64,000 nucleotides of DNA, from the IMG/VR virus record IMGVR_UViG_3300028886_000035, positions 160,001-224,000 of that record; one strand, written 5' to 3'. The translations under genes and the position numbers were made by a program. Under the pieces are notes generated by a model that searched no databases, was not told the DNA's origin, and worked only from the letters and a program-made list of their open reading frames with translations. Origin of the DNA: a virus. Taxonomy: Duplodnaviria; Caudoviricetes. Positions 1 through 64,000 of the stretch are shown here, piece by piece. Numbering within the stretch: position 1 is the stretch's first letter; every line of letters starts with the position of its first letter.

Positions 1-175
1 ACTTTTTTGTCTTTTTGATTATAATCTATCGTATAATTTTGAATCCACCAATTTAATTCATATCTTTTTCTGGTTTTTATTAAATTTATTCTTAGTATAC
101 CATCATTTATATTAATTATTCTGTACTATTCAGGACGAATTACTTTTAAATGCTCATTGCGTGATATTTTTATTT

Positions 176-550
176 TCATAATCCATTTACTCTCGTATAC
201 ATATCTTTGCAATGATTATGGAATAGTTCTATATTGCTACGAATGATATTACACCATTCATTTCTTTTTTCTTTTATTCCTCTTTTAAAACAATCATTTA
301 AATGAATACAATTATCCCTCGTTTCAATGGAAAATTTGTACCCATCTATTCCATCTATTACATCTATTCTTATATCAAATATCTGTAAAAAATTATTGTG
401 AAAATAAAAGTATCCACTCCTATCTAATATTTTATATGTGATTGTCATTTTTATTTCATTATCTATTAGATAAAAGTTTTTATACCATATTTTTTTTGAT
501 AGATAATCGTTGACGGGTTTTTTGCTATTCTTTTTTAGTTCTATTTCCAT
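176..550 (-). CDS. hypothetical protein (ends ...NGL)
   Basis: 124-aa ORF, RBS-like AAGGTG upstream; no recognised family. Confidence 0.7.
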   Translation of the reverse strand: MEIELKKNSKKPVNDYLSKKIWYKNFYLIDNEIKMTITYKILDRSGYFYFHNNFLQIFDIRIDVIDGIDGYKFSIETRDNCIHLNDCFKRGIKEKRNEWCNIIRSNIELFHNHCKDMYTRVNGL

Positions 551-607
551 GCCATTTCACCTTACGATATATTTGCTACGTTTTAATATTTCTATATTAG
601 AAAAAAA

Positions 608-922
608 TTATAAACCACTTGTGTATACAATTAAATTTCCTAGAACATCAAGAGTTAAATATTTTCTGATGTATTGCGTTTGCTCTTTGTAGCCTACCAA
701 AGTGTAAATTTTATACCCTTCATCTATCCGTAAGAAAGTGCTCTTGTTAAAAATCTCTTTTTCTTCGGTTTTATCAACTATCAAATAAAATTTTATTTCT
801 AGGATATTTTGCAAGAAACTGCTTTTACCCGAATGGATTACAATTTTTAGTTTCCCTATATCTGTATCAATATAAATTTCACTTCGATAAAGCGTTCCTT
901 CTTTCTGCATTAATTTATTCAT
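608..922 (-). CDS. hypothetical protein (ends ...SGL)
   Basis: 104-aa ORF, GAAGGGG RBS, TTGACA promoter at ~944-966. Confidence 0.7.
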   Translation of the reverse strand: MNKLMQKEGTLYRSEIYIDTDIGKLKIVIHSGKSSFLQNILEIKFYLIVDKTEEKEIFNKSTFLRIDEGYKIYTLVGYKEQTQYIRKYLTLDVLGNLIVYTSGL

Positions 923-1114
923 TCCCCTTCACTCCTTTATATATACATATTATCACAATTTGTCAATATTTTCAAGTAAAAAATTGAATAGTAAAACCCT
1001 TATCAATTAGATAAGGGTTTTTGTTTGCCTATATGTAATGTTTAAAGGTAATTTATTGTAAAATGTTTTATATTCCTATTTGCTCATTGATGATAGCGTT
1101 TAATTTATCTTGGT

Positions 1115-1444
1115 TTAAAAATTGTAAAATGTTTTGTATGTTTTTTCTATATCTTGTTCCTTTGTTCCGTATATCTGTTTATTTACTAATCGTAAATAGT
1201 CAAATTCTATATTATTATAATTATATATATATCTAATATAGCTAAATTGACAGAACTTTGTACCTTCTATCGTAATAGTTATGTATACTTTGTAATTGAG
1301 TACAAAGATACATAAGGTTATATGGTAGTAATATTCTTTTGTTCTATATTCATATTCTCTAAATTTGGTTATATTATTTATTTTATTACTTGAATTATTC
1401 CATGACTTCTTAAATTCTATTTTATATGTTTTATATTGCTCCAT
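1115..1444 (-). CDS. hypothetical protein
   Basis: 109-aa ORF, AAGGA RBS; its 3' end runs through a variant of the 15-bp motif (KTFYN). Confidence 0.65.
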   Translation of the reverse strand: MEQYKTYKIEFKKSWNNSSNKINNITKFREYEYRTKEYYYHITLCIFVLNYKVYITITIEGTKFCQFSYIRYIYNYNNIEFDYLRLVNKQIYGTKEQDIEKTYKTFYNF

Positions 1445-1964
1445 TTTTACTTTCCTTTTTGGTATCTATTGTATATTTTCTCATAATTTATGTATAAATT
1501 TAACTTTTTGTCGGGAATTAAAATAATTTTTTGTATATTTATGCAACATTTAGTCTAAATCCTTATTTTTCAACGTTTTTGTTTTTAGATTAACTTTTTC
1601 CTATATATATAATAAAAAATTCTTAGCTCAATGTAAGTTTTTATCCGTAAAATTGTATTTTTACTGACTATATATTATAAAAATGTGATTTTTACCTGTA
1701 TCTTTATAAGATTTTTGTGAAAATAATACTATTTTTGTAATGTTTTGGTAATTCATGCGCGTGCGCCCATATATTTTATTGGTTATTTGATGATTTGTTG
1801 ATGAATTTAGCAATTTACTAATAGAATGAGTTGTTCATTGGCTTAATTAGTAATATTGTTCATCTAAATCAAGAATTAATTAGCATAAATTAGTGTAAAT
1901 TTTTCGTTGTTGAAAAAATTTTGGGGCGAAATGCGCGGTATGATTATATTTATTTTTTCATTGG

Positions 1965-2056
1965 TACTTTTTTACATAATTTTTACATTGAAATATAAAT
2001 TATTTATTTTTACGTAGTATACTTTTTTACATAATTTTTACATTGAAATATAAATA
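1965..2056. repeat. two direct copies of ~36 bp TACTTTTTTACATAATTTTTACATTGAAATATAAAT
   Basis: copies read at ~1966 and ~2020. Confidence 0.85.
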
Positions 2057-2163
2057 ATGTATTTTTATATTGATTTATTTCACATTGAAATATGAATGAA
2101 GTATGGTTTTAATTTAACTGTTTTATTGTACCATTTAAATTATTTAATTTCATATTTATTTGG

Positions 2164-2227
2164 TATAATTGGAAAATATGTTATAATTGGAAAATATGTT
2201 ATAATTGGAAAATATGTTATAATTGGG
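2164..2227. repeat. 18-bp tandem repeat TATAATTGGAAAATATGT x3.5
   Basis: seen directly. Confidence 0.9.
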
Positions 2228-2733
2228 AAAATAAAGATTGTTTATGTTTATGTTAATTTCTTCTTCACATACTTCATATACATTATATAAAATTTATATC
2301 TTTATCCTAGATTTATTTATCGAAAACATATCTTGTTTGATACATCTGCATGAAGATGACTTTTATTTTGAAGAATAATTTTTTTAGTTACCATTTTTCT
2401 TTATATTACACTTTTTCTTGAAAACATTTTTATAAGGTTTATTTATTTTATTATGTATGCTTTTTTGATATAAATTTGAGTTATTTTATTGACACTTTGG
2501 TATAGATTACGTTTTCATCGTTGAAAATACTGAACAATTTTGACAGGGAATTTTTCTTAAAGATTTTTTCCGTTTTATTGGTATACAAGGATTATTTATG
2601 AATAATAAAAATACACGTTCATTTTAACGTGTATAATTTATATTTATCTTTAGTGTAAATATAATTGATGAATTTTATTTTCTTTATTTTCTAAAAGATT
2701 ATATATATATATTTGTTCATAAATTATATATAT

Positions 2734-3195
2734 TTATAATCCTTCTTCAGAAATTAATATATAGCAATAATCATTAATCTGTTGAATAAATGATTTAATC
2801 TGATTAAGGTCATTTTCTGATAAATGTTCTTTTTTATTAGTAGGGATAGATTGTAAAAATTGATATTGTAAAGTATCTAAAAGTGTATTATTATTTTCGA
2901 TTTGGTAATAATTAACTCCGTGCAAAATATATCGTAATGAAGTAGATTGAGATTTTTGTTGTTCTATGAATTGAAATGCTTGTTTTTCATCTAGGATAAT
3001 TTGCAAAGGCATAAATTGAGTTGGATTTTTGAAAAAAAATTTTTTAATAGAAATGTTATATAATGGTTTATTATTGTTATGTTTGACCGATTGAATATTT
3101 TTATAATCAGTAATCAGATTGATATTCAGATAGTAATGGCAAAAGAAAATATGTAATCTATAATTTGGTGATGATGATGGATAATAAGCGTGCAT
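2734..3195 (-). CDS. hypothetical protein (ends ...EGL)
   Basis: 153-aa ORF, GAGGT RBS. Confidence 0.7.
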   Translation of the reverse strand: MHAYYPSSSPNYRLHIFFCHYYLNINLITDYKNIQSVKHNNNKPLYNISIKKFFFKNPTQFMPLQIILDEKQAFQFIEQQKSQSTSLRYILHGVNYYQIENNNTLLDTLQYQFLQSIPTNKKEHLSENDLNQIKSFIQQINDYCYILISEEGL

Positions 3196-3224
3196 GATTA
3201 ATAAACCTCATTTATGATAAATCA

Positions 3225-3746
3225 TTATAAACCTCTCACATAGGAAAGATTATTTCTAGTTTTATGAAAGATAATAGGTAATGTTTGCAGTAAATTTTGT
3301 TTTAGATTTGTATAAATATAGTTATCTTGAACATTTGTTATAATACGTTTGGATAGTGAATTAAAATTATGATTAAATTTCATAGGAACATAGTCCACAT
3401 AAATTAATTCATTTTGATTGTTTAAATGTGTAATATAAATATCTAATGATGGGTTAGGAATAGTTAAGGTAATGTATAAATCGGATTGATTATTTACTAC
3501 ATTCAATTGTTTTTTATGTTGAAAATACCCTTGTTTCAATGCAAAATCATTGGCAGTAAAACAAAGATTATAAGTAAGTAAATATGTATTTTCATTTATT
3601 GATGGATAAGATAATGGGAAAGAAAAAGGATATGTATAATCGAATTGACTATGAATATAAGTCATTGGTAGTTCACCTTCTTTACATACCATCATATAAT
3701 GCGTGGGTAGACTGCATGATATGAATAATATATTTGTTGTAGACAT
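3225..3746 (-). CDS. hypothetical protein (ends ...RGL)
   Basis: 173-aa ORF; start uncertain because it overlaps the upstream ORF. Confidence 0.65.
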   Translation of the reverse strand: MSTTNILFISCSLPTHYMMVCKEGELPMTYIHSQFDYTYPFSFPLSYPSINENTYLLTYNLCFTANDFALKQGYFQHKKQLNVVNNQSDLYITLTIPNPSLDIYITHLNNQNELIYVDYVPMKFNHNFNSLSKRIITNVQDNYIYTNLKQNLLQTLPIIFHKTRNNLSYVRGL

Positions 3747-4341
3747 TAAGATAACTTTTTAATAAAAGATAACTTTTTAATAAATGTTCAATAAAAGTAT
3801 CTGTTGTATACTTATAAATAATATTATTGATAAAAAGATTTGTTTTATGGTTTGGCATATTCGGGAAAAATTTTTTCAATTGTTTTGTAATATGATTGTA
3901 ATCTAGGTCAATACAAAAGGTGATTTGGCATAAATTATCAGTATTACCTGTTTTTTTATTTGTGGATTGAATAGTTGTATTCACATCAAAATATTTTCTT
4001 AATTTATGAAAATTATAAAATTGTAACTGATTTTTTACATGATAAAAAGAAAACTTTAATGTAATACTATTTTGATAAAGGCTTTTATTGTTATGATTTT
4101 TATGGTAATTAGCAGAATTGATATTATCATATATAATTATCTGATAATCTTCATAATACGTATTATCGGATATATGAAAATTTTGTTTCATATATAAACT
4201 TGTATTTGTCTGCTCATTAGTCATAATATAATGATAACATAACAGTTCTTTTGCCACGGACGGTTTATGATAATGATATAACTGTTGTCGATAAATAGAT
4301 AACTGTTTATCTTTAAAGTATGAATTGTATTCAGGTATCAT
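3682..4341 (-). CDS. hypothetical protein (ends ...DGM)
   Basis: 219-aa ORF, GGAG RBS inside the end of the upstream gene. Confidence 0.7.
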   Translation of the reverse strand: MIPEYNSYFKDKQLSIYRQQLYHYHKPSVAKELLCYHYIMTNEQTNTSLYMKQNFHISDNTYYEDYQIIIYDNINSANYHKNHNNKSLYQNSITLKFSFYHVKNQLQFYNFHKLRKYFDVNTTIQSTNKKTGNTDNLCQITFCIDLDYNHITKQLKKFFPNMPNHKTNLFINNIIYKYTTDTFIEHLLKSYLLLKSYLNVYNKYIIHIMQSTHALYDGM

Positions 4342-4343
4342 TT

Positions 4344-4940
4344 TTATACTCCGAAATAATGAATGTATTCTACTTCTGTAAAGGGGTTGATATATTCATA
4401 CATGAGTTTATTTATGTTTTTTAAAATACGATTATATTTTTTTTGATTGAGTCTTGTTTTGAATATTTCCAAATGTTCATCAGGGACAAAATACAATGAT
4501 AGATTTCTTGATGTTTGTTGATAAGCAGATACCATATTCTTAATCAAAAAATGGTTTAAATAAGTATAATTTTTAGAACATAGTTCTTTACTTGCAAAAA
4601 AAGAATAATTATAATTATTGCTATAGCGTTGTGCAGTCAATTCGTCGGTAATATCCATAAATTCTATACTCACAAAAACCTGTTTTTTATTTGTAATCTC
4701 AAATTCTATTTTGAAACGAAATATATCATAATTGAATGTGCATTTGCATGATATACGATTTAGCAGATTAACAAAAATAGGGGCTTGTTTTATTTGTTTT
4801 GGAATAGGAATATCATATACAATTGTTACATTGGAAAGATTTTTGTATTGATTGATATGATAAATACTAGAATAGAACGCACGATTGACGCGCTTTTTTT
4901 CTTTATTAATGGGAAATTTTGGCAGGATTGCGTTTTTCAT
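4344..4940 (-). CDS. hypothetical protein (ends ...FGV)
   Basis: ORF with GAAGGTG RBS before ATG 4940; TTGACA promoter at ~5000. Confidence 0.7.
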   Translation of the reverse strand: MKNAILPKFPINKEKKRVNRAFYSSIYHINQYKNLSNVTIVYDIPIPKQIKQAPIFVNLLNRISCKCTFNYDIFRFKIEFEITNKKQVFVSIEFMDITDELTAQRYSNNYNYSFFASKELCSKNYTYLNHFLIKNMVSAYQQTSRNLSLYFVPDEHLEIFKTRLNQKKYNRILKNINKLMYEYINPFTEVEYIHYFGV

Positions 4941-5066
4941 ATATTTCACCTTCTTATATATTATAGGTAAAGTATATCATATTTTGTTATTATTTGTCAA
5001 TATTTTTAAATATATTTTTTAAATAAAAATCCTCTATCTATGATAGAGGATTTAAAATTCATTGGT

Positions 5067-5429
5067 TTAATCTCCGTCCCAAATCCCATCAGGACGCATT
5101 TCTGCCATTGTTTTCAGTTGGATAAGTGCGCGTTTTGCGTTCCCTTCTGTAGCATCCCAATAATTATTAGATACATCATCATTTAGATTGTTGATAGCAT
5201 TGGTTAGAATTGGAATAGACTGTGCGCCTGTTTTTCCATAAATGGAACGGATACCTTTTTCCCCTAGTACATTATCCTTGTAATAATGCTTACTGTAATT
5301 GTACGTTACATTTAGGTACAGTTCTGTCGTTCCATTGATTGCATACATCCCCCCACGCATAAAGTGAGGATGGTCTACATTCAATACTTCATGCGTAATC
5401 GGGTCTGTCAGTCTAATATCATAACTCAT
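5067..5429 (-). CDS. conserved phage hypothetical protein
   Basis: 120 aa, GGGGAG RBS, promoter and terminator (5025-5055); LNVTYNYS and YW.ATEGNAKRAL motifs. Confidence 0.85.
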   Translation of the reverse strand: MSYDIRLTDPITHEVLNVDHPHFMRGGMYAINGTTELYLNVTYNYSKHYYKDNVLGEKGIRSIYGKTGAQSIPILTNAINNLNDDVSNNYWDATEGNAKRALIQLKTMAEMRPDGIWDGD

Positions 5430-5480
5430 TGTTTATTCTCCCCTTTCATACTTTTACTTCATAATACCACCATTTTTTCT

Positions 5481-5570
5481 ATTTGTCAATATGGAATATC
5501 CAGATATTTGTCAATATGTAATATCAAGATATTTGTCAATATGTAATATCAAGATATTTGTCAATATGTA
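5481..5570. repeat. 25-bp tandem repeat ATTTGTCAATATGTAATATCAAGAT x3.6 (reiterated minus-strand TTGACA)
   Basis: units start at 5481, 5506, 5531, 5556. Confidence 0.9.
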
Positions 5571-5861
5571 TTTTTATATATCATAAGTATTTATAAAAAT
5601 ATTTTTAGTCTGATATATTTTATTTTATTATTAGAAAAGTGTATAATATGAATTATTTTTCAAAAGGAATAGAGGGAAGTTCCCTTAATCCTGTATTACA
5701 GAAAAATAGTATGTACTGATATATGGGAACAAAGTGCTTGCTATTTGTTTTTATATGCAGATATATACATCTTTCCCATATGCTTTTCTCTATCCTCCTA
5801 TATATTTAATATAAAGTACCGTGATGAAAGCTACCTTTTATTAGGTAGCTTTTTTATTCTC

Positions 5862-6310
5862 TCAAAAAAAGGTCTAAAAAATTTTTTGAAAAATTTTTAA
5901 AATAGGATTTTTTCATTTCCATTTTTGGTTTTTTATTTATTGTAACATTTGTCCTATATTCTAACATGAGTCACGTTATTATGCTATACTAATGTTTGTT
6001 TTTCAAAAAAAGGTCTAAAATTTTTTTGAAAAATTTTTAAAATAGGATTTTTTCATTTTGGTTTTTGGTTTTTACCTATGGAAATTTATCGTTGTTATTT
6101 TCTATGGAATAATGCTCAAAAAAAAGGTTTAAAATTTTTTTGAAAAATTTTTAAAATAGGATTTTTTCATTTTGGTTTTTGGTTTTGACCTATATAGAAA
6201 TATGGTTTTCTATTGTGTGGTTCAATGTTATTTGCAGACTTTTTATTTATCTTGTTGATATTCTAGGATATTATCAAAAAAAAAGTAAAAAATTATATAT
6301 AAAATTTAAG
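5862..6310. repeat. three ~70-bp direct repeats (plus a partial fourth) made of phased A/T tracts
   Basis: TCAAAAAAAGGTCTAAAA..TTTTTTGAAAAATTTTTAAAATAGGATTTTTTCATTTT..TTTTTGGTTTT at ~5862, ~6003, ~6116; partial at ~6274. Confidence 0.9.
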
Positions 6311-6714
6311 CGGTGGGTTCAACATTAAAACCCCTTTAAAATAGCCTAAAATCTTCATTAAAAATTGCACGGTTTTAGAATATGGTTTATTAAAAAATAC
6401 TAAGAAAAATAATTGTTTTGAAGTGGAAAATTTAATAAACTAATATAAAATTTAAAATAATTTAATTTGACAAGAAAAACCCCGTCCGAATGATAAAACA
6501 TTTTACAGAATTACAAGATATTCTGTCAAAATTGTAAAATGTTTTATCAAAAAGCGGTAAAAATTAAAATATAGATTGATTGACGTTAAAATTTGTTAAG
6601 AATATAAACAAAAAACGGTTAAATTGCCATGAAAACAAAAAAAATTAAAAAATTAGAACATTAAAAACAATAATTTCGTTAATAAAAACAATAAAATTTT
6701 TAATAAAAAAGTTA

Positions 6715-6743
6715 TTGACAAAATCACTAGTACATGATATACT
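6715..6743 (+). promoter_or_regulatory. sigma-A/70 promoter TTGACA-N17-TATACT with extended -10 TG
   Basis: consensus match upstream of the 6803 ORF. Confidence 0.85.
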
Positions 6744-6802
6744 ATATACAGAGTTAAGGGAAAGGACAATCGTCCGATAGTTCAAAACAGGAGGAATAAA
6801 AA

Positions 6803-7213
6803 ATGGAAACGATGAACGCACAGGTACAGGTCAATGTAGCTAACGAGCTTGCTATGGAGCTTGACAAAATCCGTAGCGCGAAAAAGGAACTCGCACGTCG
6901 CGAGAAGGAACTTATTTCTAAGTTCTATGAAGCAGGTATTCTGCATGATAACTACGAGCAGGAAGAAGTCACGACGGATAACGTCGTTATCCGCAAAATC
7001 CCTGCCTTGTCGGGCAAACGCTATGACGTAGACAAGGCGCGTGCGCTTGCAGATAGCCTTGCTATCAGTCGCAAAGAGCTTGTCAATCGTGAATGGAAAT
7101 TCACGGTCAACGAGGAAAAGCTAAACGAGCTTGTGAGTGAAGGGAAGATTAGCGAGGAAGTAAAAGATAGCCTTGCAATCAAGGCAAACCGCATTAAAGT
7201 AGACGTAAAATAA
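6803..7213 (+). CDS. hypothetical early protein
   Basis: 136 aa, AGGAGG RBS, own promoter and terminator. Confidence 0.85.
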   Translation: METMNAQVQVNVANELAMELDKIRSAKKELARREKELISKFYEAGILHDNYEQEEVTTDNVVIRKIPALSGKRYDVDKARALADSLAISRKELVNREWKFTVNEEKLNELVSEGKISEEVKDSLAIKANRIKVDVK

Positions 7214-7221
7214 TCCACCAA

Positions 7222-7258
7222 CAGGCAGGGAGAAAAACTCCCTGCCTTTATTTTTTTT
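7222..7258 (+). terminator. intrinsic terminator
   Basis: AGGCAGGGAG-AAAAA-CTCCCTGCCT plus T tract. Confidence 0.85.
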
Positions 7259-7457
7259 GTAATGTATTCTAATCAGATTTTAAGGTTGATTGACCATTTG
7301 TAAAATGTTTTATAATTATAAACTGAATTGAAATAAAACATTTTACAGTATATAACCGCCGCCGAGCTATACACTATTTTAGCGAATTGTAAAATGTTTT
7401 ATACATAGCGAGGTTTTTATGTATACATGTATACATAAAAAATCTTTTGATTTATGG

Positions 7458-7486
7458 TTGACAAGTAAATATAGGTGTGCTACAAT
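7458..7486 (+). promoter_or_regulatory. promoter TTGACA-N17-TACAAT
   Basis: consensus match. Confidence 0.8.
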
Positions 7487-7551
7487 ATACTTGTAAGGTT
7501 GATAGAGAGACACCTTACAGAAACGGTTTAAGTATATAGGAGGAAACAATC

Positions 7552-7827
7552 ATGGAAAACATGGAACTGAAACAGAACATTGTCAATGCTATTGAAACAC
7601 TTGAAGAAGTTGAAGGGATTTCTTTGGAGGTGTGTGGGTCATGGCTATGGGTTGATGGTGATACCAAGCCTGTAAAGGATTTGATTAAATCCGTAGGTGG
7701 TAGATGGGCAGCAAAGAAGAAAAAATGGTATATCCGTCCTGAAGGGGCTAAATGGTTTCATAGGAAAGAGCAGGACATGGAACGTATTCGTGAAGGATAC
7801 GGAAGTGTCATGGTAAAAGAAGTCTAA
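7552..7827 (+). CDS. conserved hypothetical protein (GSWLWV.G.T...G.RW..KKK.WY domain)
   Basis: 91 aa, AGGAGG RBS, promoter, terminator at 7839-7873. Confidence 0.85.
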   Translation: MENMELKQNIVNAIETLEEVEGISLEVCGSWLWVDGDTKPVKDLIKSVGGRWAAKKKKWYIRPEGAKWFHRKEQDMERIREGYGSVMVKEV

Positions 7828-8105
7828 AGACTTCATACAGGCAGGTGGAAAAATCCACCTGCTTTTATTTTTTGTAATGTATTCTAATCAGATTTTAAGG
7901 TTGATTGACCATTTGTAAAATGTTTTATTGTGAAAATTGATACAACAATAAAACATTTTACAAATATAGTTTATCTGTTTTTGTAAAATGTTTTATGATG
8001 TATAACTAGATGAATTTTTATAATATATTCTAATCTAATTTTAAAATTGATTGACAATGCGACAATTTTTTAATTAATCTTTTAGCAAAAAATATATAAA
8101 ACATA

Positions 8106-8134
8106 TTGACAAAAACAATATAGTAGTCTATAAT
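8106..8134 (+). promoter_or_regulatory. perfect promoter TTGACA-N17-TATAAT
   Basis: consensus match. Confidence 0.85.
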
Positions 8135-8182
8135 GTATAGTGTAAGGTCAAGGAACAGAGTAAAGTGATAGGAGGAATTGTC

Positions 8183-8374
8183 ATGAAGTACGTAGTGATT
8201 AAATTTAAAGAGATGCAGAAGATTCTGCGGAACAATGGGTATACCTTAGATAGATATAATGGAGACCATTATATCTATGTGAAAAGAGGTACTAATCATA
8301 TCTCTATTAATAGGGAACTTAATCCTATGGTCGCTAGGCGGTTGATTAAGGAGAACAATCTGATTGTTGAATAA
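8183..8374 (+). CDS. HicA-like protein (no adjacent HicB)
   Basis: 63 aa; KILRNNGY.LDR.NGDH.IY pattern resembles HicA L..GF...R.GSH; AGGAGG RBS. Confidence 0.65.
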   Translation: MKYVVIKFKEMQKILRNNGYTLDRYNGDHYIYVKRGTNHISINRELNPMVARRLIKENNLIVE

Positions 8375-8610
8375 AACAATCACAGAGGGCGAAAGCCCTC
8401 TTTTAATTTATCTTAAAATTTGATTAGACAAATTTTAAGATAAATTAGCTATTTGTAAAATGTTTTATAAAGTTATCAGTTTTCAAAATAAAACATTTTC
8501 CAATTTATTGGATAGGCAATTTTGTAATGTAAAATGTTTTATTACTCACGAATTGTACATAAACTATCTATATAATGAAAAAAAATTTTTTCAAAAAAAT
8601 AAAAAAAGTA

Positions 8611-8639
8611 TTGACAAACATATGCAGGTTTGATATACT
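8611..8639 (+). promoter_or_regulatory. promoter TTGACA-N17-TATACT
   Basis: consensus match. Confidence 0.8.
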
Positions 8640-8707
8640 TAAACTGTCGAAAGGCGATAGAGAGAAATCGCCTTTAGGGTTTATAAGATTTATGGAGGTA
8701 TACTATT

Positions 8708-9394
8708 ATGTTTACTGTTACTAACATTCTCACGGTCGCTTTTAATCAGATTGCCAAAAATGGCTATATCAAAAAGACAGTCGTTGATGGGGAACGTTGG
8801 GTGCGCCGTTATGGTCGTAACACGCTCGTTCCGAATTATGTAGAGCAGGAGGGAAACACCTGCCGTGCTACGTTGAATGCACTCAAAGCAGGTGATGTAT
8901 CGTCTGATGAGACACTTGCGCAATCGTGCATTAGCACGTATCGTGCGTTTGTGGAGAAGAATCCAAATGATTTTGGGGAGCGTATGCTTTCCCTGCTTGC
9001 CAAAAGCGAACTTGACGAAGCAGATGTAATGCAGGTAGCTTTTGTACCTGTATTCTACTTCAAACAGAAAAAGCACGATGAAGCCATTCGTGCTCGTGAA
9101 GAAGAACGCAAGGAATTCAACAATAGCCTTGCAGGTGGTTTCTTTGCAGAAGTAGGTGAGAAAATTAGTACGTCCGTTACCCTTATCAAACAGGGTGGTT
9201 TTGATGGCGCGTATGGATACACACATATCTATACATTCCTTTCGGAAGATAAACACGTTCTCGTGTGGTTTAGCACGAAAGATATTGATGTAGAAGTCGG
9301 TCAAATTGTCAATATTTGTGGTACAGTCAAAGGTCACAAAGAGTATAATGGTACGAAGCAGACCATTATCACTCGTTGCAAGGTTAGCGAATAA
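8708..9394 (+). CDS. hypothetical protein with probable C-terminal OB fold
   Basis: 228 aa; C-terminal beta-rich GTVKGHKEYNGTKQTIITRCK pattern; GGAGG RBS. Confidence 0.75.
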   Translation: MFTVTNILTVAFNQIAKNGYIKKTVVDGERWVRRYGRNTLVPNYVEQEGNTCRATLNALKAGDVSSDETLAQSCISTYRAFVEKNPNDFGERMLSLLAKSELDEADVMQVAFVPVFYFKQKKHDEAIRAREEERKEFNNSLAGGFFAEVGEKISTSVTLIKQGGFDGAYGYTHIYTFLSEDKHVLVWFSTKDIDVEVGQIVNICGTVKGHKEYNGTKQTIITRCKVSE

Positions 9395-9841
9395 CCTTGC
9401 AAGAAGTTAGAGGGTTGAAAAAACCCTCTTTTTTTTTGTGTCTAAAATCGTTTCTAAGCGCGTTTAATTAGCAAGGGTATATAATCATACCTGTTTTGAT
9501 TTTTAGACAGTCAGAAACGATTTTAGCGTGTGTGAGCGTGATATATAGCACGTAGTTTATCCACCATCAGACACGATGGATTGATTCGATAAAAACATTA
9601 TGTATATTTACATAAAACATTTTACAATTTGCATAAAACAGTTTTTTTGTAAAATGTTTTATTTACGATAACTGCTACGGTTTGTAAAATGTTTTATCTA
9701 TTCACACCTGCCAAAAAAATTTTCAATTTTTATAAAAAACCTATTGACAAAAGCCTGTAAAAGAGTATAATAATAAGTGTCAAGGGGATAGAGAAACCCA
9801 AGACAAACGGTTCAAAGGTGATTGAAAGGATTGTGATTACA

Positions 9842-10549
9842 ATGGCACTCAAAAGATTTACCTATGAAAATAAGGTTATGACGAAAATGCTCCATGAAGT
9901 TCTTACGGACGCGAAAAACGTCGGAATTGACTTTATCAAATTGGCGGAATTGCCAATTGATTTGAAGGTGTATCGCTCTAGTTGCGGTCGCCGCGCTATC
10001 GCTATGGCATTTAAGACATTCGATAAAGAGTGTCACCGCAAGATGTTTAAAATCGTCTTTTCAGATGAATATGCAAAGAAACTTACAGGCCAGCATGGTA
10101 AAACCGTTCTCATGCACGAATTGGTTCACACATTGCCAAAATGCTTTAATCACGGCATGGAATTTAAGGCATGGGCAAGAAAAATCAATCGTCTCCTGCC
10201 AGGCTACAATGTTGATACTTCCTGCCGGGGGGAGGAATGGGAAGCGGTTTGTGAAATCATGGATGGGAAACGAATTGATGAACCGCGAAAGGTTATCAAA
10301 AATGAGCCTGTAAAACCAATTGAGCGTAAATTCGATAATGGGATGAGAACCTTTATCGGTTCGATTACAATGAAAAATGGTAAGGTTAAAGTCGTTGCGT
10401 TGAAAAACGCGCTTATCAAATGGATTGACGCAAAAGAATTTGAAAAAGCACGTCAAGCGAAAATGATTGCGCCTAGCGCGTTTGAGCAAGCTATGAATAT
10501 GGCAGGTATGAAGAAACGTGCAAAAGCGTTTGCCAATTACAAAGGATAA
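9842..10549 (+). CDS. SprT-like zinc metalloprotease
   Basis: TVLMHELVH...NHG.EFK.W motif; GAAAGGA RBS before ATG 9842. Confidence 0.75.
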   Translation: MALKRFTYENKVMTKMLHEVLTDAKNVGIDFIKLAELPIDLKVYRSSCGRRAIAMAFKTFDKECHRKMFKIVFSDEYAKKLTGQHGKTVLMHELVHTLPKCFNHGMEFKAWARKINRLLPGYNVDTSCRGEEWEAVCEIMDGKRIDEPRKVIKNEPVKPIERKFDNGMRTFIGSITMKNGKVKVVALKNALIKWIDAKEFEKARQAKMIAPSAFEQAMNMAGMKKRAKAFANYKG

Positions 10550-10913
10550 TGACGAAAGGAAGGGAATAAAATCCCTTCCTTTTTTGTTTTCTATACTATC
10601 AGAAATCATCTCTAGCAGGTGTTTATCTATGATTAGGTATTCTGATACCTGTTAGCATTTTGAAATGACATACAAACAAAATAGGATGTAATAATCATTG
10701 TTACAAAATTGTGCAAGATAAAACATTTTACATTTTATGATTATGGATTGAAAATTTGTAAAATGTTTTATCTTTGATTGCATACGCATATAGTATACAT
10801 TTTTAGAAAAAGTTTTTTCTTGTATACATATAAAAACTATTGACATTGATACTAAAAAGAGTATAATAGTAAGTGTCAAAGGGAAATGGTTCAAACAAAT
10901 GGAGGTTTTAGAA

Positions 10914-10991
10914 ATGGAGTATGCAATCGGTTATATGGCATTTGCTATCGTTGTTTGTAGAACATGGAATGACTTTGTGAATATATTCTAA
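10914..10991 (+). CDS. 25-aa hydrophobic peptide MEYAIGYMAFAIVVCRTWNDFVNIF
   Basis: own TTGACA/TATAAT promoter (10840-10868) and GGAGG RBS; below the ORF-track size cutoff. Confidence 0.6.
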   Translation: MEYAIGYMAFAIVVCRTWNDFVNIF

Positions 10992-11157
10992 AATCCGTTC
11001 ACAAAAAAATCACCAAGCGATAAAAAAGTGCTTGACATTCTTCTCAAAGCGAGTATAATATAAAGTGTAAGGAACAAGAGAAAATGGATGATGCAATTGT
11101 AATTCTCAACAACTATATAAGAACAAAAATTAGAAGAAAACTAAGGAAGGAAAAATT

Positions 11158-11559
11158 ATGTTTGAGCAAAGAAAAAATATTCGAGATTTTGTAAATCGAC
11201 TTATAGAAGGTTTCCCAGAAAGCAAAAATCCTAAATGGAGATATATTTTATTCTTTAAAGATTCTATTAATGGCTTTGCATTTTCAGCACCTTATCTTGA
11301 CAAAAGAGAATGTCATGGACGAGTTATTCTTAACATCCCTCAAATATCGAATCTTTGTAAAGGAGACGGGAAAAGATTTGCTAGTTTTTTATTAATGAAC
11401 TTGTACCATGAAACACAACACACATATCAATTTGATTATATGAAAGAAAACAAATTAGATATAAGAAATTGTTTACTAAAACATCAAGAAAAATTAGAAA
11501 AACAAGCTATTGAAGCTATGAATAATCTAAAATATGATTTTGATTTTTCATATCTTTAA
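11158..11559 (+). CDS. HExxH-containing hypothetical protein (possible zincin)
   Basis: LYHETQH motif with a downstream E; promoter at 11032-11060. Confidence 0.7.
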   Translation: MFEQRKNIRDFVNRLIEGFPESKNPKWRYILFFKDSINGFAFSAPYLDKRECHGRVILNIPQISNLCKGDGKRFASFLLMNLYHETQHTYQFDYMKENKLDIRNCLLKHQEKLEKQAIEAMNNLKYDFDFSYL

Positions 11560-11849
11560 TTTGAGGGAAAATGTTTACTGTAATAAGTACGGTTCTGCCA
11601 GAACAGATACATTAGGGGATGAGAAATCATCCCCTAATTTTATTGTCTAATTTTTATATAAGGTAATTTTAATCTAGGTTGATTGACTTTAATTTATTTT
11701 TAATTATTGAAATGTTGTAAAATGTTTTATCTTAATTCATCAATAAAAATTTTTCAAAAAAATATACAAAACATGTTGACAAATAATTTACATAGTGCTA
11801 TACTATATTTGTAAGGTTGATAGAGATAAAATAAATGGAGGTAATCATT

Positions 11850-12083
11850 ATGGTACTGACAGAAAAAGATGTATGGGATATTTTAGAACATGGTCGAATT
11901 CGTAATATGCCCGAAAAGACGTTTATTGGAGGTCTTACTCAACCCGATGGACAATCGTTTCCGATTGATGTATTAGACACAGGATGGGCAGGTTGCCGTT
12001 TTCATTTAGAAACTGAATTATTGAAAGCGTTAGGTGGTATTGAATTTTGGTTAGTTATTGATAAGGGAAATTGGGAGGAGTGA
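11850..12083 (+). CDS. hypothetical protein
   Basis: GGAGG RBS, promoter at ~11776, terminator at ~12091-12118. Confidence 0.8.
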   Translation: MVLTEKDVWDILEHGRIRNMPEKTFIGGLTQPDGQSFPIDVLDTGWAGCRFHLETELLKALGGIEFWLVIDKGNWEE

Positions 12084-12397
12084 TTTAATCAGATGGGGAG
12101 TACTCCCCATCTTTTTTAATATAAAATATTAAAACATTTTACAATTTTTGTTCGGTATAATTTTTGTAAAATGTTTTATGGCTTGACTATATGATTTTGT
12201 ATATAAGATACATAAAAAAAGTATTGACAATGATAGCGCAGTATGTTATTATAAAGACAGTTAAGCGGTCACAATCATTATTAAACACAAAAAATTTCAA
12301 AAAAAATAATAAAAAAATTCTTGACAAAATAACATATATATGATATACTAAAGTCAAGAAATGAGAGATATGGTTCACAAGAAAGGAAGTAATTACA

Positions 12398-12691
12398 ATG
12401 AAATTCGCAGACGTTAAAGTTTACAACATGACCTCCCACAACACGGAACGTGAAGTTCCGAATCAGTTTAAAATCCATGCCAATGGTGGTGTATATTTTC
12501 AGAGTTACAATACGGTTATTGCTTTTGTAAAGGATAATCACGTATCAATCATTCGTGGTGGTCTTGACTACTCTACGACTACAAACAAATGGTTGTATCA
12601 GTTCTTAGAGGAAGAAGCAGGGTTATGGCAATTGAATAAACGCAAGGTTTCCAAAATGATGGAAAGCGGTGAGATTGAAACTGTGGAGTAA
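12398..12691 (+). CDS. conserved phage hypothetical protein (FQSY...DYS.TT.K motif)
   Basis: 97 aa, RBS, promoter, terminator. Confidence 0.85.
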   Translation: MKFADVKVYNMTSHNTEREVPNQFKIHANGGVYFQSYNTVIAFVKDNHVSIIRGGLDYSTTTNKWLYQFLEEEAGLWQLNKRKVSKMMESGEIETVE

Positions 12692-12921
12692 AATTCACAT
12701 AGGGAGGGCGGAAGCCCTCTTTTTATTTGCCTTAAATTTTTTCTAATTAAATTTTAAGGTTGATTGACTATTGTAATAAATTGATTTTTGTAAAATGTTT
12801 TATTCACTATACCTACTGAAAAATTTTTCAAAAAATATAAAAAAGTTCTTGACATACATAATATTATATGGTATACTGTTTACAGAGATAAGGAAATAGA
12901 CAAATTCAGGAGGTAATTGAA

Positions 12922-13179
12922 ATGTACTACTACGTTAAAGAAGTTGCGTCTCGTGATGGGAAATTCAGAGGAAAAGAGGATATTAAAATCCGTAAATTCA
13001 AAACTTACGCAAGAGCGCAGATTGCATTTAACAAGAGCGCAAATGCTTTGCGTGAAATGATGGATAAAGCCCTTGCGAATGGCGCAGATTTTACGAAAGA
13101 TGATAATAATGTAAGTCTGTTGATGTATTACAGTAACCGTTCGTATAGAAGGTTTGGCGTTACACTTTATAAGCATTAA
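12922..13179 (+). CDS. hypothetical basic protein
   Basis: 85 aa, AGGAGG RBS, promoter at ~12849. Confidence 0.8.
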   Translation: MYYYVKEVASRDGKFRGKEDIKIRKFKTYARAQIAFNKSANALREMMDKALANGADFTKDDNNVSLLMYYSNRSYRRFGVTLYKH

Positions 13180-13221
13180 AAAATACCTGCTAGAAACATA
13201 ATCTAGCAGGTATTTTTTTTG
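13178..13221. terminator. bidirectional terminator where the plus and minus arms of the array converge
   Basis: AAAAAATACCTGCTAGA-AACATAA-TCTAGCAGGTATTTTTTT. Confidence 0.85.
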
Positions 13222-13363
13222 TAATGTATTCTAATAAAGTTTTAATCTAGGTTGATTGACTATTGTAAAATGTTTTATCAAATATCAAAATGTGAGCATA
13301 AAACATTTTACAGAAACACAAAAGTAAAAAAATACGTATGAATCATTCATACGTATTTGATAT

Positions 13364-13792
13364 TTACATAGCGTTTTCTGCCATAGCCCAATATAACTGA
13401 TATTCAATATCATATTTACCTGCATTGTGAGTAATTTTCTTGCCTTTTAGATAATACGTTACATATACATTATCATCAAATTTATAATGTACCATTTCCA
13501 TTTTAACAGGGATACGATGGGAATAGTTATCCATAATGACCATAGTTCCAATATGCTTACATGGGATAATATATCCTTTGTAAATCTCATGCTTACGTCC
13601 TGCCTTGTCTTTATACACCCTTACTTTAACCACATCATTCTCTAGTGCTAAGTACTGATTATTTACTGTATCAGATACAAGCAGGTAATTTGTGTTACCA
13701 TTGACGTATTGTGTTTGGTATGGTTTTATGTTTGCAAAGGCAATAGAAGAATAAAACAACAACATAAGCGTAAGCATAACAATCTTTTTCAT
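13364..13792 (-). CDS. secreted protein with signal peptide
   Basis: MKK + hydrophobic core + AFA cleavage motif; GGAGG RBS. Confidence 0.8.
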   Translation of the reverse strand: MKKIVMLTLMLLFYSSIAFANIKPYQTQYVNGNTNYLLVSDTVNNQYLALENDVVKVRVYKDKAGRKHEIYKGYIIPCKHIGTMVIMDNYSHRIPVKMEMVHYKFDDNVYVTYYLKGKKITHNAGKYDIEYQLYWAMAENAM

Positions 13793-13809
13793 TTTATAAA
13801 ACCTCCATA

Positions 13810-14235
13810 TTAAACCGTTTTGATAAATGTATATTCTGTTACATTTACTTCTCCTTTAGGAATATCGTTCAATTTCTCTAGCATAGCATTGTGCTTAATG
13901 CGTCTCTTGCTAGGATTTGTCAACGCTTCAATCTCTTTCATATTGCGCTTATCCCTGCTTGTAGGGAAAGACACAATAAGTTCCCCCATTACATTAAATG
14001 TGATAGTTTCTTGACTTTTATCAAAGTCATAGCTTGTCACATTCGGACAATCAATCATACCATACCTAATTTCACCCTGCATGAGATATTTTGCCATATA
14101 CTGATAATAGGTATCAGTAGGGTTATCTTCACGATGAGACAAAATGTAATTATGGATATTTTTTGTTACCGTTCCTTTTACATGAAAAAGGAAGTTTGTA
14201 TTGTCTACATTTTTGAAAATATCGTCATTGTACAT
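13810..14235 (-). CDS. hypothetical protein
   Basis: 141 aa, RBS and promoter. Confidence 0.8.
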   Translation of the reverse strand: MYNDDIFKNVDNTNFLFHVKGTVTKNIHNYILSHREDNPTDTYYQYMAKYLMQGEIRYGMIDCPNVTSYDFDKSQETITFNVMGELIVSFPTSRDKRNMKEIEALTNPSKRRIKHNAMLEKLNDIPKGEVNVTEYTFIKTV

Positions 14236-14348
14236 TTTAATCTTTCCTTTCTGCTATTTATATATAAAGTATACCATAAAAATGGATATTTGTCAATATA
14301 AATTATATAATAAAAGGCACGATGTTTTTACGCATCGTGCTTTTTTTG

Positions 14349-14534
14349 TTAATTCATTTCTTCCGCAGACCCTTCAATCACGGCAGGGTCATCTGATTCT
14401 GAAATATGAAAGTCTGAATTTGGAATTTCATCCAACTTATCCCATGCAATGGATTCTGCTTCTTCAGCACTTTCCGCTTCTATTTCCACAACTGCAAAGG
14501 CAGGAAGTTCAACGACAACATTATACTTTTTCAT
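14349..14534 (-). CDS. small acidic protein (VEIEAESAEEA motif)
   Basis: start re-assigned downstream of the promoter and the GAAAGGA RBS. Confidence 0.75.
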   Translation of the reverse strand: MKKYNVVVELPAFAVVEIEAESAEEAESIAWDKLDEIPNSDFHISESDDPAVIEGSAEEMN

Positions 14535-14769
14535 CCTAATCATGTCCTTTCTTTTGATGGGTTGTTTTTCAATTTCTGTATTTATTATAGCGCACAATTC
14601 GCAATTTGTCAATAGGTTTTTTATATTTTTTGATAAATTTAACCGAATAAAATGTGATAAATATTCGTATAAAACATTTTACAAAAATTGTTTGTATGTG
14701 GATTGTAAAATGTTTTATTTTAATATGCAAATAAAAAGGACGGATATTCAATATCCGTCCCAAAGAGGA

Positions 14770-15245
14770 TTATTCGTCCTCGTCATCACCATCAAACAGA
14801 GTGTCCCAACATTCCGCGCCCGTCCCGCTAATAAGCACCTCGCGCTCGTCAGCACCGTTCATTCCCATTCGATATATGCGACACTCCCGCGCTTTTTAAG
14901 CACGAGCTTTTCATCGTGTTCAATCGCTATGTAAATCGGATTTGAAGAAAATAAGTATGCGTCAGGAATCTTATCCGTTGGTTCTACGTCCTGAATCTTT
15001 AAGACAAGAAACTCGTCGTTTCCATTGTCTCGATTCGCATTCCTTGTATCGAAGCTGGCCTTGGTTATGGCGCAACGCTCATAACCATCTCCGCCGGAAC
15101 GGATTTCTTCCACATCCATATCACAGAGAAAATTTTCGATGGCAGTTTCAACCTCGTCTTGCTTTCTCCAGTCTCCGCGCTGGAACGCTCCGAAGAGGTC
15201 TTTGTCGAATACGAATGTAAGTTTCTTCATGTCACTTGACAACAT
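14770..15245 (-). CDS. hypothetical acidic protein, probable frameshift at 14893-14897 (unshifted stop at 14859)
   Basis: AGGAGG RBS at ATG 15245; a second frame continues to TAA 14770 just before the terminator. Confidence 0.6.
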
Positions 15246-16011
15246 AGTACATACCTCCTGTGAACTATCTCTTGTTCCCTTCGACACTTATATAATAGCA
15301 TACTACGGAAAGTTTGTCAACACTTTTTTTATAAAAAATGCAAAAAAAATTTGCATCAACGTATGAAATTTGTCAGACATTTTACATCTAAAACCTTCAA
15401 AAAACATTCCTTTCTACTAAATTGAATGTTTTCTCTACCAATATATTATCAAATAATGTGTACCAATATTTTTTGTATCAAAAATGTCTGAAAATTGTTT
15501 ATGCTATAAAAAGCCTTGCGATTATCATATCGCAAGGCTTCTCTTTATTCTAAATAAATATATATATATGAATTACTTAGCCCATTGGAATCATGTCCCT
15601 TCTATATGGATTGAAACCTAGCTTTTCTTGAACCATCGTGGTTAACATTTCTAAATAACAATAATAATATATATGTTCTCACTCGCTAGAGTTTATTCAG
15701 CTTTTTCTTCATTCTGCTCACTTCCTTTCCCCTTGGATTGATTATATTGTATCATAACTGAACTACTTTGTCAACAGTTTTTTAAATTTTTTTCTTTAAG
15801 GTATCAACATCATAAACAGTTCCGTTCAATTGTTTCATTTCCTTATCTCTGATTATATGATACCACACACAAAACAATTTGTCAACACTTTTTTATAAAA
15901 AATGCAATTTTTTTGACCATAAAACATTTTACAATTTATAAAAACAGAATTTTTGTAAAATGTTTTATTTTGTTTCAATAACAAAAAAAAGAGAGTTTCC
16001 CCTCTTTTTCA

Positions 16012-16347
16012 TTAAATACACCCACCACAAGAGCCATAAATCCAATCACAATCGCTAATTGCGTCATACAGTTCTTCATACTGTGAAGAATCAATAGGAA
16101 GTGATTTGACCCATTGATTCTTAGCCAACCATGCGTCAAATGGTAATCCCTGATGTACTGTTTCCCATACATCTACCCAATCTTCAAAATGCCATTGTTG
16201 ATAATCGTTCTCCGTATTCATAGGAGAACCCTGCAAGTCAACAGGGATACAGTCAGAAACATCATTACCATTGATGGTAATGACCCAACGACCTGAACAC
16301 AAGCAAGGATATGAGCCGGTCCATTCAACTTTGATTTCCTTTTTCAT
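16012..16347 (-). CDS. conserved phage protein (YPCLCSG...CGGCI, probable Zn binding)
   Basis: 111 aa, promoter, RBS, terminator. Confidence 0.85.
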   Translation of the reverse strand: MKKEIKVEWTGSYPCLCSGRWVITINGNDVSDCIPVDLQGSPMNTENDYQQWHFEDWVDVWETVHQGLPFDAWLAKNQWVKSLPIDSSQYEELYDAISDCDWIYGSCGGCI

Positions 16348-16700
16348 TATGTATCAGCCCTTTCAATTTGCTTAACCTTATGTATTAAATATAACACAGA
16401 ATATACATTTTGTCAACATTTTTTTATTGACGAAATAAAAATTTTTGTATTTATAGCACTACGTTCAAAACATCATACGCATAAAACACATGGTCTAAAT
16501 CACTTTATTTTTGTCTCTAAGGTGATTTAATTATAAAATAGGTATAGCTATATGCACTGATAAATAAAATCGCTTATACGCGAAATAGGAAGCAACTAAA
16601 GTAATTACACAACTTTCACAAAATTCATTTTGTAAAATGTTTTATATATGAATAATGATAAAGAGGTGAGATTTTTATTCTCACCTCTTTATCATTTTCT

Positions 16701-17198
16701 TTAATCGTCAATATCAGGAATTTCTGATGTATCCTCTCCCATTTCGTCAAGTTCGTCAATCAAATCATCATATTCGCTTGACAGTTCATTAAGTTCATCG
16801 TTAAAATCGTCGAAAGAACTATAGTTTTCACGATTTTCCATGAGATAATCGTTATCAATATCGTCACCGAATTGGTTAATCACATCCCACGCGCAACCGC
16901 TATGTGCGTTACCATATCCATCAAACCAAAAATACTCGTCACCTGTCCGAAAGTCATTTCCGATACGGTCAACGATTTCCGTAGGCGAAAGACCTTCCAT
17001 AAGTTCATCAAATGAACTCATGTATTCAGGATGTTCATAGGAATTGTCGTTACAATAATCAATGATAATTCCAATCTTGATGTCATCGTCAAGGTTATCG
17101 AAAACATCATTAATATTTTCGATTTTGTTCTGATACTCATTACGAATTTCTTCAAGGCGGTTCATGATTTCTTCTTTCGACATTTTAATCATCTCCAT
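16701..17198 (-). CDS. highly acidic protein (DEYFWFDGYGN motif), DNA-mimic candidate
   Basis: 165 aa, D/E-rich; own promoter and terminator. Confidence 0.8.
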   Translation of the reverse strand: MEMIKMSKEEIMNRLEEIRNEYQNKIENINDVFDNLDDDIKIGIIIDYCNDNSYEHPEYMSSFDELMEGLSPTEIVDRIGNDFRTGDEYFWFDGYGNAHSGCAWDVINQFGDDIDNDYLMENRENYSSFDDFNDELNELSSEYDDLIDELDEMGEDTSEIPDIDD

Positions 17199-17230
17199 TT
17201 AGTAAACCTTTTGTTTCTCTCTATGGTTAT

Positions 17231-17259
17231 ATAGTACCATATCTGATTTCGTTTGTCAA
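17231..17259 (-). promoter_or_regulatory. promoter TTGACA-N17-TACTAT followed by conserved leader ATAACCATAGAGA
   Basis: the same leader recurs at ~19161, 19491, 20420, 27945, 28750, 30153, 36608, 37610, 42003, 44937, 45746. Confidence 0.85.
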
Positions 17260-17462
17260 GAAGTTTTTTATATTTTTTTGATTTTGATTTTTGTACTTTT
17301 TTCTCTTGACACTTATATAGTATCATATATGTATAACTATGTCAAGATATTTTTTATATTTTTTTCTATAATAAAACATTTTACAAAAATTATAATATAT
17401 AAAATTGTAAAATGTTTTATCTCTATATATAGAAAAAAGCAGGGATTTCCCTGCTTTTTTTC

Positions 17463-17780
17463 TTATTCTCCCATTTGTTCCCAAATATCACGCTTTACCA
17501 TTTCATCTTGAACTTCGGCATAGTTTATATCTTGTTCCAAATCACGCTCTGTTACGGGCTTATCATAATTATAGCAGAACATTACACCTCTTTTCAAATA
17601 ATGAATGTATTCGCTATGAATATTATAGCGAAACCAATAATCACCTTCACCTGTGAATTTACAGAAAACATAATCCGCAAACACTTGACCATTATAACGG
17701 TCATAATGAATTTCAACTGCCGTAGCACCGAAAACCTTCATGCTATTCATCATTTCAACCGCTTTTTTTAAACCCTTCAT
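17463..17780 (-). CDS. hypothetical protein (possible paralog of 35365-35637)
   Basis: 105 aa, AGGAGG RBS, promoter, terminator. Confidence 0.8.
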   Translation of the reverse strand: MKGLKKAVEMMNSMKVFGATAVEIHYDRYNGQVFADYVFCKFTGEGDYWFRYNIHSEYIHYLKRGVMFCYNYDKPVTERDLEQDINYAEVQDEMVKRDIWEQMGE

Positions 17781-17977
17781 TTTGAAAACCTCCTATTAAC
17801 GAACCATTTCCTTAACTCTGATATTAGTATAGCATGTATTGATATATTTGTCAATAACTTTTTTATATTTTTTTTTGATAATAAAACATTTTACAAAAAA
17901 CACATAAAACGCAATAATGTAAAATGTTTTATGATAATATATCAAAAAAAGAGGAATTTAATTATCCCTCCTGTTGG

Positions 17978-18526
17978 TTAATCCATATAAAACTCTTTAC
18001 TACCGCAAGTGCAAGTGTAATTTTTTGCACCATTTCTCATAACCGCTTTGACAAATTTTGACATTTTATGATAACGCCACGTAGCACCACACTTAGCACA
18101 ATGGCAAACATAGGTTTTACGATTAACATTGGCTTTTACAACCTCTCTTACGCTATCATATGCTTCTTTTGACGCATACGTGCCAATTTTTGTTCCGTAA
18201 ATACGGTTTACCCTACGTGCCATTTCTTGAAACTTTGCGCCATGATGATTCATTTTACAATATGGCATAGCATGAATTAGCTCATGTAAAAGAGTTTCCT
18301 TAATAGCTTCTTTGCTACCCTCTTTTACAAGGATATTAGAAATCTCAATGGTAGCCGTTTTCATTCTGTAGTTACAGGAACAAGTACCATATACCTTATA
18401 TTTTCTTGCATTGAATTTAACAGAAATCGGATAAACAGAAAACCCATATTCAATCAATTCTTCTCTATATGCGTAAAGCATATCAACAATTTTCTGTTTT
18501 TGTTCATTCGCAATTTCCGTAACCAT
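17978..18526 (-). CDS. SprT-like zinc metalloprotease with C-terminal Cys knuckle
   Basis: YG.C...ETLLHELIH...HHG.KF...CAKC...CTCG. Confidence 0.85.
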   Translation of the reverse strand: MVTEIANEQKQKIVDMLYAYREELIEYGFSVYPISVKFNARKYKVYGTCSCNYRMKTATIEISNILVKEGSKEAIKETLLHELIHAMPYCKMNHHGAKFQEMARRVNRIYGTKIGTYASKEAYDSVREVVKANVNRKTYVCHCAKCGATWRYHKMSKFVKAVMRNGAKNYTCTCGSKEFYMD

Positions 18527-18725
18527 TTTTTGAAACCTCCTAAATTTGAACCATTTGTTTCTCTATGCTTATATACTACCACAAATTGATAATTTTGTCA
18601 ACAGTTTTTTTATAAGCAAATTTCGTGCTTAAAACATTTTACAAAAAAACGTATTGACGAATAAATGTAAAATGTTTTATTTCGATATATCAAAAAGAGG
18701 AAGGGTAAAATCTCCCTCTTTTCTT

Positions 18726-19124
18726 TTATCCCATAGCGGGATTTTCCTTTTTGAACTCTCTATAGTTCAGATGGAAAACATTTGAAACACTATCCACAAG
18801 CGTTTTGCGGATATTCACGAATAATGTTTCAATACGCAAGTGTTTTGCAAGGTGCTTGTAAATATAGCCATTTTTCGTCTGCCAACGCATAACAAGACGA
18901 ACGGCATCCTTGCCATTGTCACGCATTTTATTCGTGCGTTTATCCACCGCGCTATAGATTAAAATATCCACAACGGGATTTTTTGTTTTCATTTTATAGA
19001 CATATTCATACGTTTCTGTTTCTGGAACAAAATTCCCGATGTAGGCAAGATGATAAGCATCTGCCATTTTACGCATGGTCTGTACAAACTGTGCTTTTGT
19101 GTATCGTGTGTATTTCGTAGTCAT
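18726..19124 (-). CDS. conserved hypothetical protein (IYS.VDKRT...R..GKDAVR)
   Basis: AGGAGG RBS before ATG 19124. Confidence 0.8.
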   Translation of the reverse strand: MTTKYTRYTKAQFVQTMRKMADAYHLAYIGNFVPETETYEYVYKMKTKNPVVDILIYSAVDKRTNKMRDNGKDAVRLVMRWQTKNGYIYKHLAKHLRIETLFVNIRKTLVDSVSNVFHLNYREFKKENPAMG

Positions 19125-19288
19125 GATGTATTTCCTCCTGTATTTCAAACCGTGTTTCTCTCTATGGTTATATATTACCATAGAACGGATATTTTGTCAA
19201 TAGGTTTTTTATAAAAAATATCTTTTTATAAAACATTTTACAAATCCATACAAATAAAAAAAGCAGATACATAAGCATTTGCCACAAA

Positions 19289-19450
19289 TCAAACCCAACG
19301 TTTAAGCTCACGCTTTACATCCCTCTCGCGCTTCTGAGCGCGCTTATCGGGAATAACCTTGCAAGCATACTGATTACTTGCAAGACTAGCAAGCGTAGAA
19401 CTTGCATGGTGAACTTTATGGTGGGCATTTGCTTTTTCAATCTTCGTCAT
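19289..19450 (-). CDS. small basic protein
   Basis: 53 aa, GGAGG RBS, own promoter. Confidence 0.7.
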   Translation of the reverse strand: MTKIEKANAHHKVHHASSTLASLASNQYACKVIPDKRAQKRERDVKRELKRWV

Positions 19451-19660
19451 CTTAAATCTACCTCCAAAGTGTTTAACCTTTTGTTTTTCTCTATGGTTAT
19501 ATATTATCACATCTTACACGTATTGTCAAGTATTTTTTTATACTTTTGTTGATAATAAAACATTTTACAAATTTGTGTAAATTGATTTTTGTAAAATGTT
19601 TTATGTTTAGTATATCAAAAAGAGGTGGAATATTCCACCTCTTCGTTAGAAATATTGTAA

Positions 19661-20104
19661 TTACTGATAAAGTTTGTACACACATGTTTCATCCATAATT
19701 TTCATAAGCTCATGGAAATTACCGTCAATCTCGTCAAATTCTGAGATAACTTCCTGCATACCACAGGAATGACCTCTGTCGTATGCAATAGAGAAAAGGT
19801 GGTCAAAAATCTTACGTCCGTTAGGAAAATCCTTGGCATAAGATTGCTGATATACCTTTTCACAAAGTTCGGCTTCGATGAGATTCAGTTCCTCACGCTC
19901 CTTCTTTTGCAGTTCTTTATACTCTGCTTTAAGCTGTTCCGAATATTTTTCTTTTCTTTCGGTAAGCTCTTTGATTGTTCCCGTTTGGGTTTCATCAAAT
20001 TCTTTTAGCTTTTTATCAGAAAAATTTCGAAAAGAACTGGGATATTTCCAATGGATTTGATTATAAGACTCTTCGTATTTTTTTACTTCTTCAAACATAT
20101 TCAT
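19661..20104 (-). CDS. hypothetical protein (AYDRGHS.G motif)
   Basis: 147 aa, GGAGG RBS. Confidence 0.8.
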   Translation of the reverse strand: MNMFEEVKKYEESYNQIHWKYPSSFRNFSDKKLKEFDETQTGTIKELTERKEKYSEQLKAEYKELQKKEREELNLIEAELCEKVYQQSYAKDFPNGRKIFDHLFSIAYDRGHSCGMQEVISEFDEIDGNFHELMKIMDETCVYKLYQ

Positions 20105-20129
20105 GTTTCATTACCTCCATTCAAAACAA

Positions 20130-20384
20130 TCAATAACCAATTTTGAAAACTGTTTCTCCGTCTTGCCAATCTTCTTCCTTGATTACAAAGCCTTCTCCAA
20201 TCAAGAAGGCTTTTGCAAATTCGCCTTTTTCTAAAGGAATTTCAATTAAGGCTTCGAAATCACCATCCATTAAAGAATCTTCAATTTGTTCAACGATTTC
20301 TCTTTTTGTTCCCTCGTCAAGTTTCCCAGCTTTTTCTTTCATCAAAGAGACTGTTTCTTGATGATACTTTTCGGCTAATGTCAT
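20130..20384 (-). CDS. hypothetical acidic protein
   Basis: 84 aa, AGGAG RBS, promoter. Confidence 0.8.
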   Translation of the reverse strand: MTLAEKYHQETVSLMKEKAGKLDEGTKREIVEQIEDSLMDGDFEALIEIPLEKGEFAKAFLIGEGFVIKEEDWQDGETVFKIGY

Positions 20385-20486
20385 GAAAATCCTCTCCTTT
20401 GTAGAACCTGTTGTTTTCTCTATGGTTATATATTATCATACTATAATCTATTTGTCAATACTTTTTATATAAAAATTTTATTCAGT

Positions 20487-20906
20487 TCAATTATAGTTTT
20501 TCAGTAACATAGTTATTCTAGTCATTGTATCAGTTACTTTTTGTTTTTGCTTATTGTTCATTGAATGATATTTTTTGAAAAATTTTTCCTCTCTCTTTTT
20601 TTCAAATTCAAACCCTTCACGATACTTTGGTATTTTTTTTAATTCATCAAATGAATAACTTTGTAGCTTACAAATTGTATCCTTTGTATCTTGTGTAATA
20701 TTTTTATTGTACCTACATTCTTCAATTTTATCATGGATAACACTAGAATGATAACTAATCTTATTGATATAAAATGTCATTTCATTACGAAATATTTTTT
20801 GTCTATCCATATCTTCATGAATATAATCTAAAATACCACAATAATATGCCATAGCATTTATATCAGAATAGCAATTATCCATAAGTTCTTTACTCATAGC
20901 ATCCAT
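20487..20906 (-). CDS. hypothetical protein
   Basis: 139 aa; weak similarity to the upstream neighbour. Confidence 0.75.
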   Translation of the reverse strand: MDAMSKELMDNCYSDINAMAYYCGILDYIHEDMDRQKIFRNEMTFYINKISYHSSVIHDKIEECRYNKNITQDTKDTICKLQSYSFDELKKIPKYREGFEFEKKREEKFFKKYHSMNNKQKQKVTDTMTRITMLLKNYN

Positions 20907-20923
20907 GATAAAAACCCTTTCAA

Positions 20924-21295
20924 TTAATCCATTTGATTTACTTTTTTAGTTAATTCAGTTTTGGCAAACGAATATCCTTTTTTGAAATTTGTTTCCTTAT
21001 TCAACATATCCGATATTACCAATTCATCAATAGTTGACTTTTTGATACAATCAATCTCTTTTCTCATTGTATCAGAAAATACACTTTCATCATATCCATT
21101 ATACGAAAGTAGACTGTTCTTGTAATTATTCAGTTTTTTATTCATCCTCGTTTTCATTTTATTTTGAGACACAAGCTCTTTTCGTTTCCCTTCACGACCA
21201 TTATATACCTTTGTTAGATATTTGTACTGACCTAAATCAAAACGAAAATCATTTACCATTTCATATACAATTTTTACCAAATCTGTATTAGTCAT
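20924..21295 (-). CDS. hypothetical protein
   Basis: start re-assigned to ATG 21295 after the AAGGGAG RBS. Confidence 0.75.
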   Translation of the reverse strand: MTNTDLVKIVYEMVNDFRFDLGQYKYLTKVYNGREGKRKELVSQNKMKTRMNKKLNNYKNSLLSYNGYDESVFSDTMRKEIDCIKKSTIDELVISDMLNKETNFKKGYSFAKTELTKKVNQMD

Positions 21296-21603
21296 TTTGA
21301 ACAACTCCCTTCTTGTTTCAATATAAGTATAACACACATACATACATAAAGTCAAGTATTTTTTTATTGCAATTAATTTTATAAAACATTTTACAATATC
21401 TATGTATATCAATCTGTAAAATGTTTTATCTATTTATTTGTAATAAAAATAATTACATTGTAGAATTGCCTACAAGTGTTATTAAAACACTACTACATAT
21501 AAATACTCGCATACTAGTATAAAACGCGCTACAGGCTAATTCTAGTGTATCAGAATAACAAAATAGCAGGGAATTTATTCCCTGCTATCATTTGAATTGC
21601 CTA

Positions 21604-22296
21604 TCAAAGTTTCTCTAAAAATCCTGCTTTTTTTGCTTTATTCTTCCCTACTCCATGAACCGGGAAAGTGATAACTGTTTTTCTGTCTTTTTTCCAACAC
21701 TTACCACAATTCACACATTGTACGTTTTCGTAAATCGTAGCGGGGCATTGTTCATATGTAATACCATCAATTACACGTTTTTTCTTACTCATACTCTCAA
21801 CTGCCATAACGCAATTTACACCTGCTTCATGACAGATTTTTGCTTTATCCTGTTTTTCAACAGAAAAGTTGATAATGAAACCTGCTTTACGCGCTTCTCT
21901 TGCTATTGCAAGATTTCTTTCATTTGTCGTACAATGAGTATACGTATATACTACATGACCTTTATACGCTTGCATAAGCGTCTGTACAAGTTTTTCGTCA
22001 ATATCGCTTGTTCCTTCTTTAGCAATATCACCTGCTACGTTATGACGAATAACAGGCGTGCAAGGATTTGTTTCAAGAACCTTTTTCAAATCGTTAGGAG
22101 TAACTACGTTCACACCCTCGCCCCTATCGACTTTATGCCAATGAATAGCGCAAGGACCACTCTTTGCATAGCAACCGTTATTACGGAAAGGACAACGAGT
22201 CGGGCAAGTGTTGCTAGACGTATATGTTTGACTGATTGCGCCCGTCTTGATGTTTTTGCTATTGCTAACAAATTTGATATACGTTTTAGTAGCCAT
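21604..22296 (-). CDS. Cys-rich conserved phage protein (TCP..CP....CYA, RHNVAGD, CPA...C..C..C), probable Fe-S/Zn enzyme
   Basis: 230 aa, GGAGG RBS, promoter, terminator. Confidence 0.8.
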   Translation of the reverse strand: MATKTYIKFVSNSKNIKTGAISQTYTSSNTCPTRCPFRNNGCYAKSGPCAIHWHKVDRGEGVNVVTPNDLKKVLETNPCTPVIRHNVAGDIAKEGTSDIDEKLVQTLMQAYKGHVVYTYTHCTTNERNLAIAREARKAGFIINFSVEKQDKAKICHEAGVNCVMAVESMSKKKRVIDGITYEQCPATIYENVQCVNCGKCWKKDRKTVITFPVHGVGKNKAKKAGFLEKL

Positions 22297-22542
22297 GATG
22301 AATTACCTCCATTGTTTGAGAACCATTCGATTAGGTTTCTCTCTTTCCCTAACCTTTGTCTATATTATAACGTTTATCGGATGCTTTGTCAATAGTTTTT
22401 GTATAAAAATATAAAAATTTTTTGTTCGTCTGTTCGTCTGAAAGTATAAAACATTTTACAATTTTGGATTAAAACATTTTATTTGTAAAATGTTTTATAT
22501 CGTGAAAATAAAAAAAAGAGTAGTATTACTACTCTTATGCTA

Positions 22543-22779
22543 TTAATCTTCTTTTTCACAAATTTGTAAATAATCGGGAGAAATATTTTCTGTATATTCA
22601 AAGGAATAGGGTTTTTCACCTTCTTCCAAAATAATGTTTTTATCGTTATGAAGATGGGATTGATTCAATTTAGATATATCAATTTTGAAAACTACGATTT
22701 TATCGTTTTCAATTGGTACAGAAATTGTCAGACATTTTATTTTATGGGACAAAAAAAGAGAGGGTTTTTCCCTCTCCAT
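22543..22779 (-). CDS. hypothetical protein or gene remnant
   Basis: short ORF between the 22784 stop and a terminator; start uncertain. Confidence 0.45.
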   Translation of the reverse strand: MEREKPSLFLSHKIKCLTISVPIENDKIVVFKIDISKLNQSHLHNDKNIILEEGEKPYSFEYTENISPDYLQICEKED

Positions 22780-22783
22780 TGAA

Positions 22784-23203
22784 TCAATACTTTTCAGCTT
22801 CCTCTTTTGTTTTGAAGTAACGAATGCCATCCAAGAATTCTTCCACATCTTTCAAATCTCCGTAATTGATAGCATCCATAGCGGTATCATAGTTTTCTAA
22901 ATCCTGTCCGCGAAGTTTGAAATCAAAATCTGTAGGGTCTTTGACGTAATCATCAGAAATTTGAAAGATGAAACTTGTATCGCCCGAAATGATATACTCG
23001 CGACCATCGAAAGCATATTCATTTCCCTTCTGTACATCACTAGCATAACTTGCAGAAATATTGTAAAGCTGACCACAATCTGCATTTTCTACGCTATCAT
23101 CATAGAAGGAATTTTCATCCCCATCATAAGCAAGATTGATAGCTTCTTTATCCTGATTGCAGTAATAGGAACCGACGGCATGAATGAAAACTTTTGCGTA
23201 CAT
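22784..23203 (-). CDS. acidic hypothetical protein
   Basis: 139 aa, GGAGG RBS, promoter at ~23249-23277. Confidence 0.8.
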   Translation of the reverse strand: MYAKVFIHAVGSYYCNQDKEAINLAYDGDENSFYDDSVENADCGQLYNISASYASDVQKGNEYAFDGREYIISGDTSFIFQISDDYVKDPTDFDFKLRGQDLENYDTAMDAINYGDLKDVEEFLDGIRYFKTKEEAEKY

Positions 23204-23254
23204 GATGAATACCTCCGTTTTTTAACTGTTTTCCTTATCTCTGTATTTAGTGTA

Positions 23255-23485
23255 TCACTCTTTTGCTTGTTTGTCAACAGGTTTTTTATGAACTTCCTGT
23301 TGAGCTTGCTGAATCACTTGTGCAATTTCAACGTCATCCACTCCAAAAATAGTCATGAAAGTAATTGCCGTATTGAAAGAGTGTTCAAGTTCTCTGCAAG
23401 CAGAAAAAGCGGCATCGAAAGTTTCCTTGAAATCTTTATCAAGGAAAGAAATGTCTTTGTTTTGAACGCGATTGTAGTAATCCAT
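23255..23485 (-). CDS. hypothetical protein or remnant
   Basis: 76-aa ORF with no clear RBS; 3' end overlaps the next promoter. Confidence 0.4.
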   Translation of the reverse strand: MDYYNRVQNKDISFLDKDFKETFDAAFSACRELEHSFNTAITFMTIFGVDDVEIAQVIQQAQQEVHKKPVDKQAKE

Positions 23486-23587
23486 GAAAAATGTTTTTGA
23501 AAAATGTCTGAAGATTTCTTGATGGAATTGTCAAACATTTTATTGATAGAATGGCAAAAAGACGGCAGAAATGCCGTCTTTTGATAG

Positions 23588-23857
23588 TTAATTACGAAAA
23601 GCCTGTAAGTAGGCTTTATAGAGGTTATTCATGAGAATAGCATAGCTAATATTGACATTGGAGACGTAATTGCTGTTGTTGTGGACATCTACCAAAAGGT
23701 GGAAAATTTCATCTCCAATGGTATTTCCAAACTCATTTCTATCCATCCCTTTGGAAAGGGAGAATGAAAACGACTTGTGAAAGTCGCTTGTTGCTTTCAA
23801 GATATAGCAATTTGTGTCTTTGTCGAAATGATTATCCCAAGTCCAAGTGTTCATCAT
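23588..23857 (-). CDS. hypothetical protein
   Basis: 89 aa, followed by a terminator. Confidence 0.7.
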   Translation of the reverse strand: MMNTWTWDNHFDKDTNCYILKATSDFHKSFSFSLSKGMDRNEFGNTIGDEIFHLLVDVHNNSNYVSNVNISYAILMNNLYKAYLQAFRN

Positions 23858-23872
23858 TTTGATTCCATCCTA

Positions 23873-24085
23873 TTACATTCCGAAGAATTTCAATGCTTTA
23901 TCAATCGTGTATTCCCAATCATTGAGAAGGACGGCAGAAATTGCAATCCCTTTTGCAATATCTTTTGCCGCTTCTTTACGTTCGGCACGCTTTTTTGCGG
24001 CAAGTTCTTTGCGCTTGACGAAAAGATTCCATTTTGTATTGTTATCAAGGTTATAGCGAAGTGCTTCAATGTCATCGTAAGTCAT
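23873..24085 (-). CDS. hypothetical protein (paralog of 29899-30111)
   Basis: shared W.LFV.R...KD...G......DW.YTID pattern; GGAGG RBS. Confidence 0.8.
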   Translation of the reverse strand: MTYDDIEALRYNLDNNTKWNLFVKRKELAAKKRAERKEAAKDIAKGIAISAVLLNDWEYTIDKALKFFGM

Positions 24086-24281
24086 TTTGATTACCTCCAA
24101 ATTTTGTCGTTTCCTTATCTCTTGTCTATATATTATCATGATACGGATATATTGTCAAGCACTTTTTTATAAAGGGAAGAAATTTTTTTGTGCATGAAAT
24201 TGTCAGACATTTTACTAGGAAAATATATATAAAAAGGATAGGGAACAAAACCCTATCCTTTTTTTGACAATTTATAGATTA

Positions 24282-24539
24282 TTAATTTACGTATGTAATA
24301 TAGCGTGTATATGCGTCTTTTTTGACTTTACCAATAAGTTTGAAGATAGAAGCATCTTCAATTCTTTCAAATGTACAATCATCAATCTTATTTAATTTCA
24401 TCTTTTCTGCAAAAACTTTTTTAATCAGTTCCTTTTTTTGTTCTGAACATTTTACCCATTTAGCATTGTTTTCATCTTCAACAATGTTAAACACCCCATT
24501 GATTTTAGGAAAGTGCATTTTGTTCTTCATGTTAATCAT
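24282..24539 (-). CDS. hypothetical protein
   Basis: 85 aa, AGGAGG RBS, terminator. Confidence 0.75.
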   Translation of the reverse strand: MINMKNKMHFPKINGVFNIVEDENNAKWVKCSEQKKELIKKVFAEKMKLNKIDDCTFERIEDASIFKLIGKVKKDAYTRYITYVN

Positions 24540-24772
24540 TATGATTACCTCCTATAAAACCCAATTGCTCTCTTGTGAAGTTTCTTTTGTTTTACTTCTC
24601 TTGTATTGTACACCTAATCGATAAAAATTTCAATTTATATACAATTATGTATTTATGATAAATCGGTTAAACACCTTATAAAACATTTTACAATTATTCG
24701 CTTGTATAAAATTGTGTAAAATGTTTTATATTAAAACAAAAAAAACAGGGAGGAAAATCCTCCCTGTTTACG

Positions 24773-24925
24773 TCAACTGTTTTCCTTAATCATTTCCTCC
24801 ACATCTTTCATAAGGCTTTCGTACTCGCTCTTTGAGCGAGCGTTCATAGCTCCCACATAAATAGTGTAAATATCCTCCGCGACCTGTGCGTTTTTAATGT
24901 TTTTAAGCGCTTCCATAATATCCAT
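24773..24925 (-). CDS. 50-aa protein MDIMEALKNIKNAQVAEDIY...
   Basis: GGAGG RBS, terminator at 24740-24770; below the ORF-track cutoff. Confidence 0.7.
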   Translation of the reverse strand: MDIMEALKNIKNAQVAEDIYTIYVGAMNARSKSEYESLMKDVEEMIKENS

Positions 24926-24986
24926 GATTTATACCTCCATTTTATAGATGAACAACATTTTATAGTTATCATCATATATTGTTCCA

Positions 24987-25700
24987 TCAAATTTCAAACT
25001 TAATTTTGCTATTTACGCAAAGTTTTCTCTCTGGAAAATCATGTATAACGGTATACTTCTTATCAGTAAACCGAAATATATGATTCCTAAACAAAGATAC
25101 CATATCAATTCTACCAAGAATTTTATAATTCTTAGTATCATTAAGTACCCATCTTTCCCCAAACTTTCTAAAATCAGATGCGTTTGGGGGGAGATAGCTC
25201 TTTTCCATTACCTTCAATAACTGTACATTCTTTATTAAATAAAATCTGAAATATATTTCTTCATCATCTTCTCTGATAAATTCAATGCTCCAACAATACG
25301 GATTAAACAATCTAATGATAAATTTGATTTCAGAAATAGATATGCTTTTGTACCTAAAGATTATATGATTAACAGAGCTAGCATCATACATCAACCTTAC
25401 AGTACTTTCTGGAAACTTTGTTTCAAAGACATTAAATGCATCTTTCATCTTCTTCTCTATAGTTATATTCTTTTCATAATGATATGTATCATATAGCCAA
25501 CTATAAAGAGCGGTATATGTTTTATTATATACTTTACAATTACCAATAATTGGATGTATAGCTAACATGCATTTTATTGGATTATCCGATACGCATGTAC
25601 GTGGTATATCTCCTTCTTCATTAATCAGACAAGGTGGTACATGAGTTTTTAATACCTCGCCTTCATTGAATTCTATTTTTGCTATATGATACATATCCAT
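24987..25700 (-). CDS. hypothetical protein (E..IPRTCVS motif)
   Basis: 237 aa, AAGGTGG RBS. Confidence 0.75.
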   Translation of the reverse strand: MDMYHIAKIEFNEGEVLKTHVPPCLINEEGDIPRTCVSDNPIKCMLAIHPIIGNCKVYNKTYTALYSWLYDTYHYEKNITIEKKMKDAFNVFETKFPESTVRLMYDASSVNHIIFRYKSISISEIKFIIRLFNPYCWSIEFIREDDEEIYFRFYLIKNVQLLKVMEKSYLPPNASDFRKFGERWVLNDTKNYKILGRIDMVSLFRNHIFRFTDKKYTVIHDFPERKLCVNSKIKFEI

Positions 25701-25704
25701 ATTA

Positions 25705-25835
25705 TTACCACCTTAATAAAGAAGCGTTCCTTAAAACCTGTACGCCGACAGTAAGACGTGAGCTAACTTGTCTTACTTGGCACACTATGCGTCCGCCTAA
25801 GAACGTATCTCTTAACGTTTCCGTTCTTCTCACTA
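25705..25835 (-). ncRNA. candidate structured leader or small RNA
   Basis: GC-rich island between promoter and RBS with stems AGAACG/CGTTCT and AGTAAGAC/GTCTTACT. Confidence 0.35.
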
Positions 25836-25882
25836 TATATAGCATACATCAACCGAACGTATGTGTCAAGTATCTTTTATAA

Positions 25883-26113
25883 TTAATCTTGTGTTTCTAC
25901 TACATCAAAATGCAACCATTTATCCCAAGCCATATCCATATAATCATTCTGTTTAATACATTCATCTACGGATTTTTCTTCAAAATCTGCTCCATAATCT
26001 TTCATGTATTTTTTGATAAAACTTTCAAATACTTTTCGCGCAGTATATTCGTCACGATAATAAATATTTGTTGCATCACCATTATCACATTTTGTAATTA
26101 CATATAAAGTCAT
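25883..26113 (-). CDS. hypothetical protein
   Basis: 76 aa, AGGAGG RBS. Confidence 0.75.
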   Translation of the reverse strand: MTLYVITKCDNGDATNIYYRDEYTARKVFESFIKKYMKDYGADFEEKSVDECIKQNDYMDMAWDKWLHFDVVETQD

Positions 26114-26283
26114 AATTATATCCTCCTAGTTTATCAATAGAACATTTTACAATTTTTCTTTTTATTCCTACATACCATATAGTATATTTTTTTTTGTAAA
26201 ATGTCTTACACAAAAAGAAAATTTAGTAGTAAAAATAGATATTACTAAAACAACAATAGGAAATATAAAAAATCCTAACATAA

Positions 26284-27240
26284 TTATTCTTTCATATCTA
26301 CTATATACGATTTATTCACCTGTCCATTTTTGACATTACCTACAATAATATCATCAAACCAAAAAACGCCTTTCAATTTTCCAAACAAACCCTTGCCTTT
26401 TGTATAGTCTGCAAAATGACCTCTACGAATATGATAAGCTCTTTTATCCCCTGTATGATTTATTTCACCAATATAATTTTTTCTCGCTTGCATTGGTTTA
26501 ATATGAACAATATTATGTGTTACTTTTGAGCCTTTTTTCTTATTGAATTTATGACCTTTTTTTGTAATATCCACTGATACATTTTTGCAATTTAAAATAG
26601 AAACAATGAAATAAGTTAAATGATTTAAAAAATCATATAATGCTCCAATAGTTTCACAATCTTTACGTAAATTTTCTTTTCTACAAACTTTTGCAATATC
26701 AGGGTCAGTAAAGTTATAATACCCTTCCATGCGTTTACCATTGTTATTTACAAAGAATTGAATACCACCAAAACTATTCCATTTATGTTTATCTGTATAA
26801 AAATTGAAATTCGTTTTGACTAAATATTTTGCTTTATAAATATCACCATGAACAAATATTCTTTGTGTCTTACACATACTTACCAATTGATTTAACATGT
26901 CATCTGCAAGAAACGGCATTGTATCAACGGTATTATCAAATTTACAAATATCATTAATTTTGATTTCAGAAAATGAAATAAATTTATCTACACTTTTTTG
27001 CGTATCTGCAATTACATTATCATTAACAGGATAATAATCCATGTCAATCTGTATCATATTAATATGTACTTCTTTCATCCATATTCCAAAATTTGTTCCG
27101 TTCAAACTATCTCTATCAAAAACCATGCTATAGTTTTTGAAAATAGGGAACATAGATACATTTGTATTCCGCCCATATTGTTCTGTATTGTCAAGGTAAA
27201 TTTTAACCACATCATTTACATTAATAATTTGTCTTTCCAT
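26284..27240 (-). CDS. conserved phage protein (C-terminal H.RRGH...W motif)
   Basis: 318 aa, GGAGG RBS, promoter. Confidence 0.8.
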   Translation of the reverse strand: MERQIINVNDVVKIYLDNTEQYGRNTNVSMFPIFKNYSMVFDRDSLNGTNFGIWMKEVHINMIQIDMDYYPVNDNVIADTQKSVDKFISFSEIKINDICKFDNTVDTMPFLADDMLNQLVSMCKTQRIFVHGDIYKAKYLVKTNFNFYTDKHKWNSFGGIQFFVNNNGKRMEGYYNFTDPDIAKVCRKENLRKDCETIGALYDFLNHLTYFIVSILNCKNVSVDITKKGHKFNKKKGSKVTHNIVHIKPMQARKNYIGEINHTGDKRAYHIRRGHFADYTKGKGLFGKLKGVFWFDDIIVGNVKNGQVNKSYIVDMKE

Positions 27241-27415
27241 TTTAATTTACCTCCATCTTATCACCTTATTTGCATTATACCATATACAAAAAATCTTGTC
27301 AATGAAATTTTGTATTTGTAAAATGTTTTATATTATATACAAAAAAATCAACGATAAAACATTTTACAAAAAATTTTGTTTAAAAATTAAAAAGAGGGAA
27401 AAACCCTCTTTTTAA

Positions 27416-27907
27416 TTACTTGATAATATATGAATATTTAGTATCACGTTTCCAAAGATGGAATGTGAGAATGTATTCTGTCTCATATTCTTCCTCGTAT
27501 TCCTCGCCTTCTTCATCTTCTTCCGTTTCTGTATACGTTTCAGTTTCCGTATACAGTTCTTCTTGTTCCAAACCCTCGCCCCAACCATCAGAATACTGTC
27601 CAATTGTGTATTCCATAATTTGTTTTGCTTTATTTTCGTCTACGTCACTATTGAAAATATAAGTCATTTTCGTAACGCCATTATTATCCATTTCAAAATC
27701 AACAGATTTTGCGCCTGTCTGCTCTTTGAAAATGTTGAATAGTTCCTGTTTATCATTTGCAACAATGTCCTGCAATTTTTCCCACGCTTCAGGATAAAAT
27801 TCCATCACGTCTTTTACAGGAATTTCAGTTTCTGCACTATTGTAACCATTGTCATAATCAGTCATAAAAAAACGACCTTTTCCATAAACAATAATCGAAT
27901 TACCCAT
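27416..27907 (-). CDS. acidic protein (GQYSDGWGEG.EQ motif, poly-E tract)
   Basis: AGGAGG RBS, promoter, terminator. Confidence 0.85.
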   Translation of the reverse strand: MGNSIIVYGKGRFFMTDYDNGYNSAETEIPVKDVMEFYPEAWEKLQDIVANDKQELFNIFKEQTGAKSVDFEMDNNGVTKMTYIFNSDVDENKAKQIMEYTIGQYSDGWGEGLEQEELYTETETYTETEEDEEGEEYEEEYETEYILTFHLWKRDTKYSYIIK

Positions 27908-28067
27908 TTTCAATTACCTCCTGTAATAAACCTGTTGTTCCTCTCTATGGTTATATATTACCATAGATTATTTATTTTGTCAAGAACTTTTTATAAAAAG
28001 TATAAAAATAAAACATTTTACAAATATTATTATACTAATCACAATTTGTAAAATGTTTTATGAACAA

Positions 28068-28367
28068 TTATGAATTTTTCTTTGCACTTATCATACCCTG
28101 TATATACAAATTAGTAAACGTTTTATTTGTGTTGTAAATATTCAAGTAATGGTTATATATGCCATACATCTGATAATGCGCTAGAGCAAGCAACAGACCG
28201 TAATAAACGCCGTCATACCACCTAGCCTTATCCTTTAGGCTAGTCATTTTTTCTATATCATTGTTACGCTCATACACTTCATATTGACCACGAATATAAC
28301 TTAATTGTTCCCATGCCTTATCTAGCTGATTAGTTATATTCTTCAATTCATCTTTCGTTGTTTCCAT
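28068..28367 (-). CDS. hypothetical protein
   Basis: start re-assigned after the AGGTGA RBS. Confidence 0.7.
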   Translation of the reverse strand: METTKDELKNITNQLDKAWEQLSYIRGQYEVYERNNDIEKMTSLKDKARWYDGVYYGLLLALAHYQMYGIYNHYLNIYNTNKTFTNLYIQGMISAKKNS

Positions 28368-28447
28368 TTTAATATCACCTACCATATTTTTTGTATCAAT
28401 ATTATAAATAATGCTAGTGATTATTTTTATAATCACTAGCATTATTG

Positions 28448-28714
28448 TTAAATGACTTCTGCCAAACAATATTCAATCATATTGTTTTCCTGCGGATAAA
28501 CACCTTCAACATCGTCTGTCCACGAAGAATTATCTTCATCAAAAATCCAATGACCTAACAGATTTTTTGGAATTTCTGTAATTAGTAATGGATAATCAAG
28601 GAATACACTATCGACGATATATTTACCATCTTTCTCAATGGCGAACTTGCAATCAACCCTTCTTTCCGTGCCACCATTAACGCGACGATACATAGCAATA
28701 TAAGTACCTTTCAT
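28448..28714 (-). CDS. hypothetical protein
   Basis: 88 aa, AGGAGG RBS, promoter. Confidence 0.8.
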   Translation of the reverse strand: MKGTYIAMYRRVNGGTERRVDCKFAIEKDGKYIVDSVFLDYPLLITEIPKNLLGHWIFDEDNSSWTDDVEGVYPQENNMIEYCLAEVI

Positions 28715-29228
28715 TTCAAATACCTCCTATTGATTACCTTTAACTTTTCTCTATGGTTATATATTACCATACATTATGTATTTTGTCAACATCTTTTTTA
28801 TAAATCTCAATAAAAATTTTTGCACTAATAACAAGACCAACAATAAATCCAATCATAATTTCCATTTTATACACACCTTCCTTTCATCACCTATATCATA
28901 CCATATAATTACATGTTTGCCAAGATATTTTTTATCAAATAAAACATTTTACAATTTGCCCTACCCATTTTTATTTGTAAAATGTTTTATTTGATAAAGG
29001 CATTATAAAAACCGTGCGGATAGGGAATATCCTGCACGGTTCTCTTTTTATAATTTTATAATAAATCTAAACTTAATATATAATTTCTATTTACTACATC
29101 TTACTCATTCCTTTCAAAATTGTTATTCACGCTAACACACTAGAAGTTTATCGGCATTTTATATCAAACAAATTTATTATAATTTATATTAACCTGTCCG
29201 TGATGAACGACGAATAGATAGCATATCC

Positions 29229-29711
29229 TTATGAAAGTTTATTATACTTTTCCCAAATTTGTTTAGCCAATTTTACAGAATATCGACTATACTGAGTCTT
29301 TAGTTCATCTACCATCTCACCGTTTTCAAAAACCATTTTGCCACAATTATAACCCATATTTTCATCAGCATAATCTACTTCAATAGTAAGATTCGGAAAC
29401 TTTTTAGTAAGAGCTTCGTATATTTCCTTTGGAGCACTCCAAGCTGTCAAAAAATAGAGTTCGTTCTCATTCCCTGTTTTTACATGTTCATAAGCATTCC
29501 ACTTAGTTCCCCAGTTTTGAATACGCCAATCATACCAATCAGTATTATTTTTATATTCTGGTTCTGGAATAACCTTATTAAAATCAATAGTTCCATAACC
29601 TGTTGCCTCATTCTTGTATTGTGCTTTTTCTTTGGCAACACTTTCCATAAAGTTCTTTACTTCTTCTGAATCACCTTTGACTTTCACAATGTTACAAATA
29701 TGATTTGGCAT
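29229..29711 (-). CDS. DUF1281/YubB-like ferredoxin-fold protein
   Basis: MPNH...WYDWR..NWGTKWN...F.TAWS.P signature. Confidence 0.8.
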   Translation of the reverse strand: MPNHICNIVKVKGDSEEVKNFMESVAKEKAQYKNEATGYGTIDFNKVIPEPEYKNNTDWYDWRIQNWGTKWNAYEHVKTGNENELYFLTAWSAPKEIYEALTKKFPNLTIEVDYADENMGYNCGKMVFENGEMVDELKTQYSRYSVKLAKQIWEKYNKLS

Positions 29712-29898
29712 AATATATCAATCCCTTTCTTGTTTCTTTAACTTTATCTTATGTGCTTATTGTACATCATAAAATAGATAAATGTTAAAAAACGTGTGCG
29801 TTATTCTTAAAACATTGGTATCACTTACTTCCTTTCCTTTACTGTATTTACAGTATATCATATTCGTGTTGATTTGTCAACACTTTTTTTGAACTTTT

Positions 29899-30111
29899 TT
29901 ACCAACCCATAGCCTTGCAAATGTTGTCAATAGTATAATCCCAATCAATTATACATGCAAGACCGACAAACAAGCCTGCTACTGTATCCTTAACGAATTG
30001 GTCACGCTCGTGCTTTTTGCGTGTACGCTCAACAAAAAGCTCCCAACGTTTATCACGGATAGCTTGACGATAAATAGCAATCTGTTCGTCATTCATTTCT
30101 TCAACCCTCAT
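29899..30111 (-). CDS. hypothetical protein (paralog of 23873-24085)
   Basis: shared motifs; GGAGG RBS. Confidence 0.8.
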   Translation of the reverse strand: MRVEEMNDEQIAIYRQAIRDKRWELFVERTRKKHERDQFVKDTVAGLFVGLACIIDWDYTIDNICKAMGW

Positions 30112-30373
30112 TTTAATTACCTCCAATTTGTAGAACCTGTTGTTTTCCTTTCGATGGTTATATATTATCATACTACAATCTATTTGTCAATACTTTTTTT
30201 ATAAAAAATAAAAAATTTTTTCAAACCTATATGATGAATAAAACATTTTACAATTTAGATAGATACAAAAAAATCCTGTATGGATTTTACACCATACAGG
30301 ATTTATATTAAGACACCCGACCAGAACGGCAACCTGTCCAAATATTTATTGTAAAGTGCCATAGTATTTTCTC

Positions 30374-31117
30374 TCAATCCCACAAATCAAGAAAATACTT
30401 TCCGAAAAGCTCTTTTCCACGATTGTATTTCTTTTCGTACTCTTTAGCATCATATTTATCAGAAAATTCATGGCAATGAGTAATCTCGTGAAACGTGAAA
30501 ATCATATCATCAAGATATTTCTCCCACAGATTGCAAGGAACGCCATATCTTTTTGCGTTCTTAAAAGCAATGAGACCTTCATAAATATACCATGCTTGGT
30601 CATCATCAAAAGCATATACTCTATTTAGATTTTTGTCAATTCTTTCTAGTTGACAAATACGTGCTTTATCAGTTATAACATAACTATAGCTCACCCATGT
30701 ACTAGAAATAAATTCTATAAGATTAGCATATAGTCTAATCCCACTATTAATATCATACCTATAGTTCTTTTCGGCTTCTTTTGCATTATATGGAATTAAG
30801 CAATCATTATAATTCTCGTTCTTCCACCAAATGTACCAAGGGGAATTAGGAAAATTAAGAGATGCTTCTTCAAAAGAAAAGTATATCTTTTTTAGAACAT
30901 CAAGCAAGTCTTGTTTATTTTTATCTTGACTTCCCATAGCTTTATTAAAGTTCTTCAATACTTCTTGTAACTCATCTTCCTTAATATATTTTTCAATCCA
31001 TAAGATGTAAGAACGAAGGGCAACTTTAATGTAATTTGAGAGGTCAACAAAAAGGTTATAGGGACGGCGCTTATTATACCACAAACTATGACGTTTATTG
31101 ATAATTTTCTTGTTCAT
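30374..31117 (-). CDS. conserved phage protein (C-terminal G.ELFGKYF.DLWD)
   Basis: AGGAGG RBS; C-terminus similar to 53482-54003. Confidence 0.8.
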   Translation of the reverse strand: MNKKIINKRHSLWYNKRRPYNLFVDLSNYIKVALRSYILWIEKYIKEDELQEVLKNFNKAMGSQDKNKQDLLDVLKKIYFSFEEASLNFPNSPWYIWWKNENYNDCLIPYNAKEAEKNYRYDINSGIRLYANLIEFISSTWVSYSYVITDKARICQLERIDKNLNRVYAFDDDQAWYIYEGLIAFKNAKRYGVPCNLWEKYLDDMIFTFHEITHCHEFSDKYDAKEYEKKYNRGKELFGKYFLDLWD

Positions 31118-31138
31118 CTTTAGACCTCCTGTCTGCAA

Positions 31139-31303
31139 TTAGCTTATTTTTGTTACCTTATACACATCTTTAATGCATTTATTGTCAAACCAAAATTCAG
31201 TATCTACTAAAAGAGTAAGTGTCAGTAAAAAGCTATTTTCTTTAGCTCTCACTACTTTATTGATTGATTTAAGTGTTACATAATCACCTACATTAACTTT
31301 CAT
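31139..31303 (-). CDS. 54-aa internally deleted paralog of 31316-31591
   Basis: shares GDYVTLKSI and FD..CIKDVY..TK; AGGAGG RBS. Confidence 0.65.
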   Translation of the reverse strand: MKVNVGDYVTLKSINKVVRAKENSFLLTLTLLVDTEFWFDNKCIKDVYKVTKIS

Positions 31304-31315
31304 TGTAATACCTCC

Positions 31316-31591
31316 TTATTTATTTACTTTTGTTAATCTATATACGTCTTTAATACACATTTCGTCAAAGCCCCACATTTTTCCTTTTATGTCAACCCAA
31401 ACACCATCTTGATTTGCTTCTAATACTTTATACTTATTAGAAGTCCCCATTGCGTCTAACATATTAGTTGAGAAATAATCTGTATCCGTAGTTACATTTC
31501 CATCATTCGCCACATCCCAAAACTTATAGAGAGGTTTTACCTCCTCGATGGATTTCAACGTGACATAATCTCCATTCCTGATGTTCATCAT
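31316..31591 (-). CDS. hypothetical protein
   Basis: 91 aa, AGGAGG RBS, promoter. Confidence 0.8.
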   Translation of the reverse strand: MMNIRNGDYVTLKSIEEVKPLYKFWDVANDGNVTTDTDYFSTNMLDAMGTSNKYKVLEANQDGVWVDIKGKMWGFDEMCIKDVYRLTKVNK

Positions 31592-31720
31592 TATATCCTC
31601 CTGTCTATTGGTCTCTGAACCTTAACTCTGTATATAGTATAGCATAGGTAGAACAAGAAGTCAATAGTAAATCAAAAAATTTTTTATAAACCATGATACA
31701 GAAACGTTTCACAAAACATT

Positions 31721-32200
31721 TTACAATCCAAAAAACAATCTTCTTGCTTTGTTATGACAAGTAATAAAACTATTTTTATACCAATTTGGAATATACAAAT
31801 AGAATATTTCAAATAAATCTATGGGTGAAAAATTTATCCTAGAACTTGTAAATCTAGGAAATATATCTTGACAAAAACTATTTATATCAAAATTACGATT
31901 ACCATATTTTTTATACCAAAACCAATCTCTGTCTTTACGTTCTCTATTTTGTTTTCTTCTAAATATACGAATTGTATAAAAACTATCCATGGATTGCAAA
32001 AATGTATGAGGATATTGTCTAAATTGTTCAGTAAACCATACAAAATATTTCGTACCACGAATATTGATAACTATCTGATAACGATTTATATATACTTCTG
32101 AAAAATAATATTCTTTTTGTATACGCTTTACTTTAGATATATGTTTTTCAGATATAATATTATCTTCTAAAGCACTATTGTTTATTGTTATAGCTTCCAT
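31721..32200 (-). CDS. hypothetical protein (ends ...FGL)
   Basis: 159 aa, GGAG RBS; stop codon overlaps a 15-bp motif copy. Confidence 0.7.
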   Translation of the reverse strand: MEAITINNSALEDNIISEKHISKVKRIQKEYYFSEVYINRYQIVINIRGTKYFVWFTEQFRQYPHTFLQSMDSFYTIRIFRRKQNRERKDRDWFWYKKYGNRNFDINSFCQDIFPRFTSSRINFSPIDLFEIFYLYIPNWYKNSFITCHNKARRLFFGL

Positions 32201-33056
32201 GTATATACTCCATTTCTTTTAATTGTTCATACGAATACAACAAAGAATAATTGTTTATCTGTATTGACCATAGTATTTTTGTATGTTCATCATCTGCGTA
32301 TATAGCATTTATATTATTACTATATTTAATACCTATATTGTCTAAAATTTCTCGTATATTCAAATCCTCTGTTTTTATATGCAATTCATAATTTATTTCA
32401 TCTAATTCTTTTTGTTTTTGTTCCATTGATTTAGATAACATTGAACGTATAAAAAAAACTAATCCATCATATTTTACTTTATTATTTGTATATCCATAAC
32501 ATATAACAATATCTTTTTGTTTGAACGATGTATATATATCAACTATACTTTGCAAATATTCTTTTGTTCCCATAATCCCAAAGTCGCAATTACTCCATGC
32601 AGTAGCCAATTCAGGATAACGTTTTTTATATAAACTTTGCGATAAAAATAATTCTCTAGGAAACTTATTTATATTAGTATCATAATAATTATATATATAT
32701 TCATCTGCACCAATCATATAGTAAAATGTCATATTATATTGTTTTCGTTTCCATATTTGCATTTGATTACTAACATAATGAATTTGTCTACTATCAAATC
32801 CAAAAATAGGTTTATATAACAACCTATTTTTTTTATTATAAAAATTTGTTTTTTCATATGATTGTAAAACATAAGGCTTATTATGAAACATAAATGGCGT
32901 TAAATGATATAAATTTTGTAAACATTGTATACCTCTTTCATGCTCTGCACAATGACCGCAAGACAAATCCATACCTACAATAATATGTTTATTCGTATTA
33001 TACAAATCATCTGTATATATAAATGTAGGTCTAAAACTTCTTCGCATAATTATCAC
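32175..33056 (-). CDS. hypothetical protein (CAEHE.GI motif)
   Basis: 293-aa ORF. Confidence 0.75.
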   Translation of the reverse strand: MIIMRRSFRPTFIYTDDLYNTNKHIIVGMDLSCGHCAEHERGIQCLQNLYHLTPFMFHNKPYVLQSYEKTNFYNKKNRLLYKPIFGFDSRQIHYVSNQMQIWKRKQYNMTFYYMIGADEYIYNYYDTNINKFPRELFLSQSLYKKRYPELATAWSNCDFGIMGTKEYLQSIVDIYTSFKQKDIVICYGYTNNKVKYDGLVFFIRSMLSKSMEQKQKELDEINYELHIKTEDLNIREILDNIGIKYSNNINAIYADDEHTKILWSIQINNYSLLYSYEQLKEMEYIHGSYNNKQ

Positions 33057-33267
33057 CTTACTTAATTATAAAGGATAACTAACAAAAAAGCAAGGGATTT
33101 TGTTCCCTTGCTTTTAATTACATTACTCATCAGAACTGAAAAACGTTACAACCCAAACCTTTATTTTAATTACCTCCTAAAACTTATCTCGTTTAACTAT
33201 ATATAGTATAACAGATATTACTTATTTTATCAATAACTTTTTTATTATAAAATAATTAATAGGACGC

Positions 33268-33508
33268 AAAAACCGCCTACCATAAATGGTGGCGGTAAAT
33301 GCGAGAGATAAACAAATATAAGTAAGATAACGCCTGTGATTTATGCAACAGTAACCGTTCACGTATTACTACATTACTTAGTTTGCCTTTTGTCGCAAAT
33401 TGGAGGTGAGCGTACAATCGGTAAAGAAACCTGTTTGCATACTTAATAGGTGGTTCAAGCCTACTCACTTGTTTTTGCGTTATACAATTTCAAAGTTTTT
33501 CTTTGTAT
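33268..33508 (-). ncRNA. candidate small RNA (promoter to terminator with no credible ORF)
   Basis: TTGACA..TATAAT at ~33513-33541; terminator ACCGCCACCAT-TT-ATGGTAGGCGGTTTTT at ~33268-33296; no RBS for the 63-aa ORF. Confidence 0.45.
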
Positions 33509-33770
33509 ATTTATTATACCATATTAATTTTTTTTTGTCAAGAACTTTTTTCTTTTCTAAAACCTCTGTTCTTGATTACATATATATCTTATCACACATT
33601 GTCATAAAAGTCAATGGTTTTTTGAAGTTCTTTTGTTCTTGAAGTATCTGTTTTTCTTTACATATATACTATCACAAACAAACAAGTTTGTCAACATGCT
33701 TAAAGTTTTATATGTAAAATGTTTTATTCTATATAAAAGAAAAAGGACGGTCTTTTGACCGCCCGCCCGA

Positions 33771-34070
33771 TTAGTTCAGATATTCAATCGGGCAATCGTA
33801 TTTTTCTTCAACTGCTTTTTTAATGAAACGAGCAAGTTTCACAGCGTTTTCATTCCTTGCATCCGTTCCGCAATCAGAAAACGCGCCAATGGCTTTTACC
33901 ATTAAAATAATCTCATCATACTGCAAAGAACGATGGTCTTTCTGTAAGGTGGAAATAAATCCATCCGTTAATGGTTTCTGCCCGCTCATACCGCTCGTAT
34001 TAAGAGCATCCGACATGTTACGTGCAAGTTTGACACCCATATCATATTTTTCTTTTTCGTAATTCATCAT
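33771..34070 (-). CDS. hypothetical protein (HR.LQ...D.RNE.A motif)
   Basis: GGAGGA RBS, promoter, terminator. Confidence 0.8.
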   Translation of the reverse strand: MMNYEKEKYDMGVKLARNMSDALNTSGMSGQKPLTDGFISTLQKDHRSLQYDEIILMVKAIGAFSDCGTDARNENAVKLARFIKKAVEEKYDCPIEYLN

Positions 34071-34317
34071 TTTGTGTTCCTCCATTTTCTCTAGTGAACT
34101 GTATCTCTTAACTGTCTATATAATACCATATCACACAATCATTGTCAATACTTTTTATATAAAAATTTTTCTTGATTTTGTGCTTTTAAGTTGATTGACT
34201 TTTTACCATAAAACATTTTACAAAAAAATTTTTAGTACCTGTTATAAAGTTTGACTTTTTGACTATTTAATCAATGGAAAAAGGAAAAAGAGTATTTAAT
34301 ATAAAGAGGTAATAATA

Positions 34318-34722
34318 ATGTTTGGTTTAATTCCTTTTGAAAACAAAGAAATGGATAGTATTTTTAATGATGGATTTTTTGATGGATTTAAGTTTCCACA
34401 AGTACATCAAGATATGAAATGTGACGTAGAAGATACAGAAAAGTCATATATTGTTACTGCGGAGGTTGCAGGTTTTGACAAGAATGATATTAAAGTATCA
34501 ACTAAGGATGACGTTCTGACAATTGCAGTTGAACACAAGGAAGATACAAAGGATGATAAGAAGTATCTTTGTCACGAAAGAAGTTATAGCAAGGTGTCAC
34601 GTAGCTTTAGACTTCCTAACATGAACAAGCAGGATATTAAAGCTAATTTGAAAGATGGTATTTTAACCATTACTGTTAATAAGGACGAAAAACAGGAAGA
34701 TAAGTATATCGCTATTGAATAA
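34318..34722 (+). CDS. small heat shock protein (Hsp20/alpha-crystallin)
   Basis: DV.D....Y.V.AE..G..K.DI, ERSY....RSF.LP, A.LKDG.LTI. Confidence 0.92.
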   Translation: MFGLIPFENKEMDSIFNDGFFDGFKFPQVHQDMKCDVEDTEKSYIVTAEVAGFDKNDIKVSTKDDVLTIAVEHKEDTKDDKKYLCHERSYSKVSRSFRLPNMNKQDIKANLKDGILTITVNKDEKQEDKYIAIE

Positions 34723-34869
34723 TTAGATATAATAAAAAAGAATAGTACATATAATAAAACTGTTATGATTTATAAAAGAGACTTGCAAAAAAGTCTCTTT
34801 TTTGTTATACTATCAACGTAGAATATTTTTATTCTATGTGTTTTATTATAACAATGAGGTGATGTAATC

Positions 34870-35118
34870 ATGGTTAATTTAATAGAGCAATCTCACAAGC
34901 GTTTGAGTTTGAGAGAGTGCGGAGGTTTAGCAAAGATAGCACAGAAATATCATGCAAGTATTAAGGTTTATAATGATAACAATTCTGCCAATGCAAAAAG
35001 TATATTAAGTGTTTTAGACTTATGTATTTTACCGAATCAAATATTGGTAATTAACATTAGTGGAGTAGATGAACGACCAGCATTTAATGAAATTAAAAAG
35101 TATTTACGCGAATTATAA
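34870..35118 (+). CDS. HPr/Crh-like protein lacking His15
   Basis: NAKSIL.VL.L (Ser46 motif) and G.DE..A; the His15 position is Ser. Confidence 0.8.
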   Translation: MVNLIEQSHKRLSLRECGGLAKIAQKYHASIKVYNDNNSANAKSILSVLDLCILPNQILVINISGVDERPAFNEIKKYLREL

Positions 35119-35364
35119 TTAAATAAAACGTAAACGGATAATGTGAAAACACATTATCCATGAATGGAAAGTGTATGCAAGATAGGCATATTTTTTTTAT
35201 GCCTTTTTCACAATGTAAAATGTCTTATCTAATTTTTTACATAAAACATTTTACACTATGAAAAAAGAAGTAGTTTTTAATATGCGCAGGAAAAACAGGA
35301 TTTTTGAATTATACGCTTTTATTTCATTTATATAAAAAACTATTCAAACAAGGGTGATTTGAAA

Positions 35365-35637
35365 ATGATAAATGGAATAAAGGAGGTATTAGAAGCCTCT
35401 AAAGAAATTTGGCGTGAAGATTATATGGATGTGTTTTATAATATGAAAGATAAAAAAGTTTTCTATGTTATAAAACCGTTGAAAGATGTATCAAAACATT
35501 TTTATAACATACGTGAATTTGTTAATATCAATACAGTATTTGTTACGAGCATTTATTCAAATTATAAATTCAATGAAACCATTTTAGAAAATTTGGTTAA
35601 TAAAGCAGTAGCAGATTTTATAAATATACACAAATAA
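35365..35637 (+). CDS. hypothetical protein
   Basis: AAGGGTG RBS; resembles 17463-17780. Confidence 0.7.
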   Translation: MINGIKEVLEASKEIWREDYMDVFYNMKDKKVFYVIKPLKDVSKHFYNIREFVNINTVFVTSIYSNYKFNETILENLVNKAVADFINIHK

Positions 35638-35676
35638 AACATATAAATAAAAGAGACTAGATAGCTAGTCTCTTTT

Positions 35677-36072
35677 TTATAATCCGCTATATAGTGTAAT
35701 AGGTAAAATTACTTTATGATAGAATAGTTTTTTATATCCATCAATGCAATCTTTTGCGTCATTTTCTTTTTCAAAACGTATTTTTTTATTCATATAATCA
35801 TACGTCCCATTATATTTTCTTATTCTATTATCTGTTCTGTGTTCAGAAACAATGTTATATCTACAAATATTTATCCCGAATAATATATCAATGTCAATGT
35901 AATAAGATATATCATCTTTCTTATAAATAAGGAAGGGATATGTCATTGATGTATACATAAGATATTTTATTATGCGTTTTCTAAAAATGTCTTTTTCTTG
36001 TTCTGTATATGTTTTCCATTTTGTATGTTTCGTATTTTTCTTTACATAGTACTCGATGGTATATCTTTTCAT
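35677..36072 (-). CDS. hypothetical protein (ends ...SGL)
   Basis: 131 aa, GGGGA RBS. Confidence 0.7.
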   Translation of the reverse strand: MKRYTIEYYVKKNTKHTKWKTYTEQEKDIFRKRIIKYLMYTSMTYPFLIYKKDDISYYIDIDILFGINICRYNIVSEHRTDNRIRKYNGTYDYMNKKIRFEKENDAKDCIDGYKKLFYHKVILPITLYSGL

Positions 36073-36147
36073 AGTTATCCCCCAATACCATTATAACAAA
36101 AATGATTTGATATAAAAAGAGGGAATATATTTTCCCTCTCCTACTCG

Positions 36148-36576
36148 TTACAGTTTTGTCACTTGACCTGTGAAAACATTAATGACTTCTGTACCACCAC
36201 CAAAGGCAGAACGCATTTCTGCTAGTTCTTCTTCACTCGGTTTGTGATTTGCCATTTGTTCACGATAGGATTTAATAAATTCCTCATTAGCCTTTTTCAA
36301 TGCCCTGCTATGTTTGACTAAATCAATATTTCCGTGCATTTTAGTATAGTAGAAACCTGCTACATCCATTGGAGCAATACGCATTTCGTTTGGAAGAATC
36401 CAATATAATACACCATCCTTGACAGTAGATTTATTTGGATTTTTCAATTCTTCTTTCAAGTGCTCTAATTCATCCTTATACGTATCGGGATAAAGGTGAT
36501 AGAATGAAACATAAACCTCGTTCGCTACACTTACCTGTTCTTCAAAAAGTTCTTTCGTCATTTTCATTGTGCTCAC
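36148..36576 (-). CDS. conserved phage protein (C-terminal EMR.AFG.GT.V.NV.TG)
   Basis: 142 aa, promoter, terminator. Confidence 0.8.
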   Translation of the reverse strand: MSTMKMTKELFEEQVSVANEVYVSFYHLYPDTYKDELEHLKEELKNPNKSTVKDGVLYWILPNEMRIAPMDVAGFYYTKMHGNIDLVKHSRALKKANEEFIKSYREQMANHKPSEEELAEMRSAFGGGTEVINVFTGQVTKL

Positions 36577-36913
36577 GAACCTTTCTTCAATAGCGTCTGT
36601 TTATCTCTATGGTTATAGTATAGCAAACTATGTGCAATTTGTCAAGCACTTTTTTATATATATTTCGTAGCAAGCAAGATTGTAAAATGTTTTATCAATA
36701 AACAATCTATATTCCGTTTTACTTTATAAACGGCATAAGTATTATGCTATAACCAGCTCGTATAGGCTTACACTTCACCTGTAACGTGCCTTAATAGCAA
36801 AACAGGTATAGTTATATGTATTGACTGAAAAACTGCAAAAGAAAACGCTATCTATGATTACGTGTAGCAAATAAAAAAGCAGGAAGGGTATTTCACCTTC
36901 CTGTTCTATTTTG

Positions 36914-37480
36914 TTATACACGTTCCATGACTTCAAAATCCATCCCTTTCCAATTCGGAATGTTGGCACAAAAACCGTGATTGACAGAACGTAAACCCTT
37001 TGTCTTGCGTTTTCCGAACGGATTGTTATTAACAATACGGAATGTATCTTCTTCACAACCATTCCCAAAGCAAAATGGTTTTTTGAATTTGATAACTGTT
37101 CCCATAGCAAGGGATTTGACCATTTCTTTACGAGAAAGAACCTTATGAACGGTTTCCCTCCACTTTTTTGACCAATCATTGCAAGGCTCACTCTGTTCTA
37201 CGATTTTCATAATTCTTGCAGGGCAGTTATAATAATATGGATTTACTGATTCGTCCATATCCTTATAAGAGAAATTATATTCTTTATCCCTGCTAAAATG
37301 CACCTTGCAAACCATTGCAAAATACTGTTTCTTAGACGGAATGTATACCGCCCGATAATACTCACTCATATTTACGAGTGCGCCTTTACCAATAAACTTA
37401 AAATCGTCACTCTCCATTTCTTTTTCAAAAAAATCATCAATGCTCATACCATAATCCTTGTGAAGTGAAGTCCAACCCAT
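36914..37480 (-). CDS. DUF6927-like protein
   Basis: MGWT start and YKDMDES..PYYY.CP..I...WR signature. Confidence 0.7.
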   Translation of the reverse strand: MGWTSLHKDYGMSIDDFFEKEMESDDFKFIGKGALVNMSEYYRAVYIPSKKQYFAMVCKVHFSRDKEYNFSYKDMDESVNPYYYNCPARIMKIVEQSEPCNDWSKKWRETVHKVLSRKEMVKSLAMGTVIKFKKPFCFGNGCEEDTFRIVNNNPFGKRKTKGLRSVNHGFCANIPNWKGMDFEVMERV

Positions 37481-37773
37481 GATAATCACTTTTCCTTTCT
37501 TTTCTTAAAAATGAACCTTATCTCTTACTGTCTTTATTATATCTGATATGGAACGTTTTGTCAATAACTTTTTTATTCATTTCTTGATTTTTTTTATTCC
37601 CCCCCCTGTCTATGGTTATAGTATATCAAACTACAAGTACTTTGTCAAGAAGTTTTTTATATTTTTTGGCAGAAAAATTTTTGTCATAAAACATTTTACA
37701 ATTTATATACATATACAAAATAGGGAGAAATGATTTTCATTTCTCCCCAATTTGATTTATTTATATCTTTTTT

Positions 37774-37980
37774 TTATTTTTTTTCGGTATCAAAAGTTCT
37801 TAACAACTTTACAAGAAGAAAAGTTGAATTTGTTTTACCAATTCTATACATATTTCCTGTAAATTTGTTTCTTCTTTCAATAAGAAATTCCTCCCCATTT
37901 TTTGTTAAATAATAGCTATAGCTATTATTGGTGTTCAGTTTGTCAACAATATCAAATGCTTTCATTAAGTAGTTATCCAT
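37774..37980 (-). CDS. hypothetical protein (related to 39034-39246)
   Basis: 68 aa, GGAGG RBS, promoter. Confidence 0.75.
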   Translation of the reverse strand: MDNYLMKAFDIVDKLNTNNSYSYYLTKNGEEFLIERRNKFTGNMYRIGKTNSTFLLVKLLRTFDTEKK

Positions 37981-38159
37981 TTTTGATTACCTCCATCAAT
38001 TCATATAATTTGTTTCCATTTCCTTATCTCTGTAAACAGTATAGCATATAGCACTATGTTTGTCAAGATGTTTTTTATATTTTTGGCAGAAAAATTTTTG
38101 TCATAAAACATTTTACAAAAAGTCTATAGAAAAAGCAGGGATACCTCACCCTGCTTTTA

Positions 38160-38603
38160 TTACAGTTCAACAATATCCAATTTATGTGATTTATCTGCTC
38201 TCATACCACAATGAACACCACAAGTCTTTTTATTTTTCAAATTACCTGTATATACGTCAATAATATTACCACAATCACACTTGCAACGCATTTTTGCATT
38301 ATGGAACTTACCACTATCATCATAGTATGCTTTTTGTACAATCGAAATGACAGTTAACGTACCGAATCTACGTCCAATCCATTTGCTCTCATATGCCTTT
38401 TCTTTACAGTCTTTACACATGGTTACGTTACCACTTTTTAGATACTGCAAGGGTACAATAATATGATTTCCACACTCGCACTCGCATTCATACATAGCAA
38501 GTGTTTTACCATGATTTCCAATTTCCTTGTTCTCTACATATCGAACAATAGTCAGTTTACCAAATTTATGACCAACAAAACTATCTACGTCAAATGTTCT
38601 CAT
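38160..38603 (-). CDS. protein with two G.LT......C.C.CGN zinc modules (type found in homing endonucleases; no nuclease domain seen)
   Basis: FGKLTIV...CECECGN and FGTLTVI...CKCDCGN repeats. Confidence 0.8.
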   Translation of the reverse strand: MRTFDVDSFVGHKFGKLTIVRYVENKEIGNHGKTLAMYECECECGNHIIVPLQYLKSGNVTMCKDCKEKAYESKWIGRRFGTLTVISIVQKAYYDDSGKFHNAKMRCKCDCGNIIDVYTGNLKNKKTCGVHCGMRADKSHKLDIVEL

Positions 38604-38620
38604 TTCAAAAACTCCTTTTC

Positions 38621-38869
38621 TTAAATATCCTCTAGCGAAACTCCATCTTCAGTCATAGATATTTTTGTTAAAATCCATGACTTATCAATTACCATTGTTG
38701 TATCATCTTTACCTGTATAAACCATAATTATTGGTTCATTACCAAGATTAATGATACTTTTCACAGTAACAATCTGGTCTGCTAAATATTTTCGTTTTAG
38801 TTCTTCTTCTTTAGGCAAATCATTAATTGGTTTAATGACTACAGAATCGCCAATTTGCAAATTCATCAT
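38621..38869 (-). CDS. hypothetical protein
   Basis: 82 aa, AAGGAG RBS. Confidence 0.75.
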   Translation of the reverse strand: MMNLQIGDSVVIKPINDLPKEEELKRKYLADQIVTVKSIINLGNEPIIMVYTGKDDTTMVIDKSWILTKISMTEDGVSLEDI

Positions 38870-39033
38870 AAAAGTCTCCTTATTGTGATTTAATCTTTCT
38901 TAAAAACATTAACCAGCGTAGGTAATCTTTATTTTGTCTCTTTGTTTTATTATATATCATAGATTTTTATTTGTCAAGACTTTTTGTATTTTTTTGTTTT
39001 TGAAATAAAAGCAGGAATTTCACCTGCTTTTAT

Positions 39034-39246
39034 TTAATCACGTTCACTATGATATTTTACCTCATCATAAATTCCTTCAAGTGTAATGCGTAACCTACGT
39101 TCTGTATTGGCAAAAGCAATATCATAACGTTCATCTGTTGGAAGATTAATGCGAACAACCACATAATCTCCTGCAATTTTCGTTACAAGATAATCATTGT
39201 TTTTATCCATAGCATTGATTTTTTCAAGCAAATCGAAAATCTCCAT
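39034..39246 (-). CDS. hypothetical protein
   Basis: 70 aa, GGAGG RBS, promoter, terminator. Confidence 0.8.
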   Translation of the reverse strand: MEIFDLLEKINAMDKNNDYLVTKIAGDYVVVRINLPTDERYDIAFANTERRLRITLEGIYDEVKYHSERD

Positions 39247-39340
39247 TTGTAACTACCTCCATTAACACTTAAATTCTTGTTTCTATGATTATATAATAAC
39301 ACATGATACAATATTTGTCAAGAGCTTTTGTATATTTTGT

Positions 39341-39941
39341 TTTTGAAATAAAAGCAGGAATTTCACCTGCTTTTTTAATATGCGTTTTTATGTTCACTAC
39401 AAGACTGCACTTCATTATAAATTCCTTCAAGCATAACGTCAAAATTACATATAAATAAGAATAAATATGTATAATTTTGTTTAGAATTCTAAATTCAAAG
39501 TATCGTTAATGTACTCACCTTAATCTTTTTTCAAGATACGGTATTTTGTTTAATTAATTCTATGTATGTTGTTTTGAATTCTTCGTGGGTTTTGTAAATT
39601 GGAATGAATTTATTTGGTTCAATTTCCTGATGACAGGATTTTTTCAAAACGTTTGAGAGAATCCTGTTTTTTTTAGTTTCAATATTATTTCACCTCCATC
39701 CTGTATTAAATATATGTCAAATTAAACATTTTATGATATATTTGTACAAAAAGTTGCAAAATAATTACTTGTAATATATAATACGTAACATGTTTTCCAT
39801 ATCCACAAAATTATTACAAATTTTGTCTGTTTCAAGATTTATACGCCTAAGTACATAATGTCATCCTGCAAATTTCGTTACAAGATAATCATTGTTTTTA
39901 TCCATAGCAACTAACTTTTCAAGTAAATCAAAAATCACCAT
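39341..39941 (-). pseudogene. decayed, interrupted duplicate of the 39034-39246 unit
   Basis: MVIFDLLEKLVAMDKNNDYLVTKFAG* at 39941-39861; 3' fragment and duplicated terminator at ~39341-39440. Confidence 0.8.
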
Positions 39942-40066
39942 TTGCAACTACCACAACAAAAATATTTATCAACTATGTACAGTATATCAAATAATTTTCT
40001 ATATGTCAATAAAAATTGCTATCATAAAACATTTTACAATAAAAAATAGAGGATATATATCCTCTA

Positions 40067-41296
40067 TCACGTTAAATCTTTTGTTTTTTGTAAATATGTT
40101 TCTATTTCGTTCATAGTTATATATCTACCTGCTTTTGTTTTTATCAAACTAATAGGCATATGATTTTTCAAATTAAACATATATCCTTGATATTCTTTTG
40201 GTACTAATTTTTGTACTGACTTCCCATAATCAGATTTATTATTTATATTCTTCACTATATCATAATATCTATATATCATATCACGTTTTATACGCATATA
40301 TGTATATATTTTTTCTGCTTTTTCATTCAAAACAGTATGATATACAGTAGGAACTTTAGCCAACAAATCATCATAATAATCATCTGCTATAGCTTTAATA
40401 ATTGTTTTACTAGATGTTTCATCTGATAGTATATGACTTAATTCCAAATAATCAGTACACTTTAGTTTATATCTATGATTATCAATTGTGATAACCCAAC
40501 CCTCTTTATCCGAACCTTTGTAAGTATCACGATTACACATAACTTCATTGAATGATTTTGTATCTATTTGTGTCATAGGAATATGATACTTATCAGAAAA
40601 TTCTTTTTTAATATACTTATATCCATATTCTATTCCATTTGTGACATTACGTACACCAATCAGATAAATACCCTGTTGTGATTTATCATAGATAACTACA
40701 TGCCTATCATTCAATGAAATATATTCAAAAATGAATGTTTTATCAGGATTATTCATAATCATTTGTTTGTGATTATATGATAGCATAGTTTCTGCTTCTG
40801 CCAATCTAAAATTTTGTTCTTTATCTAATGACCCTGTACCACCTAACACAAAATGATTATCATAATATCTAACAGACAAAAGTGAACCATCTAGTTTATT
40901 TGTTATTTCTACATCTTTTGCATTTTTCAAATATGATTGAATTTTATCAATATATGTTTCTTCAATCTCGCCTATATTGAAAAATTTTCTAAATGGACAT
41001 AATACAATTGTATCTTTTTCTACATCTATTGTAAGACCACGCATTTCACGATAAATAGAATTTTCATTACGATATATATCATTGTCTCCACCTTTAATAA
41101 GTGAATATTTGAATAAATTATATGTTCCATACACAATGATATTTACGCATTTCAAAAAGTTATTATATTTATCTGTATTTAAATAGATACACATATCTTC
41201 TACACTATATGTATCTAGTTTATCTATTTGCTTTTTGTTCATATACTGATATTTTATCTTCATAACATAGTTATATGCTATATTCCAATCAAACAT
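40067..41296 (-). CDS. RNA ligase 1 (T4 Rnl1/RnlA-like)
   Basis: E.RGL, F.KFFN.GE, KLDGS (motif I), FEY, EGWV, YKLK motifs. Confidence 0.9.
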   Translation of the reverse strand: MFDWNIAYNYVMKIKYQYMNKKQIDKLDTYSVEDMCIYLNTDKYNNFLKCVNIIVYGTYNLFKYSLIKGGDNDIYRNENSIYREMRGLTIDVEKDTIVLCPFRKFFNIGEIEETYIDKIQSYLKNAKDVEITNKLDGSLLSVRYYDNHFVLGGTGSLDKEQNFRLAEAETMLSYNHKQMIMNNPDKTFIFEYISLNDRHVVIYDKSQQGIYLIGVRNVTNGIEYGYKYIKKEFSDKYHIPMTQIDTKSFNEVMCNRDTYKGSDKEGWVITIDNHRYKLKCTDYLELSHILSDETSSKTIIKAIADDYYDDLLAKVPTVYHTVLNEKAEKIYTYMRIKRDMIYRYYDIVKNINNKSDYGKSVQKLVPKEYQGYMFNLKNHMPISLIKTKAGRYITMNEIETYLQKTKDLT

Positions 41297-41458
41297 ATTG
41301 TATCACCACCATATACAATCATATCATTTATAGAAATATTTGTCAATCAAAATTTGTAAAATGTTTTATACCAAATCAAATTCCAAATCATAAAACATTT
41401 TACAAATATCATAAAATTAAAAAGGAAAGGTTTCCCCTTCCTTGTACTTTATCAACGC

Positions 41459-41968
41459 TCATAGTGTACTTTCGTGTACTTTCAGATTGTATTTCTCAAT
41501 CAGATTATCTGCTTTGTGTTTCCAAATTTCATGCAGATTATTTTCATAGATATAGATTGCAAGCGTCCCCTTAATCCCTTCATCATCTGCGCCCTTGCAA
41601 AGTGCAATCAACTTTTCTGCTTCATCAACAGACACAAGCAGGTGATTTGCAAGTGCTTTTACGTCATTATTTTTAATGAAGTATGCACCATTTTCCACCT
41701 CATACATTGGGCAACCGTCCACGTCACGAAGATGAAATTCAAATAAATCTGCAATAGCAGGGAACTTGCGTTCCGTATCATGAAGGCAAGCACCAAAGGA
41801 AACAGGATTAGCATAACGCTTATCACGTTTACCTTTTCTCGTGGCTTTCCATGTTTCATGCGTCACGGAAAAATACGGCTTCTGCTTTCCAATCTGATTA
41901 AGCTCTCCAAAAACAGTAATCAGATACCCATTGGAAATTTTGTTTGCGACCTCGTAATTGTTGAACAT
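41459..41968 (-). CDS. hypothetical protein (YFSVT...G.PMY.VENG.Y)
   Basis: 169 aa, RBS, promoter. Confidence 0.8.
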   Translation of the reverse strand: MFNNYEVANKISNGYLITVFGELNQIGKQKPYFSVTHETWKATRKGKRDKRYANPVSFGACLHDTERKFPAIADLFEFHLRDVDGCPMYEVENGAYFIKNNDVKALANHLLVSVDEAEKLIALCKGADDEGIKGTLAIYIYENNLHEIWKHKADNLIEKYNLKVHESTL

Positions 41969-42259
41969 TGTAATTACTTCCTTTCATACGTGAACCTTAT
42001 CTCTATGGTTATATATTACCACATCTTAGATACTTTGTCAAGAACTTTTTTATTTTTTCTTGGTTACTGTATCTATTGCCTTTCGACACTTATATAGTAA
42101 CACATATCAATATATTTGTCAATAGTTTTTGTATATTTTTTTTGAAAAGATTTTATTCGTATAAAACATTTTACAAAAATCAATATACACAAAATTGTAA
42201 AATGTTTTATACCAAATATTGTTTATCAAAAGAAGGAAGAACTATTTCTTCCTTCTTGC

Positions 42260-42634
42260 TTATTTTGTTTTAGACAAATTATCCCAAAAACTTTGTGACG
42301 GTTTAGCAGATGAAAGAATATAAATATCCAACCCTTCATTATTTCCAACACATTCAAATCCACTAGATTTATATAAATTAACTGCTACTGTATTGTCAGG
42401 TGCTACACACAAAGCATTTGCTCCTTTTTTCAAGCAATAATCAAATAATGTCCTGCCTAATCCTTGACCTCTAAATTGTGGTTCAATTTCTAAATTACCT
42501 ACCCATGTAAGATTATCAGATGAATATTTGTATAAATCTACTGTACCTAAATAAGTAGCCCCGTTATACATATTAATATTCGTTTTATTTCCTTCTTGTT
42601 CTTCTTCAAATTTGATATTAGCTAAACGTTTCAT
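42260..42634 (-). CDS. GNAT family N-acetyltransferase
   Basis: I.PQFRGQGLGR.L acetyl-CoA motif and N..A..LY...GF; AGGAG RBS. Confidence 0.88.
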   Translation of the reverse strand: MKRLANIKFEEEQEGNKTNINMYNGATYLGTVDLYKYSSDNLTWVGNLEIEPQFRGQGLGRTLFDYCLKKGANALCVAPDNTVAVNLYKSSGFECVGNNEGLDIYILSSAKPSQSFWDNLSKTK

Positions 42635-42724
42635 AATATTATCTCCTATATAAAACATTTTACATTATTATTATATCGGTATCTACCACTATTTATTATA
42701 TTTATAGAAGGGTGGAATACAATA

Positions 42725-43126
42725 ATGGATAATCCGTATGAAAAATTACAGCCTAAATCATTTACTCTATTGGCAGAACAACAAATAAATGATATTAATC
42801 ATAAAGGGATTATGGGTAAAAATCTATTTATCAAAACATGTATAAATAATATGTATGATTACATAGATGAATTTTATTTTGATTTGTTTACAAATCACAT
42901 AGACATATTTTATTTTATGACGGTTTACGATAATGGCAACGAAAATATTATTGACAAAAAATTAAGAGACATTATAACTAACACATTCATACAAAGTTAT
43001 TTGCATATTGTCAACAATAATTTATTAGATAAAAATATATTCAATCAGTCACTTATAAATAAAACAATCAAACAAGTTTTTGATAACCCTAGAAAAGTAA
43101 ATATGCTTTATAAAAAGAACAATTAA
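42725..43126 (+). CDS. hypothetical protein
   Basis: 133 aa, GGGTGG RBS. Confidence 0.7.
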   Translation: MDNPYEKLQPKSFTLLAEQQINDINHKGIMGKNLFIKTCINNMYDYIDEFYFDLFTNHIDIFYFMTVYDNGNENIIDKKLRDIITNTFIQSYLHIVNNNLLDKNIFNQSLINKTIKQVFDNPRKVNMLYKKNN

Positions 43127-43213
43127 ACCTTCTAAAATCGTTTGTATCACGTTTTAATCAACAAACAGATATAGTTATATACGTTACATAATTTAACTAT
43201 GCTACAATCGAAA

Positions 43214-43290
43214 TTTGACATCCTCCAACGACTGAAGTCGTTGGATTCCTAAGTGACTAACGTTTCTTGCTACCTCCACGGCAGTCTTAA
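43214..43290 (-). mobile_element. IS200/IS605 (TnpB-type) right-end remnant
   Basis: minus strand GGAATCCAACGACTTCAGTCGTTGGAGGATGTCAA: subterminal hairpin plus TCAA end; no tnpA or tnpB nearby. Confidence 0.7.
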
Positions 43291-43881
43291 TCATAAAGAA
43301 GCCCCTGCCTTTTTAAACTGGAAAAAAAGAATTCCACCTAAAGCATTTCCTAATACATTAGTTGCTAAGAAAGGAATATTAAAAGTTCCACACGCTGACA
43401 TAAAGAAAAAGTTTGCTACACAGTGTTCAAACCCACAAAATACAAAGACCGTAACGCAGAAAATTACAAGCAAAGAATTCTTTTGAGTTTTCCACTCATT
43501 GACAGCTAAGAAAATAAGAATATTACAAAAGATAGCTTTGCAAAATACCATCAATAAAGTTTCGGACAATTTATTTTGTAATATAGTCGAAACATTGCTT
43601 TCAATTCCACAACCAAGGAAAACTAAAGCACAAAGACCAATTCCAATAAAATTACCGAATAAAACCGTTGCATTATCCTTCAAACTTTTTAACGTAGGTG
43701 TAGAACTGCATACAAAACCTGTAAATAATTTAAAAGCATGAACACATACAGCTAAAAGACCTACTGAGAAAAGGACAGCCCCAATTAATTTATTAGGAGA
43801 CACAGCAAGAGAAATACACCCTATACCAATGCTCCAACCTGCCAAAAAAGAAGAATATATATAAGATTTAAATTCACTCAT
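43291..43881 (-). CDS. formate/nitrite transporter (FNT family)
   Basis: multi-TM; LFTG, GN..G, CN.L..LAV, F...GFEHCVAN, GN..GG signatures. Confidence 0.88.
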   Translation of the reverse strand: MSEFKSYIYSSFLAGWSIGIGCISLAVSPNKLIGAVLFSVGLLAVCVHAFKLFTGFVCSSTPTLKSLKDNATVLFGNFIGIGLCALVFLGCGIESNVSTILQNKLSETLLMVFCKAIFCNILIFLAVNEWKTQKNSLLVIFCVTVFVFCGFEHCVANFFFMSACGTFNIPFLATNVLGNALGGILFFQFKKAGASL

Positions 43882-43905
43882 GCCAATCACTCTTTCTAAC
43901 AAATA

Positions 43906-44406
43906 TTAACCTTCTAATATCTTATCAAAAAGGCAAACTTTTAATGGAATTTGAGAATAATATTCCCAATCATTCATCAGTCTATCAAATTCATCTGCCC
44001 ATTCAGAATATTTACGAATAATCAATAAAACAGGAACATTCTCTCGACAACTTTCCATAACAAATTCTTTTAAATCATCAATATCAACAAATTTATTCAA
44101 AATAGTCTCTGCGTTTCCACTAAAGAAAGTGCCATCATCTTTCATTACATAGAAATCATCATCATAAGAAAAATGCTCATTATCTTTAGAGTCAATAACT
44201 GGTCTAAAAATCTCTGCTTCTGCCTTAGAATAAATTTTCATCATATTTTCGTCTTTTTCAGCTTGAATATTATAAAGCTCTACAACAGCTTCTTTAGGAA
44301 AAGAATCAAATACTTCAGAAAACTTATCTGTATGAGCATCAATTTGTTTTGCTAAATTATTGGAGTAGTCAATTTCTTTTTTGTATTTCTCTTTTAAAAA
44401 GCCCAT
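43906..44406 (-). CDS. acidic hypothetical protein
   Basis: 166 aa, GAAAGGA RBS. Confidence 0.75.
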   Translation of the reverse strand: MGFLKEKYKKEIDYSNNLAKQIDAHTDKFSEVFDSFPKEAVVELYNIQAEKDENMMKIYSKAEAEIFRPVIDSKDNEHFSYDDDFYVMKDDGTFFSGNAETILNKFVDIDDLKEFVMESCRENVPVLLIIRKYSEWADEFDRLMNDWEYYSQIPLKVCLFDKILEG

Positions 44407-44422
44407 ATTTCAACTTCCTTTC

Positions 44423-44905
44423 TTAACGAAAATATTCAACATAATTATCAATAATATATTTTGTATCTTTATAAATCTCTTTATCAAACTTATTCACTAA
44501 AACAGTTGGTTCATTATCAGAAGGATTTTCCTTCCAATAATCAATGTCTATCCAATCCTCAAATTCTCCCCAAAAAGCATTATAATCTTTTGTTTTACCT
44601 CTGATATCTATAAAATTATCTTCTTCATCTATACAAAAAGAATGAATAAGGCTTTTTTCGTATGAATACACATTTACAATTTTATATCCAAACTGTTTAT
44701 GTAATCTTAATGCAAAAATATTGCAAAATCCATGAAGAAAATCATACAGACTTAATTTATTTTCAGAGTTTGGAATAAAACAAGGTTCTTTATCATTGTT
44801 AATAACAATAATATCTTCCAAAAAAGAAAAATCTGTATTTTTATTATCATTAAATATTACTGCCCCTTCACGATAAAAATCTTGTAATTCCATATCTTTG
44901 AACAT
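44423..44905 (-). CDS. hypothetical protein, possible Cys-His-Asp papain/transglutaminase-like fold
   Basis: G.C..FA..L, IHSF, DIRG. Confidence 0.65.
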   Translation of the reverse strand: MFKDMELQDFYREGAVIFNDNKNTDFSFLEDIIVINNDKEPCFIPNSENKLSLYDFLHGFCNIFALRLHKQFGYKIVNVYSYEKSLIHSFCIDEEDNFIDIRGKTKDYNAFWGEFEDWIDIDYWKENPSDNEPTVLVNKFDKEIYKDTKYIIDNYVEYFR

Positions 44906-45104
44906 TGTAACTCATTCCTTTCAATACTGTTTATCTCTATGGTTATAGAATATCACATATATAGCTTTTTGTAAAGATGTTTTTTATATATTTTTGAATT
45001 ACAAACTTTTGAATAAAACATTTTACAAAAGTACATTAAACAAAAATGCAAAATGTTTTATTTTTATATATCAAAATAGGCAGGATATTTCACCTGCCTA
45101 TTTT

Positions 45105-45632
45105 TTATTTCTTGATACGCTTACGATTTTTCAAACCGATACGAAATGAATAACCGTTATCCATAACATATTTCAAGTAGTCTCTTAATTCCTGTTCATT
45201 GTAAATACCTCTTACACAAATCTCTTTTGCAATCATACAATCTGTGTTATCTTTTTCATTATACATGATATAAAGCAAATTGCCTTTATCCACAAACTGT
45301 TTCACACTATCTTTAGCTCGTTTAACGCTATTCCACAAACCATTATAAAAGTCAATAACCTTAATGCTATCACTTGTATGACTTGTGAAAATCTGTGTAT
45401 CTTCTTCATCACCGAACCACTTATCACAAGTATTGACAAGATACTTGTGCCATTGTGCTACCGTCTTAACAGGTTTTTCACCATCGAAAGAAAACCATAA
45501 GCGTTCATAAACCTCCCTTCTTGTTGTATAATTAAACTCTGTACAATTCGATGAACCAATGCACCAAAGTAAAAGAACTTCATCGTTTGAAAGTTTAATG
45601 CCTACACGGTCATACATAATTGAATAACTCAT
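45105..45632 (-). CDS. hypothetical protein (GS.NC.E motif)
   Basis: GGGAGG RBS, promoter, terminator. Confidence 0.8.
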   Translation of the reverse strand: MSYSIMYDRVGIKLSNDEVLLLWCIGSSNCTEFNYTTRREVYERLWFSFDGEKPVKTVAQWHKYLVNTCDKWFGDEEDTQIFTSHTSDSIKVIDFYNGLWNSVKRAKDSVKQFVDKGNLLYIMYNEKDNTDCMIAKEICVRGIYNEQELRDYLKYVMDNGYSFRIGLKNRKRIKK

Positions 45633-45912
45633 TTCAATTACCTCCCAATCGAACCTGTGAACCTCTTTATGTTTATATATTATCACATCTTAGATACTTT
45701 GTCAAGAATTTTTTTATTTTATTTCTCTCAAAACATGTTTTGTTTCTATGGTTATATATTACCACATATATATAATATTGTCAACAATTTTTTTATATAA
45801 ATAGATATAATAAAACATTTTACAAACAAACTAGTTCCATTGAAAAAATGTAAAATGTTTTATATCAAAATCATTTAGTAAAGCGATAGGAAATTTCCTA
45901 TCGCTTTACCCA

Positions 45913-46278
45913 TCATATTTGTCTCATTCGTTTATCAACACTTTGCATACATTCAATCGCTTTTTGTCTGATTGATTTCTCATGACCTGTATAATAACGT
46001 TTCAACAATTTATCGTATTGCATACAAAAAAAGTCTTTTTCGTTACTAGTTAATGTCTCCACATCAAAATCAATCTGAACGTTTTTACCGAATTGCTTTC
46101 GCATAATATCAGTAAAGCTAGTTTGCATACCGAATTTGATAAACGTTTGTTCATCGAACAACATCGAACTTGCTCGTCGTTTTACATCTAAGCAATTTGC
46201 ATAGCAACAAACGATAACACTCTGCCCATTGTCGCTCAAGAACTTCAAAACTTGTTGACGAATATGCTTATTATCCAT
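45913..46278 (-). CDS. hypothetical protein (paralog of 46558-46911)
   Basis: shared V.KFL.DNG...IV..YAN.LD.KR, FD..TF, M...FG..V. Confidence 0.8.
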   Translation of the reverse strand: MDNKHIRQQVLKFLSDNGQSVIVCCYANCLDVKRRASSMLFDEQTFIKFGMQTSFTDIMRKQFGKNVQIDFDVETLTSNEKDFFCMQYDKLLKRYYTGHEKSIRQKAIECMQSVDKRMRQI

Positions 46279-46557
46279 AAGCACACCTCCTATTTAATTG
46301 TTAGAGAACTTATTCGGAACAATCTCTCCTGTTCCTTACATTGTACATGATAGCACGCTAGCTACATATTGTCAATGGAATTTGTATAATTCTAATATGC
46401 TTCTAATGATAAATTTTACAGATAAAACATTTTACAAAATATCAGTATCATTGAAAAAGTGTAAAATGTTTTATTCATTTTATAATTTTATCAGATAAAA
46501 CATTTTACAAAAAAAGCAATATAAAAATAGGGAATGAAAAATCATTCCCTATGATAA

Positions 46558-46911
46558 TTATGATATATTATCAATTTTTTTAATCAGTTCTTTTGCATCG
46601 TTGATAACATGACTTTTATCATTATCAAAATACTTTTGTCTTAATTGTTCATACCTAAATTTCAATGTAGCATATTGAACATCATACTTACCATCATTAA
46701 AACATTCTTGCATAAATTGTGTTTCTACTTGTCTACCAAATTTACGTTTCATTGTAGAAATGAAATATTGTTGCATAGCCATATTAACAAAAGTATCGTT
46801 ATCAAATTTAAGCATTTTCTTTCGTTTCAAATCTAAGTAGTTTGCATATCCACCAACAATTAATTTTTCCCCATTATCATTGAGAAACTTAATAACTTCA
46901 TCTTTAAGCAT
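46558..46911 (-). CDS. hypothetical protein (paralog of 45913-46278)
   Basis: same motifs; GGGAGG RBS. Confidence 0.8.
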   Translation of the reverse strand: MLKDEVIKFLNDNGEKLIVGGYANYLDLKRKKMLKFDNDTFVNMAMQQYFISTMKRKFGRQVETQFMQECFNDGKYDVQYATLKFRYEQLRQKYFDNDKSHVINDAKELIKKIDNIS

Positions 46912-47129
46912 ACAAATTACCTCCCTATTAAACCTACTATGATTTTATCAAAAATCCATATATATGTCAAGATAATTTTTTTGTAAAATGTTTTATGTTA
47001 TACTTCTATATAAAACATTTTACAAATTGTTGTTTTGACCTTTTTTTGTAAAATGTTTTATTATATGGCATATGATAATTATTATCAATAATACAATAAA
47101 AGTATATCTTTGAGCAATATTAAAAACTG

Positions 47130-47302
47130 CTTTTTTTTGAAAATCAAAAATTTAGGTATGGGGGGGTCAAAAAATCAGGAGGGGGGGTAGTATAAATTTG
47201 TTTCAAAAATTAAGTTAATCAATTTATAATAAAATAGCTTAAAAAATTTTTAAAAATTATTTTTTTTCTAATTCAAGAAAATCAGCATGGGGGGGTGGCA
47301 AA
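47130..47302. repeat. three G7 runs preceded by AAAA(T)/AAAATCAG tracts; candidate terminus or packaging signal
   Basis: G7 at 47160, 47181, 47289 in very AT-rich DNA; the function is inferred. Confidence 0.6.
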
Positions 47303-47303
47303 A

Positions 47304-48143
47304 TTATACAATTCTTTTAACAAATCTATTTTTATTATTATATAAATATATTTTTTTATATCCAACATCTTTTAATTTATTTATAAGTTTATATAATGAT
47401 ATACCTTGCATAGTTTCAATAAAGGCAAGTTGATTGACTTTATGACCAAACGCACAAGAATGAATATTTATATCTTTTAATTCATTTTTATCTAATCTAA
47501 CTTGTCTTTTATCTGATATAAAATCAATATGATTATTATTACACCAACGCAATAAACATTTTGTATGTGATTCTTTTTGTTTTGTTTCTAAATATATATT
47601 TGGCTTGATATAAATCCATCCATTGTCTCTTGTATCAAAATCTAATTGTCTATTAATTTTAACCACTTGACCTATAGAATCATTATATGTATATAATTCT
47701 TTTATATCTTTAATTTCATTTATATTGCCGAAACCACAATACTTTTTTGTATATAATGGATTATCGCGCATATACTTCATTATATCTTTTAACCAATTGG
47801 TACAAGCATTATTACATATATAATCATTCTCAACATAATTAACTATTAATGAATAAGGTATTTTCTGATTATATTTTTTACTAATTTCAAATTCCATTTT
47901 TTTTGATAGGGGGGTATCTTTTATAAGAGCAAAAAAATGTTTTAGTGAACAATTATTAAATTGATTATATTTTTTCAAATTATAATAAAAAGTTTGATTA
48001 TTTTCTTGATTATTTTCTTTTAAAGCTAAACCATTTTTTAGAATATTATTAAAATTATTTATATCAAAAACAGTATGGAAATAATTTGCAATTTCCATAC
48101 TATCAAAAACATTTTTTATATAATTTAATTTTCTATTTTTCAC
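47304..48143 (-). CDS. hypothetical protein
   Basis: 279 aa, start overlaps the deaminase stop. Confidence 0.7.
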   Translation of the reverse strand: MKNRKLNYIKNVFDSMEIANYFHTVFDINNFNNILKNGLALKENNQENNQTFYYNLKKYNQFNNCSLKHFFALIKDTPLSKKMEFEISKKYNQKIPYSLIVNYVENDYICNNACTNWLKDIMKYMRDNPLYTKKYCGFGNINEIKDIKELYTYNDSIGQVVKINRQLDFDTRDNGWIYIKPNIYLETKQKESHTKCLLRWCNNNHIDFISDKRQVRLDKNELKDINIHSCAFGHKVNQLAFIETMQGISLYKLINKLKDVGYKKIYLYNNKNRFVKRIV

Positions 48144-48565
48144 TTAATAATTTCCTCTGCATATCCATTATTAATTGTATATACGATTCGTTTAATACCA
48201 ACTTTTTTAATTAGTGTGTAACAAGCATTACATGGTCTACAACATTTTAACCATTTTTCAGTAGCATCACAACGATAAATATACATAGTACAACCATATA
48301 AATCTTCATTTGAATTAACAATTGCAGAAATTTCTGCATGAATGTGATGTTGAAATTTTACATCATTATAATAACTTAAATATCTATCGTAATATTTTTG
48401 TATGGGATGGGTCTTTTTACTATTTTTACCAACAGAAATAATGCGATTTTTCTTTACAATAACTGCGCCTATATGTACAATTCTATGTTGCATAGTTGTT
48501 CTAAAAGTAGATGTTTTAGAAACGGCTTCGGCAATACGCATAAACTTTTTATCTTTTTTTGTCAC
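48140..48565 (-). CDS. dCMP/cytidine deaminase family zinc protein
   Basis: IGAVIV, HAE, PC..C, GI..I.Y motifs. Confidence 0.88.
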   Translation of the reverse strand: MTKKDKKFMRIAEAVSKTSTFRTTMQHRIVHIGAVIVKKNRIISVGKNSKKTHPIQKYYDRYLSYYNDVKFQHHIHAEISAIVNSNEDLYGCTMYIYRCDATEKWLKCCRPCNACYTLIKKVGIKRIVYTINNGYAEEIIK

Positions 48566-48673
48566 ACGAACACATATCCTTTTTAAGTTGATTGACTTTT
48601 ATTGATATTATATCACATTATTTTATTATATGTCAATCAAAAAAACTAACCAATATTGGTTAGTTTTTATATA

Positions 48674-49291
48674 TTATTCTTGATTTTGTTCGCTATCGTA
48701 TTGTTGTTTATACCATGTAGCTTTGCCACGAAGTACATTGCCGCCCGTTACAGGGTCGCTATGGTCTGATGTATAATAAGAACTTTCTTCTGTTCCTAAA
48801 TACTGTAAATCCCATCTTTCAACAGTATACTGTGGTCCGTAACAATCATCTTCTGAATATGTATATATTCCATCAATACTATCTGCTGCTTCTCCATGTG
48901 TCATAACATGGTCTGTATCAATCGTAAGCCAAAGTGCGTCTGCTACTTTCCAAATTACTTGTGCCATAACCTCAATTTGGTCTGCCGTAGGAGCATAAGA
49001 GCCTAAATCATTTGTTGTAGCACCATAAGCGCAACAAAGACTAATTCCAATAGCACCACTATTTCTACGCCACGTATGATTTAACACTTCTGATAAATCA
49101 TCTGTAGCTACATAAATAGAACCATCACCTGTAATGTTAATATGGTAATCATCAAAACAAGTATCATAACGTCCTGCTGACCAATGCAAATAAATTTTTG
49201 GTTCACGTCCATACTGACCTGCAATATTCCAAATAGCCTGACGAGCATCAGAAGCCAACTGATAAACTTCATCTAATGTAACTTGTCTCAT
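48674..49291 (-). CDS. N-acetylmuramoyl-L-alanine amidase (Amidase_2/PGRP-like)
   Basis: IYLHWS, YH..I..DG, HT..RN..AIGI, V.THGE; GGAGG RBS. Confidence 0.8.
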   Translation of the reverse strand: MRQVTLDEVYQLASDARQAIWNIAGQYGREPKIYLHWSAGRYDTCFDDYHINITGDGSIYVATDDLSEVLNHTWRRNSGAIGISLCCAYGATTNDLGSYAPTADQIEVMAQVIWKVADALWLTIDTDHVMTHGEAADSIDGIYTYSEDDCYGPQYTVERWDLQYLGTEESSYYTSDHSDPVTGGNVLRGKATWYKQQYDSEQNQE

Positions 49292-49403
49292 TATATAACC
49301 TCCGTTTCTTATAAAAGAAACAATTAAAAAAGTTTTTTATCTACAATTAACATATATAAAAAATTAAATAAAATCACGTTTTTGTATACTATACTAATAA
49401 TAA

Positions 49404-50654
49404 TTAAATAGATACAATAATTTTAAAATCCAATTGTACATCTGCATCGTTATATAATGTAATGGAATTTTTACTATTGTATGCTAATGTACAAACACCT
49501 TCTGCATTAATATATTTATTAATAGTACGTGAACCAGATATAGTATCTTTAACAAGTACTTTTATTTGCATGGAATATAAATCCATTGTGCTATCATAAT
49601 TAATAGTGGTATTTCCACCCGCATTAATAGTTTTATCTTGTACATTTACATTTGGTTTTATAACTTTTTTTAAAGCATTAATGGCATTTGTATTATTTGT
49701 AATATTTGTAGTATTTGTATTAATTTTAGGTATAATTATACTATCTATATCATTTTCAACATCGTTTAATTGAGAAGTTAAATCTGTTAATTTTGGATTA
49801 ATTGTATTATTAATTGTATTAACCGCAGATAATGCTTTATTATAAGCATTATTTGTTAAATTGTTAATAGATGATATTGTTGTATTATTTATTGTATTTA
49901 TATCAGATTTTATACTATCAATTTGTGATTGAATACTTCCGCTTGAAGAACTGCCACCAGAACCATTTAATTGTGTATTTAAACTATTTATTTTATTTTC
50001 TAGTGACGTTAAACGACCATCTTGTATTCCATTTTTATTATTAATATTTGTAATACTACTATTTACATTTGTTTTAAATGAAGATAACTGATTTGATAAA
50101 TTACCAATAGATGTTTTATTGTTACTTACATCTATTTTTAATTGATTTATATCAGATTCATCATTAGTTAATCTAGTATTTAAATTGGCTATTTTAGTAT
50201 CTAATCCGGTTCCACTACCTGAACCGCCACCAGTACCGCCAGTATATGTACCACCTGTAGTTGCTTGGTCTATTTTTTTAACAACTGTTGTTAAATTCGT
50301 TAAATTATTTGTTGTATTGGAAATATTTGTAGTGTTGGTATGAACTTGATTTGTAAGGTTTGTTAAATTCGTTGTATTCGTATTTGCTATTTTTGTAGCA
50401 TTATCTATATCTTTACGTATTTTATCTACTTCTGCTTGTATTAAAACAGGTTGTGCGTTTTTTAAAGCAGTTACTTGACTTTTTACTAATGTAATTTCAG
50501 AGTCATTATTAGCTATCAAACCTTTTAATATAGCTATATCTTTTTTATTTTGTTCTGAAACACTTTTGTTCGTATCTATTTGTTCATCATATAAATCTAT
50601 ATCATTATTTGAATCAAGTACAATATTAACGTTTTTACTTTGTAATGTAGCCAA
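49404..50654 (-). CDS. coiled-coil fibre-like protein with Gly/Ser linkers
   Basis: 416 aa, Asn/Thr heptad repeats, globular C-terminus. Confidence 0.75.
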   Translation of the reverse strand: MATLQSKNVNIVLDSNNDIDLYDEQIDTNKSVSEQNKKDIAILKGLIANNDSEITLVKSQVTALKNAQPVLIQAEVDKIRKDIDNATKIANTNTTNLTNLTNQVHTNTTNISNTTNNLTNLTTVVKKIDQATTGGTYTGGTGGGSGSGTGLDTKIANLNTRLTNDESDINQLKIDVSNNKTSIGNLSNQLSSFKTNVNSSITNINNKNGIQDGRLTSLENKINSLNTQLNGSGGSSSSGSIQSQIDSIKSDINTINNTTISSINNLTNNAYNKALSAVNTINNTINPKLTDLTSQLNDVENDIDSIIIPKINTNTTNITNNTNAINALKKVIKPNVNVQDKTINAGGNTTINYDSTMDLYSMQIKVLVKDTISGSRTINKYINAEGVCTLAYNSKNSITLYNDADVQLDFKIIVSI

Positions 50655-50655
50655 T

Positions 50656-51213
50656 TCAATCCACCTCCTTCATCCGTTGTTCTATATACTTAATTTCATC
50701 ATTAATTTTTTCTATATTTACCAATACATCTGATAAACGAATATTATTATTATTTACATTTTCTTCATTGGTAGCTATACGTGCATTAGTCAAAGGAATA
50801 CCATTTTCTTTAAGAGATATAATATCCCAATACATTTTGTCTATATCATCTTTTAATATTTTCAATTCGTTTATGTCATTTTTCAAATTTTTATTTTCTC
50901 TACGTTGACTAATGACAAATTCATTCAATGAATTTTTTATATCTCTTAGCTGAACATCTGTAATGTTTGATTTCATAAAATATTCTTGTATATAATCAAC
51001 AGAATTCATTACTCTAGTAATTTTACTATCTATTCCTTCTACTTGTTCTTTTATAACGCGATATTGTTCTTGTAGCAAATCTATCGCTTCTTGATGTTCC
51101 GTCACTTGTTGTTGTATTACATCTAAAACATTCGGTTCTTGACCATTTTCTTTTGTATCAGGATTGCTTTCATTCTGTTGTTCGTCTTTTTTATATGTAT
51201 CAGAAACTAACAT
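50656..51213 (-). CDS. coiled-coil protein
   Basis: heptad pattern; coupled to the downstream gene. Confidence 0.75.
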   Translation of the reverse strand: MLVSDTYKKDEQQNESNPDTKENGQEPNVLDVIQQQVTEHQEAIDLLQEQYRVIKEQVEGIDSKITRVMNSVDYIQEYFMKSNITDVQLRDIKNSLNEFVISQRRENKNLKNDINELKILKDDIDKMYWDIISLKENGIPLTNARIATNEENVNNNNIRLSDVLVNIEKINDEIKYIEQRMKEVD

Positions 51214-51332
51214 AATATATATCACCACCAATTTTTATTCATCTAAATAATACATATTAAAACTATATAAAAAAATGTTTGTTTTATCTATATAAAAAAT
51301 CCCCTGCTCTTTTGAGCAGGGGGGTAGTTGAC

Positions 51333-52193
51333 TTAATAGTTATCTTTTTCTTCTTCCATAACACCTGTGTATACCATATAAAACTCGGTATTATCATCAG
51401 TAAAGTCAACCGTTTTAAAGTCGCTTTCATCTATTGCCATTTTTTCAACAATATCCCAATTGTCACCCTTCATAAAGTCTTTTTCATCAATGTCTTTAAT
51501 AACATTACCACCTTTATACCACAAATTCATCTTGCCAAAACTTTCATCCTCTTTCAAGAATACTTTCGTAATAAAAGGTGTGTTTTTCGGAATTGCAAGA
51601 TAGCTGTTACGATTAGCAGGTGTATCCGTCAAGCGATAAAGCATCTGCCCATATGGAAGCTGACGAAGTTCAACAGTACCGTCTGCCTTGCGAATGGGAA
51701 TATACATATAATGAACACAATTAATGTATTCATCATGTTTCAAACACTCAAACTCCATATCACCATTCTTTACCTTCAATTCCACATTTTCTGCATTCTG
51801 AAAATTGGAATTAGAAATGGTAATGGCTTTATGACCTGTAAGTTTCTGTAAAGTCAGTTCCTTTGCGACTTCCTTCTTGATTTCAGAATTGGAAAAATTC
51901 TCTTTGAACGTCTTGTATTTACCACATTCCACAAATCTATTTCCTTCATCATTCAGTTTATACGCAATAACACCACGTTTAGGAACATTAATGCAATAAA
52001 CATCGGACTTACGAGCAAACACGAAACGTTCACACGACGTTGCCCTTGGGTCATCACTAAACATACGACTAAAAAGTGCAGAACGATGAACAGTATTCTC
52101 TGTAATTTTACCATTTGCGTCATAAACCATTTTTTTAAGCTCCGTAAATGCAGGAACTTCAATTCTTGCCAAACGATACATCTGATTATCCAT
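51333..52193 (-). CDS. hypothetical protein
   Basis: AGGAGAGG RBS, own promoter and terminator. Confidence 0.8.
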   Translation of the reverse strand: MDNQMYRLARIEVPAFTELKKMVYDANGKITENTVHRSALFSRMFSDDPRATSCERFVFARKSDVYCINVPKRGVIAYKLNDEGNRFVECGKYKTFKENFSNSEIKKEVAKELTLQKLTGHKAITISNSNFQNAENVELKVKNGDMEFECLKHDEYINCVHYMYIPIRKADGTVELRQLPYGQMLYRLTDTPANRNSYLAIPKNTPFITKVFLKEDESFGKMNLWYKGGNVIKDIDEKDFMKGDNWDIVEKMAIDESDFKTVDFTDDNTEFYMVYTGVMEEEKDNY

Positions 52194-52366
52194 TATTGAC
52201 CTCTCCTTTAATGTCTTAATATTTTCCTTGTACTTATATGTTACCATATTTAAAATGATTTGTCAACACTTTTTTGAATATCTTGTTGAAAAACTTTTAT
52301 CTTTATTATATCAAACATTAAAAAAGTCAATAGAAAAAGGTCACTATATTTCAAGTGACCTATATA

Positions 52367-52654
52367 TTAGTAATAAAGTTTTTTCGTTCCTATTTTTTCC
52401 ATATTGGAATAATCATCATCATATCCCAAATTATCCGTAAAAAATTCATCTACTAAAACTTTAGAAGTAAATTCATCTACAAAACATTCCCCATTGGAAT
52501 TATCCATAGCTAAATATGTACCATTATCCGTTTTTGCTACATAACATTCTCGTGGAATAGAATTTTTATTCATACGATATTTCTGTTCATAATCATTAAA
52601 TTCCTTTTCGGAAATCATTTCATAATCTACACCACTAGAAATATAATTATTCAT
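52367..52654 (-). CDS. hypothetical protein (A.DN..G.CFVDEF motif)
   Basis: 95 aa. Confidence 0.75.
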   Translation of the reverse strand: MNNYISSGVDYEMISEKEFNDYEQKYRMNKNSIPRECYVAKTDNGTYLAMDNSNGECFVDEFTSKVLVDEFFTDNLGYDDDYSNMEKIGTKKLYY

Positions 52655-52669
52655 TTTATATTTTTCCCC

Positions 52670-53050
52670 TTAATTAAAATCTTCATCATTATCTTTTGAT
52701 TGAAGGTTTTCAACAACATCACTTTTTGAATTAAGAATATAGTTTTGAATATCTTCTTTCAACTCATCCTGTTCGTCTGTTGAAAGATTATTATATTTAT
52801 CCTCAAATTCAAAATCTTCCTTGGCTTTAATAATTAAATCCTCAACAATAGAAGTATAAAAATTATCAAACCATTCATCAACAGACGAAAATTTTATTTC
52901 ATCTATTTGTTGATTATCATTAGAAGCTTCATTCCATGCAGAATACAAATCGTTTAATTCATCTGAAATTTCTTCTACTGAAATAAGATTTTTAAAAAGA
53001 GAAAAAACATTATCTGAATTTTCTGTAGCTTTTACCAATCTACGTTTCAT
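52670..53050 (-). CDS. acidic protein with N-terminal MKRRLVKA
   Basis: 126 aa, GAAAGGA RBS. Confidence 0.8.
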   Translation of the reverse strand: MKRRLVKATENSDNVFSLFKNLISVEEISDELNDLYSAWNEASNDNQQIDEIKFSSVDEWFDNFYTSIVEDLIIKAKEDFEFEDKYNNLSTDEQDELKEDIQNYILNSKSDVVENLQSKDNDEDFN

Positions 53051-53094
53051 TTAAAATTTTCAATTCCTTTCGCTAAATTCTATATCTATTATAT

Positions 53095-53331
53095 TCATAA
53101 AATGAATAAAGCAACAAATAACAGAATTAAGAATAAAGCAACCGTAGCATTAGCGCAAAAACCAACCACCTTAATAATACTTCCCAATCCATCTTTTGTT
53201 GTTTCATATAATTTATGATTTATATCAAGGACAGTATTCGTATGGCTAAGTAAACTATCAATATTATCAAAAGAAAGATTCCCTATAGACACCGCATTAT
53301 CAACAACATTAAAATCTTTATTTGCATTCAT
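53095..53331 (-). CDS. small membrane protein
   Basis: 78 aa, hydrophobic C-terminus. Confidence 0.65.
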   Translation of the reverse strand: MNANKDFNVVDNAVSIGNLSFDNIDSLLSHTNTVLDINHKLYETTKDGLGSIIKVVGFCANATVALFLILLFVALFIL

Positions 53332-53481
53332 TTTGTATTCACCCGCACGTTGTTAATTAACAATAAATATTAAAAAACTGTTTTCTCACCAATATAATAA
53401 TTAACATAATGGCAAATATACATACTTTGGAACTTAATTAAATTAAAGTTTTGATTGAATTAAAATTTATAAAACCATTCA

Positions 53482-54003
53482 TTAACACCATAAATCACGG
53501 AAATGTTTAGCAAATAAATTTAATCCTTCTTGAATAGTTTTATTTTCTTCTTCTGTTATATCCATAGAATCTTTATCATGTATTAGATAAAACGATTGTG
53601 CCATTTTATTTATTGTTTTTATCCATTCATTAAACGCTATTTCACCATCTTTGTATTTATCTATAAAATCTTTCGGGATACCTTGTACATTCTTTGTAAA
53701 GCGTATTAGTATATCACCCATTAACAATGATATACTATTATCCAAATCCCATACAATATCATTCATAGAACGTACTTTTAATTTATCTTGCCTATCATGT
53801 AACAAAAATTTTATACAACTAATATAACGATTTTTAATTTGTTTATTATCTTCTTTGCAATTTTTTAATCTTACTCGTAAAATTTCATTTTTCAATTTTT
53901 CTTGTAAATACTTAAAATGCCACTCATTATATGTAGCACTTGCAATGCTTTCTTTACAATAACCTGTTAATTCTTTCCTATAATTATTTATATTATTCTT
54001 CAT
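53482..54003 (-). CDS. conserved phage protein (C-terminal GL.LF.K.F.DLW)
   Basis: 173 aa; related to 30374-31117. Confidence 0.8.
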   Translation of the reverse strand: MKNNINNYRKELTGYCKESIASATYNEWHFKYLQEKLKNEILRVRLKNCKEDNKQIKNRYISCIKFLLHDRQDKLKVRSMNDIVWDLDNSISLLMGDILIRFTKNVQGIPKDFIDKYKDGEIAFNEWIKTINKMAQSFYLIHDKDSMDITEEENKTIQEGLNLFAKHFRDLWC

Positions 54004-54387
54004 TGATTTATACCTACTTACATTTTATTTTATTATTAATGATACATCATTTTCTATTTTTTGTCAACAAAAAAGCAGGTATTTAATGCCTGCTTTTGTT
54101 TTACTTATCCATAGACTGTATCATCATAAAAATATTTACAAAAAAACTAACCAATTAAGGTTAGCTTTTGATTATTTTTTCATATCTCTTTCGATAATTT
54201 CAATACGGCATTGATGGTCGGTAAGTTCCTTCCGAATGATTGGTAAACAGCTTGCGAGATTTTTTACCGTCTTTGCCAATTGAAATAACATAATAAAAAG
54301 GAAAATGTCAATCACTATGAAAATTATAGTTAAAGCAAATAAATTTTCCATTAATAAACTCCTATAACAAATATAATATTGTCTCAG

Positions 54388-54576
54388 TTAATCCGATACA
54401 ATCTTTCGTTCAATTTGTTGACCACGAATTTCAAAAACATTAAAGTCCAATGGATAATTCATATCAACTAACATGTGTGCGATAGCTACATTATCCATAT
54501 CTTTATATTCAGAAGTTTTTAATTTAGCATTAACAACTTCAATTGTATCTGTTTTTTTAATTTTATTATATTCCAT
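54388..54576 (-). CDS. hypothetical protein
   Basis: 62 aa, AAGGAG RBS. Confidence 0.7.
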   Translation of the reverse strand: MEYNKIKKTDTIEVVNAKLKTSEYKDMDNVAIAHMLVDMNYPLDFNVFEIRGQQIERKIVSD

Positions 54577-54593
54577 TATAATTACACTCCTTA

Positions 54594-54815
54594 TTAATTA
54601 TATGTGGTTCTAATTTCAGATAATTTCTTTTCTAATTCAAGATAACCATCTAGTGTTTCTTGTGAATGTGAATCTTGTTTTCTTAATTCCTTATCCTTTT
54701 CTTCTGCTTCATCTAAAGCACGTCGTAATCCACATATTATTTCCCAAACTCTATCTTGTGCAAGTACTACTTGGTTCATTACATCTGAATCTGCTTTAAT
54801 TAAACGTGATTTCAT
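54594..54815 (-). CDS. protein with N-terminal MKSRLIKA
   Basis: 73 aa, GAAGGA RBS. Confidence 0.75.
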   Translation of the reverse strand: MKSRLIKADSDVMNQVVLAQDRVWEIICGLRRALDEAEEKDKELRKQDSHSQETLDGYLELEKKLSEIRTTYN

Positions 54816-54925
54816 AACATCATTCCTTCTAGCATAATATTTTTATGTGTAAATTTTTCTATATCATCTTCATATGGTTTTTCATTTTCTTCATAATCAA
54901 ATTTATCATTTTGTTCATAGATTTT

Positions 54926-55434
54926 GCGTTGTTTCCTCCCACGATTTTAATCGTGGGAGGAAACAACGCTCCTCCTTTTTTTTGTGATATTATTAAGAAT
55001 ATAGAAAATCTTAATTCTGCTCCCTTTGTTAGCTTTTTGTCACTTCACAATAGAAGTAAAATTAGACAAATTTTCTATTTTGAATACTATTATATCACGT
55101 ACACTTTTCTTAAACCAGTATAGCGTAGATAGTCTATTAATTACTTTGTATACATATACTAGACTATTTTTTCCGTGATAGTTGACATATACACTTCCAT
55201 TTAGCCATACAAAATCAAACTTTGCAAGTTCCTCTTCTATCTCATTATAGGCTTTACTAGTATCTCCATATTCCTTCTTTAGCTCATTAGAATTAAAATC
55301 AAATGAAATTGCATACATGATTTGATACACTCTCTTTCTATAAATTTATTTTATATATAAAGACTTAGGCTATTCAGCAAGGGATTGTGATATTTCTACC
55401 ACAATCCCACGAATTTATTCGTGGGTTACTGAAC
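54926..55434 (-). mobile_element. non-autonomous IS200/IS605 (IscB-type) element enclosing vapD
   Basis: upstream end GTTCAGTAACCCACGAATAAATTCGTGGGATTG...GCTGAATAGCCTAAGTC (like an omegaRNA/HEARO 5' end); downstream 21-bp-arm hairpin with TTCCTCCCACGA..TCGTGGG. Confidence 0.65.
55040..55318 (-). CDS. vapD: virulence-associated protein D (VapD, Cas2-like)
   Basis: MYAI.FD...L...Y...AY.EI...L...F....GSVY...WF..SVRDI..FKIE..S.FT signature. Confidence 0.88.
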   Translation of the reverse strand: MYAISFDFNSNELKKEYGDTSKAYNEIEEELAKFDFVWLNGSVYVNYHGKNSLVYVYKVINRLSTLYWFKKSVRDIIVFKIENLSNFTSIVK

Positions 55435-55450
55435 TATTGAACAATTTATA

Positions 55451-55939
55451 TTATAATTTCATTCTATGCCATTCGTTATCCCAATATTCTTCTTCTTCTT
55501 TTGCTTCCTTCTTTAGAAGCCAACATTGATAATTATGTTCGCGAACATAATTATCAATATCAGGTAAGCCTGAAGCACCTGCATCATAAACCAATTCTTG
55601 AATATTATCATAAGTATTTGGTTTATCACCCATAGCAACAGATAATAATACAATATTATCCATCATTTCACCAGACACATCATCTATATCGTCATTTGTA
55701 TATTTAGGTAAAATTTCACACAAACATTCATAGAAATTATCGCAATCATCTAATGTTGATAATATTTTTTCTTCGACTTGATAATCTGATATTTCTTCAT
55801 ATGCTCTATCTTTATCAATCAATTCCGTAGCAACTTCACTAGCTATTTCAACGTCCTTTTCTGCTGCTTCGCATAGTTTTAGCACATCTTCCCTAGAAAA
55901 TACAATTGGTTTTTCTTCTTCTGCAATTAATCTTTTCAT
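55451..55939 (-). CDS. acidic protein with N-terminal MKRLIA
   Basis: 162 aa, AAGGAG RBS. Confidence 0.8.
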   Translation of the reverse strand: MKRLIAEEEKPIVFSREDVLKLCEAAEKDVEIASEVATELIDKDRAYEEISDYQVEEKILSTLDDCDNFYECLCEILPKYTNDDIDDVSGEMMDNIVLLSVAMGDKPNTYDNIQELVYDAGASGLPDIDNYVREHNYQCWLLKKEAKEEEEYWDNEWHRMKL

Positions 55940-55954
55940 GTAAACTCTCCTTTA

Positions 55955-56251
55955 TTATATTTTTTTAAAATCAAAGCATTTTAATATTTCTTGACTGGTA
56001 TTATTTTGTAATGCATATGCAAATTTACTAGCTATTTGTTCCATTTGCATTTTCGTATCACAAATTTTTATATATGTTTCATTTAATTGTGATTGTATAA
56101 ATATAATTTTATTATAATGTCTATCATGACCAAATCCTAAAAAAAATTCTTCTCCTAATTGGCTTACTGCATTAATATATTTACCGTCAAATAATCCCAT
56201 AATAGACGAACGAGACATATCTAAATCTTGCCATTTTACTTGCAATTTCAT
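55955..56251 (-). CDS. hypothetical protein
   Basis: 98 aa, GAGGT RBS. Confidence 0.75.
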   Translation of the reverse strand: MKLQVKWQDLDMSRSSIMGLFDGKYINAVSQLGEEFFLGFGHDRHYNKIIFIQSQLNETYIKICDTKMQMEQIASKFAYALQNNTSQEILKCFDFKKI

Positions 56252-56401
56252 ATACTGTTACCTCTTGAAAATTATATTTACCTATACAAAAAATAACTTT
56301 TAGTTTGAAATATATAATTTTTAATCATACATTTTCTATTTATTATATAAATATAATAGGATAAAAAACTAGCTAATAATTAGCTAGTTTTTTTAAATTT
56401 A

Positions 56402-57461
56402 TTAAAAATGCTTAACACGTTCTTCAACTTCATGACGTTTAGCATTATTCCATGTGGTTAAATCTCCTGTAAGATACATCTTACTTTCATAAAATGGACT
56501 ATTTCTTACCTCTGTGGGTCGTTGTGTTTAGTCTCTGCATTTAGATAAATCACATCATATTCATAAATATGTTTTCTATGTGACTTCAATTTTCCTCTCA
56601 TATGTTCAAATGATTTATTATATTCATTACTCAAAAACCTTGCACATTCAGACATTGATTCAAACTTTTGTTTAAAATTTTCTTTCATTAATATGATAGG
56701 TTTCATTCTTATTTTGCGTGCATTACTCCAATTAGTTAATATTACATTAATCATTTTTTCTGTTAATGCACGATTTTTCATTTGTACACTATGAGTCACA
56801 TATCTTAGATTTGTATATTTATTATTATGCGTGTTTCTGTCAATATGGTCTATTTCATAACCTTCAGGTCTATCGCCAAGCCAACATTCTGCAACAATTC
56901 TATGCATTGGTACTCGATGCACTTTACCTTTTAAATTAACAAAAGCTACATAATAACCATTTTTTGAATGATGATAATCTAATATAATTTTAATATGTTT
57001 CTTGGATTTTACATTTCTCAAAATTGTTCCATCATCATTCACTTCATATAAAAATTGTAATGATTTAATTTTTCTAAACTCACGATTAATATGATTACTC
57101 ATATCTCCCTTGATACCTCCATAATCATTTTTTTATTTCTGAACCTTATTAGGTATCCAATTATGGAAACTGTACTATTCAAAATACATTTACAACAGTT
57201 GATGGGCTTTTCTTACAGGGAATAACCCGTGATACGTCTAATTCTCTCAATTTTTGGTTTATCCTGCACATATTTAATATCAATATCTGCATTCTTTTCA
57301 TCTACTTTAGTAATAGTTACTTTTTCAATTACACCATCTTTTTCTTCTTTTTTTTCTTCTGCATAATTCAAAAAGTTTTCTGCGAACTTTTTATCAATAA
57401 CTGCTTCATCTTCAAATCCATTAAATACAATTGTCTTGTTATCAATCTCAAATTCTTTCAT
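56402..57461 (-). CDS. nrdD: NrdD glycyl-radical domain mini-protein, 103 aa after splicing; exons 57461-57225 and 56476-56402
   Basis: joined exons read IERIRRITG|YLTGDLTTWNNAKRHEVEERVKHF, the canonical NrdD C-terminus; own AAGGTGA RBS. Confidence 0.9.
56477..57224 (-). mobile_element. group I intron 5 (748 nt) with HNH ORF
   Basis: exon ends in U with P1 GGGU/GCCC; terminal G; R-like GCAGAGACUA and S-like AAGAAAUAGUCC. Confidence 0.88.
56506..57102 (-). CDS. intron-encoded HNH homing endonuclease
   Basis: HRIVA..W, IDHIDRN..NN...NL. Confidence 0.9.
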   Translation of the reverse strand: MSNHINREFRKIKSLQFLYEVNDDGTILRNVKSKKHIKIILDYHHSKNGYYVAFVNLKGKVHRVPMHRIVAECWLGDRPEGYEIDHIDRNTHNNKYTNLRYVTHSVQMKNRALTEKMINVILTNWSNARKIRMKPIILMKENFKQKFESMSECARFLSNEYNKSFEHMRGKLKSHRKHIYEYDVIYLNAETKHNDPQR

Positions 57462-57476
57462 ATCATATCACCTTTT

Positions 57477-57857
57477 TTATGAATTTAAAGTTTTCTTTAA
57501 AGTATTGCTAATTTTTTCTTTAATTTCAGGAGAGGGGTCATTTGCTTTTTTCACATTAAGCAAATCATAATCTTTTTCATACATTTCCGTATATAATTTC
57601 TCTAATTTATCTGCTTCATCTTGTGTACTGCAATCTACAATTGGAAGTATATCTAAATCATCAAAATCATATTTACTAATTTGTCTATCAGGATATGTAT
57701 AGTCCCCTGAATGATGTTGAATTAGTCTACGATGTAATGTATTCGTAGTTTGTCCAATATAAATTACATTATTTGTATTCTTATCTACAATTTTATAGAT
57801 ACAGAATTTTTTCTTATATTCTTTTTCCATATATAATTTTCCTTTTTTACGTCTCAT
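57477..57857 (-). CDS. free-standing GIY-YIG endonuclease (short)
   Basis: CIYKI...YIGQT...R...H, conserved E and N; short NUMOD3-like tail. Confidence 0.85.
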   Translation of the reverse strand: MRRKKGKLYMEKEYKKKFCIYKIVDKNTNNVIYIGQTTNTLHRRLIQHHSGDYTYPDRQISKYDFDDLDILPIVDCSTQDEADKLEKLYTEMYEKDYDLLNVKKANDPSPEIKEKISNTLKKTLNS

Positions 57858-57881
57858 ATTTCTCGTCTCTGTTTTTAAAAT

Positions 57882-57977
57882 TTATTTATCCATATTTTTA
57901 ATTACATATAATGAAAACATTATATTAACTAATCCAAAGATAAATGCAATCAAACAATATATAAATGTAACATTCAT
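57882..57977 (-). CDS. 31-aa membrane peptide MNVTFIYCLIAFIFGLVNIMFSLYVIKNMDK
   Basis: AGGTGA RBS, one hydrophobic helix. Confidence 0.5.
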   Translation of the reverse strand: MNVTFIYCLIAFIFGLVNIMFSLYVIKNMDK

Positions 57978-58020
57978 AATTACATCACCTATTAATTAAA
58001 TAGACTTCCGTAATTTTAAT

Positions 58021-61000
58021 TTACTTATCTGTACAACCACAACCAATATCGCGAATATTTACGTGAATATCTGTATCTTCACGAATTTCTTTATATCCGC
58101 AAATTGGGCAAGTGTCTCCATCAATAACTAATGTATTACCACATGAAGGACATCTGTCTACGGGGTGGTTGACTGCAAAGTAATTCATATTCTTATCGTG
58201 CATATATCTAATAACAGTTTCAAAAGCATCAAGATTTTTTAATGGGTCTCCATCCATTTCCAAATAGCTAATTACACCCGCATTACACAACTCATGATAT
58301 GGAGCTTCAATCTCAATTTTCTTTGCAGCTGAAATAGGATAGTAAACTGGAATATGCATACTGTTCGTAAAATATTCTCTATCCGTTACACCTTTAATAA
58401 CTCCATATTTCTTTCTTGTATCGCGAAGGAACGCACCAGCAGTTGATTCTGCCGGTGTCGCAAATAAACTAAAGTTTAAATGCGTTTCTTTCGCGTACTT
58501 ATCTGTCATTTCACGCATATGTTTAATAATTTCATATCCTAACTTACGCGCTTCTTCTGTTTCTCCATGATGTGAACCAATCAATGCTACAAGTGCTTCT
58601 GCCAATCCACAGAAACCAATTGAAATAGATGCTTGTTTTAATACAGGAGCAATTTCATCTGTCCATTTCAATTGTTCACTTGTATACCAAAGATGTTGTC
58701 CCATCAAGAATGGGAAATTATATACATGACGATGACCAATGCGTTCAAATCTCCAAAGAAGATTTTCTTTGCAAAGTTTCATGTATTTATCCAAAAGTTT
58801 ATAGAACTTTTTAATATCATGGTTTGCATCCAATGCCAACATAGGAAGATTAATGGTATCGAATGCAAAATTACCTCTTGATGAAGTAATTGGTTCGCCA
58901 TTCAAATTCATTTGAGTTTTGGTTCTACAGCCCCAGCGTAGCATTTTCTATATCACTATAGGTTCAGACTATATCACATACCTATAATTATAGGCATCTT
59001 TTCTTTTCCACTAACTCAAAAAGTGTACTCTACTTCCGTAGATAGTCGTTTAGCTTTTATTATTAATAAATGTGTTTAATTGTTTTTCTATATGTAGAAA
59101 CATAAAATTTTTTATTTTTGTAAATAAAATATCCACGTTTTATGATTCCATCTACAGATAAATATGATTTATCATAATAATCTGCAAATTGTTTTCTTTC
59201 ATCAAACTCTCTGATAACATTATTTCTATCTTTATCAGAATATATAATTATTGGACACCATGTTGTTTTATAATGATTTTTATGTACTTTTCTAAGACCA
59301 TTCTTAAATGCATGTTTATCATTTTCAGAACGAGTACACCATTCTAAATTGTCATATCTACAATTTAATTTATTTCCATCAATATGATTAACAACAAGTG
59401 TACTATAATTTATTGGTGGATTACAAAAATAATATGCAACTAATCTATGTATAAAAAATCTTTTATGTGGATTAGATAAACAAACACGTCTATATCCACA
59501 ATTATTTTTGTCTCCGATTAATAATCTTCCATCTTTATTTTTAACTTGTCCAAAATTACTAATTAAATATCTTCCATTATAACCTTTAATTTCTTTCCAT
59601 AGTTCTTGCATATTTCACCATTTATAAATAAATTTAGCACTAGATTACCTTAAAAATTTAAGGTTTCCTTGTTTAGAAAAGTTCTTCGATATACATTTCT
59701 GTATAAAGCCACAGGTTTGTTTATGGTTGCAATCTCAGTTCTATAATCATTTGGATTATAATATTGCATATTGTAAGGTGCGTCTTGATTTTCAAAATTC
59801 GCTTAAATAAATTATATTTCTATAATTCGCAGACTATCTCTTTACATCATATTGATGTATATTGCGCTTCCGCATAATTTTATGCGTACTAGGATTTCTC
59901 CTATAGTCGTTACACTTTATTTATTATTTATAATAAATTTTAGCACGGTATTGCCACTATCTATTAAAAATAGATTTAGGTTCTCTTACGAAGTTGCTTA
60001 AAACTTCTACCGTTTTCACAATATGTTTCTTACATTACTGTAAGCCCCAATGTTGTTTAGGGAACAGACGCTTTGCACTTACACGCATAGCTAATTTAAA
60101 TAAATCGTAATTCGGGTCACCAGGGTCATAACTAATACCCTTTTTAAGTCTAAATATAGTTATCATTTATACCGTTACTTTCGTAATATTTTAACCATTT
60201 CTTAAAGAAATGCGGATTAGACTATCTCTTTACATCATTATGATGTATATTGCACTTCCATATTTTAATAATATGTACTCCGTTCTCACGGATAGTCGTT
60301 ACATTTTAATTATTAATGCTAAAGAAATTCCAACCATGATAAGGTTTAAACAGCTTTTTATCCAATCGCAATTTAACACTACCTGGACTGAAATTATATA
60401 TTTTACAAAAATGTACAATTCCATGAATTATCATTAAATCATTATCTGGTGAAATAGCAATAAAATGTTTTGAATATTGTTCTGTGTTTCTATATTTAAT
60501 ATTTATTTCATTAGATATAAACATACAAGTATCTAAAGAATAAACTTTTTGTGATGGTAATAATCCTTTTTGCTTTATGTCTTTATCCAAACATAAAATT
60601 CCATCATTGAATTCTTTTTCATTATATCCATCAATTTTGGATAAATCTTCTAAAAAATATTCAAAACAATGCCATCTATTACAAACAGTAACACCTAATC
60701 CACCATATGAAGAAAAGTCTTTTTTGTTATGAGAATTATAACATCTACTTAACATATTTCTCCATAATGTGCAAGCGCGTTTATTCATTTTTGATGTTGC
60801 ATTTCCCATATATCCAATCCCATATAATGTTGGATAGAATAAATCTTTAATACAACCTTGATTCAATGCTTGCTTCAAAACAGTTCGTTTGCTATGTGTT
60901 CTTAGAAATTCAATTTCATAATAATGATTACCATTTTTTATATAATCATAATTAATTTTATATTCTAATCCTGTATTCGTTTTAAATATTTTATTCATTT

Positions 61001-63767
61001 TCTCACCTCCATTATATTTTATTTTAGCATTAATAAGTCTTAACACGGTATTACCACTATCCATTTAGGATTTAGGTTCTCTTACGAAGTCGATTAAAAC
61101 TTCTACCGTTTTCACAATATGTTTCTTACTGATTAAAGTAAGCCCCATTTATCTAGGGAAGATGCTCGTCTCGCCATGTCCTAATCCTGCTTCTTGTGCA
61201 AGCAGTAAATGCTTCATAGCTAAACGTCCTTCTTCAGACGTATCTAACCCAAAATTTAAGGAACTAAATGGCACTTGAGAGCCAGCTCTCGAATTATGAA
61301 CAAAAATACAATTAGATGTTAAGAAAGTCTCATTGTCTGCAACAGACATATCATAAACATATTCTTCTTCACTATTACTTTCCGTTACTTTTTCAATAAA
61401 TAATGGATATATATGTGAAGCAGGAATGAATTTATTATCATCAATTGCTTTTGTGTCAATAATTTCTTTTTTTACACGATTAAATTTTGGTTTCCTACCA
61501 TCAATATTACGACTTAATAAATTCTTCAAAAAATCAAAATCATAATAAATATATTCTGCTCGTACATTATTTTGATTTAAATCTTTCAAATTCAAACGAT
61601 TTGCAGTATTAGAATTAAAACTAATATCATATCCATTATATGTTCCATAAGACGTTTTCCTGTTATATGTATTGTGAATATGAGACATTTCATTCATTGA
61701 CAAAATCATTAATTGAATTTGAGAACGTAACGTTTCTGAAACAGTTGTAGCCCCAATATATGTTGGTTTTATACTACCATCACATTTAAAATACCCTTCC
61801 AAAAATGCAGATTGAACTTCTTTTGTTCCAAACATAATTTGCATTGGAATTTTTTTCTCATGTGCATTTCTACCGAAATAATATTTAAATGCGTCCGACC
61901 AAACTTTACCAACATTAAATCTTATATCCTTTGGTTTACCATTAGGCATAGAATATTTATTATATGTTACTTTTTCATTATAGCATTCTTTCATTAATGA
62001 TAACAATTCTTGTTCTTTAGTTTCATCACAAGTGGTAAAGCATAATTGACTATCACCAACAATAGAACCTTCTGCAACATAATACCCTGCCAATTTACCA
62101 AAAGAAGGATTTACTACAATATGATTTTCTGTATAATTTTGTTTTGTACGTGAATGGAATTTATCTAAACTAATATCATTTTTCACATTAAAAACAAAAT
62201 TTCTTGGCATTAATACATTTGGTACACTTTCAGGATAATCTTCAGCAATTTTACCTGCGTTATTAAGATACATTACTTTATGATTGTCTGTTGTCGTAAC
62301 TGATGCTCCTGATGTTGTATGAATTGTAATCAATCTACGATGATTATTTTTTCTTTCAATATCAGTAATATCTTTTAATTCTGCTACACCTGTATTTTGA
62401 TTTAATGAAATAGCCTGATAACGACCTTTTTCATAAATCTCATGTAGTTTACCAATTTGCATTACTTTTAATTCTTCTTCTTGTTTATCATAAACAAAAA
62501 TTGTTGAAGAATATGGTAAACAATGCATCGAATTTAGATTGAAAATAACGCTTTCCATAGCTTGATGTGTTTCTTCTTCTACACGCTTACAAGCCAGCTT
62601 ATAAGCATTTTTAAATAGCTTATTTAATTCTTTATCATCTGTTAGTTTATCAATGTTTTTATCATTTTTATACGTTGGATATTCGTTCTGTTTTTGTTTC
62701 AAAATCTCGTCTACAGTATCTTCTGATACATCAGAAACCATAGCAAGGTTTTTAGCACATTCCTCAAATTCTTTCTTAAAAGAACGTCTTACACCTTCTG
62801 CCATAGCTCTATCAAAGTCCTGAATTGATTGTCCACCAAACATGTTATTCTGCGAAGATTGCAACACGATGCAAGCTAAACTTGCAGCAGAACGAATACT
62901 TTGCGGTTCTCTAATATATGAGCTACCAATTTTAAAACCGTCTTTAAATGTCTTTTGTAAATCCACCTGGAGGCAGTTGAATGTTAGCTCTGAAAAATCC
63001 TTGTCCTCTCACAGTAGACAGTTGTCTATTGCAGATTGACTATATCATCTAAGATAGGCACTTCCACATATTTTTAACATATATGTACTCCATAAATGGA
63101 TAGTCGATTAACTTAATTTACAAAAAATGTAAATGTTAGCACAGGATTCTACTTATATAAAGTCATTCCCTGTTAGCACAATTTCTAAATGTCATTTCCT
63201 ACATTTCCTATACGTAAATTGTACACCTGATATTTTATCAGTTCACCTATTTTTTTATCCACAATAAGATTCATGGATATGAATATATCCTGCTCTATGA
63301 GCATCAATATATCTCTTCGGAATAATGTAATTATCATTAAAGAAATTACTTACTGTTGTCCCATAAATTAACATTGAACCCATTGGTTCATCTGATTGAA
63401 TATTAGCATTACTACGTTTGTAATCTGATTCTTCACCAGATTGAAATGTAATATCCATCATTTTTTTCATAAGTTCTTCATGTGTATCACGAATTTTTGC
63501 GTGTTCCGAACGATAAATAATATACGATTTAGCAGTATGTTCCCAATTTGACTTCATGAGAACATTTTCCACTTCGTCTTGAATACTTTCTACTGAAGGT
63601 GCTTTTACATCTTCAAATTTTTCTTCAATCTGACTTACCATCCCCCAAATAATCGAATTATTCATTCTCTTATCTTTGGAATCATTGTTAGCTTTCTTAA
63701 TCGCATTAAATATCTTATGCGAATCGTAGTCAACAACTTTTCCATTACGTTTTCTTACTTTTTGCAA
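58021..63767 (-). CDS. nrdD: anaerobic (class III) ribonucleotide reductase, large part; exons 63767-63273, 63005-61155, 60163-60059, 59799-59723, 58933-58021; ~736 aa after intron and intein removal
   Basis: ATP cone; junctions restore IHIH|DKDF..NC, IFP|ITIF, RLFP|NF, TM|GCRT; ATPAE, YFTNS, CPSC..CPIC; probable TTG start after AGGAG; no RxxGY. Confidence 0.93.
58934..59722 (-). mobile_element. group I intron 4 (789 nt) splitting the Met codon of MGCR
   Basis: AT|G junction, P1 CCAU/GUGG, R AACGACUAUC, S GAUAUAGUC, terminal G. Confidence 0.9.
59063..59611 (-). CDS. intron-encoded NUMOD4-HNH homing endonuclease
   Basis: ELWKEI.GY...Y.ISN.G.V; HRLVA..F; VNHIDGNK.N....NLEW. Confidence 0.92.
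   Translation of the reverse strand: MQELWKEIKGYNGRYLISNFGQVKNKDGRLLIGDKNNCGYRRVCLSNPHKRFFIHRLVAYYFCNPPINYSTLVVNHIDGNKLNCRYDNLEWCTRSENDKHAFKNGLRKVHKNHYKTTWCPIIIYSDKDRNNVIREFDERKQFADYYDKSYLSVDGIIKRGYFIYKNKKFYVSTYRKTIKHIY
59800..60058 (-). mobile_element. group I intron 3 (259 nt, no ORF), sister of intron 2
   Basis: follows TTCCCT; R AACGACUAU, S AAGAGAUAGUC; terminal G. Confidence 0.9.
60164..61154 (-). mobile_element. group I intron 2 (991 nt) with endonuclease ORF
   Basis: follows TTCCCT; P1 with GGGG; R/S motifs; terminal G. Confidence 0.9.
60306..60998 (-). CDS. intron-encoded HNH-related endonuclease
   Basis: W.NML.RCY, YGG.GV.VC.RW..F..F..D, LDKD, YS..TC; GGAGGTGA RBS before ATG 60998. 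Confidence 0.8.
   Translation of the reverse strand: MNKIFKTNTGLEYKINYDYIKNGNHYYEIEFLRTHSKRTVLKQALNQGCIKDLFYPTLYGIGYMGNATSKMNKRACTLWRNMLSRCYNSHNKKDFSSYGGLGVTVCNRWHCFEYFLEDLSKIDGYNEKEFNDGILCLDKDIKQKGLLPSQKVYSLDTCMFISNEINIKYRNTEQYSKHFIAISPDNDLMIIHGIVHFCKIYNFSPGSVKLRLDKKLFKPYHGWNFFSINN
61293..62522 (-). mobile_element. intein (410 aa) with LAGLIDADG endonuclease in NrdD
   Basis: H|CLP...TTDNH (block B)...LAGYYVAEG...FLEGYFKCDG...VYDMSV...VHN|S. Confidence 0.93.
63006..63272 (-). mobile_element. group I intron 1 (267 nt, no ORF)
   Basis: P1 AUCCAU/GUGGAU; R AUCGACUAUCC; S AUGAUAUAGUC; terminal G; removal restores IHIHD. Confidence 0.9.
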
Positions 63768-64000
63768 GTGATTCACTCCTTTTGACTTGATAGAAATATT
63801 ATATCATCATTACACAATTTATTGTAGTGATTTTACATTAAAAATTCAACTTTATTTTGCGAAATGTTTCATTTTCAATAAAAAAATAAGCTAAAATTTC
63901 ATAAAAATTTCAACTTTTATATTCTTAGAAACACATGAATAATGTTTGTTTGTGATTCAATCACTAAATTTTTTATATATATTAAACGATTATGTTTAAC

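What the first reader, a model, noticed from the sequence alone, without database searches (positions are those of the whole stretch)
6493..47061. A 40-kb array of self-contained gene units punctuated by ~75 copies of one 15-bp motif
Seen: almost every gap between a terminator and the next promoter holds 1-3 copies of ATAAAACATTTTACA or its reverse complement. The units share one grammar: motif(s), TTGACA-N17-TAtAaT, purine-rich leader, GGAGG, small ORF, hairpin terminator. The motif stays out of coding regions apart from two gene ends, starts at 6493 (two outliers near 1.1 kb), stops at 47061 and was not seen in the last 17 kb. Established: SPO1 and T5 early regions have many strong host-type promoters, and mycobacteriophage stoperators are dispersed repressor sites. 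Inference: the motif marks a functional domain of the genome. It could be operators for a global early-gene shut-off, sites for a DNA-organising, protection or injection protein, or recombination sites of an integron-like cassette system. No cognate protein is recognisable in this window.
Basis: partly seen in the sequence, partly recalled or inferred. Interest (0 to 1): 0.92.

Follow-up and report, generated by a model that had tools for sequence, protein, structure and literature searches.

The report
Invariant box between phage early genes
A 281-kb uncultured giant phage related to Bacillus phage G separates about 45 small self-contained accessory genes with 1-3 copies of one invariant 15-letter DNA word. 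The word is kept by selection and sits in helical register with the next promoter, so it is most likely the docking site of an unidentified regulator, a familiar logic in a new form.

Summary
Observation confirmed. ATAAAACATTTTACA occurs 77 times in the window (up to 2 mismatches; 2.7 expected). All 68 exact copies in the 281-kb genome lie at window 1057-47061. The copies fill the gaps between an intrinsic terminator and the next TTGACA-N17-TATAAT promoter, as 13 singles, 23 pairs and 6 triplets; 33 of 35 neighbouring copies are inverted.

The word is not a mobile repeat: its flanks carry no information. It is not a promoter: 63 of 68 copies lack a -10. In natural variants of this phage it is 98% conserved where other intergenic DNA is 74% conserved.

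New here: the promoter-proximal copy lies at distances from the -35 that recur every 10.5 bp (Rayleigh p 2e-6, repeated in variant contigs). The distal copy is not phased and sits 8-16 bp behind the upstream terminator.

Units are gained, lost and reshuffled between variants, with junctions in the word or in the shared promoter/leader, as with T4 PeSL cassettes. The genome has no integrase, resolvase or rve transposase, and units have no target duplications.

Best reading (0.5): operator-like sites of an unidentified sequence-specific protein that acts on RNA polymerase at these promoters. No binder is shown. This is a new variant of known kinds (PeSL cassettes, dispersed operators). The scan has noted similar terminator-box-promoter cassettes in other large phages.

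The parts
6493..47061 (.). Motif-punctuated domain: about 45 autonomous units (sigma-A-type promoter, leader/RBS, small ORF, intrinsic terminator) holding 41 motif clusters
1057..1137 (-). Outlier cluster: two same-orientation copies (one exact, one with 1 mismatch) in the 3' end and 3' flank of ORF 1115-1444, upstream of the hairpin at 997-1025
6493..6547 (.). First convergent pair (+-), inside the 1.3-kb non-coding divergent region 5430-6800
7299..7402 (.). Triplet (-+-). The copy at 7299 plus TAAAAT 16 bp on forms a complete minus-strand promoter. The same holds at 7914-7996 and 8454-8542
14669..14718 (.). Typical pair on the minus-strand array. In transcription order: terminator 14760-14730, 11 bp, distal copy, 20-bp spacer, proximal copy, 56 bp, then the -35 of promoter 14612-14584
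17826..17854 (-). Example promoter (TTGACA-N17-TATACT) with an A-tract UP-like region. The proximal motif copy at 17881-17895 lies 26 bp upstream of the -35
42176..42646 (-). GNAT acetyltransferase unit, present here but absent from variant contigs L221 and L226. The junction there is a single motif copy, so the difference lies between the direct copies at 42161 and 42650
34176..36084 (+). Plus-strand island (HSP20, HPr, a 92-aa ORF) that is inverted relative to its neighbours in variant contigs L214 and L215. One end lies at the motif copy 34208-34222
46982..47061 (.). Last cluster (triplet -+-), marking the right border of the domain

Best explanation
The 15-17-bp word ATAAAACATTTTACA(AA) is a protein-binding cis-element, that is, an operator or upstream regulatory site. 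It belongs to one class of about 40 host-sigma-A-dependent promoters that drive the phage's accessory or early gene units.

The copy nearest each promoter almost always reads TGTAAAATGTTTTAT toward the promoter. It lies on a fixed face of the helix relative to the -35. The bound protein would therefore touch or wrap RNA polymerase at that promoter, probably through the alpha C-terminal domains across the phased A-tract UP region, and so control the whole class together.

These promoters are already near-consensus and carry UP-like A-tracts. I therefore think coordinated shut-off (over-stabilisation or occlusion from upstream, as phi29 p4 does at promoter A2c) is more likely than activation.

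The second, inverted copy lies 19-25 bp further upstream and 8-16 bp behind the previous terminator. It would give cooperative binding and make the element a boundary between units.

Shown: the anatomy, the selection on the word, the helical phasing and the restriction to one domain. Inferred: that a protein binds, which protein it is (phage-encoded is favoured, host-encoded is possible), and the sign of the effect.

The repeated word together with the shared promoter and leader also acts as micro-homology for PeSL-type cassette shuffling. I read that as a consequence, not the primary role.
For: (1) Sharp, invariant site. 68 copies are exact. Flank information content is near zero except A at +16 (79%) and +17 (60%), so this is neither a duplicated segment nor a MITE.

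(2) Purifying selection. In alignments with natural variants at 60-80% identity, motif positions are 97.9% conserved. Other intergenic DNA is 73.7% conserved, CDS 74.9% and -35 hexamers 96%. Variant contigs hold 127 exact copies among about 150 hits.

(3) Helical phasing. Gaps between the proximal copy and the -35 cluster at 14-15, 24-28, 33-38, 44-47, 53-59 and 68 bp. A Rayleigh scan over periods of 5-20 bp peaks at 10.5 bp (R 0.68, p 2.3e-6), and 0 of 5000 random sets reach that value. The result repeats in non-identical units of variant contigs (R 0.64, best period 10.25-10.5). The distal copy is not phased (R 0.28, p 0.25), which serves as an internal control.

(4) Orientation. The proximal copy is in one orientation in 36 of 44 cases, and 10 of 13 singles share it.

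(5) Restriction to one class. Strong sigma-A promoters outside the domain lack the word.

(6) Not a promoter. Only 5 of 68 copies have a -10-like hexamer 16-18 bp downstream.

(7) Lineage-specific. The paired word is absent from all other IMG/VR contigs and from 185,579 GTDB genomes. It is found only in rumen-type metagenome contigs that are variants of this same region.
Against: No binding protein is identified. The genome has no match to HTH_3, HTH_17, HTH_19, RHH_1, KilA-N, HU, AbrB/MazE, ParB or phi29 GP4. Pfam and PHROGs find no DNA-binding domain in about 60 domain proteins tested.

The sites lie upstream of the UP region rather than over the -35 or -10, which is unusual for a simple repressor.

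Complete invariance over 15 bp in 68 copies is stricter than in most regulons.

The phasing could partly reflect phased A-tract modules of a paralogous promoter family, so the units are not fully independent.

The word resembles the UP-proximal plus -35 block (AAAACTATTTACA) of promoters in related phages. RNA polymerase itself could therefore be the binder.
Confidence: 0.5

Rival explanations
1. Half-promoter or RNA polymerase docking site with no dedicated protein. The word would be a relic or derivative of the clade's UP-proximal plus -35 block. Host RNA polymerase (sigma region 4 and/or the alpha C-terminal domains) would bind it directly. It would then act as a phased upstream enhancer, as an RNA polymerase reservoir, or as a capture site for polymerase released at the adjacent terminator.
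For: The word ends in TTTACA preceded by an A-tract. In relative G003, AAAACTATTTACA, which differs only by a swapped central dinucleotide, is the -35 region of promoters followed by N17-TATAAT. 66 of 68 consensus -10 promoters in G003 use TTTACA. The same word follows gene direction in G004 and in phage G.

Three copies in this window (7299, 7914, 8454) do have TAAAAT 16 bp downstream and so form full promoters.

Helical phasing with the real promoter fits contact by the alpha C-terminal domains.
Against: Real promoters here keep only the hexamers and loose A-tracts, whereas all 15 positions of the word are fixed. That is more than polymerase contacts require.

The proximal copy points its TTTACA away from the promoter.

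Strong promoters outside the domain work without the word.

63 of 68 copies cannot open DNA because they lack a -10.
Confidence: 0.15
2. Recombination sites as the primary function. The word would be the crossover point of a cassette capture and shuffling system that builds the array. This would be PeSL-like if driven by homology, or would depend on a new site-specific enzyme.
For: Variants differ by whole units. 28% of homology-block ends lie within 30 bp of a copy, against 10% of random positions.

About 7 of 18 junctions lie in or within 15 bp of a copy. One is a clean copy-to-copy difference that removes the GNAT unit.

Domain genes are compositionally foreign. Their mean GC is 32.9% (up to 46%), against 27.8% elsewhere and 26% in the intergenic scaffold. 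They include host-like HSP20, HPr, GNAT and a formate/nitrite-transporter-like gene.

Most units are bracketed by inverted copies that start TGT and end ACA.
Against: Junctions fall equally in the shared leader and promoter, as expected from general homologous recombination.

There is no Phage_integrase, Resolvase or rve match.

The one Y1 transposase belongs to an IS200/IS605-type element 140 kb away, with its own GC-rich end hairpins.

There are no target-site duplications (0 of 16 at k of 4 or more).

A pure recombination role does not explain the helical phasing with the -35 or the orientation bias of single copies. BLAST extension through an identical word also inflates the apparent junction enrichment.
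Confidence: 0.12
3. Architectural or insulator element. Each unit is bracketed by inverted copies, one ahead of the promoter and one behind the terminator. A bridging protein would close each unit, or the inter-unit junction, into a topological domain. That would block read-through and the spread of supercoiling between strongly transcribed neighbours, in the way gyrase- and IHF-bound BIME/REP elements sit at operon ends.
For: The distal copy sits 8-16 bp after the terminator T-run in 14 of 23 measured cases.

Orientation alternates almost strictly along the array.

The F-R spacer stays within the narrow range 19-25 bp although its sequence is free.

The domain is packed with strong promoters and terminators.
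Against: There is no evidence for a bridging protein. 13 clusters have only one copy. Phasing with the promoter points to polymerase contact rather than a pure barrier. Similar dense promoter-terminator stretches elsewhere in the genome lack the word.
Confidence: 0.1
4. Single-strand or RNA hairpin element. Convergent pairs would fold into a 16-18-bp stem in ssDNA or in read-through RNA. They would then serve as an attC-like or HUH-enzyme substrate, an RNase III site, a back-up terminator, or the target of a guide RNA.
For: Pairs fold as ssDNA at -11.5 to -14.2 kcal/mol, with z-scores of -4.4 to -7.9.

The genome encodes a Y1 HUH transposase.

The two outlier copies at 1057 and 1123 lie inside a transcript's 3' end, and could in principle supply a complementary RNA.
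Against: 13 of 42 clusters are singles and 6 are triplets.

Loops are 18-25 nt and the stems are perfect, with none of the bulges typical of attC sites.

The elements lie after intrinsic terminators, so they are rarely transcribed.

No integron integrase is present.

The ends of the Y1 element are unrelated GC-rich hairpins.

There is no Rfam match in the window.

No exact copy exists outside the array that could act as a guide.
Confidence: 0.05

Closest known systems
PeSL (promoter-early stem-loop) regulatory cassettes in the hyperplastic regions of T4-type phages (Arbiol et al. 2010, PMC2839356; Comeau et al. 2014, PMC4122927)
   Same: Both have blocks of non-essential, mostly ORFan genes. 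In both, each gene is flanked by a composite of a terminator stem-loop, an AT-rich region and a strong host sigma-70-type early promoter. In both, insertions, deletions and replacements between close relatives have their junctions in these repeated cassettes.
   Different: [quoted passage not shown] It occurs in inverted pairs and is helically phased with the -35. The phage is a phage-G-like jumbo myovirus with Firmicute-style signals. Mini-circle formation was not tested.
Stoperators of Cluster A mycobacteriophages (L5 gp71-type immunity repressor; PMC9283540, PMC6550527)
   Same: Both involve dozens of near-identical copies of an asymmetric 13-15-bp site in intergenic DNA of one phage. Both are lineage-specific and strongly conserved, and both give one protein control over many units.
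   Different: Stoperators are spread over the whole genome, keep one orientation relative to transcription, and stop elongation in a temperate phage with a known repressor. Here the sites fill only 16% of the genome and come in inverted pairs. They lie behind terminators and upstream of promoters. No repressor or integrase is recognisable.
Upstream, face-of-helix regulators of strong Bacillus-phage promoters: phi29 protein p4 at A2c and A3 (p4 sites and host Spo0A boxes near the early promoters: PMC2731898; the p4 mechanism is from my own knowledge), and CRP acting at a distance through the alpha C-terminal domain (PMC3445967)
   Same: Both have a binding site upstream of the core promoter whose effect depends on helical phase and on the strength of the promoter. 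Both are AT-rich inverted elements.
   Different: There is no p4 homologue (PF05464 search negative). phi29 has about four sites rather than about 75. The site sequence and spacing differ.
REP/BIME elements and REPINs with their RAYT transposases
   Same: Both are short extragenic repeats at the 3' ends of transcription units, often as inverted doublets able to form hairpins. A Y1 (IS200-like) transposase gene exists in this genome.
   Different: Each REP is itself an imperfect palindrome and is transcribed, and REPIN spacers are copied together with the repeats. Here the single word is not a palindrome and the spacers are unrelated. The elements follow the terminators. The Y1 gene sits in an ordinary IS200/IS605-type element with GC-rich hairpin ends, far from the array.
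Integron gene-cassette arrays (attC sites and the IntI integrase)
   Same: Both are tandem arrays of single-gene units of foreign composition, separated by inverted-repeat elements.
   Different: There is no IntI or any tyrosine recombinase. The cassettes carry their own promoters and terminators. The stems are perfect and of fixed sequence, unlike the structure-defined attC. Single and triple copies also occur.

Membership tests
PeSL-type regulatory cassette array | Composite of a stem-loop terminator, an AT-rich region and a consensus sigma-70-type early promoter, repeated between non-essential genes in a hyperplastic region | tested here: met
   32 near-consensus promoters with A-tract upstream regions and dense intrinsic terminators lie at window 6.4-47 kb. 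Most genes are ORFans.
PeSL-type regulatory cassette array | Indel and replacement junctions between close relatives fall inside the repeated cassettes | tested here: met
   Junctions lie in the motif, the shared leader or the promoter. One example is the GNAT unit, which is removed between two direct copies.
PeSL-type regulatory cassette array | Recombination between cassettes yields excised mini-circles | not testable with these tools
   This needs inverse PCR or long reads from infected cells.
Stoperator/immunity-repressor system | Many copies of one asymmetric 13-14-bp site | tested here: met
   68 exact copies of an asymmetric 15-mer.
Stoperator/immunity-repressor system | Sites dispersed over the genome and in one orientation relative to transcription | tested here: not met
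   All copies lie in 46 kb of a 281-kb genome. The strand split is 40 forward to 40 reverse, and 33 of 35 neighbouring copies are inverted.
Stoperator/immunity-repressor system | Cognate HTH repressor and a temperate lifestyle (integrase) | tested here: not met
   No HTH_3, HTH_17, HTH_19 or Phage_integrase match in the genome.
Integron | IntI-type tyrosine recombinase | tested here: not met
   PF00589 search of the whole genome found no match, while the control rang in 14 of 14 genomes.
Integron | attC sites (imperfect hairpins with extrahelical bases) following promoterless cassettes | tested here: not met
   The stems are perfect and of fixed sequence. 13 clusters are single copies. Each unit has its own promoter.
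REPIN/RAYT | RAYT gene flanked by the repeats, each repeat an imperfect palindrome, and doublets copied as a unit | tested here: not met
   A Y1_Tnp gene is present at genome 23.5 kb but is flanked by unrelated GC-rich hairpins. The word is not a palindrome, and spacers and flanks carry no information.
DDE transposon / MITE | Terminal inverted repeats with target-site duplications, plus a transposase | tested here: not met
   R...F brackets exist, but 0 of 16 units have identical flanks at k of 4 or more. There is no rve match. Other DDE families were not searched.
Sigma-A (sigma-70-type) promoter | A -35 hexamer followed at 16-18 bp by a -10 hexamer | tested here: not met
   Only 5 of 68 copies have a -10-like hexamer, and no downstream position carries information. 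In relative G003 the sister word does meet this test.
Known RNA family | Match to an Rfam covariance model | tested here: not met
   No match at gathering score anywhere in the window.

The most novel reading that the evidence does not exclude
The word is the docking site of a new kind of phage protein with no recognisable DNA-binding family. The protein would bind an asymmetric 15-17-bp site and, through the inverted copies that bracket every unit, tie each terminator to the next (or its own) promoter. The result would be an array of insulated, polymerase-recycling gene loops that also serves as the landing pad through which foreign genes are captured. This would be a cassette platform that needs no integrase.
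Probability: 0.1. Interest if true: 0.85.

Novelty: new variant of a known kind. Interest (0 to 1): 0.55.

Why it matters
Large phages keep their fast-evolving accessory genes in blocks of autonomous units. How such blocks are regulated together, and how they gain genes, is known in outline only for T4-type phages (PeSLs) and, for dispersed operators, for mycobacteriophages.

This case adds three things:
- a very clean example of about 75 invariant sites;
- direct evidence of selection from natural variants;
- a measurable helical-phase rule that links the site to the promoter.

The phase rule makes the regulatory hypothesis testable with simple reporter constructs, even though the host is uncultured. 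The sister word in phage G and its relatives is part of the promoter itself. That suggests an evolutionary route by which a promoter block becomes a separate operator. If a binder is found, it would be a compact, highly specific DNA-binding module with a ready-made set of about 40 responsive promoters.

Tried and rejected
(1) A scan of IMG/VR for the single 15-mer returned only chance single hits. The paired pattern found nothing in IMG/VR or in GTDB genomes.

(2) Relatives found through the tail sheath:
- G001 and G002 cover only the structural half and have no repeated words.
- G005 has none.
- G003, G004 and phage G have the promoter word instead.

(4) Search for a binder.
- Whole-genome family searches were negative for Phage_integrase, Resolvase, rve, HTH_3, HTH_17, HTH_19, RHH_1, KilA-N, HU, AbrB/MazE, ParB and phi29 GP4.
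- Pfam and PHROGs scans of about 60 domain and flank proteins gave no DNA-binding domain.
- The 120-aa HTH candidate folds as two helical domains (pLDDT 85). Its PDB matches are all weak (E above 1) and are only to generic HTH domains. Nothing links it to the word.

(5) Transposon reading: no target-site duplications.

(6) IS200/IS605 link: that element has its own GC-rich hairpin ends.

(7) Palindrome ATGGT-N8-ACCAT over the -10 as the real operator: only 4 perfect copies exist, so it is not general.

(8) Known host sites recalled from memory do not match the word. I checked CodY, cre, the Spo0A box, the TnrA, ComK and NrdR boxes, dif, IHF and parS. This was not a database test.

(9) No Rfam family matches.

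Full report
**What the window is.** The window is bases 160,001-224,000 of a 281,186-bp IMG/VR virus record estimated 98% complete. The genome encodes a tail sheath, a large terminase and an NAD-ligase. Its tail sheath is 43% identical to that of Bacillus phage G, the closest cultured relative. Closer uncultured relatives exist in IMG/VR. Earlier notes of this scan place the genome in cattle rumen; I did not test that.

- ATAAAACATTTTACA has 77 matches with up to 2 mismatches, against 2.7 expected.
- All 68 exact copies in the genome lie at window 1057-47061, and the strand split is 40:40.
- My own scan confirms the unit grammar: TTGACA-N17-TATAAT, leader with GGAGG, small ORF, hairpin terminator, word(s), next promoter.
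- 38 of 52 intergenic gaps in the domain carry the word, against 5 of 132 elsewhere.
- There are 42 clusters: 13 singles, 23 pairs and 6 triplets. 33 of 35 neighbouring copies are inverted, and start-to-start spacing is mostly 34-40 bp.

**What the word is not.**
- It is not a duplicated segment or a MITE. Positions outside the 15-mer carry no information, except A at +16 (79%) and +17 (60%), and the spacers are unrelated.
- It is not a promoter. Only 5 of 68 copies have a -10-like hexamer at 16-18 bp.
- It is not a known RNA family.
- Pairs can fold as single strands, but singles, triplets, 18-25-nt loops and the position behind terminators argue against a hairpin role.
- Units are bracketed by inverted copies (TGT...ACA), but there are no target-site duplications and no rve transposase.
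- The genome has no tyrosine or serine recombinase.
- It does have an IS200/IS605-type Y1 transposase at 23.5 kb. That element has its own GC-rich end hairpins and lies 140 kb from the array.

**Selection.** A scan of JGI metagenomes for the paired word found 16 loci on seven contigs. These are natural variants of this same region, 66-99% identical and mosaic. They carry 127 exact copies among about 150 hits. In alignments of 60-80% identity the word is 97.9% conserved. Other intergenic DNA is 73.7% conserved, coding DNA 74.9% and -35 hexamers 96%. BLAST anchoring on identical words may inflate this somewhat, but the contrast is large.

**Coupling to the promoter (new).**
- The gap between the promoter-proximal copy and the -35 falls in classes of 14-15, 24-28, 33-38, 44-47, 53-59 and 68 bp.
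- A Rayleigh scan of periods from 5 to 20 bp peaks at exactly 10.5 bp (R 0.68, p 2.3e-6). No set among 5000 random gap sets reaches that value.
- Non-identical units in the variant contigs give the same result (R 0.64 at 10.25-10.5 bp). Many of those units are orthologous, so this is not independent evidence.
- The distal copy shows no phasing (R 0.28, p 0.25). It lies instead 8-16 bp behind the T-run of the upstream terminator in 14 of 23 measurable cases.
- The proximal copy reads TGTAAAATGTTTTAT toward the promoter in 36 of 44 cases, and 10 of 13 singles have that orientation.
- Sequences within a gap class differ, so the classes are not simple duplicates. The intervening DNA does contain phased A-tracts, which could carry part of the signal.

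**Relation to relatives.**
- In the 504-kb relative G003 the most over-represented word is AAAACTATTTACA. It differs from ours by a swapped central dinucleotide.
- There it is the UP-proximal plus -35 block of promoters, followed by N17-TATAAT. 66 of 68 consensus -10 promoters in G003 use TTTACA, whereas this phage uses TTGACA in 30 of 38.
- G004 and phage G carry the same promoter word, following gene direction.
- In this window, three copies in the plus-strand block (7299, 7914, 8454) are completed by a TAAAAT hexamer 16 bp downstream into minus-strand promoters. At 7299 and 7914 that hexamer lies just beyond a second repeat, GGTTGATTGAC.
- I infer that our word descends from, or shares a binder with, the clade's promoter block. 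That inference supports the rival reading in which RNA polymerase itself docks on the word.

**Cassette dynamics.**
- Variants differ by whole units, by duplications and by one inversion.
- Homology-block ends lie within 30 bp of a copy in 28% of cases, against 10% for random positions.
- Of 18 close junctions, about 7 lie in or within 15 bp of a copy. One is a clean copy-to-copy difference that removes the GNAT unit (window 42176-42646). Four or five others lie in the shared promoter or leader.
- Domain genes are richer in GC (mean 32.9%, up to 46%) than the rest of the genome (27.8%) and than the intergenic scaffold (26%). They include host-like HSP20, HPr, GNAT, a formate/nitrite-transporter-like gene, RNA ligase, two SprT-like genes and a HicA-like gene.
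- This is the PeSL picture described in PMC2839356 and PMC4122927. Recombination at the word is real, but it is not specific to the word.

**Search for a binder.**
- No classical regulator family is present.
- The recognisable transcription proteins are three: a 219-aa sigma factor beside the terminase, a NusG paralogue, and next to it a 120-aa protein with a weak C-terminal HTH.
- The NusG/HTH pair is conserved in G003.
- The 120-aa protein models as two helical domains joined by a linker (pLDDT 85). Its only PDB matches are weak and generic HTH hits.
- It is a lead, not evidence.

**Verdict.** I commit to the operator or upstream-regulatory-site reading at 0.5, with shut-off favoured over activation because the promoters are already strong. 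The rivals are direct polymerase docking (0.15), recombination as the primary role (0.12), an insulator or loop architecture (0.10) and a hairpin or RNA role (0.05).

The feature is a new variant of known kinds: PeSL cassettes plus dispersed operators such as stoperators (PMC9283540). Notes from this scan describe comparable terminator-box-promoter cassettes in other large phages, so the theme recurs. What is particular here is the invariance, the inverted-pair layout and the 10.5-bp phase rule.

Noticed in passing
window 6574, 7284, 7899, 11677, 12758, 13250, 34189 (all + strand): A second repeat, (ttctaat..gattttaa)GGTTGATTGAC, lies just before motif copies in the plus-strand block. At 7299 and 7914 a TAAAAT hexamer just beyond it (16 bp from the motif's TTTACA) makes that TTTACA the -35 of a minus-strand promoter, antisense to the upstream gene. 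The copy at 8454 has a like-placed TAAAAT but no copy of this repeat.
   Followed up: partly
window 17230, 19171, 19500, 20429, 27954, 28760, 36616, 37619, 42012, 44946, 45755 and others: About 17 domain promoters share the initial transcribed sequence ATAACCATAGAG, often followed by AACAGGTT(CTAC). Relative G003 has 22 copies. Four copies form a perfect palindrome ATGGTTATATATTACCAT across the -10. This may be a leader RNA element or a second operator.
   Followed up: partly
L124:6650-9200 (genome 21.6-24.2 kb): An IS200/IS605-type element lies inside the phage. It has a Y1 transposase (158 aa, E 7e-36), an adjacent 536-aa ORF with no Pfam match, and GC-rich end hairpins (cccacggg...cccgtggg and ccccacagg...cctgtgggg).
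   Followed up: partly
L136:10537-11544 (genome 255.5-256.5 kb): A NusG paralogue (167 aa, PF02357 E 5e-11) lies next to a 120-aa two-domain protein with a weak HTH. The pair is conserved in relative G003 (45-48% identity). It may be a phage antitermination or regulation module.
   Followed up: partly
window 34176-36084: The plus-strand island carrying HSP20, HPr and a 92-aa ORF is inverted relative to its neighbours in variant contigs L214 and L215.
   Followed up: partly
window 34318-35118, 42260-42634, 43291-43902, 40067-41296: Host-like auxiliary genes sit in the array: HSP20, the PTS phosphocarrier HPr, a GNAT acetyltransferase, a formate/nitrite-transporter-like membrane protein and a T4 Rnl1-type RNA ligase.
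   Followed up: no
G003 (L176-L201) compared with this genome: Promoters with a consensus -10 use TTTACA as the -35 in 66 of 68 cases in G003, but TTGACA in 30 of 38 cases here. This is a clade-level switch of the preferred -35 hexamer.
   Followed up: partly
window 1057-1137: The two outlier copies share one orientation. They lie in the 3' end and 3' flank of ORF 1115-1444, upstream of a hairpin, so unlike the array copies they are probably transcribed.
   Followed up: no
window 5430-6800: A 1.3-kb AT-rich non-coding stretch lies between divergent transcription units at the left border of the domain. It holds the first motif pair. Whether it is an origin or a control region was not examined.
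   Followed up: no
L129:11173-12506 (genome 101.2-102.5 kb): A 219-aa sigma-70-family factor (region 4, E 8e-10) lies next to a DNA methyltransferase-like ORF and the large terminase. It is conserved in G001, G002, G003 and G005, and is presumably the late sigma factor.
   Followed up: partly

Follow-up and report, generated by a model that had tools for sequence, protein, structure and literature searches.

A vapD gene framed by the ends of an IscB-type transposable element in a large gut phage

The locus described here raises the question of how a small gene for a VapD protein came to lie between structures resembling the two ends of an IscB-type (ISC) transposable element, and whether the resulting unit still moves. 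The window, that is, the whole stretch of 64,000 nucleotides that was analysed, spans bases 160001–224000 of a 281-kb viral record (28% G+C), and the public metagenome and metatranscriptome runs containing the locus are from the bovine gut. A sequence-only reading had described a truncated omegaRNA-like leader, vapD and an end hairpin, and all three parts were found where it had placed them. The interpretation that we favour, with some reserve, is that the vapD element derives from an ISC element (IscB-type, IS200/IS605 superfamily) and is now chimeric and non-autonomous, a relic in which vapD persists as a moron.

The whole insertion comprises 515 bp (54919–55433) on the minus strand, which is the strand of every gene surrounding it. 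It consists of an upstream, omegaRNA-side ISC end (55360–55433), a captured vapD cassette (54978–55362) and a downstream, iscB-3′-side ISC end (54919–54977), all on that strand. The upstream end holds the 5′ three-way junction of HEARO/omegaRNA, with a subterminal hairpin (55406–55425) and a second hairpin (55381–55408) inside it. The cassette provides a leader with a ribosome-binding site, the vapD coding sequence (55040–55318; 92 amino acids from the ATG of MYAISFD, plus stop) and a 3′ untranslated region. The downstream end is made up of a ribosome-binding-site-like run, a bipartite hairpin and a 7-nt tail, and its hairpin is a perfect palindrome with 21-bp arms (54926–54969, z = −11.4). 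The limits first proposed, 54926–55434, were shifted at both ends, as G55434 belongs to the flank and the element extends 7 nt beyond the palindrome. As proposed, vapD is cargo between the ends, although the foreign block measures 385 bp with its untranslated flanks and not the ~280 bp supposed.

A covariance-model search, suggested earlier as a check on the leader, returned a match of 55340–55433 (minus strand) to the Rfam HEARO model (RF02033) with a score of 27.3 bits (E = 0.004 in a 2.5-kb scan, 1e-4 genome-wide). The match covers the start of the model only, approximately positions 1–60 of 211, which bears out the description of a truncated omegaRNA-like leader reduced to the HEARO 5′ domain. 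Like HEARO/omegaRNA, the piece has these first positions and the predicted fold, a three-way junction of a closing stem and two hairpins (−28.2 kcal/mol, z = −6.1). Unlike it, the piece lacks 143 of the 211 model positions and the full scaffold, scores far under the 83-bit gathering score, and has no IscB available. Since most of the scaffold is missing and there is no IscB, this RNA is not a functional omegaRNA.

The ancestry of the upstream end could be traced at the nucleotide level. The first 74 nt of the element are 100% identical to L011 103–176, an end of a mini element of 230 nt that carries no gene and belongs to another phage, and they are 84% identical to L014 517–580, from a complete IscB element. 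A pattern derived from the upstream hairpin matched four viral loci, and the consensus structure of the domain showed 6 compensated pairs over 6 loci. Elsewhere in the same phage, outside the window, a second ISC remnant (L001 1501–1681, genome 238901–239081, minus strand) scored 57.3 bits against HEARO. Missing from it are the first 52 model positions, the part kept by the vapD element. It shares 80% identity with the L014 omegaRNA, is not followed by iscB and adjoins two tRNA genes. In L010 and L016 (about 537–780) a full HEARO (126 bits) is followed by a non-IscB ORF.

The downstream end gave a comparable picture. The last 55 nt of the element are 85% identical to the L011 end and homologous also to the L014 end, and the downstream end lines up column by column with 11 other ends, mostly behind IscB ORFs. 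Both helices covary in an alignment of 13 ends, with 89% of cells paired and 46 double changes against 15.7 in shuffles (reached in none of 500). The reading frame across this end mirrors the IscB C-terminus, so that remnants of IscB are still encoded. A generalised pattern of the hairpin found 13 viral loci, in about half of which the IscB frame enters the hairpin. A TTCCT/TTTCC internal loop was present in all 13 of these other loci and is absent from the window hairpin; pattern searches of viral loci for the perfect-palindrome form found none. An imperfect hairpin with an internal loop is needed for strand-specific recognition by TnpA, and loss of the loop probably removes this recognition.

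Other copies of the ends, which the earlier reading had proposed to look for, were found both with iscB (L014) and without a gene (L011). L012 and L014 represent the complete element, which starts in the same way as the vapD element and has a HEARO scoring 124.6 bits and a 420-aa IscB (RRXRR, 1e-65, plus HNH); the L014 element (517–2057) closes with a bipartite hairpin that holds the iscB stop codon. L011 carries both ends and no gene, and L027 is another mini element, of 385 nt. The end signatures of IscB elements given in the sequence-only reading were confirmed on L014, L022, L026 and L031, each with a HEARO of 124–134 bits or an IscB ORF. At their start lies the TCA...ACCCACG hairpin of the vapD element, and at their end a TTCCT-CC(C/A)ACG hairpin entered by the iscB reading frame.

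Outside viruses, the strict upstream-end pattern gave no matches in bacterial and archaeal genomes, and a looser hairpin pattern gave 21 loci, mainly in cyanobacteria and Bacteroidota, with one in an archaeon. None of the 20 such loci scanned had HEARO above threshold, and antisense TnpB occurred at one only. The hairpin by itself is therefore not diagnostic and offers no clue to the host. L015 (1096–2208) combines an ISC-type 5′ hairpin with an adjacent antisense TnpB gene, an arrangement that Kapitonov et al. reported for IS605B elements. A hairpin of this family also occurs in the window at 43225–43244 (CCAACG...CGTTGG core, loop-like flanks) between convergent genes and could represent a solo end or else a terminator, and similar solo hairpins occur at genome 144840–144859 and 122753–122772.

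Comparison with related phages, likewise proposed at the outset, revealed the empty site. Sister-phage contigs (L064–L069) match the window at 99.0% identity as far as 55434 and then from 54918 onwards, with 69–70 other bases between, and a cattle-gut contig likewise joins 54918 to 55434. The 515 bp themselves are identical in five independent assemblies (L070, L072–L075). Because empty alleles exist in sister phages, the block is a discrete insertion. A protein index search found copies of the 162-aa upstream gene, 98% identical, on 22 contigs, and six neighbourhoods had the same gene order without vapD. A search of IMG/VR with this 162-aa flanking protein gave no match, and megablast and tblastn searches of a reference phage collection gave no relatives of the locus.

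With this empty site in hand, one can weigh the view that the hairpins have nothing to do with transposons and that vapD is a moron lying between terminators of the usual phage kind or palindromes formed by chance. Such an account could point to the 20-nt hairpin core that recurs in the terminator-like site between convergent genes at genome 122753–122772, to the downstream palindrome, which scores as a terminator on the plus strand, and to the unspecific nature of a short hairpin motif that came without HEARO above threshold at all 20 bacterial and archaeal loci. It is refuted by the pairing of the same ends around IscB and HEARO in L011, L014, L022, L026, L027 and others, together with the empty site, which shows that hairpins and vapD arrived in one 515-bp block; we regard it as having practically no chance of being correct. 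The downstream hairpin was also considered as the terminator of vapD and rejected, since its T-run occurs only on the strand opposite vapD.

The junctions identify the target. In the empty allele the flank is followed at once by ATGAA, with whose ATG a 58-aa ORF begins (L065 815–991), and a second ATGAA occurs 69–70 nt on. In the occupied allele the element lies between the flank and the second ATGAA (54914–54918, minus strand; TTCAT on the plus strand), which abuts its downstream end. The flank beside the upstream end (55434–55450, minus strand) occupies the position of an omegaRNA guide and adjoins the other ATGAA in empty alleles. ATGAA/TTCAT is thus found at both junctions of the empty allele, with 69–70 bp of target missing from the occupied one. 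With a frequency of only 0.005 per position on the minus strand, the motif is unlikely to stand at the upstream junction by chance. ATGA also follows, after about 7–9 nt, behind 9 of 10 distinct non-window ISC-type ends of the alignment. ISC elements target N|ATGA (PMC4810608), and TTCAT is the motif shown for ISGst5 IscB and its TnpA (PMC10055086).

These alleles show a polymorphic insertion in a 281-kb cattle- and pig-gut phage, made at a canonical TTCAT/ATGAA target right at the start codon of the 58-aa gene. This ORF, intact in L065, L066 and L069, is destroyed in the occupied allele, where the last 34 codons and the stop remain (54812–54916, minus strand) and the start codon is gone; it was broken by the insertion together with the loss of 69–70 bp between the two ATGAA sites. 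Two routes could explain this loss: the element inserted canonically at the first ATGAA and a repeat-mediated deletion of 69–70 bp came afterwards, or the sequence between the two target motifs was replaced in one step.

Several features of the surroundings were recorded alongside. In L014, as in the empty allele (L065 815), the ATG within the target ATGA also opens the next gene, which in L014 encodes a WYL domain (2058–2065). Some element tails, such as the ends of L024 and L027, provide GGAGGA just upstream of the start, and ISC-type elements seem to park directly before start codons. Within the 58-aa ORF of L064–L069, a run of A9 or A10 lies about 12–21 nt past the first ATGAA; A10 leaves the frame intact and A9 is a frameshift. 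The region is rich in selfish elements: genes resembling HNH (window 56506–57102, 5.6e-13) and GIY-YIG (57477–57857, 4.4e-10) homing endonucleases lie 1–2.4 kb upstream of the element, adjoined by a split-looking nrdD.

The cargo has a source of its own. Cassette 54978–55362 is 91.8% identical to L036 and L032, 88.5% to L005 and 85.7% to L004, over 380–385 nt. These related cassettes (L004–L009, L032–L036) belong to another phage lineage, represented by six or more contigs, in which they follow a 229-aa gene and precede an SNF2-helicase region. Their VapD proteins are 72–97% identical to that of the window, and neither hairpin is present at their loci. The element is therefore chimeric: 74 nt identical to L011, a last 55 nt homologous to L011 and L014, and between them a block that exists elsewhere as hairpin-less cassettes. 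This agrees with the earlier proposal that iscB and most of the omegaRNA had been replaced. The 74-nt omegaRNA-side end and the 59-nt iscB-3′ end are all that survives of the ISC element, the 385-bp cassette having taken the place of the remaining omegaRNA and the entire iscB in sense orientation.

The joints between the blocks indicate how this could have come about. The cassette block shares 3 nt with the block of the upstream end and 1 nt with that of the downstream end, and such overlaps fit illegitimate, microhomology-type recombination. A further segment, a 126-aa ORF, is common to L005 (7198–7632) and the giant phage (genome 253743–254176) at 82% DNA identity, and on this ground the donor lineage of vapD and the giant phage exchange DNA. 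Illegitimate recombination at these 1–3 nt overlaps is the probable route by which the vapD cassette was copied from a different phage lineage living in the same habitat. We lean towards capture inside an element that already resided at the site. No full ISC or mini element was found at the insertion site among about 42 contigs; given this, and with flanks of the occupied and empty alleles only about 1% apart, capture in situ is no more parsimonious than the arrival of a ready-made composite in one insertion. As a separate observation, a solo ISC-type downstream end (L028 4082–4149) lies elsewhere in the genome of the 119-kb phage that holds the hairpin-less cassette (L004), which places both parental modules in one phage.

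The product of the captured gene was compared with characterized VapD proteins. It matched H. pylori HP0315 (PDB 3UI3) with E = 5e-28 and Haemophilus VapD (6ZN8) with E = 2e-12; the match to NCBIfam NF041506 (E = 7e-12) reached 45.7 bits, where the equivalog cut-off is 100 bits, and that to Pfam Cas2 had E = 1e-3. In the reference phage collection, the sole vapD match was in a Helicobacter cetorum phage (57%). The gene is intact, and the residues aligned to HP0315 D7, L13, S43 and D76, whose mutation most reduced RNase activity (PMC3351183), are all identical. No ORF except vapD lies between the ends, in agreement with the earlier remark that no vapX is adjacent, and the donor-type cassettes lack vapX as well. 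The gene therefore resembles stand-alone HP0315 in its match, its four conserved RNase residues and its want of an adjacent antitoxin, but differs from HP0315 and from Haemophilus VapXD in being phage-borne, enclosed by transposon ends, under the equivalog cut-off and without vapX.

One possible role for such an arrangement is that VapD and the residual 74-nt RNA, or the 3′ hairpin, form a functional nuclease–RNA pair in which the RNA is a partner, substrate gate or regulator. A structured RNA does share a transcription unit with vapD, directly upstream of the gene, the two structures are highly stable, and VapD and Cas2 are RNA- or DNA-binding folds. However, the closest vapD genes (72–97% protein identity) have neither structure, a transposon end without vapD (L011) matches the RNA piece at 100% identity, and no covariation links VapD with the RNA. 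The suggestion that the nuclease is paired with a residual RNA consequently found no support, and we judge it very improbable. We infer instead that VapD is a stand-alone moron, most likely expressed as an endoribonuclease from a transcript that it shares with the leftward gene block; what is left of the ends would serve at most as untranslated-region hairpins. The occupied allele was recovered as contigs from three cattle-gut metatranscriptome libraries, contigs being unable to show transcription, its ends or its strand.

Whether the unit still moves depends on helpers. No RRXRR domain was found in the 281-kb genome, and tblastn with the L014 IscB gave no match; with no IscB and about two thirds of the scaffold RNA gone, RNA-guided homing is excluded. 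A Y1 transposase for action in trans is encoded at genome 23507–23869 (PF01797, 123.8 bits), within an IS605 element of the phage (L017; genome about 21600–24250, minus strand, outside the window) that has a 158-aa TnpA (genome 23468–23944, minus strand) and a 537-aa TnpB. The G+C content of this element is 0.35–0.44, against about 0.25 around it. On its tnpA side the end repeats the architecture of ISC ends, with their outer stem, internal loop and CCCACG inner stem, and an ATAA site follows. Mobilization by TnpA in trans, as put forward in the sequence-only reading, is to that extent plausible, but the composite was seen at one site only: the exact VapD occurred on 20 contigs from many samples, all with one neighbourhood and no second site. 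No IscB fragments or hairpins of this family were found at 24 other viral vapD loci, and no circular end-to-end junction was found in four runs. Elements with these ends do occupy several other sites in cattle-gut runs, at a depth much above that of vapD.

These data bear on a more active history, in which a cargo mini-transposon was assembled elsewhere, inserted whole by a Y1 TnpA in trans, for example that of the phage's own IS605, and still hops or is exchanged between phages. The clean insertion at a canonical TTCAT/ATGAA, with motifs at both junctions and no intermediate seen at the site, would suit such a history, as would ends of the minimal length for a Y1 transposase, an upstream end 100% identical to an abundant mini element, and a tnpA in the same genome whose IS605 end hairpin is similarly built. 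One TnpA is able to excise several IS families (PMC10055086), and trans-mobilization of ISC elements has been predicted (PMC4810608). Set against this are the single site across all 20 contigs, the 24 other viral vapD loci that carry neither IscB pieces nor family hairpins, a downstream palindrome without the TTCCT/TTTCC loop kept by every other member, and an insertion that was not simple, 69–70 bp of target having been lost. On balance we regard an active element as possible but rather unlikely, and it is more doubtful still that the 515-bp unit represents a natural cargo-carrying ISC-type mini-transposon moved between phage genomes by Y1 transposases. Under the relic interpretation that we prefer, the element would now be immobile or only rarely mobile.

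Among known systems, the closest are the ISC elements themselves, whose conserved 5′ terminus and whose 3′ side each hold a subterminal hairpin, and which insert 5′ of ATGA without target duplication and are expected to use a Y1 transposase in trans (Kapitonov et al. 2016, PMC4810608). The vapD element shares with them, L014 517–2057 being the best example, the conserved 5′ terminus, the subterminal hairpins, the ATGA target without duplication and the non-autonomy. It differs in lacking iscB, in keeping the first third of the omegaRNA only, in the foreign gene between its ends and in a 3′ hairpin that is a perfect palindrome. Gene-less, PATE-like derivatives of IscB and TnpB elements are known from the ISGst families of Geobacillus stearothermophilus, where the TAM of ISGst5 is TTCAT (Meers et al. 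2023, PMC10055086). Their counterparts here are L011 (230 nt) and L027 (385 nt), and the vapD element resembles them in its two-end miniature form, its TTCAT target and an upstream end 100% identical to L011. Whereas those derivatives carry nothing or a guide-RNA scaffold, the vapD element carries an intact passenger unrelated to transposition.

To our knowledge, the only load attributed to IS200/IS605 elements, and to their miniatures without genes, is guide RNAs or genes for the elements' own maintenance. Here, natural ISC ends frame an unrelated intact gene, both parental modules have been identified and the empty site has been found. If the element is a relic only, it is a tidy example of the decay of an RNA-guided element in phage genomes. 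For scenarios of how CRISPR arose, it is of anecdotal interest that a Cas2-like gene lies here between the ends of a Cas9-ancestor element; were the transposon active, it would be a vehicle shuttling a Cas2-fold RNase gene within such ends, and a living example of module linkage. If a Y1 transposase still moves the unit, it would offer phages a simple route for the exchange of morons and would be a natural template for small single-strand cargo transposons.

Follow-up and report, generated by a model that had tools for sequence, protein, structure and literature searches.

In every glycyl-radical enzyme studied so far, to our knowledge, the radical glycine belongs to the catalytic chain itself; the radical domain has to leave the barrel to meet the activase and then return, a step that is hard to study. 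We asked how a class III ribonucleotide reductase (NrdD) could be built in a 281-kb phage genome in which the nrdD frame ends before that glycine. Profile searches of the whole genome found one nrdD locus, a single small gene and an intact nrdG, which scored 167.8 bits with TIGR02491 (cut-off 126.1) and maps to genome position 275312-275749, beyond the window (the whole 64,000-nt stretch of DNA analysed here). The original prediction described this locus as a fractured NrdD, with the glycyl-radical domain on a separate mini-gene beyond a GIY-YIG endonuclease. On the minus strand, the order is last nrdD body exon, 31-codon ORF, GIY-YIG gene, ribosome-binding site (RBS) and small radical-subunit gene.

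The nrdD body ends after its zinc site

The last body exon (58021..58933, minus strand, stop codon included) encodes the MGCRT finger loop, the second half of the barrel, the CPSC...CPIC zinc site and a tail. It matched Pfam NRDD (E 2.4e-87) over model positions 263-531 of 562 and P. copri NrdD (8p23) over residues 418-707 (E 2e-69). PF13597 matches in five pieces together spanned model positions 2-531, showing that the NRDD barrel was present, and every nrdD exon frame was open. The GCRT of the body aligned with the MGC of P. copri (radical Cys416) and with Cys290 of T4 as the finger-loop radical cysteine, the Met before GCRT depending on a putative splice junction; CPSC...CPIC aligned with the zinc cysteines of 8p23 and 1h78. 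The previously proposed coordinate of 58933 fits an exon start at this junction, where AT|G GGC TGT would restore the conserved ATMGCRT.

As had been noticed before, the frame stops soon after the zinc site in a novel tail and has no RxxGY. It ends in ...CPSCGNTLVIDGDTCPICGYKEIREDTDIHVNIRDIGCGCTDK at 58021, 22 residues past the zinc site, and neither ORF reading nor a Pfam scan found RxxGY in the body. The tail (EIREDTDIHVNIRDIGCGCTDK, ORF residues 286-307, 58024..58089, minus strand) has no counterpart in one-chain NrdD; it holds a beta-strand at 288-295, predicted to pair with the leader of the small protein, and has Cys-x-Cys at its end. Among the last exon's 120 nearest homologues, 91 likewise finish in tails of 14-27 residues (median 18) after the zinc site, 27 of these 91 with CC or CxC, and the window's body sits in a starred, all-split clade of 11 rows. 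The nrdD gene carries at least four endonuclease ORFs, one intein and several inserts; an intact enzyme, which we assume to be expressed, needs several introns and the intein removed from the body and one insert removed from the small gene.

A small gene carries the radical loop and is interrupted at its glycine

The RRITGY missing from the body lies on the small gene, which bears out the proposal of a glycyl-radical domain on its own chain. An RBS, AAGGTGA (57468..57474, minus strand, read from the sequence), stands 6 nt upstream of an ATG at 57461. The RBS and start of the proposed 103-aa mini-gene were thus found, but not its single frame: the reading frame opened at 57461 closes at 57213, two codons past RRITGY, the gene being interrupted by 748 nt after the Gly codon. 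Compared with P0004, an uninterrupted 103-aa orthologue of 75% identity, the insert falls between GGT (Gly79) and TAT (Tyr80), and alignment to the uninterrupted orthologue at L001:8001-8312 puts it at 56477..57224. Exon 1 (57225..57461, codons 1-79) was delimited by homologues, alignments and a genome profile match to positions 2-72, and comprises a leader of ~70 residues followed by IERIRRITG, with the radical Gly79 last. Exon 2 (56402..56476) holds codons 80-103 (YLTGDLTTWNNAKRHEVEERVKHF) and the stop, and matched profile positions 72-95. In the whole-genome profile search, the small protein was found once, in exactly these two pieces. Directly after its stop, a palindromic hairpin with a 14-pair stem followed by a T run (56363..56393) looks like an intrinsic terminator usable on both strands.

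The insert, which like both exons is read on the minus strand, contains an HNH homing-endonuclease ORF of 198 aa (56506..57102; Pfam HNH_3, E 5.6e-13; PHROG 59 HNH endonuclease, E 1e-21). The boundaries of the insert are exact to the nucleotide and follow the group I rule, with U last in the 5' exon and G last in the insert, and five one-chain relatives are likewise interrupted right after RRITG. Rfam gave no group I intron match across the whole window and none in the insert even at E<=1, although the model can miss phage introns that contain an ORF; plain folding of ORF-deleted versions of the insert gave no recognisable P3-P8 core. Judging from its boundaries, the 748-nt insert is probably a group I intron that would be removed at the RNA level.

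The small protein matched only NrdD-family models (NCBIfam and PHROGs, E up to 1e-5), and with the NrdD models of NCBIfam the match was confined to the last 33-37 positions. Its orthologues carry a precomputed weak PF13597 match, and the window's 82-aa exon-1 ORF matched no Pfam family, the PFL-type PF01228 included. The leader is acidic, as had been stated (19 D/E vs 13 K/R). Compared with L001, it gave dN 0.178 and dS 0.692 (dN/dS ~0.26), and AlphaFold2 returned pLDDT 86-90 over residues 1-50. By sequence comparison, the ~70-residue leader is a conserved domain under purifying selection, with a predicted beta-beta-alpha-beta-beta fold.

The split is found in relatives and in bacteria without the endonuclease

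The GIY-YIG gene (57477..57857, minus strand) is a free-standing homing-endonuclease gene with the catalytic domain only (Pfam GIY-YIG, E 4.4e-10; PHROG 314 'homing endonuclease', E 2e-13), and the 31-codon hydrophobic ORF (MNVTFIYCLIAFIFGLVNIMFSLYVIKNMDK, 57882..57977, minus strand) was recognised by ORF reading; both are as first described. The endonuclease probably starts at Met10 (57830), which gives a product of 117 aa, and it is 93% identical to a 117-aa gene at the same site in L001 and L003. At the same spot, L010-L012 carry a barely related 185-aa GIY-YIG/NUMOD gene (28% identity), and a further ORF of 350-374 aa occupies the gap in L001, L002 and L004. The 31-codon ORF has a similar counterpart in L001, L002 and L004 (MDATFIYCLVMFIFGLVNIMFSLYVIKDIDK), is absent from L003 and had no PHROG match. 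From the GIY-YIG stop to the small-gene ATG there are 15 nt, and the minus-strand sequence from body to small gene showed no terminator-like site.

That the endonuclease caused the fracture, as originally implied, was not borne out by the survey of relatives. A common split in hosts without the endonuclease had been named beforehand as refuting evidence, and this is the pattern observed. A gap of just 14-16 nt, with an RBS and no endonuclease, separates the body stop from the ATG of the small gene in L005-L007 (contigs of 44-354 kb) and in L008-L009. The small gene there is out of frame with the body, by an offset of 2 in one lineage and of 1 in the other, and the relatives carry AGAGGT or AAGGGGTGA where the window has AAGGTGA; every lineage has its own RBS and ATG for the small gene. 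The same split occurs outside phages, in body/small/nrdG operons of Anaerovibrio, Megamonas and a Selenomonadaceae MAG, with bodies of 756-771 aa and small ORFs of ~95-113 aa (94 aa for the Anaerovibrio protein in RefSeq). Searching with a small-protein profile gave 274 clusters (50% identity) at E<=1e-10; among the best 150 matches, 136 were 74-158 aa long and covered nearly the whole profile, and no one-chain NrdD with the leader was among the matches listed. Tail and leader co-occurred wherever both genes were checked, namely in phage L001-L012 and L113 and at four Selenomonadaceae loci.

Copy numbers of body and small genes are uncoupled, at 2:1 in Anaerovibrio sp. RM50 and 1:2 in A. slackiae. 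RM50 has only bodies that lack the glycyl-radical motif, two in number, and one small gene, and PF02867 (class I/II) found nothing in its draft genome; if class I/II is truly absent, RM50 would depend on the two-chain enzyme as its sole de novo reductase. In A. slackiae, a lone small gene adjoins holin and amidase genes. Taken together, these comparisons indicate that the split is widespread, that it was already present in the ancestor of this phage clade and occurs in bacteria too, that the gap between body and small gene is a hot spot for endonuclease insertions, and that the GIY-YIG gene is best read as a passenger, a later free-standing insertion between genes already separate.

A complex model predicts docking of tail and leader

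A role of the added tail and leader as docking elements had been suggested, and modelling of both chains as a complex predicted just such docking. The inputs were the last 307 body residues and the 75%-identical orthologue P0004 rather than the window's own spliced product. The complex passed with a score of 0.68, the best of three controls reaching 0.00; of the solved complexes, 58 of 80 attained that mark, as did 2 of 110 mismatched pairs, counts that hold only roughly because our own alignments were used. Runs agreed in at least 83% of contacts, with partner pLDDT of at least 76. The most confident contacts placed body residues 288-295 antiparallel to residues 57-66 of the small protein (errors 0.6-1.0 A), so that the fourth strand of the leader pairs with the body tail; the radical loop was not among the confident contacts. 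No solved counterpart was found for the tail-leader interface; outside it, the pass may come from likeness to solved one-chain NrdD.

Alternative explanations

T4 nrdD holds a group I intron with I-TevII, and by that precedent the GIY-YIG gene might lie within an intron whose splicing yields a one-chain NrdD. This nrdD is full of intervening sequences, and one-chain relatives run directly from CPKCGSHHI to xRIRRITG. We find such an intron scarcely credible, since the 14-16-nt gap of relatives has no room for it, the tail and leader to be removed are conserved coding sequence under purifying selection, and the small gene has its own RBS and ATG in every lineage, here only 15 nt from the GIY-YIG stop; Rfam gave no match, and a metatranscriptome note on Jug phages reports no splicing at the corresponding gap (PMC12880540). 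Removal of tail and leader would equally restore the one-chain sequence if they were split-intein halves ligating the chains after translation, and a classical intein does lie upstream in the same gene. However, the would-be N-intein would begin with Arg or Glu instead of Cys/Ser/Thr/Ala, the leader is followed by Ile instead of Cys/Ser/Thr, His-Asn is absent at the leader end, neither tail nor small protein matched an intein or Hint model, and the leader is predicted to form a four-strand, one-helix fold rather than Hint; we give split-intein ligation next to no credence.

With at least four endonuclease ORFs, an intein and several inserts in one enzyme, no covariance-model support for any intron and the radical loop itself interrupted, the locus might instead be a wreck, an inactive nrdD overrun by mobile elements with the small ORF pieces as relics. 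We regard this as unlikely: the exon frames are all open and covered 2-531 of the NRDD model, the small-gene insert is nucleotide-precise and obeys the exon-U/terminal-G rule, the leader is under selection, nrdG is intact, and the same intron-laden layout is reported to be transcribed and spliced in Jug phages (PMC12880540). Alternatively, the small protein could serve mainly as a GrcA-like spare for a host one-chain NrdD or an oxygen-cleaved enzyme and not as partner of the phage body, as GrcA/YfiD and T4 Y06I do for pyruvate formate-lyase (PMC8683613; PMC13450708); the lone gene beside holin and amidase genes in A. slackiae and the uncoupled copy numbers (2:1 in RM50, 1:2 in A. slackiae) would suit such a role. 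Yet the only nrdD of this genome has no radical domain and needs the small protein for any activity, tail-leader docking is predicted, tail and leader were found as a pair in each lineage checked for both genes, and a one-chain host enzyme has no such tail, so that a mainly spare-part function seems highly unlikely.

A probable two-chain class III reductase

We consider it likely that the locus encodes an obligate two-chain class III NrdD, composed of a body and a small radical subunit, in which the GIY-YIG gene is a later insertion. The body would be assembled from several exons, with loss of the intein, and would carry the ATP-cone, barrel, Cys-radical loop, zinc ribbon and 22-residue tail; the small subunit, of 103 residues, would present the leader domain and then the canonical IERIRRITG*YL...RVKH radical loop and helix. 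In the proposed mechanism, the tail adds a strand to the leader sheet beside the zinc ribbon, the loop of Gly79 on the small subunit so tethered would enter the barrel next to the finger-loop cysteine, and the phage's own NrdG would generate the radical. Because the body lacks a radical domain of its own, the small protein would be a regular subunit and not a spare. The analysis establishes how these genes are laid out, conserved, selected and distributed; we infer that the transcripts are spliced and that the two chains assemble into an active enzyme.

The radical subunit may in addition be exchanged or cheaply repaired. In a bolder version, it would be a detachable radical carrier, charged by NrdG off the enzyme, serving more than one body and swapped after oxygen cleavage at the glycine, with phages and prophages supplying copies to tailed host enzymes; we hold this version to be doubtful. 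If true, class III enzymes of this type would parallel class I in having the radical on a separate subunit, and subunit release could be how dATP at the ATP-cone switches the enzyme off. ATP-cone control was reportedly linked to radical-domain mobility recently in P. copri NrdD. A natural, separate radical domain of 103 residues offers a handle on activation, loop insertion, the cost of oxygen cleavage and ATP-cone control. The split also matters for annotation: bodies resemble truncated pseudogenes, small genes are labelled 'hypothetical' or wrongly full reductases, and genomes like that of Anaerovibrio RM50 would otherwise seem to have no working reductase. Finally, an endonuclease gene between two enzyme halves need not have caused the split.

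Comparison with known systems

We found no paper describing a two-chain NrdD layout. With the one-chain NrdD/NrdG systems (P. copri 8P23, T4 1H78/1H79), the phage enzyme shares the barrel, MGC finger loop, four-Cys zinc ribbon, RRITGY loop, C-terminal helix ending in RVKH, ATP-cone and separate NrdG. In P. copri NrdD, the zinc ribbon and radical loop are within 8 residues, whereas in the phage they are separated by the 22-residue tail, a stop, a new start and the ~70-residue leader. A report on Jug gut jumbo phages describes an intron- and endonuclease-ridden nrdD whose last fragment is ~91 aa and was not seen to be spliced to the preceding fragment at the mRNA level (Sci Adv 2026, PMC12880540). 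In the passages searched, the paper treats this as gene fragmentation and not as a separate radical subunit; the loci studied here are compared with it by description.

GrcA/YfiD of E. coli and Y06I (vs.6) of phage T4, the latter likewise phage-encoded, resemble the small subunit in having ~100-130 residues, a C-terminal glycyl-radical loop and an N-terminus unrelated to the parent enzyme. They differ in being PFL-type (Pfam Gly_radical) and in serving as back-up to an enzyme already equipped with a radical domain, and GrcA has a disordered N-terminus; the small subunit has an NrdD-type loop, a folded leader and a body without a radical domain. In a 2026 review, formate lyases are named as the only enzymes with known spare-part proteins (PMC13450708). 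The class II NrdJa/NrdJb of Pseudomonas aeruginosa and Thermus phage YS40 are also encoded by two adjacent ORFs, ~12 nt apart, with a C-terminal functional module on the second chain, but they belong to another class with another cofactor, and NrdJb bears a zinc finger and reducing Cys pair, not the radical. In Aeromonas phage Aeh1, nrdA is likewise a two-piece reductase gene with a free-standing endonuclease, mobE, between the pieces, and works as two polypeptides; there the split was made by insertion of the endonuclease, whereas here it exists in relatives and bacteria that have no endonuclease between the genes.

A radical-less nrdD body and an interrupted radical-loop gene

In the source virus record (281 kb, rated 98% complete), ORF and domain calls placed the window's nrdD in many pieces on the minus strand. 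These comprise an ATP-cone exon ORF (63776-63255), a long ORF with NRDD segments around a LAGLIDADG intein (62966-61149), short exons, and a last exon ORF (58944-58021) that matches Pfam NRDD positions 263-531 (E 2e-87) and residues 418-707 of the Prevotella copri NrdD (PDB 8p23, E 2e-69), with two endonuclease ORFs lying within the gene at 61064-60306 and, of the NUMOD4/HNH type, at 59611-59063. The original prediction had begun the last piece at 58933, and this is a fitting exon start: joining ...GCA ACC AT (59726) to G GGC TGT (58933) would give EIATMGCRT, a motif that is also kept by the enzymes of Anaerovibrio and P. copri, from which we infer a splice junction at 59726|58933. By its sequence, the finger loop of the body is of the Met-Gly-Cys type, as in the formate-using P. 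copri enzyme. The body ends in CPSC..CPICGYKEIREDTDIHVNIRDIGCGCTDK*, and the RxxGY motif is absent.

The radical loop is encoded in a separate small gene, whose ATG at 57461 (minus strand) lies 15 nt past the stop of a GIY-YIG ORF and 6 nt after AAGGTGA. The original prediction described a 103-aa gene here. The frame from 57461 has only 82 codons, however, and stops two codons after RRITGY; a 748-nt insert holding a 198-aa HNH ORF (57102-56506) follows, and the remainder of the gene is a short frame, YLTGDLTTWNNAKRHEVEERVKHF*, ending at 56402, with a strong palindromic terminator-like hairpin beyond it (56363-56393). Thus the 103-aa product exists only once the insert is removed. An uninterrupted orthologue in the relative's locus L001 (P0004) is 103 aa long and 75% identical, and DNA alignment with L001 places the insert between GGT (Gly79) and TAT (Tyr80), with the 5' exon ending in T and the insert in G. 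A profile search of the whole phage genome found the small protein once, as profile positions 2-72 and 72-95 at exactly these places.

Rfam returned no match in the whole window at gathering thresholds or in 55800-64000 at E<=1, and so lent no intron here any support, although phage introns that carry ORFs frequently escape Rfam. No shared core emerged when ORF-deleted versions of the insert were folded or when its ends were compared with the remainder of the locus. The HNH insert and the upstream introns would have to be spliced out. In five one-chain NrdD relatives (P0413, P0416, P0420, P0437 and P0438), the called ORF stops or derails right after RRITG, which points to insertions at this Gly/Tyr codon border in further genomes.

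The border between body and small gene

In the window, body and small gene are 560 nt apart, with a 31-codon hydrophobic ORF (57977-57882) first downstream of the body and then the GIY-YIG ORF (57857-57477), both on the minus strand. The original prediction spoke of a fractured nrdD with its radical domain beyond this endonuclease; the relatives' loci speak against the endonuclease as the cause of the split. In L005-L007 (contigs of 44-354 kb) and L008-L009, the body ends in a similar tail, and the start of the small gene, preceded by AGAGGT or AAGGGGTGA, is 14 or 16 nt away, with no endonuclease present. The gap of L001-L004 holds the same 117-aa GIY-YIG gene as the window (93% identical), joined in three of the four by a further ORF of 350-374 aa, whereas L010-L012 carry a barely related 185-aa GIY-YIG/NUMOD gene (28% identity). 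Because the split occurs without an endonuclease in one set of loci and with different GIY-YIG genes in others, the gap is a gene border of long standing, into which mobile endonuclease genes have moved on more than one occasion.

Two ways of making a single protein across the border were rejected. The residues at the two candidate junctions rule out a split intein, as does the lack of any Hint match. Frameshifting or ribosome hopping was rejected on the distance between the genes in the window and on the reading frame, since the small gene of L005-L009 lies in a frame other than the body's, the offset being 2 in one lineage and 1 in the other. Tail and leader are kept in all lineages, and the leader of the window differs from that of L001 with a dN of 0.178 and a dS of 0.692.

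The 31-codon ORF (L001:7485-7580 in that relative) is kept in close relatives with the extra 350-374-aa ORF and is missing from L003; its product may be a small membrane peptide that moves together with the mobile cassette. Just downstream of the split nrdD in two jumbo-phage-like contigs, Csy1-3 and a Cas3-like protein are encoded (L006:7328-10251 and L007:6976-12291), which would amount to a type I-F-like CRISPR system carried by a phage. When deposited phages were searched with the locus by megablast, the sole match was one of 58 nt, to Clostridioides phages, and no marker in the published text on the Jug phages, gut jumbo phages with intron-ridden nrdD, linked them to these loci.

Split and one-chain forms among relatives

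When 1.84 billion cluster representatives were searched with a profile built from 25 small proteins, 274 clusters matched at E<=1e-10; among the best 150 of these, 136 are 74-158 aa long and cover almost the whole profile, leader included. Among the nearest 120 homologues of the last body exon, 91 end 14-27 residues (median 18) past the last CPxC, 19 are one-chain, and 5 break right after RRITG, the site of the window's insert. No fusion of an NrdD body to the leader was found among the matches listed. Two candidates, P0266 (845 aa) and P0268 (853 aa), proved to be one-chain NrdDs in which the radical region is duplicated and the leader absent, and which are probably artefacts of assembly; in the other long matches the leader and radical module stands behind unrelated sequence. 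Proteins of 295-742 aa (P0114, P0275, P0176, P0283, P0051 and P0270-P0272) contain this module terminally, at the end, or internally; the remainder of each is not an NrdD body and has no Pfam match, and these proteins may be either gene-call artefacts or real fusions.

In a quick tree of the body core, the window's body falls in a supported all-split clade, and split and one-chain forms interleave, requiring 7 changes, at least 4 of them forced by well-supported branches, a pattern compatible with repeated splitting and with repeated re-fusion. Neither Pfam, NCBIfam nor PHROG holds a model dedicated to the small protein.

Tails often terminate in CxC or CC (GCGC, CPC, CC or CIC). Such a Cys pair is present in 27/91 glycyl-radical-less tails, mostly in the window's clade (window 58024-58044, minus strand; also P0376-P0388, P0395, P0432, P0447 and others). 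A redox-shuttle role for it is unsupported, the finger loop being of the formate type as in P. copri, and a His/Cys metal bridge to leader His37 was rejected since His37 is not kept in bacterial homologues and the pair occurs in that minority of tails only.

Split nrdD in Selenomonadaceae

Body (756-771 aa), small gene (ORFs of ~95-113 aa) and nrdG stand in a row in Selenomonadaceae, namely in Anaerovibrio sp. RM50, A. slackiae, Megamonas and a MAG. RefSeq labels the 94-aa Anaerovibrio small protein "anaerobic ribonucleoside-triphosphate reductase", and other sources call such proteins hypothetical. The RM50 draft genome (C3:112704-114584 and C3:165113-166978; L125) has two bodies, both without a radical domain, and one small gene, and a class I/II catalytic domain had no match there. 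Provided that the draft lacks nothing here, RM50 would have no de novo source of deoxynucleotides other than the two-chain enzyme, which would therefore have to work. The second RM50 body (754 aa, ending ...CPHCKRKEIITGHKVVKRPVFE) clusters in a quick tree with CPHCHRKE-type radical-less bodies, mostly metagenomic, and not with its genome-mate.

In A. slackiae there are two small genes to one body, and the second small gene adjoins holin- and amidase-like genes. This lone 104-aa leader-plus-radical gene (L126:1274-1588, on G002:C10) directly follows the holin-like (171 aa) and amidase-like (205 aa) genes, with no nrdD body nearby, a setting that looks like a prophage. On four Selenomonadales contigs (L037, L065, L033 and L044), the gene immediately upstream of the small radical gene encodes ~350-415 aa and is no nrdD body; in L037 and L044, nrdG follows the small gene.

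Predicted contacts between leader and body

In the AlphaFold2 model, the leader has a beta-beta-alpha-beta-beta arrangement, and pLDDT is 86-90 over residues 1-50. Confidence was lower for the radical loop, as expected because the barrel is absent from the model. Foldseek against the PDB gave no match to the small-protein model at E<=0.001, and in VIA-align against 48,161 chains the best hit was the ToxR periplasmic domain (Z 4.4, rmsd 3.9 A over 66 residues), with ribosome hibernation factors next (Z ~3). By these comparisons of a predicted structure, no solved fold appears convincingly like the leader, which we leave without a fold name.

When the window's last-exon product was modelled in complex with P0004, the score was 0.68 (best of three controls, 0.00), a mark reached by 58/80 solved complexes and 2/110 mismatched pairs, counts that are only rough because custom alignments were used. 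Contacts agreed between runs to at least 83%, with partner pLDDT of at least 76. The most confident contacts pair body residues 288-295 (REDTDIHV) with small-subunit residues 57-66 in antiparallel register, and further predicted contacts involve the zinc-ribbon region and helix 29-40. The model covered half of the barrel only, its confident contacts did not include the radical loop, and the NrdD-like part may owe its score to likeness with solved NrdD. These predicted contacts support the earlier suggestion that tail and leader may be docking elements.

A putative two-chain NrdD and its known parallels

Body and radical subunit would form an obligate heterodimer, which most likely dimerises like other NrdDs, and the phage NrdG is intact. 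Such an enzyme would assemble and be active, and its radical subunit might be exchanged after oxygen damage, on which the uncoupled Anaerovibrio copy numbers and the lone prophage-side copy are suggestive only. "Spare part" is the wrong word for the phage's own copy, because its body has no radical domain. Outside the window (G000:C1, 38-96 kb), ORFs of 107-374 aa in the phage genome give eight further radical-SAM (Fer4_12) matches in addition to nrdG, which is unusually many for a phage.

In a full-text literature search, with most subscription journals outside its scope, a two-chain NrdD was nowhere described. Its nearest known counterparts are one-chain NrdD, GrcA/Y06I, the split class II NrdJa/NrdJb and Aeh1 nrdA/mobE, among which GrcA/Y06I are true spares of the PFL type. 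The split form is more than a simple cut of a one-chain NrdD: in the P. copri enzyme, no more than 8 residues separate the zinc ribbon from xRIRRITG711, whereas the split form has ~90 extra residues, with a stop and a start codon, between zinc ribbon and radical loop.

What the first reader, a model, noticed from the sequence alone, without database searches (positions are those of the whole stretch)
59800..61154. Sister group I introns 105 nt apart, both inserted after TTCCCT
Seen: introns 2 and 3 share long near-identical blocks (TGGGGCTTAC..GTAAGAAACATATTGTGAAAACGGTAGAAGTTTTAA..ACTTCGTAAGAGAACCTAAATC..GATAGTGG.AATACCGTG; GTAACGACTAT; GCAATATACATCA..ATGATGTAAAGAGATAGTCT). Both follow Phe-Pro codons TTC CCT. 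Intron 2 carries an endonuclease inside a TTATTAATGCT/AGCATTAATAA stem; intron 3 has no ORF. Established: reverse splicing targets sites matching the internal guide sequence. Inference: intragenic intron transposition guided by the shared 5' exon hexamer. Identical 5' splice contexts might also allow in-frame skipping of the 35-codon exon.
Basis: partly seen in the sequence, partly recalled or inferred. Interest (0 to 1): 0.72.

Follow-up and report, generated by a model that had tools for sequence, protein, structure and literature searches.

The report
Related self-splicing introns in phage nrdD
Two related self-splicing group I introns sit 105 bases apart in the anaerobic ribonucleotide reductase gene of a rumen jumbo phage; both are spliced in nature, and the upstream one looks like a patchwork copy of the downstream one that reached a second matching site and is now spreading.

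Summary
Introns 2 (60164-61154) and 3 (59800-60058) on the minus strand are IA2-type group I introns. Both follow TTCCCT, both carry the guide GGGG, and they flank a 105-nt exon. Removing all four nrdD introns gives one open 1146-codon frame. Contigs from two rumen metatranscriptome studies carry the exact exon joints, with exon 3 included. No exon-3-skipped joint was seen.

"Sister introns" is only partly right. Over P1-P6 and P3'-P8-P7', intron 2 is 83-93% identical to intron 3. Its P7.1/P7.2 and P9 tail instead match an intron found at another nrdD site (after residue 626) in close relatives. Site 3 is occupied in ten related contigs. Site 2 is empty, reading CCG rather than CCT, in five related contigs. 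Intron 2 is 98-100% identical across four strain backgrounds whose exons differ more, so it is spreading by homing.

The likeliest history is a copy of the site-3 core placed at a second CCCU site. This direction runs opposite to what the ORF suggests. Reverse splicing fits, because the two sites share only TTCCCT|A, but it is unproven. The phage encodes no reverse transcriptase, and the 3' tail was not copied.

Twort orf142 and rDNA introns are precedents, so this is a new member of a known kind.

The parts
61155..61160 (-). Last six bases of exon 2 (TTCCCT, Phe-Pro). CCCU pairs with the guide sequence of intron 2, and U at -1 forms the U.G wobble pair.
60164..61154 (-). Intron 2: a 991-nt IA2-type group I intron. 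It begins AGATAAATGGGG and ends with a terminal G (...GGTATAAATG). It is spliced in vivo.
   Evidence: Boundaries. Exact joint in RNA runs X6 and X7. Fold of the ORF-less core.
61143..61146 (-). Internal guide sequence GGGG of intron 2 (3' strand of P1)
61026..61036 (-). 5' arm of the extended P6 stem (TTATTAATGCT) that encloses the ORF
60306..60998 (-). Intron-2 ORF: 230 aa, preceded by GGAGGTGAG. It matches PHROG 2081 'HNH endonuclease' (E 3.7e-51) and has no Pfam hit. Its last codons overlap the 3' arm of P6.
60310..60320 (-). 3' arm of the extended P6 stem (AGCATTAATAA)
60292..60297 (-). P7 5' strand (GACTAT) of intron 2, inside the conserved R-like element GTAACGACTAT
60220..60225 (-). 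P7 3' strand (ATAGTC) of intron 2, inside the S-like element AAAGAGATAGTCT
60164..60218 (-). 3' tail of intron 2 (P9 region, 55 nt). It is 84-87% identical to the tail of the residue-626 introns of L156 and L159, and only 44% identical to the tail of intron 3.
60059..60163 (-). Exon 3: 105 nt, 35 codons (ITIFRLKKGISYDPGDPNYDLFKLAMRVSAKRLFP). It ends TTCCCT and encodes a conserved core segment of NrdD.
59800..60058 (-). Intron 3: a 259-nt ORF-less IA2-type group I intron. It begins AAACAACATTGGGG and ends ...TTTAAGCG. It is spliced in vivo.
   Evidence: Boundaries. Fold (z -3.45). Exact joint in RNA runs X6 and X7.
60045..60048 (-). Internal guide sequence GGGG of intron 3
59903..59908 (-). P7 5' strand (GACTAT) of intron 3
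59832..59837 (-). P7 3' strand (ATAGTC) of intron 3
59723..59799 (-). Exon 4: 77 nt (NFENQ...EIAT plus AT), lying between intron 3 and intron 4

Best explanation
Shown: introns 2 and 3 are working IA2-type group I ribozymes in the nrdD gene of a 281-kb rumen phage. Each forms P1 between exon CCCU and its guide GGGG, ends in a terminal G, and is removed precisely in vivo.

Inferred: site 3 (after ...RLFP) is an old insertion site that many relatives fill with members of one intron family. Intron 2 is a younger, composite element. Its P1-P6 and P3'-P8-P7' modules, guide included, descend from the W/L156 subtype of the site-3 intron. Its P7.1/P7.2 and P9 tail come from the type of intron that close relatives carry after residue 626 of the same gene.

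The composite was placed at one of only two other CCCU sites in the mRNA, 105 nt upstream. The allele there reads CCT instead of the usual CCG. The intron carries a PHROG-2081 endonuclease gene in P6 and is now spreading among related phages by ordinary homing.

The first ectopic step is best explained by guide-directed reverse splicing into nrdD RNA, followed by copying back to DNA and then recombination between introns. A purely DNA-level recombination route is not excluded.

Skipping of exon 3 is chemically possible, but it would delete a conserved core segment and was not seen.
For: Structure:
- The minimum-energy fold of intron 3 independently recovers P1, P2, P3, P4, P5, P5a, P6, P7.1, P7.2, P8 and P9 (z -3.45; 0 of 200 shuffles fold as well). 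The ORF-less core of intron 2 folds the same way.
- In 14 family members, 13 of the 14 variable pairs in P7.1, P7.2 and P8 change on both sides. No shuffle in 500 reaches the observed covariation, and slid controls fall far below it. P7 is invariant.

Splicing:
- Exact joints for introns 2, 3 and 4 appear in RNA runs of two studies, and intron 1 in one of them. One 619-nt RNA contig joins exon 2-3-4-5. The exact spliced junctions did not appear in the two runs guessed to be DNA; X15 carries near-site joints that are offset.

Paralogy and mosaic:
- Module identities of intron 2 to intron 3 are 83, 86, 65, 93 and 44% for P1-P3, P4-P5, P7-P7.2, P3'-P8-P7' and the tail. To the residue-626 introns they are 40, 54, 74-78, 74 and 84-87%.
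- The core tree joins the site-2 introns with the W/L156-type site-3 introns (UFBoot 88-92). The tree of peripheral modules does not.
- The short P2 (CTTAC/GTAAG) and the short P5 hairpin are shared only by intron 2 and the W/L156-type site-3 introns.

Polarity:
- Site 3 is occupied in L142, L143, L156, L158, L339, L341, L343-345 and L347-349.
- Site 2 is empty and reads TTCCCG|AT in L156, L158, L142, L143 and L144, and in an allele seen in run X15.

Target:
- CCCT occurs three times and TTCCCT twice in the CDS. The two sites share only TTCCCT|A.

Spread:
- Intron 2 is 98-100% identical in four backgrounds whose flanking exons are 87-98% identical. CCT is always present with the intron.
Against: - A clean reverse-splicing copy would carry the donor's whole 3' tail. 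It does not, so at least one extra recombination event is needed.
- No RVT_1 reverse transcriptase was found in the 98%-complete phage record.
- A site-2 intron with the same guide exists in a distant phage (L042). Independent acquisition followed by gene conversion is therefore possible.
- Bootstrap support is moderate (88-92) on about 150 columns.
- Any mobility route would leave P1 complementarity, because only insertions that can splice survive in an essential gene.
- Rfam's Intron_gpI model does not score these introns.
Confidence: 0.62

Rival explanations
1. Independent site-specific lineages followed by concerted evolution. Intron 2 arrived at site 2 by ordinary homing from another phage that already carried a site-2 intron. 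Its core was later overwritten by gene conversion from intron 3, which lies only 105 nt away.
For: - L042/L209 carry an intron at exactly AGCATCTTCCCT| with the guide GGGGC and a tail 72% identical to that of intron 2.
- Recombination among these introns is evident. The P4-P5 module of window intron 3 is 86% identical to intron 2 but only 75% identical to its own orthologue in L156, while its flanks are 98-100% identical to L156.
- Intron 2 is a homing element today.
Against: - The L042 core is only 34-54% identical to intron 2.
- The tail type is not specific to site 2: it also occurs at residues 626 and 213 and at site 3.
- No close relative carries a non-site-3-like intron at site 2; where intron 2 is absent the site is empty and reads CCG.
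- Exon divergence around site 2 between the window and L156 is average, with no foreign co-conversion tract.
Confidence: 0.2
2. Transposition in the direction the ORF suggests. The endonuclease-bearing intron 2 is the parent, and ORF-less intron 3 is its degenerate copy at site 3.
For: - Intron 2 carries the only endonuclease gene of the pair.
- The P6 loop of intron 3 (TAAA) equals that of an ORF-less intron-2 variant seen in RNA run X6.
- The P4-P5 module of intron 3 is intron-2-like.
Against: - Site 3 is occupied by diverse family members in relatives down to 76% amino-acid identity, whereas intron 2 is confined to a few close strains.
- Intron 3 is 95-100% identical to the L156 site-3 intron in four of five modules.
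Confidence: 0.06
3. DNA-level ectopic homing. An endonuclease with relaxed specificity cut near site 2, and the break was repaired from the site-3 intron copy with no RNA intermediate.
For: - The locus is rich in endonuclease genes: HNH ORFs in introns 2 and 4 and in the site-3 introns of relatives, and a LAGLIDADG intein.
- No reverse transcriptase is encoded by the phage.
- Module shuffling shows frequent DNA recombination.
- The review PMC3984707 lists relaxed endonuclease specificity as an alternative route.
Against: - The two sites share only 7 nt, and their flanks match at chance level. This gives neither a common endonuclease target nor homology for repair.
- A precise insertion that splices correctly is hard to obtain by illegitimate recombination.
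Confidence: 0.12

Closest known systems
Staphylococcus phage Twort orf142: three similar group I introns in one gene, with exon skipping (Landthaler & Shub 1999, as cited in PMC3073962 and PMC11878797)
   Same: Several similar IA2-type phage group I introns are packed in one protein-coding gene with short exons between them. Similar guide and exon contexts make exon skipping conceivable.
   Different: Here the host gene is nrdD of an uncultured rumen jumbo phage. The two introns share an identical guide and a TTCCCT context. One of them is a demonstrable mosaic with population polymorphism. No skipped product was seen in the RNA contigs. I could not read the Twort paper itself, so the comparison rests on citing reviews.
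Related nuclear rDNA group I introns at neighbouring sites, taken as circumstantial evidence for reverse-splicing spread (Bhattacharya et al. 2005, PMC1299323; review PMC3984707)
   Same: Related introns sit at heterologous sites within one gene. The target needs only the 4-6 nt that pair with the guide. There is no direct proof of the pathway.
   Different: This case is a phage protein-coding gene. The copy is not whole, because the tail and P7.1/7.2 come from another family member. The new copy now carries a homing endonuclease gene and spreads by homing.
Phage and Bacillus ribonucleotide reductase genes as hot spots for introns and inteins (T4 nrdD/sunY and nrdB, SPbeta bnrdE/F, B. cereus group nrdE IVS2-5; PMC2504315)
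   Same: Multiple insertion sites at conserved motifs, introns and inteins together, and presence or absence that varies among strains.
   Different: In the B. cereus group the nrdE introns belong to different structural subclasses of separate origin (PMC2504315). Here many sites are filled by one family that exchanges modules.
PHROG 2081 intron-encoded 'HNH endonucleases' in DNA polymerase introns of Bastillevirinae (PMC11878797)
   Same: The intron-2 ORF matches PHROG 2081 (E 3.7e-51) and lies in a peripheral loop of a group I intron.
   Different: The host gene differs. The ORF has no Pfam HNH or NUMOD hit, and its activity and target are untested.

Membership tests
Group I intron (subgroup IA2-like) | P1 helix between the 5' exon end and an internal guide sequence, with U at -1 in a U.G pair | tested here: met
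   Exon CCCU pairs with GGGG in both introns. P1 is recovered by the minimum-energy fold.
Group I intron (subgroup IA2-like) | Terminal G at the 3' end of the intron | tested here: met
   Both introns end in G (...AAATG...AAGCG). For all 31 junctions mapped in relatives, a best-scoring boundary with T at -1 and a terminal G was found; the mapping script considered only such boundaries.
Group I intron (subgroup IA2-like) | Conserved core P3-P8 with a P3/P7 pseudoknot and R/S-like elements; P7.1 and P7.2 between P7 and P3' | tested here: met
   All 74 pairs of the manual model are standard pairs. Covariation supports P7.1, P7.2 and P8 (0 of 500 shuffles). P7 is invariant, so it is uninformative.
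Group I intron (subgroup IA2-like) | Match to the curated Rfam model Intron_gpI (RF00028) | tested here: not met
   No hit at the gathering score or at E up to 10. PMC11878797 states that the Rfam gpI model is incomplete for phage introns.
Group I intron (subgroup IA2-like) | Precise excision from RNA with ligation of the exons | tested here: met
   Exact joints appear in metatranscriptome contigs of two studies. The exact junction reading CCT did not appear in the two runs guessed to be DNA.
Group I intron (subgroup IA2-like) | Protein-independent self-splicing started by exogenous guanosine | not testable with these tools
   Needs in vitro transcription and a GTP-labelling assay.
Reverse-splicing-mediated ectopic transposition | Related introns at heterologous sites whose only shared target sequence is the guide-complementary 4-6 nt | tested here: met
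   The core is 83-93% identical. The sites share only TTCCCT|A, and the flanks match at 26% against 29% expected by chance.
Reverse-splicing-mediated ectopic transposition | The whole intron is copied, 3' end included | tested here: not met
   The tail is 44% and P7-P7.2 is 65% identical to intron 3, but 84-87% and 74-78% identical to the residue-626 introns.
Reverse-splicing-mediated ectopic transposition | No co-conversion of flanking exons at the new site | tested here: inconclusive
   Divergence from L156 around site 2 is average. However, T at -1 always travels with the intron.
Reverse-splicing-mediated ectopic transposition | A reverse transcriptase is available to copy the recombinant RNA | tested here: not met
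   No RVT_1 match in the 98%-complete phage record. A host enzyme cannot be excluded.
HNH homing endonuclease (intron-2 ORF) | Family match and catalytic HNH motif | tested here: inconclusive
   PHROG 2081 match at E 3.7e-51. No Pfam family at E up to 0.01. The catalytic residues were not examined.

The most novel reading that the evidence does not exclude
The population data catch the birth of a new mobile intron. A ribozyme core with its guide sequence was re-used at a second CCCU site of the same mRNA by reverse splicing. That site was made available by a synonymous CCG-to-CCT change. The copy was patched with modules from a sibling intron, armed with a different endonuclease gene, and is now sweeping through related rumen and pig-gut phages. 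This would be the clearest natural case for RNA-guided ectopic transposition of a group I intron in a protein-coding gene.
Probability: 0.3. Interest if true: 0.72.

Novelty: new member of a known kind. Interest (0 to 1): 0.5.

Why it matters
How group I introns reach new sites is still open. The review PMC3984707 says there is no direct evidence for reverse-splicing mobility, and that the best circumstantial cases are related rDNA introns at two sites.

This locus offers a protein-coding example with unusually rich natural controls:
- occupied and empty alleles that differ at the splice-site base (CCT against CCG);
- forms of the intron with and without the ORF;
- several sibling introns at one site;
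- RNA evidence of splicing.

It also shows that phage group I introns evolve by swapping modules, and that Rfam's model misses this whole family. The system could be rebuilt from synthetic DNA for direct reverse-splicing and endonuclease assays.

Tried and rejected
- Rfam cmscan at the gathering score and at E up to 10 found no group I hit. I judged this a gap in the model, not evidence against the intron.
- The pattern ACGGTAGAAG-N10-CTTCGTAAGAGAACC in viral contigs gave 0 hits.
- The pattern CCCT-N6-12-TGGGGCTTAC in viral contigs gave 117 loci. None resembled the introns by blastn, so they are chance matches.
- megablast and blastn against GenBank phages gave only a 58-nt and a 72-nt weak match: Clostridioides phages, and an unannotated Staphylococcus phage PT1-1 intron.
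- The exact-protein look-up of the 230-aa intron-2 ORF found nothing. The 252-aa gene-call form and its cluster did give contexts.
- Landthaler & Shub 1999 (PMC22036) is not held in the library.
- An exon 2 to exon 4 joint (exon-3 skipping) was absent from the contigs of RNA runs X6 and X7. Contigs drop rare forms, so this does not exclude low-level skipping.
- The joints 59390>60985, 59511>59920 and 60623>60917 have sides of only 21 nt. I treated them as cross-matches among endonuclease genes.
- I considered assembly chimerism between the two introns and rejected it. Independent contigs from several samples and assemblers reproduce both introns and their order.
Full report
**Setting**

The window is bases 160001-224000 of a 281,186-bp IMG/VR phage record that is 98% complete and about 29% G+C. 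On the minus strand, from 63767 to 58021, lies nrdD, the gene for anaerobic ribonucleotide reductase.

tblastn with the uninterrupted NrdD of Clostridium phage phiCD211 and of an Eggerthella phage maps five exons:
- exon 1 runs to 63273;
- intron 1 is 63272-63006;
- exon 2 is 63005-61155 and holds a 410-residue intein at 62522-61293;
- intron 2 is 61154-60164;
- exon 3 is 60163-60059;
- intron 3 is 60058-59800;
- exon 4 is 59799-59723;
- intron 4 is 59722-58934;
- exon 5 is 58933-58021.

Joining the exons gives one open frame of 3441 nt.

**The observation**

- Exon 2 ends ATCTTCCCT and exon 3 ends CTGTTCCCT. Exon 3 is 105 nt, or 35 codons.
- The two introns align at 86% over 121-122 nt at the 5' end (E 6e-33) and at 79-80% over about 100 nt at the 3' end (E 1e-15).
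- Over the ORF-less cores they are 79% identical. Every other pair among the four nrdD introns is 46-51% identical.
- A scan of the phage record for the R/S-like P7 motifs of this family found only these four introns.
- TTCCCT occurs exactly twice in the spliced CDS, against 0.24 expected, and both copies are occupied. CCCT occurs three times.
- Only CCCU pairs with the guide GGGG. The next guide bases belong to P2.

**They are group I introns, and they work**

The minimum-energy fold of intron 3 with short exon flanks recovers P1 (CCCUAA/UUGGGG), P2, P3, P4, P5, a P5a-like hairpin with a receptor-like internal loop, P6, P7.1, P7.2, P8 and P9. Its z-score is -3.45, and none of 200 shuffles folds as well. 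With P7 (GACUAU/AUAGUC) added as the pseudoknot, all 74 pairs of the model are standard pairs. The ORF-less core of intron 2 folds in the same way.

In an alignment of 14 family members, P7.1, P7.2 and P8 show changes on both sides in 13 of their 14 variable pairs. No shuffle in 500 reaches the observed covariation, and slid controls fall far below it. P7 never varies.

Rfam finds nothing, even at E up to 10. A 2025 survey of phage introns states that the Rfam group I model is incomplete (PMC11878797).

The direct evidence comes from contigs of two bovine-gut metatranscriptome runs belonging to two studies. They carry joints that skip exactly 789, 259 and 991 nt at the predicted boundaries of introns 4, 3 and 2, and one run also shows the 267-nt skip of intron 1. 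One 619-nt RNA contig joins the end of exon 2, exon 3, exon 4 and exon 5, with no mismatch in its listed exon-5 piece. These exact junctions, which read CCT at site 2, are absent from the two runs guessed to be DNA.

**Relatives change the story**

One metagenome scan with the exon-5 protein returned contigs 69-100% identical in protein. I mapped their exon boundaries by protein alignment, allowing only boundaries with T at -1 and a terminal G.

L156 is 92% identical in nucleotides over the spliced, intein-free CDS. It differs from the window as follows:
- it has no intron at site 2, where it reads ATCTTCCCG|ATAACT;
- it lacks the window's intein but has another intein at TFN|CLQ;
- at site 3 it carries an 840-nt intron with the same 5' and 3' ends as window intron 3, plus a NUMOD4/HNH-like ORF in P6;
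- it has further introns after residues 221, 593 and 626.

L158, L142 and L143 (76-82% protein identity) also fill site 3, with more distant members of the family, and leave site 2 empty with CCG. L144 is empty at both sites, L141 is empty at site 3, and site 2 was not resolved in L141.

Among about 150 nrdD loci, site 2 was otherwise filled only in the distant L042/L209.

**Intron 2 is a mosaic**

I cut the introns at conserved anchors into five modules. The table gives the identity of intron 2 to two comparators.

| Module | to window intron 3 | to the residue-626 introns of L156/L159 |
|---|---|---|
| P1-P3 | 83% | 40% |
| P4-P5-P4' | 86% | 53-54% |
| P7-P7.2 | 65% | 74-78% |
| P3'-P8-P7' | 93% | 74% |
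| P9 tail | 44% | 84-87% |

- A tree of the three core modules joins the site-2 introns with the W/L156-type site-3 introns (UFBoot 88-92). A tree of the two peripheral modules separates them.
- The short P2 and short P5 hairpins are shared only by intron 2 and the W/L156-type site-3 introns. Other site-3 introns have longer versions.
- Window intron 3 is 100, 75, 95, 98 and 100% identical to its L156 orthologue across the same five modules. Its P4-P5 module is closer to intron 2 (86%). At least one further exchange between family members has therefore occurred.

**Intron 2 is mobile today**

The 252-aa gene-call form of its ORF belongs to a cluster of 17 proteins. Their contigs show intron 2 at 98-100% identity in four exon backgrounds: the window, pig-gut L339-342, L343-346 and L347-349. 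In those backgrounds the 117 nt upstream are 87-98% identical and exon 3 is 91-97% identical.

These strains fill site 3 with three different family members: the ORF-less window type, the L156 type with an ORF, and a 922-nt L339 type.

Every allele with intron 2 reads CCT at -1, and every empty allele reads CCG. An RNA-run contig also shows an ORF-less intron 2 whose P6 loop (TAAA) equals that of intron 3.

**Mechanism**

What is shown:
- two working ribozymes with the same guide;
- paralogy of their cores;
- the mosaic make-up of intron 2;
- the greater age of site 3;
- the present-day spread of intron 2.

What is inferred is how the core first reached site 2.

For reverse splicing:
- The two targets share only TTCCCT|A, and their flanks match at chance level.
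- The mRNA offers only three CCCU sites.
- An RNA-guided insertion is precise by construction.

Against reverse splicing:
- The tail and P7.1/7.2 were not copied from the site-3 intron.
- The phage encodes no RVT_1 reverse transcriptase.
- Any surviving insertion must fit the guide, whatever the route.

The review PMC3984707 notes that this pathway has no direct experimental support, and that relaxed endonuclease specificity is the alternative.

I give about 0.62 to [quoted passage not shown]. I give about 0.2 to [quoted passage not shown].

**Exon skipping**

The identical guide and exon ends make skipping chemically conceivable, and Twort orf142 is the precedent (PMC3073962). The RNA contigs show only the normal exon 2-3-4 product.

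Exon 3 aligns with a strongly conserved stretch of solved NrdD structures (8P23 residues about 354-388). A skipped product would therefore probably be inactive. That last step is inference.

**Verdict**

The feature is real and well behaved. It is a new member of a known kind, with a richer and partly different history from the one proposed.

Noticed in passing
window 61293-62522 (minus strand): A 410-residue intein (CLPY...FVHN|S) with LAGLIDADG-type hits in relatives' gene calls interrupts NrdD at NSMH|SRAG. A contig about 90% identical in RNA run X7 skips exactly 1230 nt here, so relatives without the intein exist.
   Followed up: partly
L156:2813-4162: The 92%-identical relative carries a different 450-residue intein at TFN|CLQ, 10 codons after intron 1, and lacks the window's intein. 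The pig-gut strain L339 has both.
   Followed up: partly
L141-L159, L339-L349 (nrdD loci): Across close relatives, nrdD is interrupted at ten or more intron sites (after residues 165, 213, 221, 333, 372, 407, 434, 593, 626 and others) plus two intein sites. Many introns belong to one family that shares GTAACGACTAT...ATAGTCT and exchanges modules. L156 alone has six introns and one intein.
   Followed up: partly
window 59800-60058; run X15: One contig joins exon 3 to exon 4 leaving a 4-nt 'AAAG' footprint (the first three and the last base of intron 3). This would shift the reading frame. Its origin is unexplained.
   Followed up: no
window 58934-59722 (intron 4); L156:6696-6999; L343-345: Intron 4 (789 nt, NUMOD4/HNH_3 ORF) exists as a 304-nt ORF-less form in L156 and is absent altogether in L343-345 and L339. 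Like intron 1, it follows CCAT and has the guide GUGG, yet the two are only 46% identical.
   Followed up: partly
L140:1353-1720 (287,868-bp viral contig): A member of the same intron family interrupts a topoisomerase-like gene of another jumbo phage at ...LLSD|, with a different guide (GUCCG). The family is therefore not confined to nrdD.
   Followed up: partly
window 57477-57881 and downstream to about 56400: A GIY-YIG-like ORF follows nrdD, and NrdD ends ...DIGCGCTDK without an obvious glycyl-radical motif. Earlier notes of this scan propose a separate glycyl-radical mini-gene with a fifth intron. Gene calls in relatives show small NRDD/Gly_radical ORFs after the main gene.
   Followed up: no
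window 59800-63272: Rfam 15 Intron_gpI does not detect any of the four spliced introns, even at E up to 10. This whole phage intron family is invisible to the standard model.
   Followed up: yes
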